Source: Scenedesmus sp. PABB004 (lineage: Eukaryota). Taken from it: DNA of 64,000 nucleotides. The translations under genes were made by a program, and so were the position numbers. The stretch spans positions 434,001 through 498,000 of the forward strand of contig JABVCE010000013.1 of assembly GCA_014905635.1 (NCBI GenBank). Reading direction: 5' to 3'. Below the pieces are notes generated by a model that was not told the DNA's origin, searched no databases, and saw nothing but the letters and a program-made list of their open reading frames with translations. This document shows, piece after piece, positions 1 to 64,000 of this stretch; the stretch's first letter is position 1, and every line of letters begins with the position of its first letter.

Positions 1-3000
1 GCCGCCACGGTGCGGCGCCTGGCCATGTACAAGAAGCGCGCCGTGCGCAACAAGAAGGGCAAGATCCTGCACGAGGTGCGCCCGGGACGGGCCCGGGAGA
101 CGGCGCCGCGCATGCCGGCGGCTGCGCCCGCTGCCCGGCGCGCATGCGCGGCGCGCGGCGCCCCGGCGCGCCGGTCAGAGCTCGGCCGGGGTCCGTACCG
201 TCGCACGCGGCTGGCCGCGCGCTGCGCCGCGCCGCCGGAGCCGCGCGCCGGCCGCAGCCGCCGCGCTCGCCGCTGCTCACCCGCGCCGCGCCGCGCCGCG
301 CCGCGCCGCGCCGCGCCGCGCCGCAGGACCTGCAATCCAAGGACCTCCCCACCACGCGCATCCAGCCCGACCGGCGCTGGTTTGGCAACACGCGCGTGAT
401 CGGGCAGAAGCAGCTGCAGGAGTTTCGCGACGAGATGAGCAGCAAGATCAACGACGCCTACACCGTGCTGCTGCGCGAGAAGAAGCTGCCGCTGCAGCTG
501 CTGGAGGACCCGGAGCGCAAGGTGCGCGGCGGCCGGCGCGCGGCGGCGCACGCGCTGCGCGCGCGCGCGGCGGCGCGGCGCGCCCGCCGCGCCGGCGCGC
601 CCGCCGCGCCGGCGCGCCCACGCGGCCGCGCCCGCGCCCGCGCCGCCGCCGCGCAGGTGGGCGGCAAGGCGGCGCGCGTCGACCTGCTCACGACGCAGCC
701 GTTCGCGGAGACGTTTGGCCCGGGGCGCAAGCGCAAGCGCCCGAAGCTCGCCGCCGAGGGCTACGAGGCGCTCGTCGCGTCGGCGGCGGACAAGGAGGAG
801 CGGTTTGAGACCGCGGCCAACGCCGTCGTGCCGGGCGAGTTTGGGGAGTTCAAGGACGCGGTGAGCGCCGCCCTCCCGGAGCCTTCGGCCGCCCGCGCTG
901 CCGCTGCGCCGCTGCGCTGGAGCGCGCGCACCGGCCGCCGCGCCGCGCTCACGCCCCTCGCGCCGGCATGCGTCCCCAGGCCAAGGACGCGATCTTTGAC
1001 AAGGGCCAGTCCAAGCGCATCTGGGGCGAGCTGTACAAGGTGCTGGACTCGTCCGACGTCGTCATCCAGGTGCGGCACTCGCACAGCAGCGCGGCGGCGG
1101 CGGCGGCGGCGGCGCGGCGCCGCGCCGCGCCGCGCCGCGCCGCGCCGCGCCGCGCCGCGCCGCGCCGCGCGGTGGCCGACGCGCCGCGCGCCGCCTGGCG
1201 TCACAGGTGCTGGACGCGCGCGACCCCGAGGGCACGCGCTGCCGCTTCCTGGAGACGCACATCCGCAAGAACGCGCGGCACAAGCACCTGCTGCTCCTGC
1301 TGAACAAGTGTGACCTGGTGAGCGAGCGAGCGCGCCGGCCGAGAGCTCTCCGCGCGCGCCTGCGCCCGCGTGTGTGCGCGTGTGCCGCCTTGCGCTGTGG
1401 CGGCGCGCGCTGCGGCCAGCCAGCCTCGCCAGCGGGGGGAGGTGGAGAGAGGCGGGGATGAATGACACATTGTCCGTACCATCAGAGCGCCCTCGGGCTG
1501 CTGATGAACAAACGTGGAATCTCGTTAGCCTGAGCCTCTCTCTCTCCCCCCATGCTCGTGCGCCTGGCTGCCTGCCTGCGTGTCTGCGACTGCGTGCGCG
1601 CGCGCGCGCGCGCGGCTGAGGTGATGGCAACACACAACTTAAATATACACCGAGCTCTGCACTGAGCGACACACCAACCCTGATCAGCCGCACGCGGCTG
1701 TGCTGTGTGTGCTGCGCGTGTGCTGTGGGCGTGTGTGCTGCTGTGGGCGCGCGCCTCGCGCGCACCCGCCCGCCGCGCGCGCTCACGCGCCGGCCCGCGT
1801 CCGCGCCCGCGCCCGCAGGTGCCCGCGTGGGTGACCAAGCGCTGGCTGCACACGCTCAGCCGCGAGTACCCCACGCTCGCGTTCCACGCGAGCCTCACCA
1901 ACCCCTTTGGCAAGGGCGCGCTGCTCGGCCTGCTGCGCCAGCTCGCGCGCCTGCGCAGCGACAAGCAGGCCATCAGCGTCGGCTTCATCGGCTACCCCAA
2001 CGTCGGCAAGTCGAGCGTCATCAACGCGCTGCGCACGAAAAAGGCACGGCTCCCACCGCGGCCCCCGCCGCACGGCCGCGCCGCGCCGCACGGCCGCGCC
2101 GCCGCCACCTCCCGCGGCCGCGCGGCCGCGCCGCCGCCGTCCCCCGCGCTCACGCGCCGCGCCCGCGCTCGCGTCGCAGGTGTGCAAGACCGCGCCGGTG
2201 CCGGGCGAGACCAAGGTGTGGCAGTACATCACGCTCATGAAGGTGCGGGCATGTGTGCGGGCATGTGTGCGGGCATGTGCGTGGGCGGTACGACACGTCG
2301 CACGCACGCACGCTCTACGCAGCGGCGGCCCCCGCGCGCGCCCCTCGACCGCCCTCCTCACCCTCCCACGCGCCCACGCGCCCACGCACCCACCCTCCCA
2401 CCCACGCACCCACACCCACGCGCCCACACCCGCCCACCCTCACCCCCCCCCCCCACACACACAGCGCATCTTCCTGATCGACTGCCCCGGCGTCGTCTAC
2501 CACCGCACGAGCGACGACGAGACCGACGCGGTGCTCAAGGGCGTCGTGCGCGTGGAGGGGCTCGAGGACGCGACCGGGCACGTCGCGCGCGTGCTGGAGC
2601 GCGTCAAGTCAGAGTACCTGGTGCGCCGCGCGGCTGGCGGGGCGGCGCCGGGGCGGCGCCGGGGCGGCGGGAGCGGCGCCGGGGCGCGCCGCGCGCGTGT
2701 GTGTGCGCGCGTGTGGGCGTCGCGTGTGCGGCGGCGTGACGTGCGGCGGCGCGACGCGGAGCCTATAGAGCAGGGGTCGGTGATGATGATTCAACATCAT
2801 TATAGTAGATAGAGACATCTGACTCGAGCCGTGAAGATGTTTTGTTGTGGGAATCTCACTGAGCCGCCCCTCTTCCTCTTATCCACCGCGCCGCCGGCGC
2901 CGCCATGCCGACCGTTGTGCTGCCGCGCGCGCGTGTGCGCGCTTTGTGTGTCTGGCTGCGCCCTGCCGGCGGGCGCACCGGCCCGGCGGCCCGCGCCCAC

Positions 3001-3635
3001 GCCGCCCGCCGCCGCCGCCCGCGCCGCCCGCGCCGCGCGCGCGGCGCCGCAGCGCCGCGCGTACCGCATCACGTCGTGGGCGGACCACGAGGACTTTTTG
3101 GAGCAGCTCGCGCGCGCGACCGGCAAGCTGCTCAAGGGCGGCGACCCCGACCTCAACACCGCGGCGCGCATCGTGCTCTACGACTGGCAGCGCGGCAAGA
3201 TCCCCTTTTACACGCTGCCGCCCGGCTACACCGACGCGCCGCCCGGCGCGGACGGCGCGGCGGAGCAGGCACAGGTGCAGCAGCTGCAGGCGCAGCCGCA
3301 GGCGCAGCAGGCGCAGCAGGCGCAGCAGCAGGCGCAGGAGCAGCCGGCCGCGATGTTTGCGGCCGCGGTGACCGACGACGACGCGGCGGCGGAGGCCGGC
3401 GCGCGGCCCGAGGACGCGGCCGCCGCGGCGGCGGCGCTGCGCGCGGCGGCGGCCGCCGCGCTGCGCAAGCAGCGCCACGCGGCCATCCCCACCAAGGAGG
3501 GCTACTACCTGCCCGCGGACGAGCAGGGCCAGCCGGGCGCGGAGGCGTCGGACGACGGCGGCGCGTCGGAGGACGTGCTGAGCGGCAGCAGCGACGACGA
3601 CGGCGGCGACGCGAGCAGCAGCGACGGCGCCGACG

Positions 3636-3672
<37 letters not shown>

Positions 3673-3743
3673 CGGCGCGGCCAGCGGCAGCGGCAGCGGC
3701 AGCGGCAGCGACGGCGAGGCGGGGCCGGGGCCCGGCAGCAGCA

Positions 3744-3778
<35 letters not shown>

Positions 3779-4633
3779 GGCGGCGCGCGCGCCAAGCGGC
3801 GGCGGCGCGCCGCGGCGCGCCGCGGCGGCGGCGGGAGCGGCGGCGCAGCGGCGCCGGCGGCCGCCGCTGGCGGCGCCGACAGCGGCGACGAGAGTGACGG
3901 CTACGGCGCGGCGGGGCTGTCCTGGGAGGCCGTGCTGGCGGCCGTGCAGGTGCGCGCCGGGGCGGGGCTGCCGGGGCGCGCTCGCGTGCGCGTGCGTGGT
4001 GCGCGTGCGTGTGCGTGTGCGTGTGGGTGCTCCCCCCTGCGGCCGGCGCGCCGGCAGGGATGCTCATGTCTCGTTCGTCGGATAGGCGACGTCCCACCAA
4101 GACACCAAAGCCATGCCGACAAGATTTACATCACCACCCATTGTCTGAGCCAACAGCGCGCCGCAGGCGCAGCGGGGGAGAGCGGTTGCGGTTGCGGTTG
4201 CCGTCGTGCCGTCGTGCGCGTGCGCGTGTGCCGCTGCCGCGCGGGGCGCCTGGGGTGATGAATACAGTTTACCTGTTGCCTTCCTAAGGAGCCTCGGCAA
4301 TGATTCCTTTCTACACGAGATTGCTGACCAAACGCCCCGCGCGCTGTACTGTGTCCTGTGCCGTCGCCCCCGGCGTGTGCGCCGCGCGCGCCGCGCGCGC
4401 CGCTGATCGGCCCGCCCGCCGCCCGCCTCGCAGGACGGCGGCGAGGCCGGCGCCGGCGAGCCCGACGACGACGACGCCGCGCCGCAGGCGGACGAGGCGG
4501 CGCCCGCTGCAGCGGCAGCGGCGCCCGCGCCCGCGCCCGCGCGGGCGGCGGCGGCCGGCGCGGTGCCAAGAAGCGCGGCAAGGCCGGCAAGGGCAAGGCC
4601 GGCAAGGGCGGCGGCATGACCACGATGGAGTAG
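1..4633 (+). CDS. NOG2: Nucleolar GTP-binding protein 2 (NOG2/GNL2), 5'-truncated, at least 10 exons
   Basis: Exons 1-75, 327-521, 657-860, 980-1069, 1207-1317, 1819-2043, 2180-2242, 2465-2620, 3053-3949, 4434-end. They give NGP1NT motif [47 protein letters not shown]4 LNKCDL, G1 [10 protein letters not shown]3 DCPG and [10 protein letters not shown]. In-frame stop is 4617-4619; a shifted frame gives a K/G-rich tail ending 4633. Confidence 0.95.
283..323. repeat. (CCGCG)n pentamer microsatellite in intron
   Basis: Tandem CCGCG units just before the acceptor at 326; similar arrays at ~1119-1170 and, on the minus strand, ~31599-31642. Confidence 0.85.
1445..1542 (+). ncRNA. Intronic box C/D snoRNA 1 (dual LSU rRNA guide; U30-like D guide)
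   Basis: Stem GAGAGAGGC 1445-1453 / GCCTCTCTC 1534-1542; C-like GGGATGA 1455-1461; guide TTGTCCGTACCA 1470-1481 (antisense to LSU UGGUACGGACAA) then D' CAGA 1483-1486; C' CTGATGA 1501-1507; guide GGAATCTCGTTA 1516-1527 (antisense to LSU UAACGAGAUUCC); D CTGA 1530-1533. Confidence 0.88.
1612..1691 (+). ncRNA. Intronic box C/D snoRNA 2 (SSU rRNA guide)
   Basis: 8-bp stem GCGGCTGA 1612-1619 / TCAGCCGC 1684-1691; C-like GTGATGG 1621-1627; 15-nt guide ACAACTTAAATATAC 1634-1648 antisense to 18S GUAUAUUUAAGUUGU; D' CCGA 1650-1653; D CTGA 1680-1683. Confidence 0.88.
2773..2870 (+). ncRNA. Intronic box C/D snoRNA 3 (U74/snR64-like plus U79-like dual guide)
   Basis: C GTGATGA 2780-2786; guide ATAGTAGATAGAGACA 2802-2817 (LSU UGUCCCUAUCUACUAU, 1 mismatch) then D' CTGA 2819-2822; C' GTGAAGA 2831-2837; guide GTGGGAATCTC 2847-2857 (LSU GAGAUUCCCAC); D CTGA 2859-2862; GGGG/CCCC ends. 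Confidence 0.92.
4053..4151 (+). ncRNA. Intronic box C/D snoRNA 4 (dual SSU rRNA guide, degenerate C box)
   Basis: C-like GGGATGC 4057-4063; guide GTCTCGTTCGT 4068-4078 (18S ACGAACGAGAC) then D'-like CGGA 4079-4082; guide TCACCACCCAT 4131-4141 (18S AUGGGUGGUGG); D CTGA 4145-4148; outer stem CCTGCGG 4036-4042 / CCGCAGG 4161-4167. Confidence 0.72.
4241..4340 (+). ncRNA. Intronic box C/D snoRNA 5 (snR52/U83-like SSU guide plus LSU guide)
   Basis: Stem GCGGGGCG 4241-4248 / CGCCCCGC 4333-4340; C GTGATGA 4255-4261; guide CCTGTTGCCTTCCT 4272-4285 (18S AGGAAGGCAGCAGG, one G-U) then D'-like AGGA 4287-4290; guide TTCTACACGAGATT 4309-4322 (LSU AAUCUCGUGUAGAA); D CTGA 4324-4327. Confidence 0.9.
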
Positions 4634-4931
4634 GCACGCCGGCGGCGCGTAACGGCGGCGCTGCTCCGTGTCGTTGACCGGCCCGCCCCCGCTCCTCCCG
4701 GCCCTACCCGCGCCGCATCGCGCCCCCGGCAGACCTCCCCGGCGGCCCACGCCCCGCGGCCCTTTCTTGGCGCGCGCCCGCGCAGAGCGCGAGCAGCGCG
4801 CCCGCTTTGTGCGGCAGCACGCAGCCCCCTGATCCGCACGCGCGCATCCTCGATCCATGCCCCGCGCGGCGGCGGGCAGCCCGTGATCCTGCTGGCGCGG
4901 CGGGGCCGCCGCGAGAGGTTGGCCGTTGAGG

Positions 4932-5861
4932 ATGGCTGCGCGGCTCTCGCTGAGCAAGCGGCTGCTCGTGGGGCTGCGCGTGGCGTTCTGGTGCGATGGT
5001 GGCAGCGCCCTGCCAGACGCCGCGCCGCTGCCGCCCGCAGCGCTGGGCGGCGGCGGGCCCCGCTGTCCCGCTGCCGCGCGCGCGGGCCCGCGCCGCCGCG
5101 CCGGCCGCCCGGCGCAGCCCGGCCTCACGCCCCCGCGCCGGCCGCACCCGCCGCCGCCTCCAGGAGCGAGGAGGCGGGCGAGTTCCGGGACGGCGCGATC
5201 GCCGCGTACGACGAGGCGACAGACGCGTTTGTGCTCGAGCCGCGCGACGGCGCGCCCGGCGCGCGCGCGGCGGTGCAGTTCCACCAGTTCACCGTCGAGG
5301 AGGAGCAGCGCGAGCTGGTGCTCAAGGTCACGCGCTGCCAGGCGGTCGAGCTGCCGGAGCGGTGGCGGCCGCGCGGCAGCGAAACCGACGCGGGCGCGCC
5401 GCCCGGCGGCGGCGATGGCAGCGGGGCGCCTGGTGCGCCAGGCGGCGGCGGCTGGCACGCCGGCGGGCGCGCCGCGCCGCGCCCGCTCTCGCGCGCCGGC
5501 CGCAGGCTGCCCTGCCCGCTGACCGCCCGCGCGCGCGCGCGCGCTGCGCAGACGCGCCACCGGCGGACGCCGTGCTGTCGGCGGAAGTCTCGCGGCAGCT
5601 GAGCGGCCTGGTCGGCCGCGCGTTCTCGCACACGGAGGAGGGCTTTGAGGCCGTGCTGGCCGCGCAGGCGCCGGAGCAGCAGCTGCCCCCGGGCGAGGAG
5701 TCGCTTGAGCAGCTGCTGCCGGGCGCGCAGGCGCCGAAGCAGCAGCTGCCCCCGGGCGAGGAGTCGCTTGAGCAGCTGCTGCCGGGCGCGCAGGCGCCGA
5801 AGCAGCAGCTGCCCCCGGGCGAGGAGTCGCTTGAGCAGCTGCTGCCCGGCGCGCAGGCGCC

Positions 5862-5902
<41 letters not shown>

Positions 5903-8900
5903 GGCTGCTGCTGGACAGCGAGCTGGAGGATGAGGACGAGGGCGCCAGCTTTTGGGGCAGCCCCGTCAAGGGCGATGGCGCGGCGGCAGCAGCCGCCGCG
6001 GCCGCGCTGGCCGCCGCCGCCGCCGCCGCTGCGGCGTCGCCCGGCGACGGCCCAGAGCTGCCCGCGCGCGGCGCAGCGCCGTCGGGCGCCGCCTGCGCAA
6101 GCCGCCGCCGCAGCAGCGGCAGCGGTGCGCCGCAGTGGCCGGCGGCCGCCATCCCCGTCCCCGCCGGCGGCGGCGGCGGCAGCGGCGGCGGCACGCCGAG
6201 CGCGTCGTTCACCTCGTTCCGGGAGATCTCGCGGCTCATCTCGGCCGGCGAGGCCGACGGCCCCGCCCGCGCGCGGCGCGGCAGCAAGGGCGGGCTCGCC
6301 GCGGGCCTGGCGGCGCGGCTGCTCGAGGAGAGCGGCTCGTGGGGCTCGCCGCGCGAGGGCAGCTCGTGGGGCACGCCGCGCGACCGCCAGCGCAGCGCCG
6401 GCGGCGACGGCGCCGAGCGCGACGCCAGCGCCAGCCCCGCCGCGAGCGTTGGCTCGGAGCCGCCCGAGCCGGCGCCGGCGCGGCCGGCGGGCAGCCACCT
6501 GGGCGCGTCGCTGGCGGACGCGTCTGCGGCGGCTGACGCCCTGCCGGGCGGCGCGTACGACCACCTGGATTTCACCATCGCGTCGGTGGCGGACGTGCCA
6601 CCGCCGCCACCGCCGCGGCCGGCGTCGCGCACGGGCAGCCGCGAGCTGTACCGGGTGCGCACGCGCGCACGCGCGCTGGCGCCGCCGCCGGCGGCGGCGC
6701 GCGCGGCCCTGCCCCGCGCGCACGTTGCGTGCGAGGCCTTGGCGGCCGATTGCTGCGCCCGCCGCGCGCCGCAGGTGCCGAGCTGTGAGTCGAGCGACGC
6801 GGGCATGATGGTGGACATTCCCCAGCCCCTCAGCAGCCGGCGCGTGAGCCGCACCTCCGTGCGCGCCGTCCCGGGCGCGCACGGGCCGTCGGACCCGGGC
6901 TTCGCCCCCGCCAGCAGCGGCGGCGGCGGCGGCGGCCCGCCGGGCGCCGGCGCCGAGCGGCGCAGCGCAGCGGGGCACAGCGGCGCGGGGTCGCGCCGCG
7001 TCAGCCGCGGCACCTCGAGCCGGCTCAACGCCGACCAGGACTGGGCGGTCGCGGCCGCGTCGCCGGACGTGGCGCAGCTGGGGCCGCCGGCGGCAGGGCA
7101 GCAGCTGCCGTCCCTGGGGCGCGCACTGTCCGGTGAGCACGGCTGTGAGCGGGGGGCTGCCTGGCCTGGCAGGCAGCGCCGCGGCGACGCCTGCAGCATG
7201 GGGGGCGGCTGCCCGCCATGCCTGCGCGCGCTGACGCGCTGCCGCCGCCTGCACGCGCGCGCGCGCTCCGACAGGCCGCCCCGCGCTGGGCGAGCTGGAC
7301 GAGGCGCAGCCGGACGTGCTGGCGCGCCCGCCCGGCACCGGCGGCGGCGCGGGCGACGCGCTCGCGAGCCGGCGCGTGAGCAACGCGGGCCGGCCAGGCA
7401 CGCCCGACAGCGACGGCTTTGGCTACAGCGAGTTTGAGGGCCTCGAGCCGCTCGTGCCGGTGGAGCAGGCGGGCTGGGACGCGATCGCCGAGGAGGCGGC
7501 CGCGCACGCGGCGGAGGGGGTCGTGCACGCGGCCGGCCCTGGCCACCACGCGCGCCACCAGCGCCGCAGCGTGCGCAACATGGGCGCGCCCGCGGCGCCG
7601 CCCGCCGCGCCGCACCGCGTGAGCGTCCGGCTCAGCGACCAGGGCGAGCCGACGCCGGAGCACGCCGCGGTCACGCCCGGGCGGCTCGCGGCGCCGGCGC
7701 TGGGCGGCAGCCGCGGCGGCATCGAGAGCATTCCGGAGCAGCCGCCCGCGGGCGAGCCCCTCGACGGCGAGCAGCCGGCGCCGCCCGGCGGCGAGGGGGA
7801 CAGCGACGAGGGCCCCGGCGCGCCGGGCGCGACCGAGGGCGCCGCGGGCGGCGAGCTCGGCGCCGCGCCGCCGAGCTGGGACTCGGGCGGCGCGGCCGAT
7901 GAGGCGGGCCGCCGCGGCAGCCGCAAGGGCCTGCTGCAGGCGGCCGCGGCGGTCGCAGCCGCGGCCGAGGCGGCGGCCGCCGCGGTGGGATTGACCCTGG
8001 GCGGCAGCAGGGGCGGCAGCGGCGCGGAGCAGCCGGGCGCACCGCAGCCGGGCGGCGCGGCGGCGGCGGCGGCCGACCCGGACGAGGCCACGCCGGGCGC
8101 GCTCAAGAAGCTGGCGGGCGACAGCTTCCTCTTGGGCACCGGCGACAGCTTCAGCTGCCCGCCCTTCATGCTCAGCGGCGGCAGCGCAAAGGGCTCGCTC
8201 AACCCGTTTGCCTCGGACGGCGGCGCCGCGCCCGCCAGCGTCGCGGCGTTCCACATCGGCACCGCAGTCGCGCCGCCGCTTGAGGGCGAGCTCGGCGCCG
8301 GCGTGGCGGCGCTGCTGCGCAAGCAGGCGCTGCTGCCGCCGGCCGCTTCGGCCGACGGCAGCGAGTGGGGCAGCGGCGCGCTGCTCGGCGCGCACCCGAC
8401 GTCCGGCATCGACTCACCCACGGGCTCGGCGGTGTTCCGGGCGAGCCCCTTTGACGCGGCCAGCGACAGCGGCAGCGCCGGCCCGGCGGCGAGCCGGGCG
8501 AGCCGCTCTCCACCGGCACGAGCCGGCCGGCCGGCCCCGGCGCGAGCCGCCTGGCGCGCGAGGCCGGCGCGACGCTGCCGTTTGCGGGGCTCGCCGGCGC
8601 GGGCGGCTGGAAGGCCGCCGGCAGCGTGAGCATTCACGAGATCCAGCCCGCCGACGGCGACGACAGCGACGGCGAGCGCATTGGCAGCTACCGCGCCGCC
8701 GGCGAGGAGGAGCGGCAGCGGCCGCGCGGCGCGGCGCCCGGGACGGCCCCACGCGCGCCGGCGCGGGCAGCAGCGGCGGCGGCGCCAGCGCGTGGCCGCC
8801 GCCGCCGTCGTACGCCGAGTCGGTGGGCGGGGGAGCGGAGGCGGACGACGAGGGGAGCAGCAGCAGCGACAGCGGCAGCGGCGGCGGCGTGCGCGGCGGC

Positions 8901-10205
8901 GTGCGGCACGGCGCCGAGCTCGCGCCCGGCGCGCCCGGAGCCGGCGCGCCGCCGTCCGCCCGCGCCAGCGCGGGGGGCGACGCCGGCGCGGCCGGCCTCG
9001 GCGCCACGGGCCTGCGCTCGCGTGCAGCGTCGCGCACGCCCAGCCAGGCGCTGCCGGGCGGCCTCGTGGAGCTGCCCGGCCCGGAGGGCGGCTTTGGCTA
9101 CCTCGCACCAGCGGACGACGACGACCGCGCGCCCCTGGTGCCGCACCAGCAGCGCGGCGCCGCGGCGAGCTTCGCCGTAGCCCAGGTCCGGCGCGCGCGC
9201 CCCTCGCCGCCCGCGCGCGCGCGCGCGCGCGCTCAGACGCGCGCCGCCGCGCCGCCGCACCCGCAGGCGCCGGCTGCGGCGGGGCGTGGCCGCGCCGCCG
9301 CGCTCGCTGCGCACGCGCTGCTGGCCGCCGGCGCGGCGTCGTTCGACCAGTTTGTCCTGGTCGTGCTCGGCGCCCAGCTCACGGCCGCCATGGCCCCGCC
9401 GGGCCTGTCGCCGCTGGGCCGCCTCTCGCTGCTGTTCGCCATCTTTGCCGCGGGGCACGCACTGTGGCCGCTCGGCGCGGCGCTGTGGCCCCGGGTCGCC
9501 GGCCGGTTTGGGCGGCGCGCGGCGCTCGCGTCGGCGGCGGGCGTGTCGGGCTTTGCCACCGCGCTGCTGGGATGCATGCCTGCATTCTCAGAGGTGCGCG
9601 GGGCGCGAGCGCAGCCCGCCAGCTGCGCGCGCGGCCGCCGCACACAGCGCGCCCCCCTGGGCGGCAGCGCGCCGCCGCCGGCGCTCACCTGCGCCCGTCC
9701 CCGCCGGCGCCCTGCGCCCTTTCTCCCCCCGCGCCGCGCAGCACGGCGCCGCCGGCCTGGCGGTGGTCGCCGCGCTGCGCGTGCTGGGCGGCGTGGCGCT
9801 GACCGGCGATGCGCCCGCGGCGCTGGCGCGCCTCGCGGACGCCGCCGCGCACGACGCGCCGCGCCTCGCGGCGAGCCTGGTGCCGTGCGGCGCCGCCGCC
9901 GGCGCGCTGGGCGCGGCGCTCATGGGCTTTTTCTCCGCAGCGCTGCTCACGCCGCACAGCCTGGGCGTGTTTGGGTGGCGCCTCGCGCTGCTGAGCAGCC
10001 TGCTCGTCAACGGCGTGAGCGCCGGGCTGCGCGCGTTTGTGCTGCGGGACGCCGACGGGCCCGGCGCGGCCGCGGCGGAGCTGGCGGACCGGCGCGGCGC
10101 GCAGCTGTGGTGCGCGCGCTGGCCTGCGCACGCGCGCGCTGGAGGGGCGTGGGGCCGTGCGTGGCTGGGGCAGCAGGCCGCCCGCGGCAGTCCGTGGTCC
10201 CTGAC

Positions 10206-10239
<34 letters not shown>

Positions 10240-10925
10240 AGGCCCCGCGGCCGCGAGGTGCTGCTCGCGTTTGCGCTGCAGGCCTTTGCCGCCAGCGGCC
10301 TCGGCCTCCTGTGCGGCTGGCTGCCGGCGTCGCTCGTCGCGCTGAGCGGCCTCGCGCCGCGCGCGGCGCTCGCGCTGCACGCCGCCAACGTCGCGGTCCT
10401 CGCCGGCGCCGCACCGCTCGGGGGCTTCCTGGCGGACCGCCACGGCGCGACGCCGGTGCTGCTGGCCACCGCGGCGGCAGCCGCCGCGTTCAGCTACCCC
10501 GCCTGGCTCGCGATCGGCCTGGGCGCCCCCGCGGCCGCGTGGTTTGGCGAGCTCGTCCTCGCCACCTTCCTGGGCCTGCACTGGGGCGCGCTCGCGGGCG
10601 CGCTGCCAGGGATCTTTGCCGACAGAGCGGTGCGCCGGCGGCGCCCACGCGCGGGCGCCCTCGGGGGCCGCGGCGCCGCGCGGCGCCGCCGCCGCCGCCG
10701 CGCGCCGGGGCGCCGCCCCACGCCGCCGCCGCGCGCGCGCGCCCGCAGGTGCGCGCGTCCGGCGTGACCGCTGCGTTTGTGCCGGCGATGGCGCTCCTGG
10801 GCGGCCTCGCCCCGCTCGCCGCGGCGGGCCTCGTGTCGCGCACCGGCGACCTCGCCTCGCCGGCGGCCATCACGGCAATCACGGCGGCCGTCAGCGGCGC
10901 GGCGGCGCTCGCCGCAGCGCGCTGA
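4932..10925 (+). CDS. Large protein: N-terminal Tudor-like segment, long disordered region, C-terminal MFS (metabolite:H+ symporter-like) transporter
   Basis: ATG 4932; spliced LVGLRVAFW|SEEAGEFRDGAIAAYDEATDAF. The MFS part (~9267-10925) has FDQFV, AGRFGRRAAL, LRVLGGVALTGD, GWRLALL, GFLADRHG and IFADRA|VRASG. Continuity needs a GC donor near 8497 and a frame change near 8720-8745, so it may be two genes. Confidence 0.6.
5662..5862 (+). repeat. 63-bp coding tandem repeat x3 (AQAP[E/K]QQLPPGEESLEQLLPG) followed by poly-Q
   Basis: Three near-identical 21-codon units plus a partial fourth, then (CAG)n. Confidence 0.92.
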
Positions 10926-11173
10926 GCGCGGCCGCTTGGCGCCGCTGCGATGCGGCGCCCATGTCTCTCCCTCCCCCCAGTCTCCATCTCCCTCTCTCTC
11001 TCTGTCTCTCTGCCTGTCTCGCTCGGGGCTTGATCGTGCACTGCGCTTTGCTGGTTAGGCGATGGCTGGCGCTGCGTCGCGACGCGCGGGCGTGTTTTGC
11101 TGCGCGAGGAGCGCGCGTGTTCAGATTGGCGCCGCGGGGAGAGATTTAAGAGACCGCGCCCCGCTCACGGCGC

Positions 11174-13486
11174 TCACGACGCGCACTCCACGACGACCGC
11201 GCCCCGCGCGCACGTCTGCATCACGGCGCAATCGCGGTCGCGCACGCCGCCGCAGTCGCGCACGACGACGCGCGGCACCGCGCGGCTCGCCACCAGCGCC
11301 GCGAGCTCGAGCGCGCTGAGGTCGTGGCAGCGCGTCAGCTCCACGCACTCCAGCGCCGGCAGCTGGCGCGCGAGTTGGGACAGGAGCGGCGGCTGGACCA
11401 TGAACCCGCCCAGCAGGCGGCTGCCGCGCAGCTCCACGACGCGCAGGTCGGCCTGGCGCCGCCAGAGCAAGACGTCCTCTTCCGAGTTGTACGTGTCCCC
11501 GAGCTCGGCCGCGTCCTGCGGGCGAGGGCGAGCCGCGGCCGGCGGCCGCGGGCGGCGTGGTCCCCGGCCGGCGGCGGCCCGGGGCGCGCGGGGGCGCGGG
11601 GGCAGTTCGGGCGCGCCGGCGCCGGGGGCCTCACCCGCGAGATCATGAGCACGAGTTTGGTCAGCCCCGGCAGCCGCGCGAGGCCGCCCCCGCCGAGGCT
11701 GGCCGCCGCGGCGAGCCCGCCGGGCGCGCCGAGCCGCATCTCGAGCCGCAGCTCGCGCAGACCCGGCAGCGCGGCGAGGCCCGGCCAGCCCGCGTGGCCG
11801 TCGAGCGCGGCCAGGTCGCCGAGCTCGAGCGCGGCGAGCCGCGGCGGCGGCGGCGTGAACGCGTCGCGCGCGGTGGCGGCCTCTGACTCCTGGAACGCGA
11901 CGCCGAGCTCATAGAGGTTCACACCGCTGTCGATGAGCTCGGTCAGGTTGGGCGAGAGGGAGGCAATCGGCGCCTTGCACACCAGGCCCGCGTGCAGGCG
12001 CCGCAGCGCGCCCAGCGCCGGCAGCGCCGCGCCCGGCGGCGGCGCCGGCGCCGGCGCCGCGCCGCCCGCCGGCCCCTCCTCGGCGCCGCCGGGCGCGAGC
12101 GCCAGCCGCTCCGCGCGCGCCGCCAGCAGCGCCGCAGCCTCGGCGTCGACCGCCGCGCTGCGGCCGCCCGGGCCGGCGTGGCCCGGCTGCAGCACGAGTG
12201 CGCCGAGCCGCAGCGCGGTCAGGCCGGCGCAGGCCGCGAGGGGCGCGAGCCAGGCGCTGGAGACGGCGCTGCCGACGTCGTACTGCAGGGATAGGCTGCG
12301 CAGGCCGCGCAGGCCCGCGATCGCCTCGAAGCAGCCCGGCGCGGCGTCGCACGCGGTCACCTCGAGCGCCGTCAGCCCGCTGCAGTGCGCGGCCCACTCG
12401 AGCGCCCAGCCGTGGCGCCAGATGTTGTCGTAGCCGAAGCAGCGCAGGTCGCGCAGCGACGGCGCGAGCCCCGCGACCGCGGCGGCGGGGGAGAGCTTGT
12501 CGGCCAGCACCGTGCCCATCGCGAGCCGTGTCAGACGCGTGAGCGGCGCGACGGCGGCGAGGAAGATTGGCTCCGACAGCGACGCCCACCGCGCGTCGGG
12601 GCGCTCGGGGTCGCCCTGCGCGCGCAGGCGCGCGCGAGAGCGCGGGCGTGGGTGAGAGCGCAGCGGCGCGGCGTCGCACGCGCGCGCGGCGCGGCGATGC
12701 GTCGCCGCCACGCCAGCGGCGTGACCCGGCCTGCGGGCCGGCCGTCGCACCTGCATGACGAGCGCGCGCAGCGCCGTGAGGCTGCCCACGGCGGCCGCGA
12801 GCTGGGGCTCCTGCGCCAGCAGCCGGTGCCACTGTGCGTCCAGCTCCAGGCGCCGCACGCCGCCGAGCGCTGCGGGCGGGGCGCGGCGCCGGCGGCGGGC
12901 GTCGCGCGCCGGCCGCGCGCGCCGGCCGCACGCGCGCGGGCTCTCTCAGGCGGGCGGCCCCCGCGCTGCGCCGCGCCTCACCCGGCAGCTGCGCGGCGAG
13001 CAGGTTGAGCGCCCCGGCTCTCTCGTCGTCCGACAGCGGCGCGCGGCTCGTGCTCACGAGGCGCAGGCACGCGAGGCGCGGCGCAAACGCGGCGACCGTC
13101 GCGAGCAGCCCCAGCTGGCTGTGGCCCAGCGTGAGCTCCGCCAGCGCCGGTAGGCCAAGCGCGGCGATCGCAGCGAGCTGCTGGCTCGGCGCGTCGGACG
13201 CGAGCGCCGACAGGTCGAGCGCGGCGACGTGCGGCCGCGCGAGGCGCAGCGCGACGGGCAGGCTGCCCGCGCCGCCGCTGCCGCCGCGGTCGCCGCCGCT
13301 CGCCGCCGCGCCGGCGGTGAGGCGCAGCCCGTGCGCGCCGTCGACGATGCGCAGCATCTTGCGGCTCACCGCGCGCAGGCGGGCCTTGAGGTGCGGCGGC
13401 ACGCTCGTCACGAGCTGCTGCAGGAAGCTCCCCGGCAGCGCCTGCAGGCAGCCCGGCACCTGGTCGTCCGCCCAGTCCAGCGTCAT
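11174..13486 (-). CDS. Leucine-rich repeat protein with F-box-like N-terminus (4 exons)
   Basis: ATG 13486; LQALPGSFLQQLVTSVPPHLKARLRAVSR; repeated LxxLxxLxL units; GT-AG introns near 12980, 12751 and 11634; stop 11174-11176. Confidence 0.72.
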
Positions 13487-13849
13487 CGCGCCGCCGCGCT
13501 GCTGCTGCCGGCGCCGCGCTGCTGCTGCCGGCGCCGCTGCTGCTGCCGGCGGAGCGAGCGCGAACGGCGATTCGAGCGTGATCCAAGCGGCGCAAGGGCC
13601 GCGGGCAGGGCGGGCGGGGCGTTCACCGCCGCCGCTGCTGCCGCTGTTTGCTGCTGCCGCCGCAAACGCAGCGAGCGCGGTGTGCGCGCGGCCGACGCCA
13701 GGTGGGGGGAGTGCACCGCTCCGTGTGGCACTCGCAGCCAGGGACGTGCAACTTGCAACAGCGCGCGAGTGCTCACGGGAGCGGTTCTGCGCGGCGCAAG
13801 CCCCCCGAGCTCAGGCCCCGGGAAACAACCTCCCCACCCCGAGCCCAGG

Positions 13850-15263
13850 TCAGCCGCCGCCGCGCTGGCGCAGCGACTCGATGAAGCCGCCCACCGCCGC
13901 CGCCGCGGCGCGGAGCTCGCCCTCGGGCCGCACGAGCGCGAAGCGCACGTGCCCCGCGCCGCCGGGGCCGAACCCGCGCCCCGGCGCGAGCGCGACGCCC
14001 GTGGCGGCGACGAGCTGCTCGCAGAACGCGACGTCGTCCCCGCCGGCCACGCCGTCGGGCAGGCGCGCCCACACGTACATGCACGCGCGCGGCGCGGGCT
14101 GCGCCCAGCCGTGCGCGGCGAGCGCGTCGACGAGCGCGGCGGCGCGGCGCTCCCACACGGCCGCGTAGTCTCGCGTGACACTGGGCGGCAGGCGCAGGCA
14201 GGCGACGCCCATGCGCTGGATGCCAAGGTATTGATTAAAGTCGATCGGCGCCTGCCCAAGGCGGCAGGCAGGCGGGGATGGCGGGGCGGCGGAGGCGAGT
14301 GGGCGTGTCGGGCGGTCAGGCACCGGCGCTCGCCCGCGCGCCTCAAACGCCCCCGCGCGCATGCGCGGCGGCTGCCGCCCCTCCGCGGGCGGGCGGGCGG
14401 GCGGGCGGGCGGGCGGGCGGGCGGGCGGCGCACCTTGACAGCCTCCAGCGCCGCGAGCGCGGGCGCGCAGCCGAGCGCAAAGCCGAGCCGGAAGCCGCCG
14501 AGCTGCCACGACTTGGCAAAGCTAAACAGCTCGACCACGCGCGCCGACGCGCCCGGCAGCGCCAGCGGGGACACCGCGGCGGGCGCGTCAAACACCTGCG
14601 CGGCGGTCGGCGGTCGGCGGCCGTCGGCGCGCCCCGCGCCGCCCCGAGCGCGGCGCGGCGGGCGGCACACGGCCGCGCGCCGACGGCCGGCACGCGGGCG
14701 CCGCTCGGCGACTGGCGGCGCCGCCACGCGTGCGCGCGCGCGCCTGGTGGACGTAGGGGTTGTCGTGAATGAGCAGCAGGTCGTGCTTCTCAGCAAACGC
14801 CAGCACGCGCGCCCACCACGCCTCGTCGGCGACCGCGCCCGTCGGGTTGCACGGCACGTTGAGCAGCAGCGCCGTCGCGGCGGCCGCGTCGCCGGGCGAC
14901 ACCGCGCTGAGGTCGGCGAGCCGCGTCGCCGGGTCGAGCGGCACTAGCGCCGTGCGCAGCCCCGCGACCTTGGCTGCGGGCCGGCGGCGCGGCGCGGCGC
15001 GGCGACGTCAGGGCGGCCGCGCGGCGCGGGGGCCCGCGCCGCGCCCCTCCAGGCAGGCAGGCGTGCAGCCTGAGCCTCACCCGCGCCAAAGTAGCTCGGG
15101 TAGGCCACGTCCGTCAGCAGCAGCGTGTCGCCCGGGTCCGTGACCGCCAGCAGCAGGTGCGCGAGGCCCTCCTGCGCCGCGCGGCGGCGGGCGGCGCGGC
15201 GCGGGCTGGAGCCCCCGCTGCCGCGCGCGCCCCGCGGGCGCGCTGCCACCGCCGGCGCGCTGC

Positions 15264-15311
<48 letters not shown>

Positions 15312-15772
15312 GCGCACCTGCGAGCCCACGAGGCTTAGCGCCTGGGTCGCCGGGTCCAGCCGCACGCCGTACGTGCGCGCGTACCAGTCGCACGCCGCCT
15401 CGAGCAGCGGCATCGTCCCCGACTTGAGGCAGTACTTGTGCGCGGCCGGGTCTGACAGCGACGCCTGCGGCGGTGACGGCGGCGGCCGGGGTCACTCTTC
15501 GTGCCTCCGCGGCGGCTGCCGCCTCAGGCGGCGGCGGCCGGGGTCACTCTTCGTGCCGCCGCGGCGGCTGCGGCGGCGGCTGCCCCGCGGCAGGGCCGCC
15601 AGCCGCGCGGCACCTGCAGCGCGTCGAGCGCCTCCTGCGGCGGCGGCAGGTCGCTGCTGCCGACCGAGAGGTCGACGATGGCCTTGCCGGCGCGCGCCGC
15701 AGCGGTCTTTGCTCGGTCCATCGTCAGGAAGGCGTCCGACTGCGGCGTCCGCGCCGAGCGCAGCTTCGGCAT
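13850..15772 (-). CDS. PLP-dependent class I/II aminotransferase (bacterial DapL/AlaC-like), 6 exons
   Basis: [51 protein letters not shown]-lysine motif [38 protein letters not shown]. Confidence 0.9.
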
Positions 15773-16239
15773 CGTGCCGGCGTCTGCTGCTGCTGCTGCT
15801 GTTGCTGTGCTGCCGTGGCCCAGGCGGAGACCGTGAGCACAGCGGGCGGCGGCCAGCGGCGGACGGCGGCAGCAGCAGGGAGCGCGTTGATCACGGCGGT
15901 CTGTGTGAGCGCGACGGCGGCATCGCGGAGGGGGGGGCGCCTGGCGCGCGCGGGGCTGTGCTGAATCGCGACTTGAAGCTCGTCAGTTGCGCCGCGAACA
16001 GAGAGCCGCCATCAGTCGTTCGCCGCTGGCTGTGCTCGCCGCGTCCATCAACGCCGCGCCGGCGTGCCGCGACACCGCGGGCGTGCTGCGACACTGGTGG
16101 CCACCATCGCGCAGCAGACCTGGCCGCGCTCTCACCGGCCGCAGCAGCCCGCGCAGCGTCCCGGGCGCGCCCTCTCGTGCTACTCAGCAGGCTCTCGGCC
16201 TGCAGGCGGCCGTCGCTCCTCCCGCGCGCCGCGGCCGCC

Positions 16240-19200
16240 ATGAGCGCGAGCAGCGGCGGCAAGCGCGCCGTCCTCTGGTTCCGCAAGGTGCGCGCGCGCC
16301 CGCGCGCCGGCGGTGTGGCTCATCCGCCGCGCCCGAGCCGCCAGCGGGGGCGCGGCCCGGCGATCGATCGCGGCGGCGGGCGCGGCCCGACGCGCGCGCG
16401 CCCGGCGCCGCGCTCCGCGCCGGTCGCAGGGCCTGCGCCTGCACGACAACCCGGCGCTGCTGGAGGCGTGCGCGGGCGCGTCGGCGGTGTACCCGGTGTT
16501 CATCATCGACCCCCACTTCCTGACGGCCAGCGCCTACAAGTGCGCGGCGGGCCGCGGGCCGGCGGCGGCGCGCGCGCGGCCGCGAACGTGCCGGCGGCGC
16601 GCGCGGCGCGCGGCGCTCTCTCCTGACCGGCCACGCTCGCACCCTGCGCCGCCAGGGTGGGCGTGAACCGCTACAACTTCCTGCTGGAGAGCCTCGCCGA
16701 CCTCGACGCGAGGCGCGCGCGCGCGGCGCGGGGCGGGGCGGGCGGGCCGCGCGCGCGCGCGCGTGCGCCGCGCCTGTGGGCCGCGCGGCGCCAGCGGCCG
16801 CGGACGCGCCTGCGGGCGCCGCTTGCCCGCCTCGCGCCGCGCCGCGCCGCCAACGGCCCGCCGCCCGCCGCCGCCGCAGCCTGCGCGCCAAGGGCTCGCG
16901 GCTGCTGGTGCTGCGGGGCAAGCCCCTGGAGGTGCTGCCGCGCGTGTTCAAGGTCCGCGCCGCGCCGGCAGAGCGCGGCGCCGCTGCCGCGCCCGCGGCC
17001 CCGGCCGCCCACCCTGCTGCACACTCCACCGCTGCGCCCTCGCAGGACTGGGGCGTGACCCAGCTGTGCTTTGAGGTTGACACCGAGCCCTACGCCAAGC
17101 GCCGCGACGCGGACGTGGCCGCCGCGGCCGCCGCGGCGGGCGTCGCGGTGTCCGCGCACGTCAGCCACACCCTCTATGTGCGCCGTGCGCCGCGCGCCGC
17201 GCGCCGGGCGCCCAGGAGGGGGGTGGGAGGCGCCGCCGCCGCTGCTGCGCCCATTCGATCCTCGCCCGCCCTCGGCGTTGACCGCGCCGCGCCGTGCCGC
17301 GCCCGCGCCCGAGCCCGCGCCCGCGCCGCGCCGCGCCGCGCCCGCGCCGCAGGACACCGACGTCCTGCTGCGCGCGGCGGGGGGCAAGGCGCCGCTGACG
17401 ATGCAGGCCTTCACCAAGCTGGTGGACAAGGCGCGGCGCGGCGGGCAGGGGAGGAGGGGCCGACCCCCGGGGGCCCTGGGGCGCAGGACCGCGCTGGGGG
17501 CGGCGCCCCCGCGCGCCTCCCGCCCGCGCGCCCGCCGACGGCGCTGCCCCCGCCCCGCCGCCGCCGCGCCCGCGCAGGTCGGCGACCCGCCGAAGCCGCT
17601 GCCCGCGCCCGGCGCGGTGCCGCCGCCGGGCCCGCTGGGCGCGTGGGGCGACGGCTCGACCGGCGTGCCCAGCCTGGCGGAGGTTGGGTTCACCGAGGCG
17701 CCGACCACGATCTTTAAGGTGCGGCGCTGCTCGCTGCTGCCAGGGGGCGCTGCTGCCGCGCGGCGCCTGCCGCCCGTGCGTCGTGCATCGTGCGGCGCCG
17801 GCAGGCCCGGACGCCGCGCGGCCCGCCCTCCTAGCCCTGCTGCGCGCCGCCGCGCCCCCCCCCCCCCCTCCCACGCACACTCTCACCCTGGCCACCCACC
17901 CCCACGCTCCCGTGCTGCGCGCGCAGGGCGGCGAGTCGGTCGCGCTGTCGCGCCTGGAGGCGAGCCTCGCGGACGCCAAGTGGGTGTGCGGCTTTGAGAA
18001 GCCGGCGACCGACCCTTCCGCCTTCACGCGCCCCGCGACGACCGTGCTGAGCCCGCACCTCAAGTTTGGCTGCCTCTCGCCGCGCCTCTTCCACGCGCGG
18101 CTGGCCGCCGTCTACAAGGCCGCGCGCGGCGCGCACAGCAAGCCGCCCGTGTCGCTCCGCGGGCAGCTGCTCTGGCGCGAGTTCTTCTACACTGTGAGGG
18201 CGCTGCGCGCTGCACGTGCTGCGCGCGCTGTGCCCCGCGCTGCGCGCGCTGTGCCCTGTGCTGCACGCGCTGTGCCGCCCAGCTCCCGCGCGCTGGCGCC
18301 TGCCTCGCTGCGCCTGCCTCGCCGCGCGCGTGGGGCCGCCCGCGCGGCCCGCCGCCCACGCACGCGCGCGCGCGCGCGCCCGCCCGCCGTCACGCAGGTC
18401 GGCAGCGTGACGCCCCACTTCAACGCCATGGCCGGCAACCCCCTCGCCAAGCAGATCCCCTGGGACACCAACCCCGCGCTGCTCGCGGCGTGGCGCGAGG
18501 GCCGCACCGGTGCGCGCCGCCGCGCCGCCGCGCCGCCGCGCCGCCGCGCCGCCGCGGCGCGCAGCGCGCTCGCTTGCCAGCTCGCTGGCTGCCGCTGGCG
18601 CCGGCGCCAGCGGCGCTCCCCCCCCCCCCACAAACACCCTAAACCCTGCCCCCCCCCCTCCTCCAAACCCTCAAAGGCTACCCCTGGATCGATGCGGCGA
18701 TGCGGCAGCTGGCCGAGTGGGGGTGGATGCACCACCTCGCGCGGCACAGCGTCGCGTGCTTCCTCACGCGCGGCGACCTCTTCCTGCACTGGGAGGCGGG
18801 GCAGGCGGTGTTTGAGGAGCTGCTGCTCGACGCGGTGAGGCGGCGACCGCCGCGCCGCCGCGCGGGCGCGCGCCGAGGCTGTCGCGCGGCGCGGCGCGCG
18901 CGGCGTGCTGCGCGCTGCCAGGCCGCCGCGGGGGCGCGCGCCTCGGCTGCTCCCGCCCCTCGTCCGCCACCTCGCCCCCCTGCCTCACCCACACCCTCCT
19001 CCCCCGCTCGCCTCCGTCACTCACCTCCTTCACACTCACCTCCGTCACACTCACCTCTCCCCGCCGCCTTTTTCACCACCTACACACACACACCCGCCCA
19101 CCCACCCCCCTCCCGACTCCCGCCCAGGACCACTTCCTCAACGCCGCCAACTGGCTCTGGCTCTCCTCCTCTGCCTTCTTCGCCCAGTACTATCGCGTCT

Positions 19201-19878
19201 ACTCGCCCGTCACGTTTGGCAAAAAGTACGACCCCGAGGGCAAGTTCATTCGCCGCTTCGTGCCCGCGCTGGCGCGCCTGCCGTCAAAGTACATCTACGA
19301 GCCCTGGACCGCGCCGCTCGACGTGCAGACGCGGTGCGCGGCGGCCGCGCGCTGCCCGCCGCCGCGCCGCCGCGCCGCCGCGCCGCCGCGCCGCCGCGCC
19401 GCCGCGCGGCTCGCGCCGCCGCCGCGCCCGTTGTTTTCCATCTAAAATCGCGCTCGAAACCCGCTTTGTTTAAACGCCGCGGCCGCGCAGCGCGGGCGTG
19501 GTGATCGGCAAGGACTACCCCTACCCCGTGGTCGACCACACCGCCATCTCAAAGGTCAACATGGCTCGCATGAAGGCGGCCTACGAGGCCAACCGCACGG
19601 GCGGCGGCAGCGCCGGCGGCGGCGCCGGCGGCGAAGCGGGCGAGGCGAGCGAGGCGGGCGACGCGGGCGGCGCGCCGGCGGGCGGGGGCGGCGGCGCCGG
19701 CCGGCGCCGGCGCAACGCGTCGCCGCCCGCGGCGGCGCCCGGCGGCGGCGCCGCCCGCGGCGGCGGCGGCAAGAAGCAGCGCACCGTGCCCGAGGTGCTC
19801 GCGGCGGCCGCGGCCGCCGCCGCGAGCAGCGGCGCGGCGGCCGCCAACGGCAGCTACGCCGTGGTGCCCGAGCTGTGA
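16240..19878 (+). CDS. UVR3: (6-4) photolyase / animal-like cryptochrome family, 12 exons
   Basis: [57 protein letters not shown], catalytic [52 protein letters not shown]; all 11 introns traced. Confidence 0.95.
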
Positions 19879-20537
19879 TGCGACGACTGACCGCGACGGT
19901 TGACCGCGACGGCTGACCGCGCGGCGGTCGCGAGTGCGGGCGCGGCGCACGCCGCGCGCCTCGCGGCGCGCCACGAGAGTTATCACTTGGGCCTTGCTGA
20001 CGCGCGAGGGGGGTGGTGCGGCTTGCTGCTGCCGCGGTGCGGGGCGGTCCAAAGTTAATGAAGCCGCGCACCCGGCGGTGGCGGGTCTTTGTCTCTCTTT
20101 GACTTTGCAGGCGGGACTGCTCAATCAATCAACGCCGCGGGCGGCGGCGCCCATTGGCGCCCCGCCCTGCAGGCGCGGCGCGCGTGTTGAGCGAGTGTGT
20201 GTCGTGCAACGGTCACGTTGAGGTCTGGCGTCGGGGCCCGCGCGTGGTGGTTGAGCAGCCTGCCACGCGCAGCGCACGCCTTGCGTGCTGCTGCTTCTGC
20301 GCCGCAGCTGCCAGCGACGCCGCCGCCGCAGCCCGCGCTCCGGGATCAGCGGCACCAGCGGGCGCCCCGCGTCCGCCGCTGCCGGTGCCACCTGGCCTCG
20401 CAGCGTGCCGGCACACGTGCTCAGGCGCTGGACGTGGCACCACGTGCAGCCCTGGGACGCGGGCGCGGCGCGCGGAGGGCCAGCTGCGGCGCGGCATCGT
20501 CGCCGCCACCCGCGGCCCTCCAACGCACGCCGCTCGC

Positions 20538-21329
20538 ATGGGGCAGCCCGCACACGCCCGCGCGCCGCAGGACGGCGCGCCACTGCTGAACTGCGCCGAG
20601 ACAGCGCAGCCAGCGGGCGAGGCGGCCGAGCCGCCGCAGCTGCCGCTGGCGGTCAGCTGCGCTGAATCGGCGCAGCCAGCGGGCGAGGCGGGCGAGCCGC
20701 CGCAGCTGCCGACAGCGCTGGTGCTGACAGTGCTGGAGCTGCTGCCGGGATCCCAGGTCGCGTGGAGTGCGCGGCGTGTGTGCCGTGCCGCGCGCGACCA
20801 CTTCGAGGGCGCGACGCGCATCTCGCTGTGCTGCCCGCACCTGCCCCCGGTGGCCGTGCAGGAGGCGTGGCGGCGCCTGGGCGCGAGCGGCGCGACGCTC
20901 CAGCAGCGGCAGCTCGCGCGCGCCCGCGCGGCGGCGGGCGATATCGCCGGACTCAGCTGGCTGCTCTGGCGAGGGTGCATCCTGGACAGCGTGGCCGCGG
21001 GCGCCGCGGGCGCGGGGCAGCTCGCCGTGCTGGAGTGGGCGCAGCGGCAGCACGACGAGCGCGCGGTGGATGTGGGGCTGGACGTGCGCGCGTCGGCCGA
21101 GGCGGCGGGCGCGGGGCAGCTCGACGCGCTCGCGTGGTGCCGCCGGCAGATGGTGCCGTGGGACGCCTCCGTCGCGTCGGCCGCGGCGGCGGGCGGGCAG
21201 CTCGCGGCGCTGCGCTGGCTGCGGGCGCGGGGCTGCCCGCTGGACCGCGCCGACGCGGTGAGGGCTGCCACCTACTACGGCCAGACCCACGTGGTCGACT
21301 GGCTGGAGCGCGGCGGCGGCGGCGCGTGA
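20538..21329 (+). CDS. Intronless ankyrin-like repeat protein with F-box-like N-terminus
   Basis: QLPTALVLTVLELLP...ARRVCRAAR, then repeats AAGAGQLAVLEW, AAGAGQLDALAW, AAAGGQLAALRWLRARGCPLD; internal 66-bp duplication at ~20592-20713; start codon uncertain. Confidence 0.75.
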   Translation: MGQPAHARAPQDGAPLLNCAETAQPAGEAAEPPQLPLAVSCAESAQPAGEAGEPPQLPTALVLTVLELLPGSQVAWSARRVCRAARDHFEGATRISLCCPHLPPVAVQEAWRRLGASGATLQQRQLARARAAAGDIAGLSWLLWRGCILDSVAAGAAGAGQLAVLEWAQRQHDERAVDVGLDVRASAEAAGAGQLDALAWCRRQMVPWDASVASAAAAGGQLAALRWLRARGCPLDRADAVRAATYYGQTHVVDWLERGGGGA

Positions 21330-21476
21330 GCGGCGCGTGAGCGGCGCGTGAGCGGTGCGTGAGCGCGCGGGTAACGGCGACCACAGCGCGCTGAGTCAGT
21401 CTGTCACAGAGGGGTCAGGGGGCGCCCTCCGCGACCAGACGCCACACACCCTCCGCAGCAGGCCAGGGGCGCGCCG

Positions 21477-22872
21477 TCACGCGCGGAAGCTCTCCGCCGC
21501 GGCGCGCAGCTTGTCCTGCGCCGCGGCCCACTGCTTGTCGCTCGCCGACGCGACAAAGAGCAGCGCGAGGTCGCCCTTGGTCGTCACGCTCGACACGCTG
21601 TGCGGGCCCTCCTTGGCGTACGGCGCGTTGAGCTCATACATGTAGTACGTGCGCCCGTCCTCCTGCAAGCGCGGCGCGCGCGGCTCAGCAGCCGCGCCTC
21701 TCAGCGGCGGACGCGGGCGCGCGCGCGCGCTCGCGGAGGCGTTGCCGCGCGGTCACGTGTACGCACCTGCTTCTTGGCGCTGACGCTGACCACGTCCTCG
21801 TCGTCCAGGAAGGTGCCCGTGATGTAGCTGCCAAGGCTGCTCAGCAGGCCCTCGGGCGAGCCGACCTCCTCGATGCGCGCCTCCTTCTGCCGCGTCAGCT
21901 TGACCTGCGCCGCGGGGCGCGCCGCCGCTGAGCGGCCGCACTGCGCGCGCGGGCCGGCCGGCGCCCGCCGCGAGCCGCCGCTGCGCGCTGAGCGACCGCT
22001 GCGCGCGCGGGCCGCGCTGCGCGTGCACGGGCCGGCCGGCGCCCGCCGCGTGCCGGCGGTGCCGCACCAGGGGGCTCACGATGACCACGATCTTGCCCTC
22101 CGTCGGGCTCGAAAAGATCACCTGGCGCGCCGCGGCGGGGCGCAGGTGGGGCGGCGCGCTGCCGCTGCACCGCCGCTGGTGCCGCCGGCGCGGCCCCCCG
22201 CTCACCTCCGTCCACGGCTCGTCGCAACGCGGCTGGCAGAAATTGCCACTGAGGATGTTTGCGACCTGCGGCGAGCACGCGGCGGCCGGCGTGAGCCTGG
22301 CGGCGGCGGCGACGCCATGGATGGATGGATGGCGCCGCGCGGCGCCGCCGCAGCGCCGCCGCGGCGCACCTTGCCCTCCCTGAACTTGGGCGGCAGCGCG
22401 AAGCGGTACGGGCTGTCCGGCTTGACCGTTCCCGCGCGCAGTGCGGGCGTCTTCTTGGCGTCGGGCACGAAGAGCACCAGGTCGTCCACCCCCGCCGGCG
22501 GCAGGTACGTCCCCACCTCTGGCAGCTGCGGCTGAGCACCTGCGTGCGGGTGGCGGGTGTCACGACCGGCGGCGGAGGGCGCTGACGCCAGTAGCACCCG
22601 CCGGCTGCAGCGGGCGCAGCGGCGGCATCTCCGACGCGCGCCGCCGCACCCGCGAGCGCCGCGCCAGGCGCGCCGCCGCCAGCAGCGACCAGGCTCAGCG
22701 CCAGGCCGCCCAGCTCCAGCAGCGCGCCCCGCCGCGACGGGCCGGCATCGCCGCCCGGGGCAGAGGCACCAGCCCGCACTGCTGCTGCTGCGCGCGGGGG
22801 CGCTGCCCGCCGCGGCGCCGCCCGCGCGCGCGCGGTGCTGCAGCTGCCCGAGCTGAACGCGGTGAGGCGCAT
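21477..22872 (-). CDS. PPD6: PsbP domain-containing protein 6 (thylakoid lumen), 6 exons
   Basis: Transit peptide with twin-Arg SRRGALL; TPALRAG, YRFALPP, K|VANILSGNFCQPRCDEPWTE|V, DGRTYYMYELNAPYA, LFVASASDKQW. Confidence 0.9.
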
Positions 22873-23641
22873 TGCGGCGGGCGCGGCGCGGCCTGCTGGA
22901 GCGTGCGGGGCGATGCTGCTCTCCGCGCGTGTGGCTGTGGCCGGGCGCGAGCGTGCGGGGACGCGGCTGACGGCTGTTGTGGGGCGGGCGGCGGGCAGGC
23001 GGGAGTGCCGGCGCTGCAGCGCGCCGAGCGCCTGACCGCTGCGCCGCCGAGCGCTGCGCCGCCGCACCCGCCGCGCCGCAGTGAGCGAGCTCCGTTAAAG
23101 AAGATCGGCCTCCACAAATACTAGGCTGCTGTGATTCCGCGCACGCAAACGCGGCAACACTGCCGCCCACGAAGTGCAGAGCGGTCCATGGCACCCACCC
23201 ACCCTGCGCCCGCCGCTCCGGCGCGCAGGCGGCCCGGCCGCGCGGGCCGGCCCGCCTGCAGCGGCCTGGCGGCGCACAACGCACCCAACACGCGAGCGCG
23301 CAACAGACACACCGCGCCCACAGCCAACCAAAGAAAGCGGTCACCCCGGCACGCAGCGCGTGCCAGCCCCCACCGACCTGCGCGCGCAGCGCAGCGCCGG
23401 CACGGACGCGCGCGGCACGGCCGCGGCGCCCCCGCCGGCACGCGCGCGGCTGCGAGGCCCTGCCCAGACCCCAGAGCGACCGGCAACGGCGACCGCACCG
23501 TCTCAGCCGGCGCGGGCGGGCGCGCGGCGCCCGGGGGCGAACGCCGCCGCCCCGCGCGCGCGCGCGCGCGCGCGCCCGCGCCGCCGCCGGGCGCCCCGCC
23601 CCGGCGGGCGCCTCGCTTCAGTTGGTTGCTCCTCCTCCGCC

Positions 23642-26600
23642 TCACTTGATCTCGCTCTGCGCGAGCTTGTTGACTGCGGCCATCTTGCTCGCGGCGACGC
23701 GGAGCTCGTCGAGGTTCTTCTGGATCTCGCCGCGGTCCTCCGCCGGCGCGGCGGCGACGGCCTTCTCCATCTGCACGATCGTCTGCTGGATGCGCGCGAG
23801 CTCCGCGTCGGCGCCCGGCGCGCCGCCCTCGAGGTCGCCCGCGCCGGCCTTGCCCGTGCTGCCCATGCTCGCGCGCGCGAGCTTGATGCTGTTGCGCACG
23901 AGGTTGAGGTCCTGGCTCACGCGGCGGAGGCCGGGCTCGTTGGAGCGGCGCGCGACGCGCGTGACGCTGTCCAGGGCCTTCTCGACCTTCATCTCAGCCA
24001 GCTTGCCCTGTGAGTGAGTGAGGGAGTGCGCGAGTGAGCGAGTGTGTGAGTGTGAGTGAGTGAGCGTGTGAGCGTGTGTGTGAGTGCGTGCGAGCGCGAG
24101 TGTGGAAAGAGGGTGCGAGCGGCGGCGCGCGCGGCGCCGGCCGAGGCCCCCGCGGGCGCGGCGCGGCGCACCTCGACGGCGCCGGCGCTCTGGCGGGCGA
24201 GCGGGTTCTCGTTGAACGTCTGCGCGCCGCGCACGTTGACCATGAGCGCGGTGTTGATCTGGAAGACGTTGTACTTGCGCAGCAGGATGTAGGTGACCAC
24301 CTTGCACGCGTCCTGGATCAGCCACCACACGACTGGGGCAGGCGCGGGCGGCGGCGGCGGCGCGCGGCGCGGCGGCGGCGTGAGGACGGCCCGCGGCGGG
24401 GGCGGGCGCGCGGCGGGGGCGGGCGTGCGGCAGGGGCGGGCGCTGTGGTGCGGCGGCGCTGCGGTGCGGCGGCGGGGCACTCACGGCAGTAGATCCAGAC
24501 CCAGAGGGGCCAGAGCTTGTAGTTGGTGTCGACGGTGAGGCCCTGGACCATGAGGTGGTCGATCTCGCCGGTCTTCCAGATGCACGCGACGAGCGTGGAG
24601 ATGCCGAGCGAGAAGCAGGCCGCGCCGGCGAGGAAGGGCGAGGGGCGGTCGGACCAGAAGAAGCCGTTGTGCGTGCGCGCGCTGAAGAGGGTCAGGAAGT
24701 CGCTGATGGAGACCTTGAGGTACATCATGGTGATGATCTGTGTATGTACAGATGGATGGCGGGCGGTGGTGGATGGTGGGTGGGTGAGTGACGGTGGCGC
24801 CGTCGGGTCGGGCCGCGGGGCGAGCAAGCGGGGCGCGGCGGCGCGGCGGCGCGAAGGGTGCCGGCGCGGACGGCAGGAGGCGCGGCGCGGAGGGCGGCGG
24901 GCGTGCGCGGCGGGCGGACGGGGGGCGCACCTGGGGGTAGGGGATCTCGGGCAGGCCAAACGCCTTGAACACGCTGCCGGGGTTGTGCGAGTCGAGCGCG
25001 GCCCAGAGGAGCAGCAGGGACGAGAGGCACGCGATCGCGGCGAGCACGGAGGAGATGACCCAGAGCACCTTGAGGTTCCACTTCTCGGGCTGGTGGCTCG
25101 GCACGACGTGGTCGTACGCGACGCTGATGAGCGTGCCGTCGTTGAGCACGGTGATGAGGATGAGCATCAGCACGGGCATCTTGAAAAAGTGGGGGAACTC
25201 GGGGTTGGTCGGGTTGAACTTGGACGGGTGCAGCGCGAAGATCGCGATGAAGAAGAACACCACGAGCTGCAGCGTGCACGCGATACTGGGGCGAGGGGAG
25301 GGGAGGGGAGGGGCGGCGGGCGAGCGTGGGTGCGGGCGGGAGTGGGGGCGTGAGCGGGCGCGGGAGCGCGGGCGGCAGCGCGGGCGGGAGCGACGGCGGG
25401 AGCGACGGCGGGAGCAGCGACGCTGCGAGCTGCTGCCGGCGCTGCCAGCCGCTGCCCCCCCCCCTCCCTCGCGCACCGGTAGTTGATGAAGTTCTTCATG
25501 CGCAGGAAGATGCAGCGGCTGATGCGGATCGCCTCGACGATCACGCTCAGGCCCTCCAGCGTGAGCACCATGTCGGCAGCCGCGCGCGCGGCGTCTGCGG
25601 CGGGGCGGGGCGGGCGCGCCGCGTCGGCGCCGGCGGCGCGCGCGGGCGCGCGCGGCGGCTGCAAAGCGAGAGAGAGAGAGAGAGAGCGTGCGCGGCAGCG
25701 GCGGCCCGGCAGCGCGCGCGCGCCCACGCGCACCGGTCGCGCCGGACACGGCGATGCCGACGTCGGCGCGCTTGAGCGCGGGCGCGTCGTTCACGCCGTC
25801 GCCGGTCATGCCGACCGCAAAGCCCTCCTGGCGCAGCGCCTCGACGATGAGGTACTTGTGCTCCGGGTACACCTGCGCGGCGTGCAGCAGCGGGCGGGCG
25901 GGCGCGGGGCGGGGCGGGCGCAGGGCGGGCGCGGGGCGGGGCGCGTGAGGGTCGGATCAGAGCCTGGCGCGGGCGCGCGCGGGCGGGCGGGGCGCGGCGC
26001 GCGGGCGCGGCGGCGCAGGCGCGGGCGCGGCGCGCGGGCGCAGGCGCGCAGGCGCGCAGGCGCAGCTGCGCGCGCCTGCGCGAAGCCGTCGGCGGCGAGG
26101 ATCATCTTGCCGTACTTCTTGCCCAGGTCCTTGGGGATCTTGCCGTCCGCGTCCATCGTCGGCAGGCCGGCCGCGTCCTGGATGTTGGTGCCCAGGCCCA
26201 GCGTGCGCGCCGTCTCCTTGGCAATCACGCCGTGGTCGCCTGCGGGACGCGCCGCGCGCGCCGGCGGGGTCGGCCGCCGCGCGCCCCGCCGCCGCTGCGC
26301 CGCGCCGCGCCGCTCTCCCTCCGTCCCCGCTCCTCCCTCTCTCCTCCTTCTCCCTCCCTCCGCGCCGGCACGCCGGCGCGCCGCCGCGCCGCCGCCGCCG
26401 CGGCGCAGCCCATCCCCCGCGCACCGGTGATCATCTTGACGTCCACGCCGTACTCCATCGCGCGCTCGATCGTGACCTTGGTGTCGGGGCGGGGCGGGTC
26501 GAGGAAGGTCAGGATGCCGAGCATGGTCCACTTGCCGTCCTCGTTGGTGCGCGCGACCGCGAGCGAGCGGATGCCGCGGCGGCCGAGGTCCATGACCTGC

Positions 26601-29358
26601 GGCCGAGGGAGGTGCGCGCGGGCGCGGCGTCGGCGCGGCGCGCGCGGCGTCGGCGCGGCGCGCGCGGCGTCGGCGGCGGCGGCCACAACAAACCCGGCGC
26701 GCGCGCCGCGCCCGGTCGGCGGCGGCGGCAGCGCGGCGATGCGCGCGGGGCTGCGCCGCGGGCGCTGCTGCGCCGCGCCTTCCAGTTGACGCGCTTGGCG
26801 ACCTCCTCCTGGTCGATCTCGACGAGCTTGAGGATGATGTGCGGCGCGCCCTTGGTCGTCTTGAACGTCTTGCCGTCGGGGCCCTTGAGCGTGCCCTCCG
26901 TGCGCTTGATCGTGGGGTCAAAGGGCATGAAGTCAACCTGCGGCGCAGGGCGCGGGGGGCGGGCAGGGTTTAGGCGGCGCGCGGCGGGGCGGGAGGAAGA
27001 GAAGAGAGCGCTGGGCCGGCGCGGGGCGCGGGGGCGCCGTCGCGCGCCGCGCCCACCCCCGCACGCGCACACTCGCGCGCACACTCGCGCGCCCACACGC
27101 ACACAGCGCCCTCGCGCCCGCACCTGCTCGTAGGCGTCGAGCTCCTTGAGGTCGAGGCCGCTGTTGAGCAGGACGAGCGTGTCGAGCGCGTCGCGCGGCG
27201 GCTCCTTCCACTTGGCCGCGAGCGCCGCCGCCTTGAGCACGTCCTCCTTGGTCACGCCCGGGGTGTAGATGGGGCAGTCGTCCTGCGCGGCCAGCACCGC
27301 GGCGCGGTCAGCGCGCTGCGCCGCCGCGGGGCGGCCGCCCGCGCCCGCGCCCGCGCGCCGCGCCCGCCGCCGGCCGCCCCAGCCTCCAGGCCCCGCCGCC
27401 CCGCCTCCCCGCCTCCCGTCCGCGCCGCGCGACCGCGCCCGCGTGCTGCGCGCGCGCTGCGCGTGCTGTGCGTGCTGTGCGCGCCTGGATGACCATCTTG
27501 TTGAGCGTGAGCGTGCCGGTCTTGTCGGAGCAGAGCATGTTCATGCCGGCCATCTCCTCGATCGACGCCAGCCGCGTCACGATCGCGCCGTGGCCCGACA
27601 GCTGCGCGGCGGCGCACGCGGCGCGCGCGGCGCGCGGGCGGGCGTGAGCAGCGGCGCGCGCGAGCGGCGGCGGCGCGGGCGTGAGCAGCGGCGCGGCGCG
27701 CGCGCGCCGCGCAACGCCCCGCGCGCACCTCGCGCGAGCCGAGCGCGAGCGTGGTGGTGCACACGATCTCGATGGCGATCGGGATGGAGACCACGAGCAC
27801 GACGACGACGAAGGTGAGCGCCTCCTTGAAGTTCTCCTTGCCGTAGCCGAGCAGGTAGCCGAGCATGGTGATGCAGAGCACAAAGGAGATGATGACGAGC
27901 GCCGACACGATCGACATCAGGATCTTCTGCAGGTGCCCGATGCCGCCCGCGGACTGGAGCATCGTCGCGGTCTTGCCGAAAAAGGTGTGCTTGCCCGTGG
28001 ACTGGGGGCGTGCGGTGCGCGGCGCGACGGCGGGGCGGCGCGGGGGTCGGCGCGGGCTGCTGGCGCGGCCGGCGAGGCGGCCGGCCGGGCGCGCGGCGGC
28101 GCGCGGCGGCGCGGGCGGCGCGCGGAGGCGCGGCGGCGCGGGCGCGGGCGGCGCAGCGCGCGGCGCGCACCTCGACGGTGGCCTCGACCTCGCCGCGCAC
28201 GGCGGTGGAGCCCATCTTGCAGGAGTCGCCCTTGTACATCGTCACCGGCAGGCTCTCGCCCGTCAGCGCCGACTGGTCGACCTCGAGCCGGCCGTCGTTG
28301 AGCAGGCAGTCGGCGGGGATGGCCGAGCCGGCGCCGAGCAGCACCAGGTCGCCTGGCGGTGGCGGTGGCGGTGGCGCGGGTGGGCGAGGGCGCGGGCGGG
28401 GCGCGGCGCGCGGGCGGGCGCGGCGCGCGCGTGGGCGCGGGCGGGCGTGCGGCGCGGGGCGCGCCCGGCGCGGCGGCGCACCGGGCACGAGGAGCTTGGC
28501 GTCGATGTTGGCCCACTTGCCGCCGCGCTTGCACGTCGCGGTGGGCTTGAGCGAGGCCTTCAGCGCCGCGACGGCGTCGGCGGCCTTGATCGTCTCGTAC
28601 CTGCGCGGCGGCGGCGCGCGTGGGCGGCGGCGGCGGCGGCGCGCAGGGCGCGGCGCCCGCGCGGGGCGCAGGCGGGCGCGCGGGGCGCGGGGCAGCGCGG
28701 GGCGACGCGGCCGGGGGCGCAGGGCGCGCGGGGCGGGCCGCGGCGTTGGTGCGCTCACCAGCCGAGCGTGGCGTTGATGAACTGGATCGCGACGAGCACG
28801 CCCACGTCGGGCCAGTTCTGCAGCCCGATCTCGATGATGATGGCGATCCAGATGATGACGGGCATGGGGTTGAAGCCCCAGAGCCCGAGCTGCGCGGCGG
28901 CGACGCGCGGCGGGGCGGCGCGGGCGCGATCGCGCGGCGCGCGCGGCCGCGCGCGCCGCGGCGGCCGGCGCCGCTGACGCCCCGATCCCGGCGCCCCGAG
29001 ACGGCCGAGGCGCGCACCATGTGGAGGTAGGTGACCCACTTGGGCGTGGACTTCTCCTCGAGCTCGTTGAAGCCCCAGGTCGCGCGCAGGGCCTCAGCCT
29101 CTGCGGCCGGGATGCGGGGCCCACACGTGAGCGCCCCGCGCGCCCGGGCCGCCCCGCGGCGGCGCATCCGCCGCGCCGCGACCGCGGGCGGACCGTACCC
29201 TCGTCGGTGAGGCCGTGGGAGGGGAAAAAGTCGGGCAGAGGCGGCTTCTCCTCCTTCTTCTTGGCGTGCACGCTCTCCATGTTGCCCTCGCCGCCCTGAT
29301 CGCTCAGCTCAACGTCCTTGGCCACCGGCTCGGCCGCGGCCGCCGCCTCGCCCGCCAT
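23642..29358 (-). CDS. PMA: Plasma-membrane P3A-type H+-ATPase, about 17 exons
   Basis: [39 protein letters not shown], phosphorylation motif [70 protein letters not shown] 29358, stop 23642-23644. Confidence 0.97.
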
Positions 29359-31439
29359 CGCGCGCGCGGGCCGCGAGTGTGGGGATGAGAGAGCCCTAGG
29401 GCTGCGGCGCACAACGCCCGTCGGCGCGGCGCGATCTGGAGGGTGGCGCGGGTCCGCGCGGTCGCGGGGGAGTGGGGAACGCGGCGCGGCCGGGGCAGGC
29501 GGGATGCGGTGCGCCGGCTGCTGCGCCCCGCTGAATGACAGCGCGCGCGTTCGATGCCGCGACCGCCCGTTCCGCCCGCAAACGACCGGCATGCAGATGG
29601 GGCGGGTCCGCGCGCAGCACGGCACGCTCGCACGAGGTCCCACTTTGCTGCTGCGATCGGCGGCGCCGCTCACGGCGGCGGCGGCGGCACCTCGGCGCGC
29701 GGCAGGGCCGGGGCACACACTCTTCCCAGGCGCAGCGCGGCCCTGGAACACACGCGCCGCCGCGGCGCGCACGGCGCCGAGCGGCGGAGCGGCGGTCCTG
29801 ATCAGCTGCGGCGAGCCTGATCGACGGGCGGGCGGGCGCGCGGCGGCAGCGGTCACACACAACAAGGGGCCCGCCGCGTCACTGCAGCTCCACGCCCCCG
29901 CCGCCTCGCCGGCCTGGCGGCGCCTCAACGTCTGCCGCGCGGCCGGCCGCGCCGCCGCTGGCACCAGCGCCCGCGCCAGCCTCTCGCCGGTCCCCCGCCT
30001 GCTGCGCCGCCGCCGCCGCGCCGGTGCCGCGCGGCGGCCGCCGCCTCGCCCGCCATCGCGCGCGCGGGCCGCGAGTGTGGGGATGAGAGAGCCCTAGGGC
30101 TGCGGCGCACAACGCCCGTCGGCGCGGCGCGATCTGGAGGGTGGCGCGGGTCCGCGCGGTCGCGGGGGAGTGGGGGGCGCGGCGCGGCCAGGGCAGGCGG
30201 GATGCGGTGCGCCGGCTGCTGCGCCCCGCTGAATGACAGCGCGCGCGTTCGATGCCGCGACCGCCCGTTCCGCCCGCAAACGACCGGCATGCAGATGGGG
30301 CGGGTCCGCGCGCAGCACGGCACGCTCGCACGAGGTCCCACTTTGCTGCTGCGATCGGCGGCGCCGCTCACGGCGGCGGCGGCGGCACCTCGGCGCGCGG
30401 CAGGGCCGGGGCACACACTCTCCCAGGCGCAGCGCGGCCCTGGAACACGCGCGCCGCCGCGGCGCGCACGGCGCCAAGCGGCGGAGCGGCGGTCCTGATC
30501 AGCTGCGGCGAGCCTGATCGACGGGCGGGCGGGCGCGCGGCGGCAGCGGTCACACACAACAAGGGGCCCGCCGCGTCACTGCAGCTCCACGCCCCCGCCG
30601 CCTCGCCGGCCTGGCGGCGCCTCAACGTCTGCCGCGCGGCCGGCCGCGCCGCCGCTGGCACGAGCGCCCGCGCCAGCCTCTCGCCGGTCCCCCGCCTGCT
30701 GCGCTGCCGCCGCCGCGCCGGCGCCGCGCGGTGGCCGCCGCCTCGCCCGCCATCGCGCGCGCGGGCCGCGAGTGTGGGGATGAGAGAGCCCTAGGGCTGC
30801 GGCGCACAACGCCCGTCGGCGCGGCGCGATCTGGAGGGTGGCGCGGGTCCGCGCGGTCGCGGGGGAGTGGGGGGCGCGGCGCGGCCAGGGCAGGCGGGAT
30901 GCGGTGCGCCGGCTGCTGCGCCCCGCTGAATGACAGCGCGCGCGTTCGATGCCGCGACCGCCCGTTCCACCCGCAAACGACCGGCATGCAGATGGGGCGG
31001 GTCCGCGCGCAGCACGGCACGCTCGCACGAGGTCCCACTTTGCTGCTGCGATCGGCGGCGCCGCTCACGGCGGCGGCGGCGGCACCTCGGCGCGCGGCAG
31101 GGCCGGGGCACACACTCTCCCAGGCGCAGCGCGGCCCTGGAACACGCGCGCCGCCGCGGCGCGCACGGCGCCAAGCGGCGGAGCGGCGGTCCTGATCAGC
31201 TGCGGCGAGCCTGATCGACGGGCGGGCGGGCGCGCGGCGGCAGCGGTCACACACAACAAGGGGCCCGCCGCGTCACTGCAGCTCCACGCCCCCGCCGCCT
31301 CGCCGGCCTGGCGGCGCCTCAACGTCTGCCGCGCGGCCGGCCGCGCCGCCGCTGGCACCAGCGCCCGCGCCAGCCTCTCGCCGGTCCCCCGCCTGCTGCG
31401 CCGCCGCCGCCGCGCCGGCGCCGCGCGGCGGCGGCCGCC
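29336..31439. repeat. Tandem triplication of a ~697-bp unit (PMA first codons, 5' region and 3' end of upstream gene)
   Basis: PMA ATG context recurs at 29358, 30056 and 30753; upstream gene stop recurs at 29879, 30576 and 31273; copies differ by a few SNPs/indels; GCGGCCGCC-like microhomology at junctions. Confidence 0.96.
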
Positions 31440-32137
31440 AGCCGGCCGGCAGCGCGGCGCCGAGCCGCGCCGCGAGCGCCTGCTGCAGCCGCGCCGTGAG
31501 GCTGCGCTCCGCGCGCCCCGGGTCGGCGGCGTCCAGCAGGCCCGCGTAGACCAGGATCGCACTGGTTGCAGGCGGGGGTGGGGCGGGGCGCTCGTGAGGC
31601 GCGGCGCGGCGCGGCGCGGCGCGGCGCGGCGCGGCGCGGCGCGTCTCAGGGCACACGAGGCCGGCGCGGCTGGCGCGGCGGCGCGCAGCGCGGGGCACCT
31701 GCGCAGCCAGAACGCGAGCAGGAGCTGCGCCATGCGGAAGAGCGTGAAGAGGCCGAGCGAGAAGCCGCCCGTGGTGGAGAGCGCGGTCGTGGAGAGCACG
31801 GTGACGACGCAGTAGAGCGACAGCACCGCCGTGCGCGCCTGCAGCGCGCCTGCGCGCGCGCGAGCGGGGCGCGGGGCGTGGGGCGTGGGGCGTGGGGCGT
31901 GGGGCGTGGGGCGTGGGGCGTGGGGCGTGACGGGCGCGGCGCCGCGCCGGCGGCGAGCGGGGCCAGGGGCGCGCGCACCCGTGGCGCCGAGCACGTCGAT
32001 CGTGAGGCTGAAGACCACGTCTTCCAGGCGCAACGACCGCGGGTCGAGCCACCAGCTCAGCGGGATCATGCGCCCCGCGCTGCCGCCGCCGCTGCCGTCC
32101 GACAGCGCCCACGGGCTCGCCGCGCCGGGCGGCGGCG

Positions 32138-32172
<35 letters not shown>

Positions 32173-32687
32173 CCCGCGCCGGCGCAGCGCCGCGCGACGG
32201 CCTGGACCACCAGCGCCGCGCCAAAGAAGGCGGCGTCCGCGGCTGCGCGCCGGCGGCGCGCGGGGGCGGTGTGTGCGACGGCGCGCGCGGCGACGCGCGC
32301 TGTGCCGCGCGGCTCACCCAGCAGGGCCAGGAAGATGCCTCGCCGCCGGCGCAGCACGGTCTTGCGGTAGGCCTCAGCTTCGGCGGCGTGCGCTGCGCGG
32401 CGGGCGGCGGGCGCGGGCGGGCGGCGTCAGCGACCCCGCCGCTGCCCGGCGCCGCCCGACGCCGCGCCCGCCACCCGCCGCGTTCCGGGCCGCGGAGCGC
32501 CCGCACCAGCGGCAGCAGCCGCGTCCTCTTGCGCCTGCGCGCTGGCTGCTGCTTCCGGGCTGGGCCGGGGCTTCGGCAGCAGGAGACTGGGCGTCGTCGC
32601 GGCCACCGCCAGGCTGCCGTCCGGCTGCGCGACCACCACCAGCGGTGGCGACTCCGGGCGCGCCCCCGCGCCCCCCTCCGCCGCCAT
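31273..32687 (-). CDS. Hypothetical multi-pass membrane protein, 5 exons
   Basis: ATG 32687; GT-AG introns join YRKTVLRRRRGIFLALL, AAFFGAALVVQAV, DVVFSLTIDVLGAT, AVLSLYCVVTVLSTT, FSLGLFTLFRMAQLLLAFWLR and SAILVYAGLL; family not recognised. Confidence 0.7.
31866..31928 (+). repeat. (GGGGCGT)n heptamer array in intron
   Basis: 8 perfect units at 31873-31928 plus one imperfect unit. Confidence 0.92.
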
Positions 32688-33519
32688 GGCGCCCGGCGCC
32701 GAAGCTGCTGCGCGTGCAGATATTGCCGCCGGCGGCCCCCGGCAGCGCGCTGGCGGTCGCGGTGCGTGTGGCGGTGCGGGAAGTGTCGAACGGCGCATTG
32801 CGGCGGGCCGCATGGGGCGCGGTTTGCGTGCGCGCGCCGCGAGTCGATGGTGACTCGCGTCCGGCAAGTTCCGGCAAACTCGCACGCGCCTGACTTACCG
32901 GCGCGTCGCCCCGTCGCCCCGGCCTCACCGCCGTGCGCGCGGTCACGCGCGCCGCTCGCGCGCCGCGGCGGCGTGCTCGCGCGTGCGCGGCGGGCTGCCG
33001 ACCGCCCGCCGCCGCCCGCACCTGGACCGGCCATCAGCCTAGGCCCTGCTGGCAGCTGGACTTGGGGGTTGGGGTCCCACACAGCTGCCCCTCGGCGCCT
33101 GCGGGGGGCGGCGCCCGGCTCGGCGCGCCTGCGGGCGGCGCGCGCCGCCCGCGGCGAGGACGCCCGGCGTCAGCGCCGCGCGCACCGTCAGCCCCTCCCA
33201 CCCTTGGTCGTGTCAAAGGAGCACCTGACGAGCGCCCAGCTGCTGCTGTGCACACAACCTCGGGGCGGGAGGACACACGCGCGCGCGCACGCACACGCAG
33301 CAAACACGGCCTCGCACCCATCCAAGCCCCTGCACCCGCAGCGACCGTGCGCCAGCCGCCAGGGGACCTCACGACTCGTCACCCGGCAGCCGGCCCTGGG
33401 GCCCGGGTTCCGCGCGAAGGGCCGTGAGGTCCCAGCTGCCGCCCGGGGGCGCTCAGCACCGCGCGCGCGCCGCGCCGGCACGCCCTACCCGTCTGCCGCT
33501 TGCGCGCGCGTCAAAGCTG

Positions 33520-34510
33520 CGCAGGTTTTGCGCAATTTTGACGCGCACACAAACGGCAGACGGGGCGGGGGCCGTGCAAGGGAGGGCAGGCGCCGGCAAG
33601 ACCTGCACCACGAACTCCACGCACCGGGGAGTTGACAGTGGAGGTTTTCCAGCGCCTGCCCGCTCATGCACGCAGATCATCAACATGCGTGCGGCCGCGG
33701 CGTGTGTGGGCGGCGGCCAGGCAGCTGCCGCGCAGCCGCGGCGCGCGCGGGGCGCGCCACGCAGCCAGGAGAGGACCGCGCGCGCATGGCAATCCCTGCA
33801 ACCCCTCATGGTCAGCGCGACGGAATTGTCGCGCTCACCATGGGGGCGTACAGGGATTGTCATGCGCACGCGGGTCCCCTGACGCGTGGCGCGCCGCGCG
33901 TCGCCCGCGGCGGGGCAGCAGCGGCTCGTCGGTGCGGTGCGCGCGGCCGGCCGCAGAGCGGACGCGTGCGAGGGCGCCCGGCGCGCGGCGACGTCGCCGG
34001 GCTGGAGTCCCGGCTGGGGATTCGCGCTCGTCGACATCGCCGCCCCGGGGCTGGGGCCCAGGCCCAGCGCCGCCGCAGCCTGCGCGTCGCGGGGCGTGCG
34101 CCGGGGCGCAGCCGCGCGGCGGCCCTGATCAGTTTGTGCAGCCATGGCTATGACGCGTACCTCAAGTGGGCCCGGATCAACCACTTCGCCAGCCTCATGC
34201 ATGCATGCTTCCGCGTCGCGGACGAGCCAGCGGCGCCGAGCTCGGCGCGGGTGAGGAACGCTCCGCTGCGGGAAGCAACGGCCCGCACCTTACCAGCGCC
34301 GAGCTGTGGCGGCGTCAGCGATGTTGCCGAGCGCCTCGCGCAGCACTCGAGTGCTTCGAGGCACTTGAAGCGCTCGAGGCTCTCAAGTGCATCGCGCGGC
34401 ACTCAACAAGATCGCGGCCGAGCCACAGCCCAGCTGCGCAGCCTGGCCGACCTGCCGAGGCGGTCGCGCACGCTCAGCACCGCCGCCTGGCGCCAAGCGC
34501 CGCCAGGTCG
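33520..34510 (+). pseudogene. Possible degenerate spliced gene fragments
   Basis: Lower GC, protein-like stretches in discordant frames, one apparent exon TGTGCAG|34142...34250|GTGAGG; no clear start and no recognisable family. Confidence 0.25.
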
Positions 34511-34617
34511 CGGCTGCGCAGCAGCCCGCCGCCCCATCGCGGCGAGCGCCAGGTGCAGCGCGCAGTCGCCAAACGGCAACTGCTCCCTGTACCTGGCGCT
34601 CACCGCGCGGTGGCCGT

Positions 34618-34682
34618 CCGGCGCGCCATCGTGGCGCGTGCAGGCGTCGTCGTCGCCTGCACGCGCCACGATGGCGCGCCGG
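34618..34682. repeat. Perfect 29-bp inverted repeat with 7-nt loop
   Basis: CCGGCGCGCCATCGTGGCGCGTGCAGGCG 34618-34646 / loop TCGTCGT / CGCCTGCACGCGCCACGATGGCGCGCCGG 34654-34682. Confidence 0.95.
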
Positions 34683-35383
34683 CGTCGACGCCGCGCTCTG
34701 ATGGCCGGCCCTCCCCCTGCGTGGAGTCGGGCGCAGGCGCGACGCGGCGCGGCGCGGCGCGGCGCGGCGGAGCAGCAGCGGCGGCGCCGCGGCGCACGGC
34801 GATCTGCTGCGCCCGCCCATGCGCGGAGCGTGCCGCGCTCCAGGTTGGCGCGCTCAGGTGCCACGCGTCGCACCTGAAGGCCGCGTGGCGTGGCGAGCGC
34901 CGCGGCCGCAGGAGCAGCAGCTCGCGCACGGGCGCGGCGCGGCGCGGCGGTGCGGCGGCGCGGCGCGGCGGTCCGGGTGCTTGCTGGCGGGCGACGGGCG
35001 GAGCGTGGGGACGTCGCTGGCACGGCCCCGGACGCGCAGCCGGCCGCAAAGCCGCTGCGGTTCGCCCAGCCGCCGCGGCGGCGCGGCGGCGCGGGCTCGC
35101 CCCCTGAGCTGACCTCCACAGCCGTCGGCCAGCAGCGACGCAGGCGCGCCGACACCAGACGCGCCCGCCGCCGCCGCCGCCACCGCGCGAAAGCAGCGCG
35201 CGCCGAGCCGCGCCGCCGCGAGCCCGCGCAGCTGGCCAGCTCTGCCACGCACCTCTCAGCGGCGCCCGCGCGTGGCAGAGCAGGCGCCGGGCGGCGGGGG
35301 GCGCCGCGGCGGCGCGCGACCAGCGCCGCGCGCGCGCGGCGACCAGCGCCAGCACCGAGCCGGGCGCCGCGCGCCGCGGAGAG

Positions 35384-36783
35384 ATGACCACCAAGTTCGG
35401 CGTGTTCGGGGAGGCGCCCGGCCTGGGCCAGGGCGACCCCTACATCGACACGGGTGCGCGCGGGTGCGGGCGCTGGGCGCGGCGCGGCCAGCCGCCGGCG
35501 GCGCGCGGCGCGCGCGCCCAGCTCGCCGCCCCCCCCCCCCAGTTAAGCCCGACCCGCGGGACGCGGGGCTCAACTTCAAGGTCCCCGGGCCCAAGAGCGG
35601 GCGGGGCGCGGCGTTTGGGCCGCTGCGGCCGCTGGCCGAGGGCGAGCGCTACGTCGAGCCGCTGCGCGCCGCGCTCGCCGCGCGCAACGCCGCGCGCAAG
35701 GCCAACGTGTCGGGTGCGCGCCGGCGCACACGCGCGCGCCCGCGGCGGCCCCCGCCGCCCGGCCGTCGGCCGAGCGCCGCCCGCCCGCCCACCTGAACGC
35801 GTGGCCGCGCAGACAAGCCCTGGAAGGCGGCCAGCCCCATGGCGGTCAGCGCGTGCCCCGGCGACTTCTATGGCACGCTCGGCGGCGCCGTGCCGCACGT
35901 GCCGGCCGCGCCGGCGGTCGCCAAGAAAAAGGGCGAGGTCGCGGGGGCTGGGCGCAACATCGTGACCGGCCCCGCCAAGCGGGTGCGGCGGCGCTCGCGC
36001 GCGCGGCGGCTGCGGCCCGCCAGCAGCTGCTGGCGGGCCGCCTGGCGCGGCTGCAGCCGCGTCAGGCCTGCGCCGCCCGCCCGTGCGCGCGCAGGGCGGC
36101 TTTGGGTTCAACAAGACCACGCTCAGCGAGCGCCAGGGCGCGCTGGGCGTGGCGGGCGAGTACGAATACATCTCAGACCCCGTCCACGCCGCGACGCGCC
36201 AGCGCGCCGCCGACGCGCCGGCGGCCGCGCCATTCCGGCCGGCCAACCCGCCGCGCCGCGGCGGGCCCGGCACCGTCGCGCGGCACCTCGGCGGCCGGCC
36301 GGCCGGCGCGGTCGGCGAGTTTGCGTGGCAGCCGCGCCCCGAGGCGCCGCCGTCGCGGCCGGGCGGCGCCGCCAGCGGCGCCGCGGCGGCGGCGGCGCAG
36401 CCAGCGGCGGGCGCGGCGTTCCGGCCGGTGTCGCTGCCGCACAAGGGCCCCCTGGCCACGTTCAACAGGTTCCCTGGTGAGCCGGGCACGCGCGTGGGCG
36501 GGGCGGGAGCTGCAGCTCCGCCTTGGCTGAGCGCGGCGCCTGGCTGCCGAGCGCGGCTCGCCCGTCGCCTGGCGACACAGCCCCCCTGCCCTGACACTGC
36601 CGCCTGCCCCTCTCACCGCGCGCAGAGTATCTGCACGACCCGGAGGCGGCCAAGGCCGAGGCGCGGGCGGCCGCGCGCGCGCGGGAGCGTGAGGCGCTCG
36701 CGGGCCGCGCCGGCGGCGCGTGGCGGCCGGGCGGGCAGGTCAAGAGCGATGCGACGCGCAGCATCATCGCGATGAACATTTGA
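35384..36783 (+). CDS. CFAP96: Cilia/flagella-associated protein, CFAP96 (C4orf47/DUF4586)-like, 5 exons
   Basis: FGVFGEAPGLGQGDPYID, LNFKVPGPKSG, LAEGERYVEP, GDFYGTL, RNIVTGPAKR|GGFGFNKTTLS, EYEYISDP, TFNRFP|EYLHDP, ATRSIIAMNI*. Confidence 0.78.
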
Positions 36784-36991
36784 ATGTTCAAACGTGAACA
36801 CATGAGCATGCGGCGCAGCACCGGCAGGCGCCGGCTCGGCCACGGCGCGGCGCGGGGAGGCGGCCGGCCGGTCGGGGCGGGGAACGGCGGTTGCCTGAGC
36901 AGCCCCGCGCGCGCTGCTGAACTCCTCTGGTCAGGGCGCGGCGCCGCCCGCCGCTCTCCTCGTGCGCAGCCTCGTCGCGCCCGCCTCGAGC

Positions 36992-38424
36992 TCACGGCGG
37001 CGGCGCGGCCGGCTGTACCGCCTGCTTGACGGCCGCGCGCGCGACGAGTTCGCTCAGGAACGGCCGCACCGCGGCGGCGACAAACTGCAGCCGCGCGCCC
37101 GTGTCACGGCTTGTCAGCAGGGCGAGCCGCTCCGCGACCCCCAGCTCCAGCAGCGACGCGGCGGCAAAGCTGAACAGCTCCTGCCGCCGCGCCTTGCCCA
37201 GCACCGCGTCGCGCGCCTTCTGGTACGGGTCGGTGTCGGGCGGCCGAGCCGCGCTGCTGCTGCGGCGGCGGCCGCCGCCGCCGCCGTCGTCGTACACGCT
37301 GCCCATGCGCTGCCACGTCGCGACGGCCGCGCCGGTTGGGCCGCCTGCGGCACGCACGGCCACGCAGCGCGCGCGGCGGCGGCGCGTCGGCGGGCGCGCG
37401 CGCCGCGGCTGCCGTGCACGCGCCCGCAGCACGCGCGCCGCGCGGCGCCCCGTGGGCGCACCTGCCCGCACGAGATAGTCGGCCACGCCCGCGCGCCGCG
37501 GCGGCGGCGGCGGCGGCGGCGCGTAGAGGCGCACCGCCTCGGGCAGCACCCCGCCGTCCGGCGCGGCGCCGGGGCCGTGGGCGTGGAGGCCGAGCTGCGC
37601 CGCGTAGGCCGCCACCTGCTGCAGCAGGCCGTGCACCTCCAGCTCGAGCGCGTCGACCGCGGCCTGCGCCGCCGCGGCGCCCGGCCCGGGCGGCGGGGGC
37701 GCGTCGTCGAGCCACGCCGCCGCGGCGACCGGGTAGGGTTTGGCATCGCGGTCGATTGCCAGCAGCCGGAAGCGCCGCCAGCCGCGGTAGTGAACCGCCA
37801 GCCGCCCGCCCTCGAGCGCCTCAATCGACCGCACGGTCGCGACCACGCCCGTGCCCGGCAGGCCGCCGACGGCGCCCTCGGCGAGCAGCGCCGGCGGCGC
37901 TGCCTCGGCGGAGACGACGTGGCCGAACTGCAGCTCCGCGCGCCCGCCGCGCGCCGCCGCCGCCGCCGCGGCTTGCTGCAGGTCGGTGAAGAGGGAGAGA
38001 TAGCGCGGCTCAAACACTGGTGGGACAGGGGCGCAGGGAGTGAACAAGGCGTGACGCGGGCAGCGCGTGCGGCGCGCGCGTGTGCGCAGCACCCGCATGG
38101 GTGCGAGCGCCGCGCGCACCCACCCATCAGCTGCCCCGCCTGCGCGGGGTGCAGCACCGAGGGCAGCGGGAAGAGCGGCAGCGAGAGGAGCGGCGGCACC
38201 GCGCCGTGCTGCTCCGCGCCCTCGCTGCCGGCCGCGCGCAGCGGCGCGAGGCGGGCTCGCCGCCGTTCCCGCGGCGGCTGCTGCTGCTGCTGGCGTCGAG
38301 GCGCCGCCGGCGGCGCCGCTGGCGGGGGCTGCGACCGCGCGCCGCGCCTGGCAGCGGCGGCGCCGTGCGCCGCTGCCGCCTGTGGGAGCTGCATCGGCGC
38401 GTGTGGCAGCTGCGGGGGTGTCAT
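36992..38424 (-). CDS. LON peptidase substrate-binding domain protein, likely plastid-targeted, 3 exons
   Basis: LPLFPLPSVLHPAQAGQLM|VFEPRYLSLF, GRLAVHYRGWRRFRLL, ELFSFAAASLL, ERLALLTSRDTGARL. Confidence 0.85.
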
Positions 38425-38847
38425 GCACACGCGCAGGTGCACGGTTTAGGGGGCGAGCTGTGCGCTGGGGAGGGATGGGGAGGGAATGAAGGTCGCCGCC
38501 GGGGTTCGCAGCGGCGCAACGGATCGCCCCGCGCCGGTGTTCCCTGCCGCCCTGCCGCCACATCGCGCCCGGTGACTCGCGCTCGCAGGCGCAGGTGACA
38601 GCGGCGACAGCGGCGGCAGCGGCAGCAGCGGCGCACTCTTGCGGAGCGCCACGCGGCGGCCCGCCCAGACCCGCGGAGAGCAGTCGCTCGCACCGCCGCA
38701 GCGAGGGCGCCTGGCCGGCGCGCGAAGGGGGCGCTGCGCCGGGGTGGGCCGCGGCAGCGGAGCAGCGGCGAGCCGCCGCCGGCGCGCGCCGGCGGGCCCT
38801 GGGGGCGCGTGCCGCGCCAGCGGCGCGCGGGGCTGGGGGCGGCCGCC

Positions 38848-39838
38848 ATGGTCGACTTCAGTCGGTGCGCGCGCAGCAGCAGCCGCCGCCACAGCGGTCG
38901 CGCGCCGCCCGCGCACCCGCACGCGGCGACGCCCCTCGCCGCCGCCCCGCCGCGCGCCCCGCAGCATCCAGAAGGAGCTCAAGGAGATTGACAGCGACAA
39001 GGCGAGCGGCGTGAGCGTGTCGGTCGTCGGCGACGACCTGCTGCGCCTCGTCGGCAGCGTGCCCGGCCCCGCCGACACGCCGTACGAGGGCGGCGTGTTC
39101 AAGGTCGACATCGCCCTCGACGCGCAGTACCCCTTTGCGCCGCCCAAGATGAAGTTCGTCACGCGCGTGTGGCACCCCAACGTGTCGAGCGCAAACGGCG
39201 CGATCTGCCTCGGTGCGGCGGCGCGCGCGGCGCGGCGCGCGCGCGGGGGGGGGGGGGGGGGCGCGCGCCGCGGCGCTCGCGGCCGCGCCCCGCGCTCACG
39301 TGCCCTGCCGCGCCCCGCGCCCCGCCGCGCCCCGCGCCCCGCGCCGCGCCGCGGGGTCAGACATCTTGAAGGACCAGTGGAGCCCCGCGCTCACGCTCAA
39401 GACGGCGCTGCTGAGCCTGCAGGCGCTGCTCGCGTCGCCGCAGCCGGACGACCCGCAGGACGCGGTCGTCGCGGGGCAGTTCCGCGCCGACCGCGCGACG
39501 TTTGACAAGACAGCAAAGTACTGGACCGAGGCCTTCGCCAACCCCAACGCGGGTGCGCGGCGCGCGGCGGCGCGCGCGGGCGGCGGCGGCGCGGCGGCGG
39601 CGCGGCCGCGCGTGCTGCTGGCGTGGGGCCGGCGGCGGCGGCGTCGGCGGCGCTCACGCGCCCCCGCCCGCCCGCGCGCCCGGGCGCGCTGTGCCCGCCT
39701 GCCTGCCTGCCAGGCGACGAGGAGGCGAAGATTCAAAAGATCGTGGAGATGGGCTTTGACCGTGCCGCCGCGCTGTCGGCGCTCACGGCCGCGGGCGGCG
39801 ACGAGAACGCGGCGCTGGAGGCGCTGCTCGGCGCCTGA
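38848..39838 (+). CDS. UBC27: Ubiquitin-conjugating enzyme E2 with C-terminal UBA (UBC27/UBE2K/Ubc1 type), 4 exons
   Basis: [73 protein letters not shown]. Confidence 0.95.
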
Positions 39839-40452
39839 GCGGCAGGCGGGCGCCGACCGCGAGCGAGCGCGCGGCGGCGGGCGCCGAGCGGCGCGCGGGC
39901 GCGCGCGCTGCGCCGGGCGGCCGCAGCGGCTGCTGCCCGGCGGGCGCGTGGGCGGGGCGGGGTCGGGGTCGGGGCGGTCGCCGGGGCTCGTGCGTAACAG
40001 GCCTAGGGCGCAAAACAAGGCAGTCCTCGCTCAGGCCGCGCGGCCTGATCAGCGCAGTCCCTCCCTCGCGCACCCCTGCAGGTTTGTGTTGTGTGCTCCG
40101 TCAAGAGAGGGAAAACTGTCACGGGCGGCGGGGCGAGGCTGCCACCGCTCGCCGCTGCGCGCGACACCATCACAACAGACACAGATCAAGGCCCGGCCAC
40201 ACAGCGGTTTGACGGTCGTCGTTGATTTGACGGCGAGCGCACGCCTGGTGCTCGGCGGGCGCCCGCCGATGCCAGCCACGCCCTGCGTCCCCAAAACGCT
40301 AGTGCCGTCGCTGCAGGGTCGCAGCACGCGGCGCGCCCGCCGGCGTGGCCCCTTGGATCAGGGGCCCCGCGTTGCGGCGGGCGCAAGGGTGTGGATCAGC
40401 GCGGCAGCGCGCCGGCCAACTGCTCAACTCAACGGAACCCACCCACACCCGC

Positions 40453-42467
40453 TCAGTGCTCCTCCTCCATCACCGAGGGCGGCAGGTGCGGCATGTCGCC
40501 GGCGCCCGGCGGCGGGACGAACGCGCGCAGGCTGTCGAAGCTCGCGTTGCGCGACATGCGGCGCAGCACGCTGTTCGCGGAGTCGGTCCGCAGGCAGAGC
40601 AGGGTGGGCTGGCTGCGGTTCTGGGCGAGGAAGGCCTCGCTGTTGCGCGCGCCAAAGCCCACGAGCAGCGCGTGCATGGGCACGGCGTCGGGCTTGACCG
40701 CCGGCACGTGCGAAAACTTGTTGGCCGCCAGCTCGCACGCGAGGTCGAGCGGGACCCAGCCGTCGGCGTTGGCGAGCGCCACGTCGGCGCCCGCCGCCAG
40801 CAGCGCGTGCACGAGCGACGGCGCGAGGTCCTCCGGCGTGCGCGGCGCGACCGGCCAGTACATCAAAGCCGAATTGCCGTGGGTGTCGCACGCGTTGGGG
40901 TCGGCGCCCGACGCGAGCAGCAGCTGCATCGCGCCGAGATCACCGCGCCTGCGCGTCGCGGCGCGCGGCGGCAGCGGCGGTGGGCGGCGGCGGCGGCAGG
41001 CAGAGAGGGCGCGGGCGCAGGCGCGCCGCGCACGCCGCAACGCGGCTGGCTCACCGCATCGCGATGTGCAGCTGGCTGAAGCCGTCGAGCCCCGGAAAGC
41101 GCGTGTTGATGCTGCCGGGGTGGAGGTCGAGGCCGCCGTAGCTGCACAGCGCGCGGATGATGCCGCCGTGGCCCGGCAGCGGCGCGCGCGGCGCCGCGCC
41201 CGCCGGCGCGCACGGGCGCCGGCCGGACCTGCTGCCGCCGCCGCCGCCGCCGGGCGCGGAGCTGCTCGCGGCGCTCGCGCTGAGCTGCTCGCTGCTCACG
41301 CCGTCGCTCGCTGGCAGGCTGGGCGGCGCGCTCGCGCCGCCGCAGCTCGTGCCGCTCGCCGGCAGCGCGCCGCCGGCGCCGGGGTCGGGCGCGGTGGCGA
41401 TGAGCCCGCTGCTGCAGCTGGGCGCGCCGCTCGCGCCGCAGCAGGCCCCGGCGCACGCGCACGCGCAGCCGCGCGCCTGCTGCCGGTAGTGCTCGCCCGC
41501 GGCGCCGAGCGCGGGACGCGGGCTCAGCTGCTGCGCGTGCAGCGCGTGCGTGAGCGCCGAGTGGCGCCGGTTGTCCAACAGGCGCGCGTTGGCGCCGCAC
41601 TCCAGCAGCTGGGTCAGCAGCTCCCGGCTCGCCCACGGCGACGCCGCCGCGTGCATGAGGGGGGTCATGCCGTCACCGTCGGCCGCGTTGACGTCCGCGC
41701 CGTGGTGCACGAGCATTATGACCGCCTTGACAAGCGCGGCGCTGCGCGGCGCCGCCGCCGCCGCGTCCGCGCCACTGTCGGCTGCCAGCTGCGGGGGCTT
41801 GCCGCCGCCGCCGCCGGCGGCGGCTGCGGCGAAGGGGTCGCCGCCGCCGCCCGGCGGCGCGACCAGCAGCGCGAGCGCGGTGCGGCCAGCCGCGTCTTTG
41901 GCGTTGACGTCCGCCAGCACGTGCCTGCACAGCGCGTCGAGCGTCCTCAGCGCCGCCGCCACGCCCTGCCCCGCCGCCGCGGCCGCCGCGACGCCGCGCG
42001 CCGCGAGCATGACAGGCGTGACGCCGTCGCCGTTGCGCGAGCCCGCGCCCGCGCCTGCCGCCAGCAGCGAGGCCACCATGGCCGCCTGCGCCGTCGCAGC
42101 GGCCGCCGGCGAGGCGGGCAGCGCCGAGCGGCCGCGCGCGTGCGAGCCCGACCCCGTGCCGCCGCCGCCGCCGCCGCTGCTCCTGCTGCTGCTGCTGCCG
42201 CGGAGGCAGGCGGAGAGGCAGCCGAGCGAGACGGCGCCGCCGCCGCCCGCGGCGACAGCGTCGCCCGCGGGCGCCGCCGCCTGCGCCGACATCGGCAGCA
42301 GCACCAGGTGCAGCGCCGTGTTGCCGGCGGCGTCCAGCTGCGCGCCCGGCGCCGCACCGGCCGCCAGCAGCTGCGCGAGCGCGCGCACGTCGCGCAGGCG
42401 GCACGCCGCCGCGAGCGCCCGCAGCTGCTCCGACAGCCGCGCCGGCTCGCGCGCCGGCAGCGCGGCA

Positions 42468-42499
<32 letters not shown>

Positions 42500-42933
42500 G
42501 CCGCTCGCGCTGCGCCCGAAGCGCAGGCTCGCCGCCCGCACCACGCCGGCGCCGCCCGACGAGGGCGCGCGGACGAGCATCATGCTGGCCATGTCCAGCC
42601 GCCCATCGGGCATGAGCAGGTCTGCGGCGCGCGGCCGGCAGCGCGTGGTCGGCGCGGGGCGCCGCTGCGCGGGTGAGGCGGTGGCCGTGGCTCCTCGCTG
42701 CCGGCCGCACCGGAGGGCGTGACGCTGCTGAAGGGCCCAGTCGGCGCGCGTGTGGAGGCCTGGCGCTTGAAGGCGGCGCCGCTGCCGCCGGCGCACGCGG
42801 CGCTGCTGCCGCCGGCGAACGCGGCGCTGCTGCCGCCGCTGATGTCGATGGAGCGCCGGGGGGTGCAGCGCGTCTCCAGGGCGATGGGGCACACGTCTTG
42901 GGCGTCCATCGCGTCGCTCTGCTGCGCCGGCAT
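40453..42933 (-). CDS. Ankyrin repeat protein, at least 3 exons
   Basis: [65 protein letters not shown]; start uncertain (frame open to 43410, which is close to the upstream gene's stop). Confidence 0.85.
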
Positions 42934-43501
42934 CTCGGTCGGCCGCCCCGCGCTCAACGGCGCCGCGCGGGCCGCTGCTGCGCGCGGGCCGCTACTGCTC
43001 GGTCTCGAGCTGCTGGGCGCGGCGGAGGAGGCGCTGGAGAGGGGGGCGACCGCGCAGACGCTCGCGGCCGCCAACGCGGCTGCGCCGCGGGCCTGTTGCG
43101 CCCGTGGTGAGTTTCCCCAGCTCGGCGGGGAGTGGGGGACAGGCAGCGGGGCCGGGCATGCGAGGCGCGCGGCGGCGGCAGGGGCGCTCGTCAGCGACGC
43201 CGCGCGTTGCAAGCCCGCGCCTCGGGCAACAACAACAACAGGCGCACTCGCTGCGACCGTGAACGCGTGCCCGGCACACCGCCGGCGCCGCCCCAGCGCG
43301 CAGCCGACCGCCGCCTGCCCCGGCCGCAGGCGCCAGCGGCGACCAGGCCTGGCCGCCGCGGGGGCGCCGCCCACGCTGCGTTCTGTTTGTACAGCATGAC
43401 CGCGAACCATTCAAGCTCGAACCATTGACAACCTCGACGCAACGCGAGTCAAGGCAATGGGGGTTTCGTGCGCGGCCGCCACGGCGCGCGCAATACTGTG
43501 C

Positions 43502-46500
43502 TCACAGCGCGCGCACCGCGCGCGGCTCCTTCCACGCCGGCCCTGCCGCCGCCGACTCGGCCAGCTCGCGCCCAAACACGGCCGGCGCCCAGCTGCCGTG
43601 CAGGCCGGCGGGCAGGAAGTGGGGCAGGCGGATCGTCGCGACCGGCCCCGCCGCGAGGCGCGCCGCGTCGAGGATGACGAGCTCGCCCCGGCCGCTCGCG
43701 GCGTCGTGCACCGTGGCGAGCACCCAGCCGTCGTCCTCGGCGCGCCCGCCGGGGTGCGGCACGAACAGCGGCTCCATGACGAGCCGCCGCGGCCCCGCGT
43801 CCCACAGGTCGACCGCGACGCCCGCCTCAAACAGCGGCCGGCCCTGCGCGCCGCGCGGACGCGGGCGGGTCGGGGCGCGCGCCGCGCGCCGTGGGTCGGT
43901 GCGCGCCGCGCGCCGCGAGCCGCGGGCTGCAGGCGCGCCGGCTGCCCCCCCCCCCCCCCCACCTGCGTGCCGGCCAGGGGGTCTGGCAGCGTCAGCTTCA
44001 TCACGCACTGCGTCGGGCCCTGCGCCGGCGGCACGGGCGGGCGCGGCGCGGCGCGGCGGGCGCGGCGGGCGCGGCGCGGCGGGCGCGGCGGGCGCGCTCA
44101 GCGCGGCTGGCGCGATGACGCGGCGGCGGCGCGGCGTGCTGTGCGGCGCGGCGCGCTGCGTGCGCGCACCCAGTGCAGCTCGTCGTCGACGCGGTCCGCG
44201 CAGCAGTAGATGTGGCGGTGCGGCGCGCCGGTGGCGCGCGGCGCGACGCTCGGGAACTCGACGCAGCGGCGCGCGAGGCGCGTGTTGGAGGCGAGCCGCC
44301 CCGCGGCCGCGCCGCCGCCGCCGTCGCCGGCGGGCACGGGCGGGGGGAGCTCAAACACGAGCCGCCGCAGCTGGCTGCGCGCGCCGCCGGTGTAGTAGCG
44401 GGGCGAGAGGTTGTGCTGGTTGTTCTCAAACGCCACGCTGTCCCACGCGACGGTGTCGAGCACGACCTGCTGCCCCCGCCCGGGCGCGGAGGGCGGCGCC
44501 TAGCGGGCGCGCGGCGCGGCGGCGGCGGCGGGCGGGGCTGGGTCGAGGGGCGAGCTGCGCGCACGCAGCCCGCGCGCAGGCTGCGCTTGCCGGAAGAGGT
44601 GCCTGAGCAGGCCGGCTGGGCGAGGGCGCGCGGGCGCCGCGCACCTGGAAGGCGTTGACGTGGTGGAAGGTGAACATCGGCGGCGCGTCGGCGACGCACG
44701 GCGCGGTGCCCGCTGCGCGCGCGCGTGCGAGCGGGCGGGCGCGGCACGCGTGAGCGCGGCGGCGGCGGCGGGAGGGGGCGGCGCGGCGCGGCGCGGGTGG
44801 CGGCGGCGGCGCGCACCCGCGGCGCCGCGTGCGCGCGGGACGAGGTGCACGCGCGTCGGCTGGGAGTCGTCATACACGAGGCACTCGGCGATCGAGCAGC
44901 GGCTGGTCAAATACTCTGCCGAATGGCGGCGGCGCAGCGGCGGCGGCGCAGCGTGTGGGCGGCAGGGGCGCGGCGGCAGCGGCGCGGCGGCAGCGGCGCG
45001 GCGGCAGCGGCGCGGCAGGAGAGCAGCGCCAGCGGTGCGCGGCGGCGCACCGGTGAGGAACTTGGCGGGCGCAAAGTTGACCGGGCCCACGACCACGACT
45101 GCGGCGGCGGCGCGCGCGGCGGCCCGCGTCGGACGGCGTGGCGCCGCGGGCGCCACGCGCGCGGCGGCGCGGGCGCGGGCGCGCGTGCGCTTGGGCGCGG
45201 GGCGCGGGGCGCGGCGCGGCGCGGCGCGGCGCTCGCCGTAGTAGTCCTGCGTGACGGCGATGTCGTGGATCATCGCCACGCTCACGCCCGGCAGCCGGTA
45301 CGGCTGCGGCGCCACGGCGAGCTGCCCGTCCTCTGCGGCCGCGCGGGTGGCGGCGGCGTGCGCGGCGGGGCGCGCGCGCCGGCGCCGGCCGCGGCGGGCC
45401 TGCTGTGGCGCGCGGGCGCGGCGCGCGCGGCGCGGGGCGCGGGGCGCGCACCGCTGAACTCGTAAAACTGGAGCTCGGCGTCGCCGAGGCCGGTGTTGAA
45501 GCTGAAGCCAACCCACGTGGCGCCGCCGCCGCCGGCCGCCGGCGGCTGCCCCGCCGGCTGCTGCCCCGCCGGCTGCTGCCCCGCCGGCTGGCCGCCCTCG
45601 GCGTCCGCCCCGGGCGGCGGGGGCAGGATGCGGTAGTGAGCGGCGAGCACGGGCGTTGCCAGCTGGCCGCCCAGCGTGGTCTCGCCGAGCGTGTCGAGGC
45701 TGGCGGGGTCGAGCTCGTGCGGCGGCCCGCTCTGCGGCCGCGGCGGCGGCGGCGGCAAACACGTCAGCGAGAGGGGCTAATCGGAGCGCACGCGAGGCCG
45801 GGCGCGCCGGGGCCGGCGGCGGGCCGCCCGTGCGGCGCGGGCCGCGGCGCGGGCGCCGCACCTCGTACAGCGCCAGCAGGCGGCCGCCCCAGTGCAGCAC
45901 GCCTGCGGCGGCGCCGGCGGCGGCGGCGCCGGCGGCGGCGCGAGCTCGCGCGCGCGCTCGGCTGGCGGCGCTGCGCGGCGCCGGCGGCGCGGCCGCCGCG
46001 CGCGGCGCACCCGTGTTGGCCACGTTTTTGAGCTTGAAGTCAAAGGGGTTGAACAGCAGGCTGCCGTCCGCGGCGCCGCGCGTGAACGCGGTGCGGTGCA
46101 CGGGGCGCCCCGCGGCCTGGCGGCGGCGGGCACAGCGGCGGCGGCGGCGGCCGGCGTCGGCGGCGCGCGCTCTGCGGGCGCGGCGCGGCGGCGACGCGGG
46201 TGCGGGCCGCCAGCTCAGGCGCTGCGGCGCGGCCGCGCCTGCTCGTCGAGGAAGCCCTGCGTGCGCACGAAGCGGTTCTTGAACCACACGCGCCCGCCGT
46301 CAAACGCAAAGCTCAGCACCATGCCGTCGCCGTCAAACGTGTGCCGCCGGTACCGCTCGTTCGCGACCTGCGCGCGCCGCAGGTCGGGACGGCGTGCGCA
46401 GTCGGCGGGGGCCCAGCGCGGCGGCGCGCGCGCCGGGGGCGCCCTGCTGCCGGCGCCGCGCGCGCCTGCAGGCCCGGGCCGTTGCGGAAGTACGTGCCGT

Positions 46501-47174
46501 GCAGCTCCTCGGGGATGGTGCCCTCCACCTGGCCGGCCAGGGCGGGGCGCGGCGCTGAGCGGTCGCCGCCAGCGCGCGCCCCGCCGGCGCGCGCCCCGCC
46601 CTGCTGCGCGCCGCACCCAGGCATCCTGGACGAGGTAGTCGTATTCAGTAAGCTGACTCTGATAGAGTCCGCGGATGTCGGCGATCGTCGCGTCTGCGGC
46701 GCCCCGGCCAAGCGCAGGCTTCCTCGACGAGCTGGCGCGGCCGCGCCGCCACCACCCGCCGGTGCCCAGCGCCGCCGCCGCGCCGCGTGTGGAGCGCGCG
46801 CCGCCGCCGCCACCCGTCCCCACCCAGCGCTGCTGCGGCCGCGCGCGCTCACCGGTGACGCGGTAGGGCGGCTCGTCGGCGCTGGGCGCGGCGTTGGCGG
46901 GCGGCGGCGTCGCCGGCCGGGCAGCGGCGCCCGCTGCTGCTGCGCCCGCTCGCGCGGCGCGGCGGGGCGCGGCGCGGCCTGCGGAACGGCGCGGAGGCAC
47001 TGCGTGAGTGTGCTGTCGCCAACCGTGGTGCAAGCGGCCGCCGATCGCGATCGGGCGCGTGAGGGGGGCGCAGGTGGTGCGAGCGCGTCCGCCGCGGCGC
47101 CGCTGCGCACCATGCGCGGCGCCAGCGTGGCCGTGCCGCCGCCCGGTAGTCTGCTGGGGGGCCAGCGAACGCAT
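43502..47174 (-). CDS. Carotenoid cleavage oxygenase (RPE65 family), plastid-targeted, about 15 exons
   Basis: VEGTIPEELHGTYFRNGPG, HTFDGDGM, KNVANT, four Fe-ligand His contexts (LAAHY, MIHDIA, FHHVNAF, GLHGSW), EFP, EPLFVP, EDDGWVL. Confidence 0.92.
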
Positions 47175-47494
47175 GGCGCTGCTTGCGCTGCCCCGGGGTG
47201 GCGTGTGGGCGCGGCGCCGCGCCGGGCGAGCAGCGCCGCTGCGGTGGCGCCGGCGGTGCGCTGCTGCGGCCGGCGGCGTGGGCTTGGGGAAGGCACAAGC
47301 GCTGCTTGACTGCGGAGGACGCGGAAGGGCAGCACGCCGATGCGACACGGCGCCGCGCTCGAACGACGCCCCGGCGCCTGGTCATTCGCCTGCGCCTGTC
47401 GTCCGCACGAACATCACTATATTACACCGCTCTCTTTGGCCTCCCACCAGTCTTTCCGCTCGTTCGTTGGTTGCGCGCGCGCGGCGTGCGCGCG

Positions 47495-48291
47495 TCAGGG
47501 CGCGGACGCGGCCGCCGGCGCCACGGCCGGCGGCACCGCCAGCTCCAGCGCCGCGGGCGCGGCCTGCACCTCGGCCGCGGCCTGCGCCGCCGCCTGGGCC
47601 GGCGCCGCCGCCTGGGCCTGCGCCGCCGCCTGGGCCTGCGCCGCGAGCGCAGCGGCGTACTCGGTGGCCTGGGCCTCGGCCTCCTTCGGGTCCACGCCCG
47701 CCGCGACGAGCGCCGCCTGCCGCGCGGCCGCCTGCTGCTTCAGCCAGTTGCCCCAGTCGCCGTCGCCAGGCCAGCCCCACCGGCTGTCGCCCGGCGGGCG
47801 CCATCCGCCTCCGGGCGCGCGCCAGCCGCCGCCGCGCCACGGGTCGCGGTTCCAGTCGCGCCAGTCGCCCGAGCCGCCGCCCGAGCGCCCATCCCACGTG
47901 CCCCAGTCGGGCCCGCGCCCCCCGCCGTTCCAGCGGCCGCCCGCCCACTGCTCGAGCTGCGCGCCCGGCGGCGGCGCCGCCGCGCCGCCGGGCGGCACCG
48001 CCACCGCGCCAGTCGTGGCGGGCGCCGCGGTCGTCGCCGCGGGGTCAGCCGCAGACTGCGCCGCCGCGGGGTCGGCCTGCAGCAGCTTGCGGGACGTGGG
48101 GCCGCCTGCGGCGGGAGAGCGGGGCGAGGCGGGGTGGGCAGGGGCAGGCGGTTAACGAGCTCATTCACCGAGCTCGAGGGCGCCAGGCTGGCAGCCAGCG
48201 CTGGCTGCCAGCGCTCACCCCCGGCGCTCGCCGCCGCCGCCGCCGTGGCCAGCAGCACGATCGCAATCAGCAGGCCCAGAGGGGCCCGCAT
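47495..48291 (-). CDS. Small secreted protein with RKLL motif and Trp/Gly/Arg/Asp-rich core, 2 exons
   Basis: Signal peptide MRAPLGLLIAIVLLATAAAAASA, GT-AG intron ~48218-48106, then GPTSRKLLQ, W-rich segment and Ala/Gln-rich tail; TGTAA on minus strand at 47426-47422. Confidence 0.72.
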
Positions 48292-49245
48292 GGCGCTCCC
48301 TGGCGGGGCGCGTGGGCAGGGGGCGGCGGAGGCGGGCGCGTGCGACGTCGCCGCCCGCCGCGCGCACAGGGCACGCGCTTGGTGGGGTGGCGCGGCGCTT
48401 TATGAACTGGGGCTAATATCAGAAGCAGCTCACGGGCCAGGCGGCGCACCTGCGTGCCCGGCGTGTCGGCCTGGCGTGAAGAAATGGCGCGAACGAGATG
48501 CGCTTGGCACGTTTGCCGCGAGCGCGTCGCCAGCGGACGCCGGTCGGTCGAGAGCTCAGGCCAAGTCACGGCTGTATTTATGGGCGTGCTGCTGGCGAGC
48601 TCAGAAAGAGAGGGGGGCTGGCGGCGCCACGACGCTTCCAGCGCGCCTCCCACGCAGCGCAGCAGGCAGCGCTGCCGGGCCTGCGAGCGCGGCTGTGATC
48701 CGGAAATATCAGCCTCCATCACTCCCTGCCGAGCCGGACCGGTCCTGGCGGAGGTCGGCCGCCGCCCGCACGCGCGCGACCGCTGCGCGCAGCTCGCGTC
48801 CCGCCGCCGCGAGGCCCCGGCATCCATCCGGCTGCGGCGTTGCGCCATATGTGTGAGCCGTTCTTTGGCCCCGTCGTCACCGCTCCCCCGGCCGCTCCGC
48901 CGGCGCGCGCCGCGGCCAACCGCTCCAGCCGACAGCGCCCGCGGCGCCGCCACGGAGGAGCTGCTCGGCAAGGCGCCGATCGGTTGGCCGCGTGCCCGAC
49001 CGGAGTGGCGGTCCGGGGGCGCGGGCACGACGCCTGCGCGTCAGGAGCCGAAGAACCGCGCCCGTAACATGCGGGGGGCTCGCCTCATGCGGCTTCCCCG
49101 CTCACAGTGCCCCTCCCGCCGACCGCCAGCACGCCCCTCGACCAACGGACCGCTCCGAGCCACGCCCGCCGCGCCGCGGCCGTCGCCCGAGCGGGCAGAG
49201 CAGCAGCTGCTGATCGACTCGCGGCCTCCCGCCCGCCCCGGCGCC

Positions 49246-50877
49246 ATGTCGCCCGTGGACTTCCTGGAGCAGCTGCAGGCGGCGCAGCCCGACCTGGCGC
49301 CCGACCTGGGCGAGCTGGGCGGGCTGTACCAGCGCAAGCTGTGGCACCAGCTCACGCTCAAGCTTGAGGCGTGCTTCGCGCAGCCCGCGTTCAACCGCGG
49401 CGACCTGCCGCTGCAGCTCTACGAGGGCTTCATCAAGGACTTTGGGCACAAGATCAACCTGCTCAAGCTCGCGCAGTTTGCGGTGCACGTGGCGAAGCAC
49501 ATCGCCGACCCCGCGGCGGCGCTCGCGTTCCTCGACGGCGTCGCGGCGCGCCTGCGCGAGCAGAAGCTCCCGCGCAGCGAGCAGCCGCTCCTCTTCCTCA
49601 GCATGCACGTCGCGCAGCAGCGCCTCGAGGCCGGCGACGCGGCGGCGGCAAAGGGCCTCGTCGAGGCGGGCGCGGCGGAGCTCGACGCGCTCGACGACGT
49701 CGACCCGAGCGTCTCGGCCGCGGTGCACTACGTGAGCAGCCTGTACCACAAGCTCAAGCAGGACTACGCCGCGTTCTACCGCTCGACGATGATGTACCTC
49801 GCGTTCGTCTCCTCCGACGGCCTCGCCGCCGACTTCAAGCTCCCGCTCGCCGTCGACGTCTCGCTCGCCGCGCTGCTCGGCGAGGGGATCTACAACTTTG
49901 CAGCGCTGCTCATGCACCCCATCATCAAGGCGCGCGCCACGCACGCGAGTGCACACGTGCACGCGCGCGGCGCCGCCCGAGCAGCAGCGGCAGCTGCAGC
50001 GCCGAGCGCCGCGCGGCGCGCCGAGCAGCAGCGGCTGCCCGCGGCCGCCGGCCGGCGCTCGCGCGCGAGCCTCACCGCCGCGCGGCGCCGCCGTGCCGCG
50101 CTGCGCCGCCGCGCGCAGGTGCTGGACGGCAGCCCCTACGCATGGCTGGCGGAGATGCTGGCGTGCTTCAACCACGGCGACCTGCACGCGTACGATGCGC
50201 TCTGCGCCAAGCATGCCGCCGTTCTCAACGCGCAGCCCGCGCTGGTCGAGAACGAGCGGCGCCTGCGGGAAAAGGCGCGCGCGCGCGCGCGCACGGTGCT
50301 CGGAGCGCCACGGCGCGCGGCGGGCGCGGGCGCGCGCGCGGGCGCGGCGGGGCCGCCGCGCCGTGCGCCCACCCCGGCCCGCGCCGCGCCTGCGCATCAC
50401 CCGCGCAGGTGACGATCAGCTGCCTGATCAACCAGATCAGCGACCTGCCGCCCGAGCAGCGCCGCATCCCTCTGTCCGACATCGCGGCGCGCACCAAGCT
50501 GAGCGTGGACGGCGTCGAGTTCCTGCTCATGAAGGCCCTCGCGCTGCACCTCATCGAGGGCAGCATCGACCAGGTGGCGCGCGGCGGCGCGCGGAGCGCG
50601 GGGGCGGCCGCGGCGGCCACGGTGGCGGCAGGGGCGCGGCAGCGCGGCAGCGAGTTGCGTGGAGGGCAGCCGGGCGCGGGCGGCGGCCCGACGCGCGCCC
50701 GCGCGCGCGTCGCAGGTCGCGCAGGAGGTGACGGTCAGCTGGGTCGCGAGCCGCGTGCTCACGACGGCGCAGGTGCAGGGGCTGAAGGAGCGCCTCGACG
50801 GCTGGATCTCCAAGGTCAACGCCATCAGCAACACGCTGGAGCAGGAGAGCATCGGCGTCGCGCTCGAGGTCGTGTGA
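49246..50877 (+). CDS. RPN9: 26S proteasome regulatory subunit RPN9 (PSMD13), 4 exons
   Basis: LYQRKLWHQLT, KINLLKL, AALLGEGIYNFAALLMHPII, VEFLLMKALALHLIEGSIDQV; exons 49246-49929, 50119-50274, 50409-50573, 50716-50877. Confidence 0.96.
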
Positions 50878-51095
50878 GCCGCCGGCGGCGGCGCGCGCTG
50901 GGCGCGGACGGGCGGGCGGGCGGGCGGGCGCACAGCAGCGCGGCGGCGCTGCTGCGGGGCCGGGGCGGACGGGGGCCGGGCGGCGCGGGCGCAGCTGCGA
51001 AGCTGCCGACGGCGGTCGTTGGCCCGGGGCGCGGGCGTTGGGGCCCTGTAGATTACGCCCCCTCCCCCCTCCCCGAGCACTCGCGCACGCCGCGG

Positions 51096-52879
51096 TCAGT
51101 CGAGCGCGTACAGGCCCGTCGGTGCGGGCGCCGGGGGCACCTCAGCGCGGCCGGCAGGCTCGGGTGCCACCGCCGCGTCCTCGGACGCCACCGCGGCGGC
51201 TTCGCGCGCGCCGGCCGTCGCGGGCTTTGCCTCGGGCGACGCGCTGCCCTCGCGCGCGGCGCCGCTCGAGCTGCTCCAGCTGCCCGCCGTGCTCACGCCG
51301 CGGGGCTCGGGGGACGCCGCCGCCACCTCGGCCGGGGGCTCGGCACTGGGTGCCTCCTCCTCCTCCTCTGCCTCGTCGCGCGCGGGCAGCAGGCCCGCAG
51401 CGGCCTGCGCCGCCTCCGTCGCCGCGCGCAGCCGCGCGAGTGCCGGCAGCTGGTCCGCGCCCGCCTGCTGCACCTCGCTGATGAGCGCAGCGGCGCCGCG
51501 GCGCCCGCTGCCGGCGGCGGACGCTGCGGGCGCGCCCGCGGCGTCCAGCTCGCGCTGCGCGGCGCGCACGGACGCCAGGTACTGCTCGCCGTCCTCGCTG
51601 GCCTTGGCCGCGGCCGCGGCGGGCGCGCCCGCCGCCCCCTCCTCGCCCGTGAACGCGGCCAGGCGGCGCCGCGCGTCGCGCAGCTCGGGCGGCTCGCGCA
51701 GCAGCGCCAGGGTCTCGTCGTCCTGGTCGGCGTCGCCCTCGCCCGCTGCCGCCCCGCCATCGCCGGCGGCGCCCGGGTCCGCGCCCGCGCGCGCCGCCTG
51801 GTCGGGCTGCAGCGTGTCAAAGTAGGGGTCCGTGTCGCCGTCCGGCAGGCCCAGCATCGCGCGGCGCTTCCTGAAGCCCTCGCGCCGCAGCTGCTGCATC
51901 CAGTCAAAGTTGCGCCGCTCGCGCGCCGCGGCCTCCTCCTTGAGCCGTGCGCGCTCGTCGCGCTCCGCCTCCAGCCCGCCGCGCGCCCTGCGGGCGGCGG
52001 GGCGGCGCGGCGCGGCGCGGTCGCTCGGGCGGCGCCCGTCCTGCATGCGCCGCGCCCCGCCGGCGCCCGCCGCCGCCCAGCGGACCGCGGCACCGGCCGC
52101 GCTGCGCCGCCGCGCGCGCCGCCGCGCACCACGCCTCGCAGCACGCGCGCTCCTCCTCGCTGATCGGGCGGTCGTCGAGGTAGGTGAGGCGGGGGCAGGA
52201 CGCGACGACGGTCTTGCGGTACGAGGGGATGGCGCCGACCGCGGGGTTGCCCTTGAGGTGGAGGCAGCGCAGCTCCGGCAGCGCCGCGACCAGCGACAGC
52301 ACGGCCTCGCCGTCCTCGATGCCGCAGGACTGCAGGTCCAGCGTGTGCAGGCGGGCGCAGGCCGCGAGCGGCGCGAGCGCGGCGGGGCCGCCGAGGCGGT
52401 TGCCCTCCGCGACGAGCGTCGCGAGGCCGGGGCAGGCCTGCAGCCCCTCGAGCGAGTCGAGGCCGTTGGACGCCACGTTGAGCGTGTCCAGGCCGGGAAC
52501 CCGCTCCAGGGCGGCCAGGCTGCGCAGGCAGTTCTGCTGCACGTAGCTGCGGCGGCGGCAGCGACGCACGGCGGCACCGGCGGTCAGCGGTCAGCCACTG
52601 CTGGCGGCGGCGACACGCGTCGATCGGCGCGCCGCGTGCCGCGGCCGCGGCGGCGGGGGCTCACAGGCACTTGAGCTGCTCCAGGGGCGGCAGTCCGTCC
52701 AGCGACTGCAGCGCGTTGCCCTCCAGGAAGAGGGCCTTCAGCCCCGTGTACTCCTCCAGCCCCGCGATGCGCCCGAAGCCCTGAAAATTGAGGTAGAGCT
52801 TGTCGTTGAGCTCGGGCGTGCGGTAGAGCTTGTGCTGCACGCACAGGGCGCGCAGCGTGGGCGGGTCCATCGTCGCCAT
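51096..52879 (-). CDS. DNAAF1: Dynein axonemal assembly factor 1 (ODA7/LRRC50), 3 exons
   Basis: [81 protein letters not shown]. Confidence 0.92.
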
Positions 52880-53505
52880 TTTCCCGCGCAGCGGCCGGCC
52901 GACCCGCAGGCGCGGTGGCGCGGTGACACGCTGGTCCCAGGAGGGAGCCGGGCCTGTTTGCCGCCTCGTGCAGCGGCCTGCCGGACCGTGCGACCCCCAG
53001 GCGGCGCGGCGCGGGCGGGCGGCGGCGGTCTGCGCTGCTGTCGGCGCTGCTGCGGCGCGCTCGCTCTCCCCTCGCCCAGAATCAGTTGTTATCAGGTCGT
53101 GCGCACGCCTGGAGGCCCACAAAACCATGGCGCTGTGCAGGCGGCGCGCCCCGCAGAACCGCCGCCGCTCGCGCTGGCGTGCCGGCGACGCCCGGTGACC
53201 ATGGCTCTGGCCAGAGCGGCGCCGCCACGGCGTGCCCCGGAGCGGTGATGATGGTGCAGCAGCAGTGAATGAAATCAACGCAGCAACAGAGTAGTCACGT
53301 CAAAGCAATAGGGGGGCACGCACCGCTGCGCGCGAGTGGCCGCCGCCCGCCAGCCAAGCCCCGGCCCGCCCGGTAAACCCCGCGTGCCCGCTTGGTCAGT
53401 GCAGCCCACAGCCATTCGTTGAGGCCGTCTCCCGTGCGCCCACGCTGCATACTACATTGAACGGTTGTCCAACCCTCGCGGCCGCCGCGGCCGACGCCGC
53501 GCAGC

Positions 53506-56500
53506 TCAACGCTGCTGCCCCTCCGCCGCCGCCGCGAGCTCCTGCGCCAGCTGCAGCAGCGCGCGCTGCGCGGGGTATTCGTCGTAGGACCAGCGGCAGG
53601 GCCCGCCAAACTCCTCCGGCACCAGGTCGGGCCCGAGGCACGCCGCCAGCTCGGCGGCCGCCTCGGCGGGGCTCTCGCAGACCTGGCGCGTGCGGGCGCG
53701 CGGGCGCGGGAGCGGGCACGGGCGGGTGTGCGTCGGTGGCAACGGCAGGCGGCGGGCGGCGGGCGGGCAGGCGCGCGGCGGCGCGTGGCCGCACCTGGAC
53801 CTTGGCGCGCGTGCTGGGCGAGAGGTGGGGGCGGACCATGCGGTAGAGCATGTTGAACCACGCGGGCGCGCCGACGACGAGGCAGCGCGCGAGGCGCTCC
53901 GGCCACGCGTGGCAGACCTCGCCGAGCGCGCGCGCGCCGACCTGGCCCTCGCCGACCGCCTGGCCGAGGCGAATGCCTGCCATGTCGGTGACCATGACCA
54001 GGCGGCCCCCGGGGTGCGGGTGCGGCGCGAGGCGGTCAAACAGCACCGCCCACACAAAGCCGGCGTACGCGACCAGGTCAGCCGGCGACAGTCCCGCGGC
54101 CGCGAGCGACCTCGACATGCCCACCAGGCTCGCCATCTGCGGCGGCGCGGCGGCGGCGGCGGCGCGGCGATGATGATGCACGGTGGGTGCGGTCGCGCCC
54201 GTGGCGCGGCGGGCGCGCGGGCGCGCGGGCTCGCAGCAGCGCGCTGCGGTGCGGTGCGTGCCTTGACGAGCAGGACGACGTGGCCCTGCGGTGTGACGGC
54301 GAGCGGGCGCATGTGCAGGTGGCGCTGGAACCAGGCAAAGTGCGGCACCGGCGCGTCCAGGGCCGCGTGGCGGCCGTAGCGCAGCCGCCACGCGTGAACG
54401 ATCGCCGCGACCTTGCGCCGCTCCTCGAGGTTGGGCCTGCGCAGCGAGGCCGGCGCGGCGCGGCACGGCGCGGTGAGCGCGTCGGCCGCTGGGGCGGCGC
54501 GCGCGGCGGCGGCGGCGGCGGCGGCGGCGCGCCGCGCCTCGCGATCCAGATGCGGTGCCGCCAGTCCGGCGTCATCCACTCGGGCTCCGGACTCGACACG
54601 AGCACGGCGTGCGCGCTGCTGGCCGAGGCGTCGCACGGCGCGAGCTGCTCCAGCAGCCCCCTCGCGGCGGCGGCGTCGAGCACGAGCGAGCCCTGGCGCG
54701 ACACTGCGGCGGCGGGGCGTGGCGGGGCGCGGCGGGGCGCGGCGCGTCGGCACGGCAGCTCGGCGCCGCGCGGCGGGGCGCGGGCGCGTCCGCGCGCACA
54801 CGCACCGAGAGGGCTGTGCGCCTCCGCGGCCGCGCGCATGGCGCGGCAGGCGGCGATCTGCTCCTCGAGCAGCCCGAGCGCCTCGCGCACAAAGCCGCCG
54901 CCGAGCAGGCGCAGGCGCAGGCCCTCGGGCGCGACGAGCGGCGACGCCGCGCCGCCGGCGCCGCACGGCGCAGCGCCGCCCGCCGCGCTGCCGGGGCGCG
55001 AGCTCGGCTGCGCCGGCGCGGCCGCGCCGGCGTGCGCCGGCCTGCGGCGCTGCAGCAGCGCGCGCGGCCAGCGCGGCCGGGCGGCCGCGAGCATGCAGAT
55101 CGCGTGCAGTGCGGCGGCCGCCAGCACGAGCGGCGGCCCCGCCCGCGTCTGCAGCAGCAGCAGCGCGAGGCAGGACAGCGCCGCGGCCGCCAGCCCCAGC
55201 GCGGACAGCACCTGCAGCTCCGCCGGCGCCAGCGGGCCCCTCGCGTGGCCGCCAAGCACCAGCACGCCCGGCGCATCGCCGCCGACGCCGCCGCCCGCCG
55301 TGGCGGGGCCCCCAGCGTCGGGCGCCGCGCCGCGCGGCAGGGGCGCCGCCTCGCTGCCGCCCGGCAGCAGCTGCACGTGCAGCACGGCAAACACCTCGGC
55401 GCTGAACTCCAGCGGCTGCTCCTCGTCCTCCTCCTCGTCGTCCTCCCCGTGCACGCTGCAGACAATGCGGCTGCTGAACACGCGGCTGCCGCTGCCCCCG
55501 CTGGTGCTACGCCGGCAGGCGCGTGTGTCGCCGGCCAGCTCGCTGGCAGCGCTGCTGCGCTGCGACAGCTGCTGCTGCAGCACCGCGCTGCTGCGCCGCG
55601 ACAGCTGCTGCTCCAGCGCCGCCATGGACGGCGCCGCCGCTCGGTCGCTGCCGGCGCCGTCGCCGGCGCGGGCGGGCGCCGGCGCCGGCTCGCCGCCGCC
55701 GGCGATGCCGGGCGGTGGCGCGCTGACCTCGCTGGCGGGGCGCGCGAGCCCGGGCCGGCGCGCGCCTCCTCGGTGGCTGCAGCCGCGCGCATGCTCTCTG
55801 GGTTGCTCTTGCTGCGCGGCGGCAGCCGCACCTTGACGGCGGCGGCGGCGGCGCCGTCGGCGGCGGCGGCGGCGGCGGTGCCGTCGGCAGGCTCCGGCGC
55901 GTCGGAGGGCGCGTCCGAGGCCGGCGCGGGCGCCGCCGGCAGCGCAAAGCCCAGATGCTGCACTGCCGGCTCCGCCGCCTCCACCGGCGGCGCCTTGGGC
56001 GCGGTCACGCGCCGGATGAGGCTCCGCGCCGAGTGCCTCGCCGACGAAAGCGTCACGAGCTGGCGCGCCCCGAAGCTGCCGCGCTCGCCGCCGTCCTCGC
56101 TGCGCGGCGGCCGCGCCGCGGCGATCGCCTGCGCCGCACTGGGCTGCGCGGCGACGCCCGCACCCGGAGCGCGCGCCGCTGCGCCGCCAGCATCGGCGCT
56201 GCCGGCTGCGTCCTGCGAGCCGGGCGGGTGGCCCGTGAAGCTGTGGAAGGCCACCTCGCTGTCCTGGTCGTCCTCGTCGCCCTCCTCCCCGTGCACGCTG
56301 TCAAGGCGCAGCAGGTTGGGCGCGCCGCCGGGCGCCAGCTGCCGCTCGTCGCCGGCGTCCGCCTCCGCAGGCCCCTCCTCCTCCTCCTGCTCCTCCAGCT
56401 GCTCCTCCTCGTGCTGCTCGTCCGACTCCTCCTGCTCCTCCTCCCCCTCGTCTGCCTGCTGCCCCACGTGCTCCGCCATCCACGGCTCCATCGCCGCGTC

Positions 56501-58434
56501 CAGCACCACCGCCGCCGCGGCCGCCTGCCCCGCGACGTCGTCGCCGTCGCTGGCCGCCGCGGGCGCGCCGGCGCCGAGCGGCCGCAGCAGCACCGGCACT
56601 GCCAGCAGCTGCACGCGGTGGCTGTGGTGCTGCTTCGAAAGCAGGGCCACCAGCTCAGGCACCAGCGTGGCCTCCGCCAGCCCCGCGGGCGTGGCAAGGT
56701 GGACCTTGAAAGCGGCGGGGCCGCGGGGCACCTGCGCAGTGGCGCAGCGGCGCCGGCGGGCGGCGGCGCGCGTGGCGGCGCCGTCAGCGCCGCCGGGACG
56801 CGCGCGGGTGCCGCCGCCGCCGCGCCGCCGCTCGCACCTGCAGCGCAGTGAGCAGCGGCTGGCTCTCCGGCAGCGCCGCGGCCTCGATCGCCTCGACCCA
56901 GCTGTCGGGCAGCTGCAGCTCAGTGCCCCAGGGCGTCGGCCCCGCCACGAGCTCCTCGGGGCCTGCAAAAGACGCGTGCGCACGAGCGCGGCGGTGTCGG
57001 CGGCGGCAGCGGCGGCGCCACGTCGGCCGCCGACAGCCGGCGCAGCTGCCCCGCCGCCGCGGCGCGGCGCGCGCCGGGGAACGGACGACGCGCGCCCCGC
57101 GTGCAACGCACCCGTGCGGCTGCTGGCGAGTTCGGTGATGTGGGTGACGTGGAAGCCGGGCGCAAAGGGCAGCCCCTGCTTGAGCCAGGAGAGCGCGGCG
57201 CGCATCGCGGCGCGCCCTGCCGTCAGCAGCTCCGCCGCGAGCGCGCACATCGCGGCGTCGCGAAACTGCAGCGTGAACGCTTCGACAGCGACCCAGTAGT
57301 CGGAGCCGTCGTCGGTCTGGACGAGCCGGAAGCTGCTGATCGTGCTGCTCACGCTGCGCCCCGCGTCGCCGAGCGCGCGGCGCGCGCGGCCGCCGCCGCG
57401 CGGCGGCGGCGCGGCCGGCGTGGGCGAGCCGCCACGCGCGCGCGACGGCGCGTCGCCGCCAGCCCAGCTGCCGGGCGGCGCGGTGGACCCGGAGCGGCGC
57501 CGCGGGCGCCTCGGCGGCTCGGTGTCGTCGTCGCCATCGTCGCTGCCGCTCTCCTCCTCCTCCGCCGCCGCCCCGGCGCCGCGCGCCGGCGCGCCGCCGC
57601 CGCCGTCGCTCGCGGCGAGGTCGGGCATGGAGCGCGACGTGGGCAGCCGGCGCCCCGCCGCCGGCTCGCCCGCGGCGCTGCCGACGCCGAGCGCCGCGGC
57701 GGAGACCTTGAAGCGCGCCGCGCCGGTGAGGATGAACTCCAGCTCCAGCCGGCTGCTCGCGGCCTCGCACTTGACCATCTGCGCGGCGCGCCGGCGGCGG
57801 CAGTGGCCCCCGCGCCCGCGCGGGCGAGGGCGGGCGGGAGAGAGGGAGGGAGCGAGGGAGGCAGCGAGCACCCGCCCGCCGCACACCTTGCTCAGGTCGT
57901 GCTGCGCCAGCACGGACGCCTGCGCGTCGGCGTCGCCGCCCGGCGCGCCGCCCGCGCCGCCGTCGCCGCCGGGCTTGACCAGCACGAGGTCTGCCCCCGT
58001 GATGAGCAGCACCGCGCGGCGGCTGCGCTTGAGCATGCGGGCGGGCATGAAGAGCACCTGGTCCGCCAGCAACGCGCTGCGGCGGCGGCGGACGACGCGG
58101 TGGCGGACGCGGCGGCGGCGGCGGGCGCGCCGCGCCGCAGCACTCCCCTGCCACCCCTGCCCGCGCCGCCGCCGCGCCCGCCGCACCGCACGGTCGTGTT
58201 CTGCAGCCGCATCTGCCGCGCCCGTGCGGCGGCGGCGGCGGCGCCGCCGCCGGCCGCCGCGGCCGCGGCGGCATCCGCGGCCGCCGCCGCCGCGGCCGCG
58301 GCGCGCGCGGGGAAGGCGTAGCCCGCGAACGCGGAGCTCTTCTGCCGCACCACGCCGATCGTGTTGGCCACGCGGCTGCTCACGCCGTGGCGCACGCGGC
58401 CGAGCTTGTGCGTGAAGGAGCGGATTCGCCCCAT
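53506..58434 (-). CDS. Multi-domain protein with C-terminal CRAL-TRIO (Sec14) domain, about 10 exons
   Basis: C-terminal LVMVTDMAGIRLG, WPERLARCLVVGAPAWFNMLYRMVRPHLSPSTRAKVQ, LVPEEFGG; two hydrophobic segments at ~55080-55220; junction near 55720-55830 not resolved. Confidence 0.72.
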
Positions 58435-59111
58435 CGCGCGCGCGCCGACCGCGAGCAGCGCCGGCGCTGCGCTCGCAGCGCTGGCCGACTAGCACCGCGC
58501 CGCGCCCGGCGCTGCGCCGGCTTCTGGCGCTGCGGGAGGCGCGCCAGGTGCGCCACAAGGTCCCCGCGGCGGCGGCATGCCGGGCCGCGCCGCGCCGGCG
58601 CAGTGGCAGCGGCGCTCGGCAGCGGCGCTCGGCAGCGACGGCGCCGCTGGCGCAGCTGCGTCCGGCGCTGCCCTGGGCGCAGGCCGCGACCGACACCCGC
58701 GCTGGCAGGGCCGAGCGCGCGCGCAAACTGACTCCGGTGTGACTGCTGGGCCGGTGTGCCGCGGCCAACTGTCGCCTCGCACGCTGCGCGGCCTGCCGCA
58801 GCGTCGGTGATCGAGGTCCCGGCAGTGCTGCCGACTGGCAGCAGCGTCTGGCCCAGCTTTCGCCAACAGCGGCAGCCGAGCGGGCGTCGCTGTAGGGCTC
58901 TGTCTCGCCTCCAGGGAGCCGCCACAGGGCGCGCTGACGGCCCAGTCTTGCGGCCGGCGGTCTCGCCGTCCTCTCGGACGCCCAGCAGCAGGGGCTTGGC
59001 CGCGCCGCGCTGCCGCCGCCGCGCCGCCGTGCTGCCATCGCAGCGGCGCCGGAGCGGCGGCCTACCCGGTGATGGCCGGGGCCCGCCCGCCACGCGCCTG
59101 AGGCAGCAGAT

Positions 59112-62100
59112 ATGAACCAGACGGTCTACCGGGAGGTGCGCCCCGGCGGCGTGCGCGGCCGGCGCGCGTGCGGCGCCGGCGCTGCTGCTGATCGCGCCGC
59201 CCGCGCCGCGCCGCGCCGCGCAGCTGGTGCCGCCCAGCGCGGTGACGTGCTGCGCGGAGGCGTACTTCACGCATGCCGCCCCGCGCCGCGGCGCCGCGGC
59301 CGGCGGCGCGGCGGCGCCGCCGCCCAACCTCGTCGTCGTGCGCGGCACGCGCCTCGAGGTGTACGCCCTCGTGTGAGCGCGGCGCGCCGCACCGGGCCGG
59401 CGCGGTGGGCGGGGGCATGCGGCTGCGGCGGCGGCAGGACGTGGAGCGGGGCGCGGCCCACGCGCGCCGCCCGCGCCGCGCCGCGCAGGCGGAGCGCGTC
59501 GCCGCCGCAGCCGGCCGGCGCCGCCGACGCGTGCCGGCTGGAGCTGGTGGGCGAGTGGCAGTGCTGGGGCGTGATCAAGGACCTGGCGGTGCTGCGGGGC
59601 CGCGGCAGCGGCGGGCAGCGCGACAGCCTGGTGCTGGCCATGCGGTGCGCACAGCACGCGCGACGCCGCTCGCACGCCCCGCCCGCCGCGCCCGCTGCAG
59701 CGACGGGTGAGGAGGGACAACCACGCGCACGCACGCGCGCGCGCAGGGACGCCAAGGTCGCCGTGGTGGAGTGGGACGACGCGCTGCACCGCCTGCGCAC
59801 GGGCAGCCTGCACAGCTTCGAGGGCGACCCTGCGCTGCGCGAGGGCTGCCCCTGCGGCACGGCGGCGACCGGCGCGGCGCTGCTGTCGGCGGCGCCGCGC
59901 GTCGTCGCCGACCCGGGCGGCCGCTGCGCGGCGGCGCTCGTGTACGGGCGCCACGTCGCGCTGCTGCCGGCGATCCAGGCCGACGTGCTGGAGATGCTGC
60001 TGCAGGTGCGCGGCACACACCCGCGCGGCGGCGAGGACGCGCCCGCGGCGGCGGCCCCAGCCGCGGCCCCGCCGCGTGCGGCTGGCTCACCGCCGCGCCG
60101 CCGCCGCGCGCAGGAGGGCGGCGCGGCCAAGGGCAGCACGGCGAGCGCGTCGGTGGGCAACAGCTACCTCGTGTCGCTGTCCAAGGCGGCGGGCGTGAAG
60201 CTCTCCGGCGACAGCGCCGTGCGGGACCTCGCCTTCCTGCACGGCTACACCGAGCCCGTGCTGCTCCTCCTGCACGAGACGACGCCGACGTGGGGCGCAC
60301 GGTGCGGCAGGCGCCGCCGCACGGCCGCGTCGCGCCGCCGCGCCGCCGTGCCGCCGACCAACCGTGCACGGCCGCCGGCCGGCGGGCCGCAGGCTGCGCG
60401 AGGCCAAGGACACGTGCGCGCTGGCGGCGATGTCGATCAGCCTGCGGCGCAAGCGCACGCCCGTCATCTGGAGCGTCGCGTCGCTGCCGAGCGACTGCAG
60501 CGGCGTGCTGCCCGTGCCGCGCGGCGGCGTGCTTGTGCTGAGCACCAGCCTGCTGATGTACTACGCCCAGGTGCGCCGCACGCGGGGTGGCGCCACGCCG
60601 CCGCGGCCGCCGCCGCGCCTCGCCGCCGCAAACGCTGCCTCCGCCGCCGCCGCCGCCGCCGCCAGGGCGGCTCGTGTGTGATGGCCATCAACAGCAACGC
60701 CTTCCCTGGGGAGGTGCCGCCCAAGCTCGACCCGCCCATCACGCCCGCGTTCCCAACGTATGGCCCGTCGCGGACGATGGTCGAGCAGCAGGCCGCGGCG
60801 GCGGCGGCGGCGGAGAAGACGGCCGCCACCGCGACCGCGCATGCGCGGCTGTGGGCGGCAAACGTGCACCCCGAGGCCGCGGCAGAGGCGGCCAAGAACG
60901 CGCCGCGCGCGCCGGGGCTCGAGGTGGAGGCGGACCGCGCCGTCGGCTGCTGGCTCACGGGTGCGCGGCGCGGCGCGCGTGCGCGGGGCGCGCGGCAGGC
61001 GCCACGCGCCGGGCGCGCGCTGAACTGCCGCGCCGCTGCCGCGCTGCCGCGCAGGCAGCCTCGCGCTGCTGGGCCTTAAGACGGGGCAGCTGCTGCTGGT
61101 GTCGCTCCGGTTTGAGGGCGCCGCGGCGAGCCGGATGCAGGTGGCCCTCGCGGGCGCCGCGCCGGTCGCGAGCTGCGCCGCGGTGCTCACGCCCGAGCTG
61201 TTCTTCCTCGGCAGCGCCCTCGGCGACTCGCTGCTCGTGCGCTTCGGCCCCGAGCCCGCGCCCGGCGGCGCGCTGGGCGAGCACCCCGCCAAGCGGCGGC
61301 GCCTCGCCCTGCTCGCCGCGCCCGACATGGGCGGCGGCGGCGGCGCGCTGCTGCCGGGCGGGGAGGACGACTATGAGGTCTACCGCGCCGCGACCGGCCG
61401 CGCGCCGGGCAGCGGCGTGCCGGGCCTGCGCGGTGACAGCCTGCGCCAGAGCTTCCAGGTGAGCGGGCATGCGCGCAGCGCCGGCGGCGCGGGGCGGGCC
61501 GGGCCTGCGCGCGCAGCGCCGCCCGCCGCGCCCGCCGCCACGTGCGCGCCCGCCGAGCGCGCCGCCAGGTGGTGGACAGCCTGCAGGGCCTGGGGCCCAT
61601 GCGCGCCACGGCTCTGGCCGACCTGCACCTGGCCGACACGGTGCTGGCGCCGCTGCTGAGCGGCACGCCGCCCGCCGGGCGGCCGCGCGCGTCATCGACG
61701 CTCGTCGCCGCGGTGGGCGAGGACAAGAGCGGCGCACTCGCGCTGCTGCGGCGCAGCGTGCCCGCCGACGTCATCACCGGCGTGCCGGCGCTGGGCGCGC
61801 ACGGCGCGTGGACGCTGCACCACCGCCCGCGGCGGCGGCGCCGGACGGCAGCGCCGCCGGCGGCGACGCGGCGGGGCCGGGCGGCGCAGCAGGCGGCGGC
61901 GACGCGGCGGCGGGTGGGGACAGCGAGCGCCACGCCTTCCTGCTGCTGAGCTGCCGCGGCGAGCACACGATGGTGCTGGACTCCAGCGGTGACAACCTGA
62001 GCGAGCTCACAGACGACGTGAGCGCGCGCCGAGCGACGCCCGCGCCGGCGAAGCAGCGCGGGGAGCGCCGCGCCGCCGCCGGCGGCGGCCTCCCGACCAG

Positions 62101-62715
62101 CCCGGACGCCCCGCCCTCGGGCGGCGCCGCCGCAGGTCGGCTTTGTGCGCTCCGCGCCGACGCTGGCAGCGGGGGAGATGTTTGACGCGGCCGCGGCGGT
62201 GCAGGTCACGCACACGGTCGTGCGGCTCGTCGCCGGCGCCGCGGCGTGCCTGCAGCACCTCACGCTGCCGGAGCTGCTCGCGGCGGCGGGGCACCCCGCC
62301 GCGGCGGGGCAGCAGCTGCAGGTGTGCATTCGCTACGCGCAGGTGCGGGACCCGTTCGTCCTGCTCCTGCTGTCGGACGCGACCGCGCTGCTGCTGCACG
62401 GCGACGCGGCCGCGCGTCGCCTCGAGCTGCTGCCGGCCGCGCTGCCGGCGCTCGCGGCGGCGGGCTGGGCGGAGCCGGGGGCGGCCGCGACCGCGGCCTG
62501 CCTCTACACCGACACCAGCGGCTGGCTCGCGGCCGCGGCGGGGCTCGCGGCCCGCCGCCGGGCGGGCAGGCCGCGGCGTCGGTGGGCGCGGCCGACGCGG
62601 CCGCGGCCGCAGAGGCAGAGGCCGAGGCCGAGGCCGCGACCGCCGAGCGCGCGGCGGCGGCGCTGCCGCTGCCCAGCATGTACGCGGCCGTGCCGGGGCT
62701 GGGGCCGCAGCAGCA

Positions 62716-62765
<50 letters not shown>

Positions 62766-64000
62766 ACGTGAAGATGGAGGAGGCAGCCCCGGCGCCTGCA
62801 GCGGCAGGCGGCGAGGCGGCGGACGCGGTCGCCGCGGCCGCGGGCGACGCGGGCGCGCCGCCGCCCAGCGGGGACGAGGTGACGGTGATTGCCGTGCCGG
62901 CGGCGGACGCCCCCGGCGACGCGGCGGAGGGCGTGGAGGGTGTGGACGAGGCCATGGCGCTGGCGGGCGCCGTGGGCGACGCGGCCGAGGCGGACGCCGC
63001 CGCCGCGGCCGGCGGCGCCGGCGCCGCGGACGCGCCCGTGCCGGAGGCGCGGGCGGCGAAGCAGGAGCCGGCGGAGGAGGCGCAGCAGGAGCAGGCGGGC
63101 GAGGCGGCGCCCGCGGGCCGCCGCGGCCGCTCACGTTTTGCGCGGTGTGCCGCGCCGACGGCGCGCTGCAGATCTATGAGCTGCCGGGCATGGCGCTGGT
63201 GTTTGAGGACGCCGAGGCGATGCTGGGGCGCGAGGTGGGCCGGGGCGGCGGGGATGCTGAGCTGCGCGCCCGCTGACCGCGGCCGCGGAGGCACCGCCCG
63301 TGGCGGACCTGCCCGTGCGCGCCCCGGCCCGCCCGCTGACCACCACGGGCGCTCCACGCGCCGTGCACGCGCAGACGCTCAGCCCGCACCGCCCGCCCGG
63401 CGTGGGCGACGACGACGACGGCGACGACGACGCGCCGCCGAGCCGCGTCGGCGAGATGCTGCTCGAGTGCTTTGCCGCGCCCAGCGGCGCCGCGCTCGGC
63501 GTGCCTGCCGCGGCCGCGCCGCTGCTGCTCATGCTGCGGGACAGCGGGGCGCTGCTGGTTTACAAGGCGCGCCGCTCGCTCGCGGGGCTGGGCGGCCGCC
63601 GCGGCGCGCGCGAGGGCCTCGCCCCGACGCTCGCCGCCCGCGCGCCGCCGGCGCAGGCCTTCAAGCCGACCACGCCCGGGCGCTCGCTCGGCTTCCGGCG
63701 GCAGCCACTGGACGCCGCGCTGCTGCCGCACGCGAGCCCCGCGCCGCCGCCCGCGCCGGCGGGCGCCGCGGGGCGGGGCCCCGCCGCGCCGGGCATGCCC
63801 GCCGCGGCGTCGCCGCCGGCGCGGCTCGTGCGCTTCGACGGCCTCGCCACGCCGCGCCTCGCGGCGCCGCTCGCGCCCGGCGGCGCCGGCGGCGCCGCCG
63901 CGCCGGCGCTGTGGTACTGCGGCGTGTTTGTCTGCGGCCCGCGGCCGGCCTGGCTCGTCGCGGCGCGCGGCGGGCTGGTCGCGCAGCCGGTGGACCCCGA
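59112..64000 (+). CDS. CPSF160: Cleavage and polyadenylation specificity factor subunit 1 (CPSF160), 3'-truncated
   Basis: VYRE|LVPPSAVTCC, NLVVVRGTRLEVY, RDSLVLAM|RDAKVAVVEWD, SLHSFEG, VRDLAFLHGYTEPVLLLLHE, FFLGSALGDSLLVRF, VVDSLQGLGPM; three apparent frame breaks in low-complexity parts. Confidence 0.93.

Follow-up and report, generated by a model that had tools for sequence, protein, structure and literature searches.

Five candidate box C/D snoRNAs in three introns of the ribosome-assembly GTPase gene NOG2 of Scenedesmus sp. PABB004

Three introns of a GTPase gene in Scenedesmus sp. PABB004 contain short islands that are richer in AT than their surroundings, which raises the question of whether these islands encode small nucleolar RNAs (snoRNAs) of the box C/D class that guide rRNA methylation. 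The stretch analyzed (hereafter the window) comprises 64,000 nt of contig JABVCE010000013.1, and with a probability of roughly 0.88 the introns carry five such methylation guides. The gene occupies positions 1 to 4632 of the plus strand, its 5′ end being cut off by the start of the window, and one open frame runs through all of its exons, which were placed by that frame and by splice consensus at 1-75, 327-521, 657-860, 980-1069, 1207-1317, 1819-2043, 2180-2242, 2465-2620, 3053-3949, and 4434-~4632. Nine introns lie in the window, eight with GT-AG and one with GC-AG ends. Judging from its NGP1NT and MMR_HSR1 Pfam domains, and from Nog2/GNL2 matches in the PDB that cover the host exons with contiguous residue ranges, the host gene is NOG2/GNL2, a ribosome-assembly GTPase, as had been proposed in an earlier reading of the letters (the sequence-only reading). 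On the human GNL2 chain 6lss_1, contiguous residues 223-259 and 260-334 meet across the first snoRNA-bearing intron, and residues 356-406 and 408-466 across the second.

The sequence-only reading had assigned the snoRNAs to the three longest introns, two holding a pair of units and one a single unit, and both the coordinates and this distribution proved exact. Introns 1318-1818 (501 nt; junction at human GNL2 259/260), 2621-3052 (432 nt; junction at 406/408), and 3950-4433 (484 nt) are the longest of the nine, and all have GT..AG ends on the plus strand. Their GC content is 0.71-0.76, compared with 0.84-0.96 in five of the other six NOG2 introns, 0.76 in the sixth (2243-2464), and 78.9 % in the whole window. 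When islands were defined across the 64 kb as 60-nt segments with a GC content of at most 0.55, 26 were found, and the first five (1453-1561, 1606-1696, 2745-2893, 4066-4166, and 4244-4360) are the five candidates, here called sno1 to sno5; the scan gave no further island upstream of 19166. All five units lie on the host strand, sno1 and sno2 together in the homology-confirmed intron 1318-1818, sno3 alone in 2621-3052, and sno4 and sno5 together in the predicted intron 3950-4433. The spacers between sno1 and sno2 (1543-1611; z -1.24) and between sno4 and sno5 (~4152-4240; z +1.25) both have unremarkable folds.

Intron 3950-4433 lies in a non-conserved tail, and it is splice consensus and the continuity of the reading frame that point to its removal. 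If this segment were left unspliced, sno4 and sno5 would instead belong to a 3′ UTR or a read-through tail, or be transcribed on their own, a reading with which the acidic, non-conserved surroundings and the uncertain frame of the final exon around 4560-4632 would be compatible. The donor CAG/GTGCGC and acceptor CGCAG/G nevertheless resemble their counterparts in the remaining eight introns, and the reading frame is maintained across the junction, whereas read-through would place sno4 in coding sequence and meet a stop at 4256, inside the C box of sno5. The two introns confirmed by homology, moreover, share the same design, and retention of this segment is regarded as improbable.

The architecture of the islands was examined by scanning both strands of the whole window for a C box, a CUGA, and an adjacent stem. 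Seven matches were obtained, four of which, at three loci, are sno1, sno2, and sno3, whose stems measure 10, 8, and 6/4 bp. The other three have stems of 4-5 bp and a GC content of 0.68-0.87, and none of them has a box-adjacent rRNA match, whereas at least one such match is present in each of the five islands. The strict scan missed sno4 because of two mismatches in its C box, and sno5 because its external stem is offset. The D box is a canonical CUGA in all five units, and mismatches of the C box to RUGAUGA number zero in sno3 and sno5, one in sno1 and sno2, and two in sno4. Terminal stems stand directly at the boxes in sno1 (10 bp), sno2 (8 bp), and sno3 (6 bp) and a few nucleotides outside them in sno4 (8 bp) and sno5 (11-16 bp); the closing stems were recovered by the motif scan, by an inverted-repeat search, and in both MFE and centroid folds. 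The earlier description of islands with C/D boxes and closing stems thus holds for all five units, and antisense elements of the same 11-16 nt were measured. The internal boxes are more varied, the D′ box being CUGA in sno3 and NNGA elsewhere (CAGA, CCGA, CGGA, AGGA), and the C′ box well formed in sno1, sno3, and sno5 and poor in the remaining two units.

Targets were assigned by applying the D+5 rule to a reference rDNA locus, L060, before the Arabidopsis RiboMeth-seq table was consulted; all rRNA references are foreign rDNA (metagenomes, MAG contaminants) rather than that of Scenedesmus itself, which bears on every target call. The register between L060 and Arabidopsis, whose numbering is used here, was verified letter by letter against Supplementary Table S4 of the Arabidopsis map (PMC8053127).

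sno1 (1446-1542, plus strand, as are all the units) is closed by a stem at 1446-1454/1534-1542 and flanked by a 42-nt inverted repeat. Its C box GGGAUGA (1455-1461) is followed by a guide at 1470-1481 next to the D′ box CAGA (1483-1486), which forms 12 Watson-Crick pairs and predicts 25S U2114, and its C′ box CUGAUGA (1501-1507) by a guide at 1516-1528 next to the D box CUGA (1530-1533), which with 12 Watson-Crick pairs and one GU predicts 25S A2322. In sno3 (2772-2871; stem 2772-2777/2866-2871) the C box is either GUGAUGA (2780-2786) or AUGAUGA (2783-2789). The guide at 2802-2817, beside the D′ box CUGA (2819-2822), predicts 25S C2338 through 4+11 Watson-Crick pairs interrupted by one A.C mismatch at position 6, which adjoins the target and where a C occurs in 12/12 reference rDNA loci; the second guide (2847-2858), between the C′ box GUGAAGA (2831-2837) and the D box CUGA (2859-2862), predicts 25S A2327 through 11-12 Watson-Crick pairs. 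sno4 (4044-4163) has an external stem (4044-4051/4156-4163), an inner GGC/GCC pairing (4053-4055/4149-4151), and a degenerate C box, GGGAUGC (4057-4063). Its guide at 4068-4078, abutting the D′ box CGGA (4079-4082), predicts 18S A1330 by 11 Watson-Crick pairs, and that at 4130-4143, between a putative C′ box AUGCCGA (4113-4119) and the D box CUGA (4145-4148), predicts 18S U1266. sno5 (4238-4343; external stem 4238-4253/4328-4343; C box GUGAUGA at 4255-4261; fold z -3.70) carries in its 3′ half a C′ box AUGAUUC (4300-4306), a guide (4309-4322), and the D box CUGA (4324-4327). The predicted target is 25S C2683, at a site that is variable among the references: pairing with L060 gives 12 Watson-Crick pairs, one GU, and one mismatch, and the guide is a perfect 14-bp complement (14/14 Watson-Crick pairs) of a natural rDNA variant, L039.

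These seven nucleotides, out of ten guide positions placed by D+5 on foreign rDNA, coincide exactly with nucleotides mapped as 2′-O-methylated (Nm) in Arabidopsis. The remaining three guides comprise one that falls 2 nt off a known site, one with a 13-bp match at which no site is known, and one that has no rRNA match, and the earlier estimate of about nine guides is therefore slightly generous, in that seven are solid, two are uncertain, and one has no rRNA target. Arabidopsis rRNA is about 5,300 nt long, and because 111 of its nucleotides are Nm, the chance that a random position coincides with one is about 2 %; by our own arithmetic at that rate, the chance of seven matches in ten tries is on the order of 1e-10.

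In one alternative, the islands would be chance C/D-like motifs and rRNA-like words in introns that yield no RNA product. Complementarity by itself is readily produced by chance here: exact antisense rRNA matches of at least 11 nt, short and GC-rich, occur about once per kb per strand in the window, and lax matches beside a CTGA on the plus strand are at background level, with 18/120 boxes for real rRNA and 17/120 for reversed rRNA. Since lax complementarity is at chance level, it is the boxes, the stems, and the exact matches to known methylation sites, taken together, that give the islands their significance. The absence of any Rfam match at gathering score in the 64-kb window would also suit an origin by chance. 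What it fails to account for are the seven D+5 predictions made blind, the pairing of guides within one RNA as in Arabidopsis SnoR44 and SnoR32, the closing stem around every unit, and the position of the islands as the sole AT-richer patches of 19 kb, and coincidence is accordingly considered exceedingly improbable.

In the Rfam comparison, the best snoRNA alignments of the whole window are those of the plant families snoR117 (RF01423) on sno1, at 31.6 bits against a gathering score of 42 (E 4e-4 for the region, 0.008 for the whole window), and snoZ43 (RF00330) on sno4, at 30.6 bits against 43 (E 1.5e-3 and 0.028), and in both the guide elements are conserved. sno3 gave weak alignments to sn2429 (E 0.82) and Z157 (E 2.9). 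The comparison hence speaks for the snoRNAs in its sub-threshold plant alignments and against them in that no family reached its gathering score; sno1 and sno4 appear to resemble snoR117 and Z43 in their guides and sites while falling outside both families by the Rfam threshold.

Less regular features occur in sno2 and in the 5′ half of sno5. sno2 (1607-1696) has a closing stem at 1607-1619/1684-1696, with its core at 1612-1619/1684-1691, and a C box GUGAUGG (1621-1627). Its 5′ guide (1634-1648) makes 15 contiguous Watson-Crick pairs with 18S GUAUAUUUAAGUUGU, and D+5 from the putative D′ box CCGA (1650-1653) corresponds to Arabidopsis U584, 2 nt from the mapped Nm U582 (SnoR77Y). The 3′ half contains a putative C′ box UGAGCGA (1663-1669), a short guide (1666-1679) with no match of at least 10 nt in the foreign rDNA references, and the D box CUGA (1680-1683). 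Another seeming 25S match, upstream of CTGA 1662, is off the known sites. In sno5, the 5′ antisense element (4272-4284), with AGGA (4287-4290) or CUAA (4284-4287) as candidate D′ box, forms 12 Watson-Crick pairs and one GU with 18S GGAAGGCAGCAGG, a match at which the Arabidopsis map has no known Nm and for which no NNGA box gives a known site. In the Rfam model of human U83B, the GGAAGGCAGCAGG word complementary to this element likewise stands upstream of the D box.

Some units could accordingly be decaying or retargeted snoRNA copies, in which case sno2 and the sno5 5′ half would have lost their ancestral methylation or would guide a target other than rRNA. The 2-nt offset, poor C′ and D′ boxes, and orphan 3′ guide of sno2 would agree with such decay, as would the lack in sno5 of an NNGA box yielding a known site and the mismatch at position 6 of the sno3 D′ guide. 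The sno2 guide nevertheless pairs perfectly over 15 bp, and no fold is more significant than that of sno2 (z -4.12; 0/200 shuffles equally stable). Degenerate D′ and C′ boxes are, in addition, common in genuine snoRNAs, and lineage-specific Nm are frequent, with only 36 of the 111 Arabidopsis sites common to yeast and human (PMC8053127). Decay or retargeting is a possibility to be kept in mind, though a doubtful one.

On the preferred reading of five intronic methylation guides, expression, processing, and methylation in Scenedesmus sp. PABB004 would proceed as follows. Pol II would transcribe the NOG2 pre-mRNA, and in each unit the flanking stem would join the C and D boxes into a kink-turn bound by the core C/D proteins. 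After splicing and debranching, exonucleases would trim the intron as far as the protected particle; in an intron with a pair of units, either the spacer would need cutting or trimming of both would start at a break in between, and endonucleolytic splitting is a reasonable deduction from plant and algal clusters. The 11-16-nt antisense element of the mature RNA would then pair with pre-rRNA, and the nucleotide opposite the fifth position upstream of D or D′ would have its ribose methylated by fibrillarin, at the seven sites predicted above for sno1, sno3, sno4, and sno5 and in the 18S U582 region for sno2.

The families to which these guides correspond are known from Arabidopsis, where SnoR117, U30, SnoR44 (human U79), SnoR32 (rice Z43), SnoR148, and SnoR77Y have mapped Nm (Wu et al., 2021; PMC8053127). 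The first five guide the same seven nucleotides as are predicted for the NOG2 units, consistent with the green-lineage context that the sequence-only reading had suggested. As in SnoR44, the A2327 and C2338 guides reside in one RNA (sno3), at a spacing of 11 nt, and as in SnoR32/Z43, those for U1266 and A1330 are united (sno4), 64 nt apart in both species; the D guide of sno5 corresponds to SnoR148. In contrast, sno1 unites the guides of SnoR117 and U30, which are two separate snoRNAs in Arabidopsis, the D+5 site of sno2 is shifted from that of SnoR77Y, and sequences outside the guides and boxes have diverged.

The arrangement itself is ordinary, as intronic snoRNAs, several to an intron, are known from plants, Chlamydomonas, and Ostreococcus. 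Intronic snoRNA gene clusters were reportedly described in Chlamydomonas reinhardtii by Chen and colleagues in Genetics in 2008. Ostreococcus tauri carries 72 snoRNAs within introns and has two intronic clusters; snoRNAs also occupy successive introns of a single host, and 33 % of hosts are ribosome-biogenesis genes (PMC7671301). As here, its snoRNAs lie within introns of protein-coding genes, at times several per intron; neither NOG2 nor a GTPase occurs as a host (0 occurrences) in the available part of the supplement to that study. In fungi, two reports describe a NOG2 intron that hosts the H/ACA snoRNA snR191 and is kept in 72 % of fungi, apparently owing to the snoRNA (PMC9351541; PMC8476143). 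Five of the seven secure targets predicted here (U2114, A2322, A2327, C2338, and C2683) are in 25S rRNA, the rRNA of the subunit that Nog2 matures. A rather unlikely extension is that NOG2 has been a snoRNA host recurrently, perhaps since ancient times, and has a functional tie to the snoRNAs it carries, that the sno5 5′ element and sno2 3′ guide could serve lineage-specific modification or non-methylating contacts in rRNA folding, and that the methylation guided by sno2 may fall 2 nt away from U582, the conserved site. The fungal and algal cases share the host gene family and a hosted guide that modifies, or here is predicted to modify, LSU rRNA, and they differ in that fungal NOG2 has a single H/ACA pseudouridylation guide in one intron, whereas five C/D guides are predicted here in three.

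The five candidate RNAs (sno1 to sno5, predicted box C/D snoRNAs on the + strand) lie within a + strand gene that runs from the first base of the window, in which its 3′ two-thirds or more is present. Its ten joined exons, all starting in codon phase 0, give one open frame, and the nine introns comprise eight that begin GT and end AG and one GC-AG intron at 2044-2179 (AAG/GCACGG...CGCAG/G). The exon translations match NGP1NT (E 3.7e-27 and 1.2e-8) and MMR_HSR1 in Pfam and Nog2/GNL2 chains in the PDB, and the residues of human GNL2 (6lss_1) continue unbroken over the host introns (223-259 / 260-334 and 356-406 / 408-466). On the strength of this homology the host is identified as NOG2/GNL2, and the first two of three long NOG2 introns claimed in the sequence-only reading, 1318-1818 and 2621-3052, are confirmed to the exact coordinate. 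The third, 3950-4433, falls in the non-conserved acidic tail of the protein and is a predicted intron, suggested by its GT..AG ends, splice-site likeness and frame continuity; were it left unspliced, the frame read from the sequence would traverse sno4 and stop at 4256. GC content is 0.71-0.76 in the three long introns and 0.84-0.96 in five of the six short ones, which (283-323, 1120-1168, and others) consist mostly of (CGCCG)n-like pentanucleotide runs, while the window as a whole has 78.9 % GC. The last exon, 4434-4632, encodes low-complexity Ala/Pro/Arg sequence with a TGA stop near 4617 and, in another frame, a Lys/Gly-rich end with a TAG stop at 4630-4632, an arrangement that may reflect an assembly frameshift or a small unrecognised intron.

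Within this gene the candidates stand out by composition. When islands were defined as 60-nt windows with GC of 0.55 or less, 26 were found in the 64 kb, and the five nearest the window start coincide one for one with the candidates: sno1 (1446-1542) and sno2 (1607-1696) in the first long intron, sno3 (2772-2871) in the second, and sno4 (4044-4163) and sno5 (4238-4343) in the predicted third. The following island begins at 19166, and whole-window scans returned neither C/D-motif nor Rfam matches in the 21 AT-richer islands between 19166 and 53329 (e.g., 24677-24783, 36731-36832, and 53233-53329). Guide RNAs emerge as AT-richer islands in a very GC-rich genome because complementarity to rRNA constrains the guide sequence. 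Two repeats were also observed in the window, a 63-nt tandem repeat at 5654-5872 (3.5 copies, 96 % matches) within what resembles in-frame coding sequence of the gene that follows NOG2, and a unit of about 697 bp at 29333-31447 in three tandem copies that are 98-99 % identical.

The anatomy of the candidates was examined with a motif scan that covered the full window on both strands. It tolerated a single mismatch in the C box and required a CUGA located 45-140 nt further downstream, together with a stem of 4 bp or longer next to the boxes. Four of its seven matches, at three loci, are sno1 to sno3, with stems of 10, 8, and 6/4 bp, respectively; three further matches lie in GC-rich sequence, with stems of 4-5 bp. 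The remaining two candidates fail this strict scan, sno4 through two mismatches in its C box and sno5 through a stem placed a few nt outside the boxes, and inverted repeats bracket both (8 nt, 100 % for sno4; 16 nt, 88 % for sno5). A closing stem is present in both the MFE and the centroid structures of all five folds, with z-scores for sno1 to sno5 of -1.9, -4.1, -1.6, -1.5, and -3.7. The earlier description of AT-richer islands with C/D boxes and closing stems in three introns is confirmed, and two introns indeed hold two units each (sno1 with sno2, sno4 with sno5).

Rfam provides independent evidence for two of the units: sno1 aligns with snoR117 and sno4 with Z43, the guide core being conserved in both, and no other snoRNA alignment in the whole window has E of 0.1 or less. 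All five units stay below the Rfam thresholds, which overlook every one of them in this lineage. Narrow searches on sno2 and sno5 returned alignments at E>1 only (SNORD2, sR60, U83B, and sR7). The best non-snoRNA alignment, to mir-4854 at 34624-34675 on the - strand (36.4 bits against a gathering threshold of 100, E 0.005), is probably spurious, since the sequence there is GC-rich. The flanks of sno1 (1412-1453 / 1534-1575) form an imperfect inverted repeat of 42 nt, 71 % complementary and extending far beyond the usual terminal stem, which produces a spurious weak miRNA-precursor alignment.

Complementarity to rRNA does not by itself exceed chance for these guides. Exact antisense matches of at least 11 nt occur about once per kb per strand in the window, and an adjacent lax match was found at 18 of the 120 + strand CTGA boxes with real rRNA and at 17 of 120 with reversed rRNA. 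The genome has many short words in common with GC-rich regions of rRNA. Neither exact antisense words nor lax CTGA matches rise above background here, so both were dropped as stand-alone tests, and a stricter blind test was adopted, based on the D+5 rule that methylation falls on the nucleotide opposite guide position 5, counted upstream from box D or D′. For all candidates, D+5 targets were fixed on a foreign complete rDNA unit (L060) from box D or the nearest NNGA D′-like box, and only then was the Arabidopsis RiboMeth-seq map consulted in the portion of the source available (PMC8053127), the register between L060 and Arabidopsis being checked letter by letter against Supplementary Table S4 of that paper.

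Seven of the ten guide positions fall exactly on a nucleotide mapped as 2′-O-methylated (Nm) in Arabidopsis, as judged on foreign rDNA. In sno1, the D′ guide targets 25S U2114 (Arabidopsis guide SnoR117) and the D guide 25S A2322 (U30), so that SnoR117 and U30 guides are found in one RNA. In sno3, the D guide targets 25S A2327 (SnoR44/U79) and the D′ guide 25S C2338 (SnoR44); in sno4, the D guide targets 18S U1266 (SnoR32/Z43) and the D′ guide 18S A1330 (SnoR32); and the D guide of sno5 targets 25S C2683 (SnoR148). The plant guide pairing is kept in two cases, A2327 and C2338, 11 nt apart, being served by one RNA (sno3) as in plants, and likewise U1266 and A1330, 64 nt apart, by sno4. Arabidopsis rRNA is about 5,300 nt long. 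Since 111 Nm are reported in it, a random position would match one about 2 % of the time, and by this arithmetic seven exact matches in ten tries have a chance of the order of 1e-10; the MethScore of the matched nucleotides is about 0.94-0.99, as far as the source was available (PMC8053127). The guide strings themselves have no occurrence in the Arabidopsis supplement. The reading of these RNAs as rRNA 2′-O-methylation guides is thereby supported, and we put the probability that sno1 to sno5 are genuine C/D methylation guides at close to nine in ten.

The other guides are weaker. The longest, in sno2, forms 15 contiguous Watson-Crick pairs with 18S GUAUAUUUAAGUUGU, and D+5 from its only NNGA box (CCGA, 1650-1653) points to a U two nt 3′ of the mapped U582. 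The sno2 3′ guide (1666-1679) and the sno5 5′ element are without a known target. The former has no rRNA match of at least 10 nt in the reference rDNA; its single exact 12-mer match, which lies in sense orientation upstream of the 18S in locus L041, is within chance at about 0.1 expected. A second apparent sno2 guide precedes the CTGA at 1662; its pairing with 25S spans 14 bp with one mismatch and one GU, and was treated as chance because it reaches no known Nm, Arabidopsis C1447 lying 3 nt away. The sno5 5′ element (4272-4284) forms 12 Watson-Crick pairs and one GU with 18S GGAAGGCAGCAGG, without a clear D′ box and with no Arabidopsis Nm at the match. Its sequence (UGUUGCCUUCCU, window 4272-4290) is also the word upstream of the D box in the Rfam model of human U83B, to which the sno5 alignment is non-significant (E 5.3); the part of the source available mentions an action of SNORD83B on mRNAs (PMC5389715). 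Among the matched guides, that of sno3 D′ is interrupted at position 6 (window 2813) by an A.C mismatch, where 12/12 reference loci carry C, and the sno5 D guide (4309-4322), whose target stretch varies among references, is a perfect 14-bp complement of a natural variant (L039).

The first four reference loci (L001-L004) are eukaryotic rDNA that contaminates bacterial genome or MAG assemblies, in contigs assigned to Saccharibacteria, Phycisphaerales, and Pilosibacter. They were too divergent at several sites, and metagenome rDNA (L005-L071) was therefore used instead; a search of viral contigs found no rDNA. The 18S words that pair with the 5′ elements of sno2 and sno5 are present in 67/68 and 68/68 loci, which is not evidence because the metagenome scan pattern contained those words. 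The sequencing runs listed as sharing words with the window include no RNA run and are four freshwater-metagenome runs from three studies, with 5-8 % of the words; their matches at 80 % likeness, mostly GC-repeat noise, have no bearing on expression or conservation, and the same holds for 151-nt metagenome contigs over 4108-4258 and 4286-4436 with no differences and for a 267-nt contig that spans 1444-1702 and shows 7 differences along with 9 gap letters.

The standard intronic snoRNA pathway is the best-supported reading for the five RNAs. They would be co-transcribed with NOG2, C/D particles would assemble on the intron, and the RNAs would be released by splicing, debranching and exonucleolytic trimming, to guide ribose methylation of pre-rRNA. 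Freeing both units of a two-unit intron would require one cut per spacer, as suggested by analogy with the clusters, polycistronic and intronic, that the available part of PMC7671301 describes for plants and algae. The spacers, of 69 nt (z -1.24) and about 89 nt (z +1.25), have no unusual structure.

No new mechanism is revealed by this locus. It gains five unannotated candidate RNA genes where ORF-based annotation has empty intron. Of the methylation sites mapped on Arabidopsis rRNA, at least seven have a matching guide here, and in an alga-like genome as GC-rich as this one AT-richer islands offer a practical route to snoRNA discovery. The arrangement is of a known kind, intronic snoRNAs and clusters being already documented. 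Chlamydomonas reportedly has intronic snoRNA genes and clusters, going by the title of a study by Chen et al. from 2008. For Ostreococcus tauri, the available text counts 72 snoRNAs within introns, two of whose groups form intronic clusters, describes hosts that carry snoRNAs in successive introns, and places 33 % of the host genes in ribosome biogenesis (PMC7671301); NOG2 and GTPase hosts have no occurrence in its supplement. Full-text literature on snoRNAs in NOG2 introns included no algal or plant case among the matches listed, as judged by titles and the starts of abstracts. The present host-passenger set may thus be undescribed, a claim on which the Chlamydomonas host-gene list of Chen et al. 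could bear. In fungi, a NOG2 intron hosts the H/ACA snoRNA snR191 and is kept in 72 % of species, according to the available portions of the sources (PMC9351541, PMC8476143). The lineages with NOG2 as a snoRNA host are thereby extended, the fungal gene and this one both being hosts, though the fungal passenger is the H/ACA snR191 and the passengers here are C/D units.

Follow-up and report, generated by a model that had tools for sequence, protein, structure and literature searches.

Roughly one intron in seven begins with GC rather than GT in the 64-kb stretch of nuclear DNA analysed here (the window), and gene-by-gene analysis confirms that its GC-AG introns are a real feature. They are likely to be ordinary U2-type introns in which the donor GT has become GC in a very GC-rich host. 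The DNA comes from a Sphaeropleales-like green alga of the Chlorophyceae, and the GC content of the window is 75-81% (79% overall), with GC fractions of 0.75, 0.51 and 0.96 at codon positions 1, 2 and 3 of its coding sequence and 86-90% GC in its introns. A census that covers all but a few of the junctions gave 15 GC donors and 81 GT donors (approximately 96 introns), a GC-AG share of approximately 13-16% that describes this single 64-kb window and not the genome. An earlier, sequence-only reading had counted about 15 GC donors among roughly 110 introns; the 15 recur here, and the total in the present census is lower. Its premise that GC-AG introns make up approximately 1% in most eukaryotes is correct, although exceptions are known in such GC-rich genomes. 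Set against that 1%, and with only the 12 donors fixed by homology counted, the probability of 12 or more in 93 is 2e-10. At each of the 15 firmly claimed donors, G and C stand at the claimed base on the claimed strand, and all 15 introns start with GC and end with AG. A sixteenth site that had been offered as possible, 8497, lacks support: the letters there are CC, and the coding model places a + strand gene at that position.

Protein continuity, judged against relatives or solved structures, fixes 12 of the 15 boundaries, in genes for a plasma-membrane H+-ATPase (three), a carotenoid oxygenase (three), RPN9 (two), a photolyase (two), GNL2 (one) and an aminotransferase (one), from which we infer that splicing of the RNA would use exactly these donor sites. 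RPN9/PSMD13 illustrates the resolution that can be obtained. Its intron at 49930..50118 (+ strand, AAG|GCGCGC) gives a gap-free junction in four of four homologues (23, 24, 21 and 19 of 28 residues identical in P0125, P0127, P0128 and P0139), and across that at 50275..50408 (+, AAG|GCGCGC) 27-28 of 28 residues are identical in all four. The third, at 50574..50715 (+, CAG|GTGGCG), is a GT-AG intron and serves as a control, so that two of the three introns are GC-AG, as had been proposed. A GC donor at 50577 has the better motif score but would add one residue that is absent from three of the four homologues, while GT at 50574 yields a gap-free model in all four; the method thus resolves GT from GC three bases apart.

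Four donors (46465, 46238, 16713 and 17431) are unique optima even when any donor dinucleotide is allowed. Two of these belong to the carotenoid oxygenase (RPE65 family), at 46117..46238 (-, CAG|GCGCGG) and 46368..46465 (-, CAG|GCGCGC), and neither junction has a GT candidate. The third intron of this gene, 45099..45236 (-, ACG|GCGAGC), is followed directly by a 48-nt exon, 45051-45098, and its removal gives DYY|VVVVGPVNF, in agreement with DYYVVVVGPVDF and DYYVVIAGPVNF in homologues. The other two unique optima lie in the photolyase/cryptochrome gene: over 10 homologues, 16713..16879 (+, GAG|GCGCGC) scores 895 and the best GT alternative 647, and for 17431..17577 (+, AAG|GCGCGG) there is no in-frame GT candidate within the searched range. 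In the gene for the GNL2/Nog2 GTPase, the exon 5' of the intron at 2044..2179 (+, AAG|GCACGG ... CGCAG|) ends at residue 334 of human GNL2 and 339 of yeast Nog2, and the next exon starts at 335 and 340; this intron is also the highest-ranked candidate when coding potential and a position weight matrix (PWM) are combined. For the class I/II aminotransferase intron at 14596..14743 (-, CAG|GCGCGC), the exons abut at 217|218 of 2x5d_A and lie within one residue of each other at 203|204 of 2dou_A. With a GT nine bases upstream as donor, the conserved residues VHQ would be lost.

In the H+-ATPase gene, relatives can be compared codon by codon. Across the junction at 25873..26075 (-, CAG|GCGCGC), 27 of 28 flanking residues equal those of P0005 and P0012, gap-free, and at the corresponding codon relative L001 reads CAG|GTGAGC. 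At 26597..26778 (-, AAG|GCGCGG), 28 of 28 residues equal P0005, again gap-free, and both L001 and L041 have AAG|GTGAGC. At 27283..27484 (-, CAG|GCGCGC), where homologues read NKMVIQ|DDC, the corresponding codon shows CAG|GTG(G/A)G in L001, L002, L039 and L045; an alternative acceptor for this donor, 27316, would insert 11 residues missing in P0005 and P0012, and the acceptor is therefore 27283. Metagenome relatives of lower GC content (57-68%) thus carry GT at the same codon for all three GC introns of this gene, which indicates that in the present lineage +2 has gone from T to C. Over the gene in seven relatives, the resolved junctions comprise 36 GT and one GC, compared with three GC among 16 in the window, a contrast that is not significant alone (Fisher p = 0.08) and whose count for the relatives leaves out 13 non-canonical 'best' donors, five junctions that had no candidate and two that were skipped. 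The GT at these three positions in relatives favours a drift from T to C at +2, driven by GC pressure, over a redesigned recognition system.

Three donors (54261, 54537 and 63567) are placed by coding potential and motif and not by homology. Two are in a CRAL-TRIO gene. The probable GC-AG intron at 54137..54261 (-, AAG|GCACGC) has a margin of 21 bits over the best GT in coding potential and donor/acceptor PWM, and a Pfam search with the exon upstream of it returned no match. For the probable intron at 54437..54537 (-, GAG|GCGCGG), around which the coding model gave the wrong strand and for which Pfam offered no homology, inspection of the DNA shows an open, GC3-rich exon, ...WRHRIWIA(R)PNLEERRK, spanning the junction. 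The third, at 63567..63656 (+, AAG|GCGCGC) in a CPSF1-like gene, is a probable GC-AG intron of 90 nt, in frame and stop-free; the coding score falls to approximately zero exactly across 63570-63659, and PDB and Pfam searches were uninformative. It could alternatively be translated or retained.

These three sites, which lack homology support, are one reason to ask whether the GC donors could be artefacts, either of wrong boundaries or of T-to-C assembly errors at +2. Others are that the motif scorer gave one false GC (50577) and mis-joined another (54837), that the coding model contains six unexplained frame switches, possibly assembly indels, and that the window abounds in GC dinucleotides and in AGGCGCG. 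The latter has 75 copies on the two strands, and for this reason the motif alone is no proof; the evidence is its position relative to homology. We nevertheless regard an artefact as highly improbable: protein continuity places 12 sites to the exact base, and at several of them 27-28 of 28 flanking residues are identical, an in-frame GT is absent nearby in most cases, fifteen errors would not be expected all to strike +2 of good donor contexts, and metagenome contigs, which give thin cover of 44001-64000, show zero differences at any +2.

The GC and GT donors have a common intron-side consensus, G(T/C)GCG. The GT donors (n = 81) have G at +3 in 96%, C at +4 in 74%, G at +5 in 96% and C at +6 in 67%, which accords with the earlier description of them as mostly GTGCGC; the GC donors (n = 15) have G at +3 in 87%, C at +4 in 93% and G at +5 in 100%, and the lack of A at +4 that had been remarked upon is thus seen in both classes. 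GCGCG follows the exon in 12 of the 15 GC donors, GCACG in two (2044 and 54261) and GCGAG in one (45236). When +2 is masked, a PWM built from GT donors gives the GC sites 3.9-10.5 bits, inside the range of true GT sites. The classes differ on the exon side: among the GC donors 14 of 15 come after A at -2 and G at -1, whereas among the GT donors 30 of 81 do so (Fisher p = 8e-5). Expressed the other way, GC is found at 14 of 44 donors after AG (32%) and at one of 52 after other exon ends (2%), the sole claimed GC donor without AG being 45236 (ACG|GCGAG). The generalization that nearly all read AG|GCGCG or AG|GCACG, and the exon-side part of the earlier interpretation, agree with the counts, although the AG bias may be partly one of ascertainment: the PWM and the sequence-only reading both prefer AG|GC, and three further unverified GC candidates, at 5394, 57509 and 58306, do not all follow an AG exon end.

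In animals and land plants, the classical GC-AG introns (approximately 1% of introns) are likewise U2-type, and in these the C at +2 is offset by a stronger consensus elsewhere, notably at the exon end. Their donors are close to AG|GCAAGT, whereas those of the window read AG|GCGCGC, after the local GTGCGC, and form approximately five pairs with a canonical U1: the mean to the canonical U1 5' end is 5.3 for GC donors (4.5 Watson-Crick and 0.9 wobble) and 6.4 for GT donors. Compensation thus appears to be partial, with AG enriched and yet total U1 pairing below that of GT donors. Because the GC donors are weaker than the near-perfect ones of animals and plants, which are said to need more than approximately 5.3 U1 pairs, the machinery may have adapted to some degree.

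It has therefore to be considered whether recognition itself is altered, in that the U1 5' end, the ACAGAGA region of U6 or proteins associated with them now differ and allow G(Y)GCG to be read directly, with little importance left to the choice of T or C at +2. The prevalent C at +4, which mismatches canonical U1 in both classes, and the low pairing of the GC donors would fit such a change, which we nonetheless consider improbable. The +2 position is not free, as T is retained in 84% of donors although the introns are 86-90% GC, and only one of the 52 donors lacking an AG exon end is GC. Moreover, where relatives have GT at these sites, their donors are already of the form GTG(A/G/C)G, and so the odd consensus at +3 and +4 is older than the GC donors. 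An Rfam search of the window found no snRNA gene, hence no U1 or U6 within the 64 kb; in Aureococcus anophagefferens and Micromonas pusilla, the two GC-AG-rich algae for which the portion of the survey by Iwata & Gotoh (2011; PMC3033335) available to us describes one, the putative U1 has a canonical 5' end, AUACUUACCUG. A variant U1 would thus seem unneeded as an explanation in the published algae with many GC-AG introns.

The same low U1 complementarity of both classes, together with the split of 32% versus 2%, is compatible with a further possibility, namely that the donor code is in mid-shift, with recognition moving from U1 pairing at +2 to +4 towards the exon-end AG plus +5G. This would involve changes in U1, in U5/U6 or in their proteins. 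After an AG exon end it would then make no difference whether +2 is T or C, and GC would finally be the norm, as in Emiliania. We consider this, too, unlikely.

The introns themselves appear conventional. The U12-type donor (A/G)TATCC and branch site TCCTT(A/G)A(C/T) are absent from the 15 GC introns and from 75 GT introns, and an all-against-all comparison of 90 introns for an introner or transposon-like family gave a single weak match, in which two GT introns agree at 73% over 109 nt. The GC introns are thus neither U12-type nor a spreading intron family. The GC introns of the H+-ATPase gene occupy positions shared with relatives.

It is also conceivable that the GC donors are genuine and weak by design, their introns being often retained or alternatively spliced in a regulatory manner, a reading compatible with drift of GT to GC. 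Lower pairing to canonical U1 than in GT donors is in its favour, as are the in-frame, stop-free intron at 63567-63656 and the link between GC donors and frequent intron retention proposed by the Emiliania authors in the accessible part of their study (PMC4028052). The genes concerned, however, are housekeeping ones (H+-ATPase, a proteasome lid subunit, GNL2) in which retention would place junk in conserved cores, and the two classes are alike in median intron length (138 nt for GC, 137 nt for GT) and in their CGCAG acceptors. We regard this reading as unlikely.

The drift of GT to GC in a very GC-rich host, which we have called likely, might be envisaged as follows. GC pressure, probably GC-biased mutation or gene conversion, would push almost every unconstrained site to G or C, leaving the T at donor +2 among the few A/T letters that selection has to defend. 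Within the GT dinucleotide, +2 is the only position at which the spliceosome accepts C. U1 and U6 are presumably canonical in this alga. Where the site is strong (exon AG, +1G, +3G, +5G), a T-to-C change at +2 would be nearly neutral and could become fixed, and the outcome would be the present state, in which approximately one-third of donors in a strong context are GC and weaker exon ends keep GT.

High GC-AG in GC-rich algae has been in print since 2011, and the present case does not call for a new kind of mechanism. The available portion of the survey cited above (PMC3033335) gives GC-AG shares of 39.6% for A. anophagefferens, 22.2% for M. pusilla CCMP1545 and 7.7% for Chlorella sp., compared with 1.3% over 61 species. 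Its authors ascribe the abundance to G+C content, but also report that, once the top species are set aside, the GC-AG share has a weak correlation with G+C alone; at 64% GC, Micromonas RCC299 has only 2.7%. As in those algae, and as far as the same portion extends, the window combines very high G+C, a GC-AG share far above 1-2%, AG acceptors and GT and GC introns of equal length. It differs in its chlorophycean host, in a GC content of 79% against a survey maximum of 69.5%, and in that its share comes from one 64-kb window and theirs from whole genomes; the GT that relatives carry at orthologous sites and the marked dependence on an AG exon end go beyond what that portion contains.

Two other groups bear comparison, each through the part of the report available. 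For pelagophytes (bioRxiv 10.1101/2024.10.30.620910), GC-AG shares of approximately 14-17% in Aureococcus strains and 14% in Pelagomonas are given, with 0.32% in the lower-GC Aureoumbra. The near-equal share, the contrast between high and lower GC and the explanation by GC content are all as here, but those are stramenopiles with introns predicted by annotation, whereas the present case is a green alga in which 12 junctions were checked singly against homologues. In Emiliania huxleyi (2014; PMC4028052), 56% of 241 manually mapped junctions are GC-AG, some of them verified by RT-PCR. It, too, is a GC-rich alga with canonical AG acceptors in which GC is a routine donor of the major spliceosome; there, however, GC is the majority and is backed by RNA, whereas in the window GT accounts for 84%, GC is nearly confined to AG exons and 12 of the 15 junctions are placed by protein continuity.

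The window would thus supply one more independent example, among green algae, of a donor T worn away by GC pressure, and this alga is probably the most GC-rich such case. Because orthologous positions reveal the GT-to-GC changes directly and an AG exon end matters so sharply (14/44 versus 1/52), it offers a natural experiment on the information that the major spliceosome needs at the 5' splice site. In practical terms, gene finders that accept only GT would break approximately one intron in seven here, including those of the H+-ATPase, the proteasome lid subunit and GNL2.

A high frequency of GC-AG introns, proposed for this window by a sequence-only reading, is confirmed here. All 15 donors firmly claimed there (each cited by its first intron base) have the bases G-C at the given base and strand; the donor at 8497, offered as possible, reads CC, and the coding model has a + strand gene there. 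Junctions were evaluated with a codon-usage model trained on Pfam-anchored stretches, which gave 119 coding segments in the window. For each gap, all frame-preserving GT or GC donors with AG acceptors were listed, and the candidates were scored by coding potential together with donor and acceptor matrices, the matrices being taken from GT introns with position +2 masked. By this score, 12 of the 15 GC donors rank first, with a margin of 12 to 45 bits wherever a GT alternative is present; at 26075 there is no GT alternative at all. The motif AGGCGCG has 75 copies in the window, so motif scoring may mislead, and each site was therefore tested against homologues. Motif-only scoring falsely preferred GC 50577 over GT 50574 and wrongly joined 54837 to 54437; it was therefore never used alone. 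A junction search open to any dinucleotide gave meaningless ‘best’ donors (CT, CC, TC and others) in poorly conserved stretches: two photolyase junctions (16534 and 17792), two of the carotenoid oxygenase (E9-E10 and E10-E11) and 13 in relatives.

Homology fixes 12 of the 15 GC donors. The model of the H+-ATPase gene (16 introns, 1037 residues) aligns end to end with the homologous proteins P0005 and P0007, whose coding is uninterrupted on contigs of approximately 4.7 kb and which, we infer, derive from RNA. Its GC donors lie on the - strand at 26778, where all 28 flanking residues agree with the homologue, at 26075 (27 of 28) and at 27484, where homologues read NKMVIQ|DDC; this last reading ruled out acceptor 27316 and selected 27283. 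In RPN9 (+ strand), 49930 and 50275 give gap-free joins against all four homologues. The motif scorer's choice for the third RPN9 donor, GC 50577, introduces an extra residue that is absent from three of the four homologues; the third intron has GT 50574, and the earlier statement that two of three RPN9 introns are of the GC type thus stands. That a GT could be decided against a GC three bases downstream indicates that the homology test can discriminate. In the carotenoid oxygenase gene (- strand), 46465 and 46238 are each the unique optimum with any donor dinucleotide allowed, and neither has a GT candidate; at 45236, DYY|VVVVGPVNF is set against DYYVVVVGPVDF and DYYVVIAGPVNF in homologues. 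The 45236 intron is followed by an exon of 48 nt (45051-45098, -); this and a second short exon of the gene (41 nt, 45862-45902, -) were overlooked by the coding model and found solely via homologues. The photolyase donors 16713 and 17431 (both +) are unique optima against 10 homologues, the former scoring 895 versus 647 for the best GT and the latter having no GT candidate. At 2044 (+) in the GNL2 gene, the upstream exon runs to residue 334 of human GNL2 (339 of yeast Nog2) and the downstream exon starts from 335 (340), and at 14743 (-) the aminotransferase exons abut at 217|218 of 2x5d_A and within one residue in 2dou_A.

The other three donors are candidates. In the CRAL-TRIO gene (- strand), 54261 has a margin of 21 bits and an upstream exon without homology, and 54537 is suggested by an open, GC3-rich exon recognized by reading the DNA, the coding model having mis-assigned the strand there. 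In the CPSF1-like gene, 63567 (+) is indicated by 90 nt, in-frame and stop-free, over which the coding score falls to approximately zero. Pfam searches (E up to 10) of five exons flanking these three donors gave nothing beyond the known CRAL_TRIO, and a PDB search with the CPSF1-like exon gave a sole, marginal match (E = 0.17) far from the junction.

An automated census of 95 gaps returned 55 confident GT, 17 confident GC and 23 ambiguous donors (20 of these GT-type); six gaps of less than 60 nt were excluded. The 17 GC calls comprise 12 sites of the sequence-only reading, 50577 (refuted by homology), the mis-join of 54837 to 54437 across the 54537 intron and three unverified calls. With homology-found junctions added and one wrong call removed, the final count is 81 GT donors, including the 20 ambiguous GT-type calls, and 15 GC donors, close to the ‘about 15 of roughly 110’ first estimated. 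The GC share is 16%, or 13% with only the 12 verified donors; if 1% were expected, the probability of at least 12 in 93 would be 2e-10.

The GT donors conform to (C/A)(A/C)G|GTG(C/A)G(C/G), with G at -1 in 90%, G at +3 in 96%, C (74%) or A (19%) at +4 and G at +5 in 96%. On the intron side, GC donors are like them (+3G 87%, +4C 93%, +5G 100%). On the exon side, A at -2 is found in 93% of GC donors versus 41% of GT donors (p = 1.5e-4), and the exon ends in AG before 14 of 15 GC donors, the exception being 45236 (ACG|GCGAGC), versus 30 of 81 GT donors (p = 8e-5). Expressed by exon end, GC donors make up 14 of 44 after AG versus 1 of 52 after other ends. The suggestion that exon-side pairing contributes to the recognition of these sites is borne out to this extent. 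Counted against the canonical U1 5' end, AUACUUACCUG, GC donors nevertheless form a mean of 5.3 pairs and GT donors 6.4; compensation is incomplete. Intron lengths are alike (median 138 nt for GC, 137 nt for GT), and CGCAG acceptors occur in both. U12-type signals were found in none of the 15 GC and 75 GT introns, and comparison of the introns with one another showed that they are not mutual copies. Coding potential and motif point to further candidate GC donors, the three unverified census calls at 5394 (+), 57509 (-) and 58306 (-), whose genes offer no usable homologues; only one of the three follows an AG exon end. Should they be genuine, the GC-AG share would rise and the AG rule would be weaker.

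Scanning metagenomes with an ATPase exon gave at least 48 loci, the closest being 70-72% identical among the matches listed; several are green-algal genes that contain introns and have a G+C of 56-68%. Each of the window's three H+-ATPase GC donors has a GT counterpart at the identical codon in relatives: after NKMVIQ, loci L001, L002, L045 and L039 read CAG|GTGGGC or CAG|GTGAGG; after RVNWK, L001 and L041 read AAG|GTGAGC; and after DGFAQ, L001 has GTGAGC directly behind the Q codon. An unconstrained junction search of this gene in seven relatives resolved 36 GT donors and one GC donor, the other junctions being 13 non-canonical artefacts, five without a candidate and two skipped. GC donors thus account for 3 of 16 junctions of this gene in the window and for 1 of 37 among the relatives (p = 0.08). 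The H+-ATPase introns are therefore old, and the change of +2 to C took place in the present lineage with its very high G+C. The lone GC donor of the relatives (L044, 64% G+C, at approximately 1506, caag|GCGAGC) is at a position not common to the window's GC introns.

The lineage's composition is evident throughout the window, where G+C is 75-81% along the whole length and approximately 79% overall. Pfam searches of stop-to-stop reading frames show intron-rich eukaryotic genes, with matches to a GNL2/NGP1 GTPase, an MFS transporter, an aminotransferase, a photolyase/cryptochrome, a P-type ATPase, a UBC-UBA E2 enzyme, ankyrin and LRR proteins, a carotenoid oxygenase (RPE65 family), RPN9/PSMD13, a CRAL-TRIO protein and a CPSF1/DDB1-like propeller protein. 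For three window proteins, the best-matching named relatives are Monoraphidium, Raphidocelis (Chlorophyceae, Sphaeropleales) and Tetradesmus/Scenedesmus, which places the source among the chlorophycean green algae, close to Sphaeropleales. G+C at codon positions 1, 2 and 3 of the Pfam-anchored coding stretches is 75%, 51% and 96%, respectively, and introns lie above the window's value, at 86% (75 GT introns) and 90% (15 GC introns). If the window is typical of the genome, few eukaryotic nuclear DNAs would, to our knowledge, be richer in G+C.

The GC-AG introns are most likely normal introns of the major spliceosome in which T at +2 has been lost under G+C bias. Strong G+C-biased substitution, arising from mutation bias or biased gene conversion, would convert all unconstrained positions to G or C; selection would keep T at +2, and this T could be lost where A at -2 and G at -1, +1, +3 and +5 leave the site recognizable. 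Intron boundaries, donor consensus, dependence on the exon end and the GT-to-GC direction are shown by the sequence analysis; splicing at these donors, the condition of U1 and U6 and the type of G+C bias are inferred. The alternative, a variant U1 or U6, appears not to be needed in published precedents from high-GC algae. GC-AG introns have been described as ‘extraordinarily abundant’ in high-G+C species, with shares of 39.6% in Aureococcus, 22.2% in Micromonas pusilla and 7.7% in Chlorella sp.; the abundance was ascribed to G+C content and its origin termed an enigma, and the putative U1 5' end is canonical in Aureococcus and M. pusilla (Iwata and Gotoh 2011, PMC3033335). In Emiliania, 56% of 241 mapped junctions are GC-AG, part of them confirmed by RT-PCR (Feldmesser et al. 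2014, PMC4028052), and a 2024 preprint (10.1101/2024.10.30.620910) gives approximately 14-17% for Aureococcus strains, approximately 14% for Pelagomonas and 0.32% for a lower-GC relative. The window resembles Aureococcus, M. pusilla and Chlorella sp. in combining abundant GC-AG introns with high G+C, and is a further case of an already described phenomenon. Among the matches listed on GC-AG introns in algae or Chlamydomonas there is no report on Sphaeropleales, although supplementary tables may hold per-species values; the matching passages of a plant survey (PMC6310983) say nothing specific about it.

Some further features of the DNA were observed. Reading-frame switches over gaps of 2-56 nt occur inside continuous coding, according to the coding model, at 8482/8485, 8712/8742, 61823/61844, 62549/62567 and 63118/63130 (+) and at 55790/55733 (-); indels of the assembly, coding sequence of low complexity or introns of very small size may account for them. 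A unit of 697 bp is present in three tandem copies of 98-100% identity at 29333-31417. It begins inside the H+-ATPase gene (- strand), in the first coding segment (29200-29361), and extends upstream of the gene. It may represent a 5' exon and promoter in triplicate or else an error of assembly; TRF, limited to periods of at most 500, reported no tandem repeat over 29000-35500. Rfam matched no family over the 64-kb window, and no tRNA at its gathering score. The three tRNA calls of ARAGORN (35996-36090, -; 42476-42551, -; 45195-45289, +), one of undetermined type and one, of 95 nt, on the opposite strand over the GC-AG intron 45099-45236, are probably spurious hits produced by the GC-rich sequence.

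Among the sequencing runs listed as sharing words with the window there is no RNA run; the sole entries are two freshwater-metagenome DNA runs, with small fractions (0.09 and 0.06). Placed on 44001-64000, these two runs, which might themselves be the source sample, gave no listed difference at a donor +2. The contigs that fitted well were all short and of low depth, and most records matched partially, via GC-rich repeats. A single contig was observed across a GC donor (X2 record 13, 49697-49959, differing at one base, 49836); it continues just 28 letters past 49931, below the 31-letter rule. The comparison weighs neither for nor against C at +2. Finally, four metagenome gene calls (P0001-P0004) are 90-92% identical to one ATPase exon, and each carries an annotation as a complete short ‘protein’, in one case under the name of an ABC glycerol-3-phosphate permease. 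The 90-92% identical contigs that they imply are absent among the matches listed in the metagenome scan. The four calls are eukaryotic exons that prokaryotic gene finders misinterpreted, on contigs reaching 85 kb, and suggest that close relatives of the alga are present in public metagenomes.
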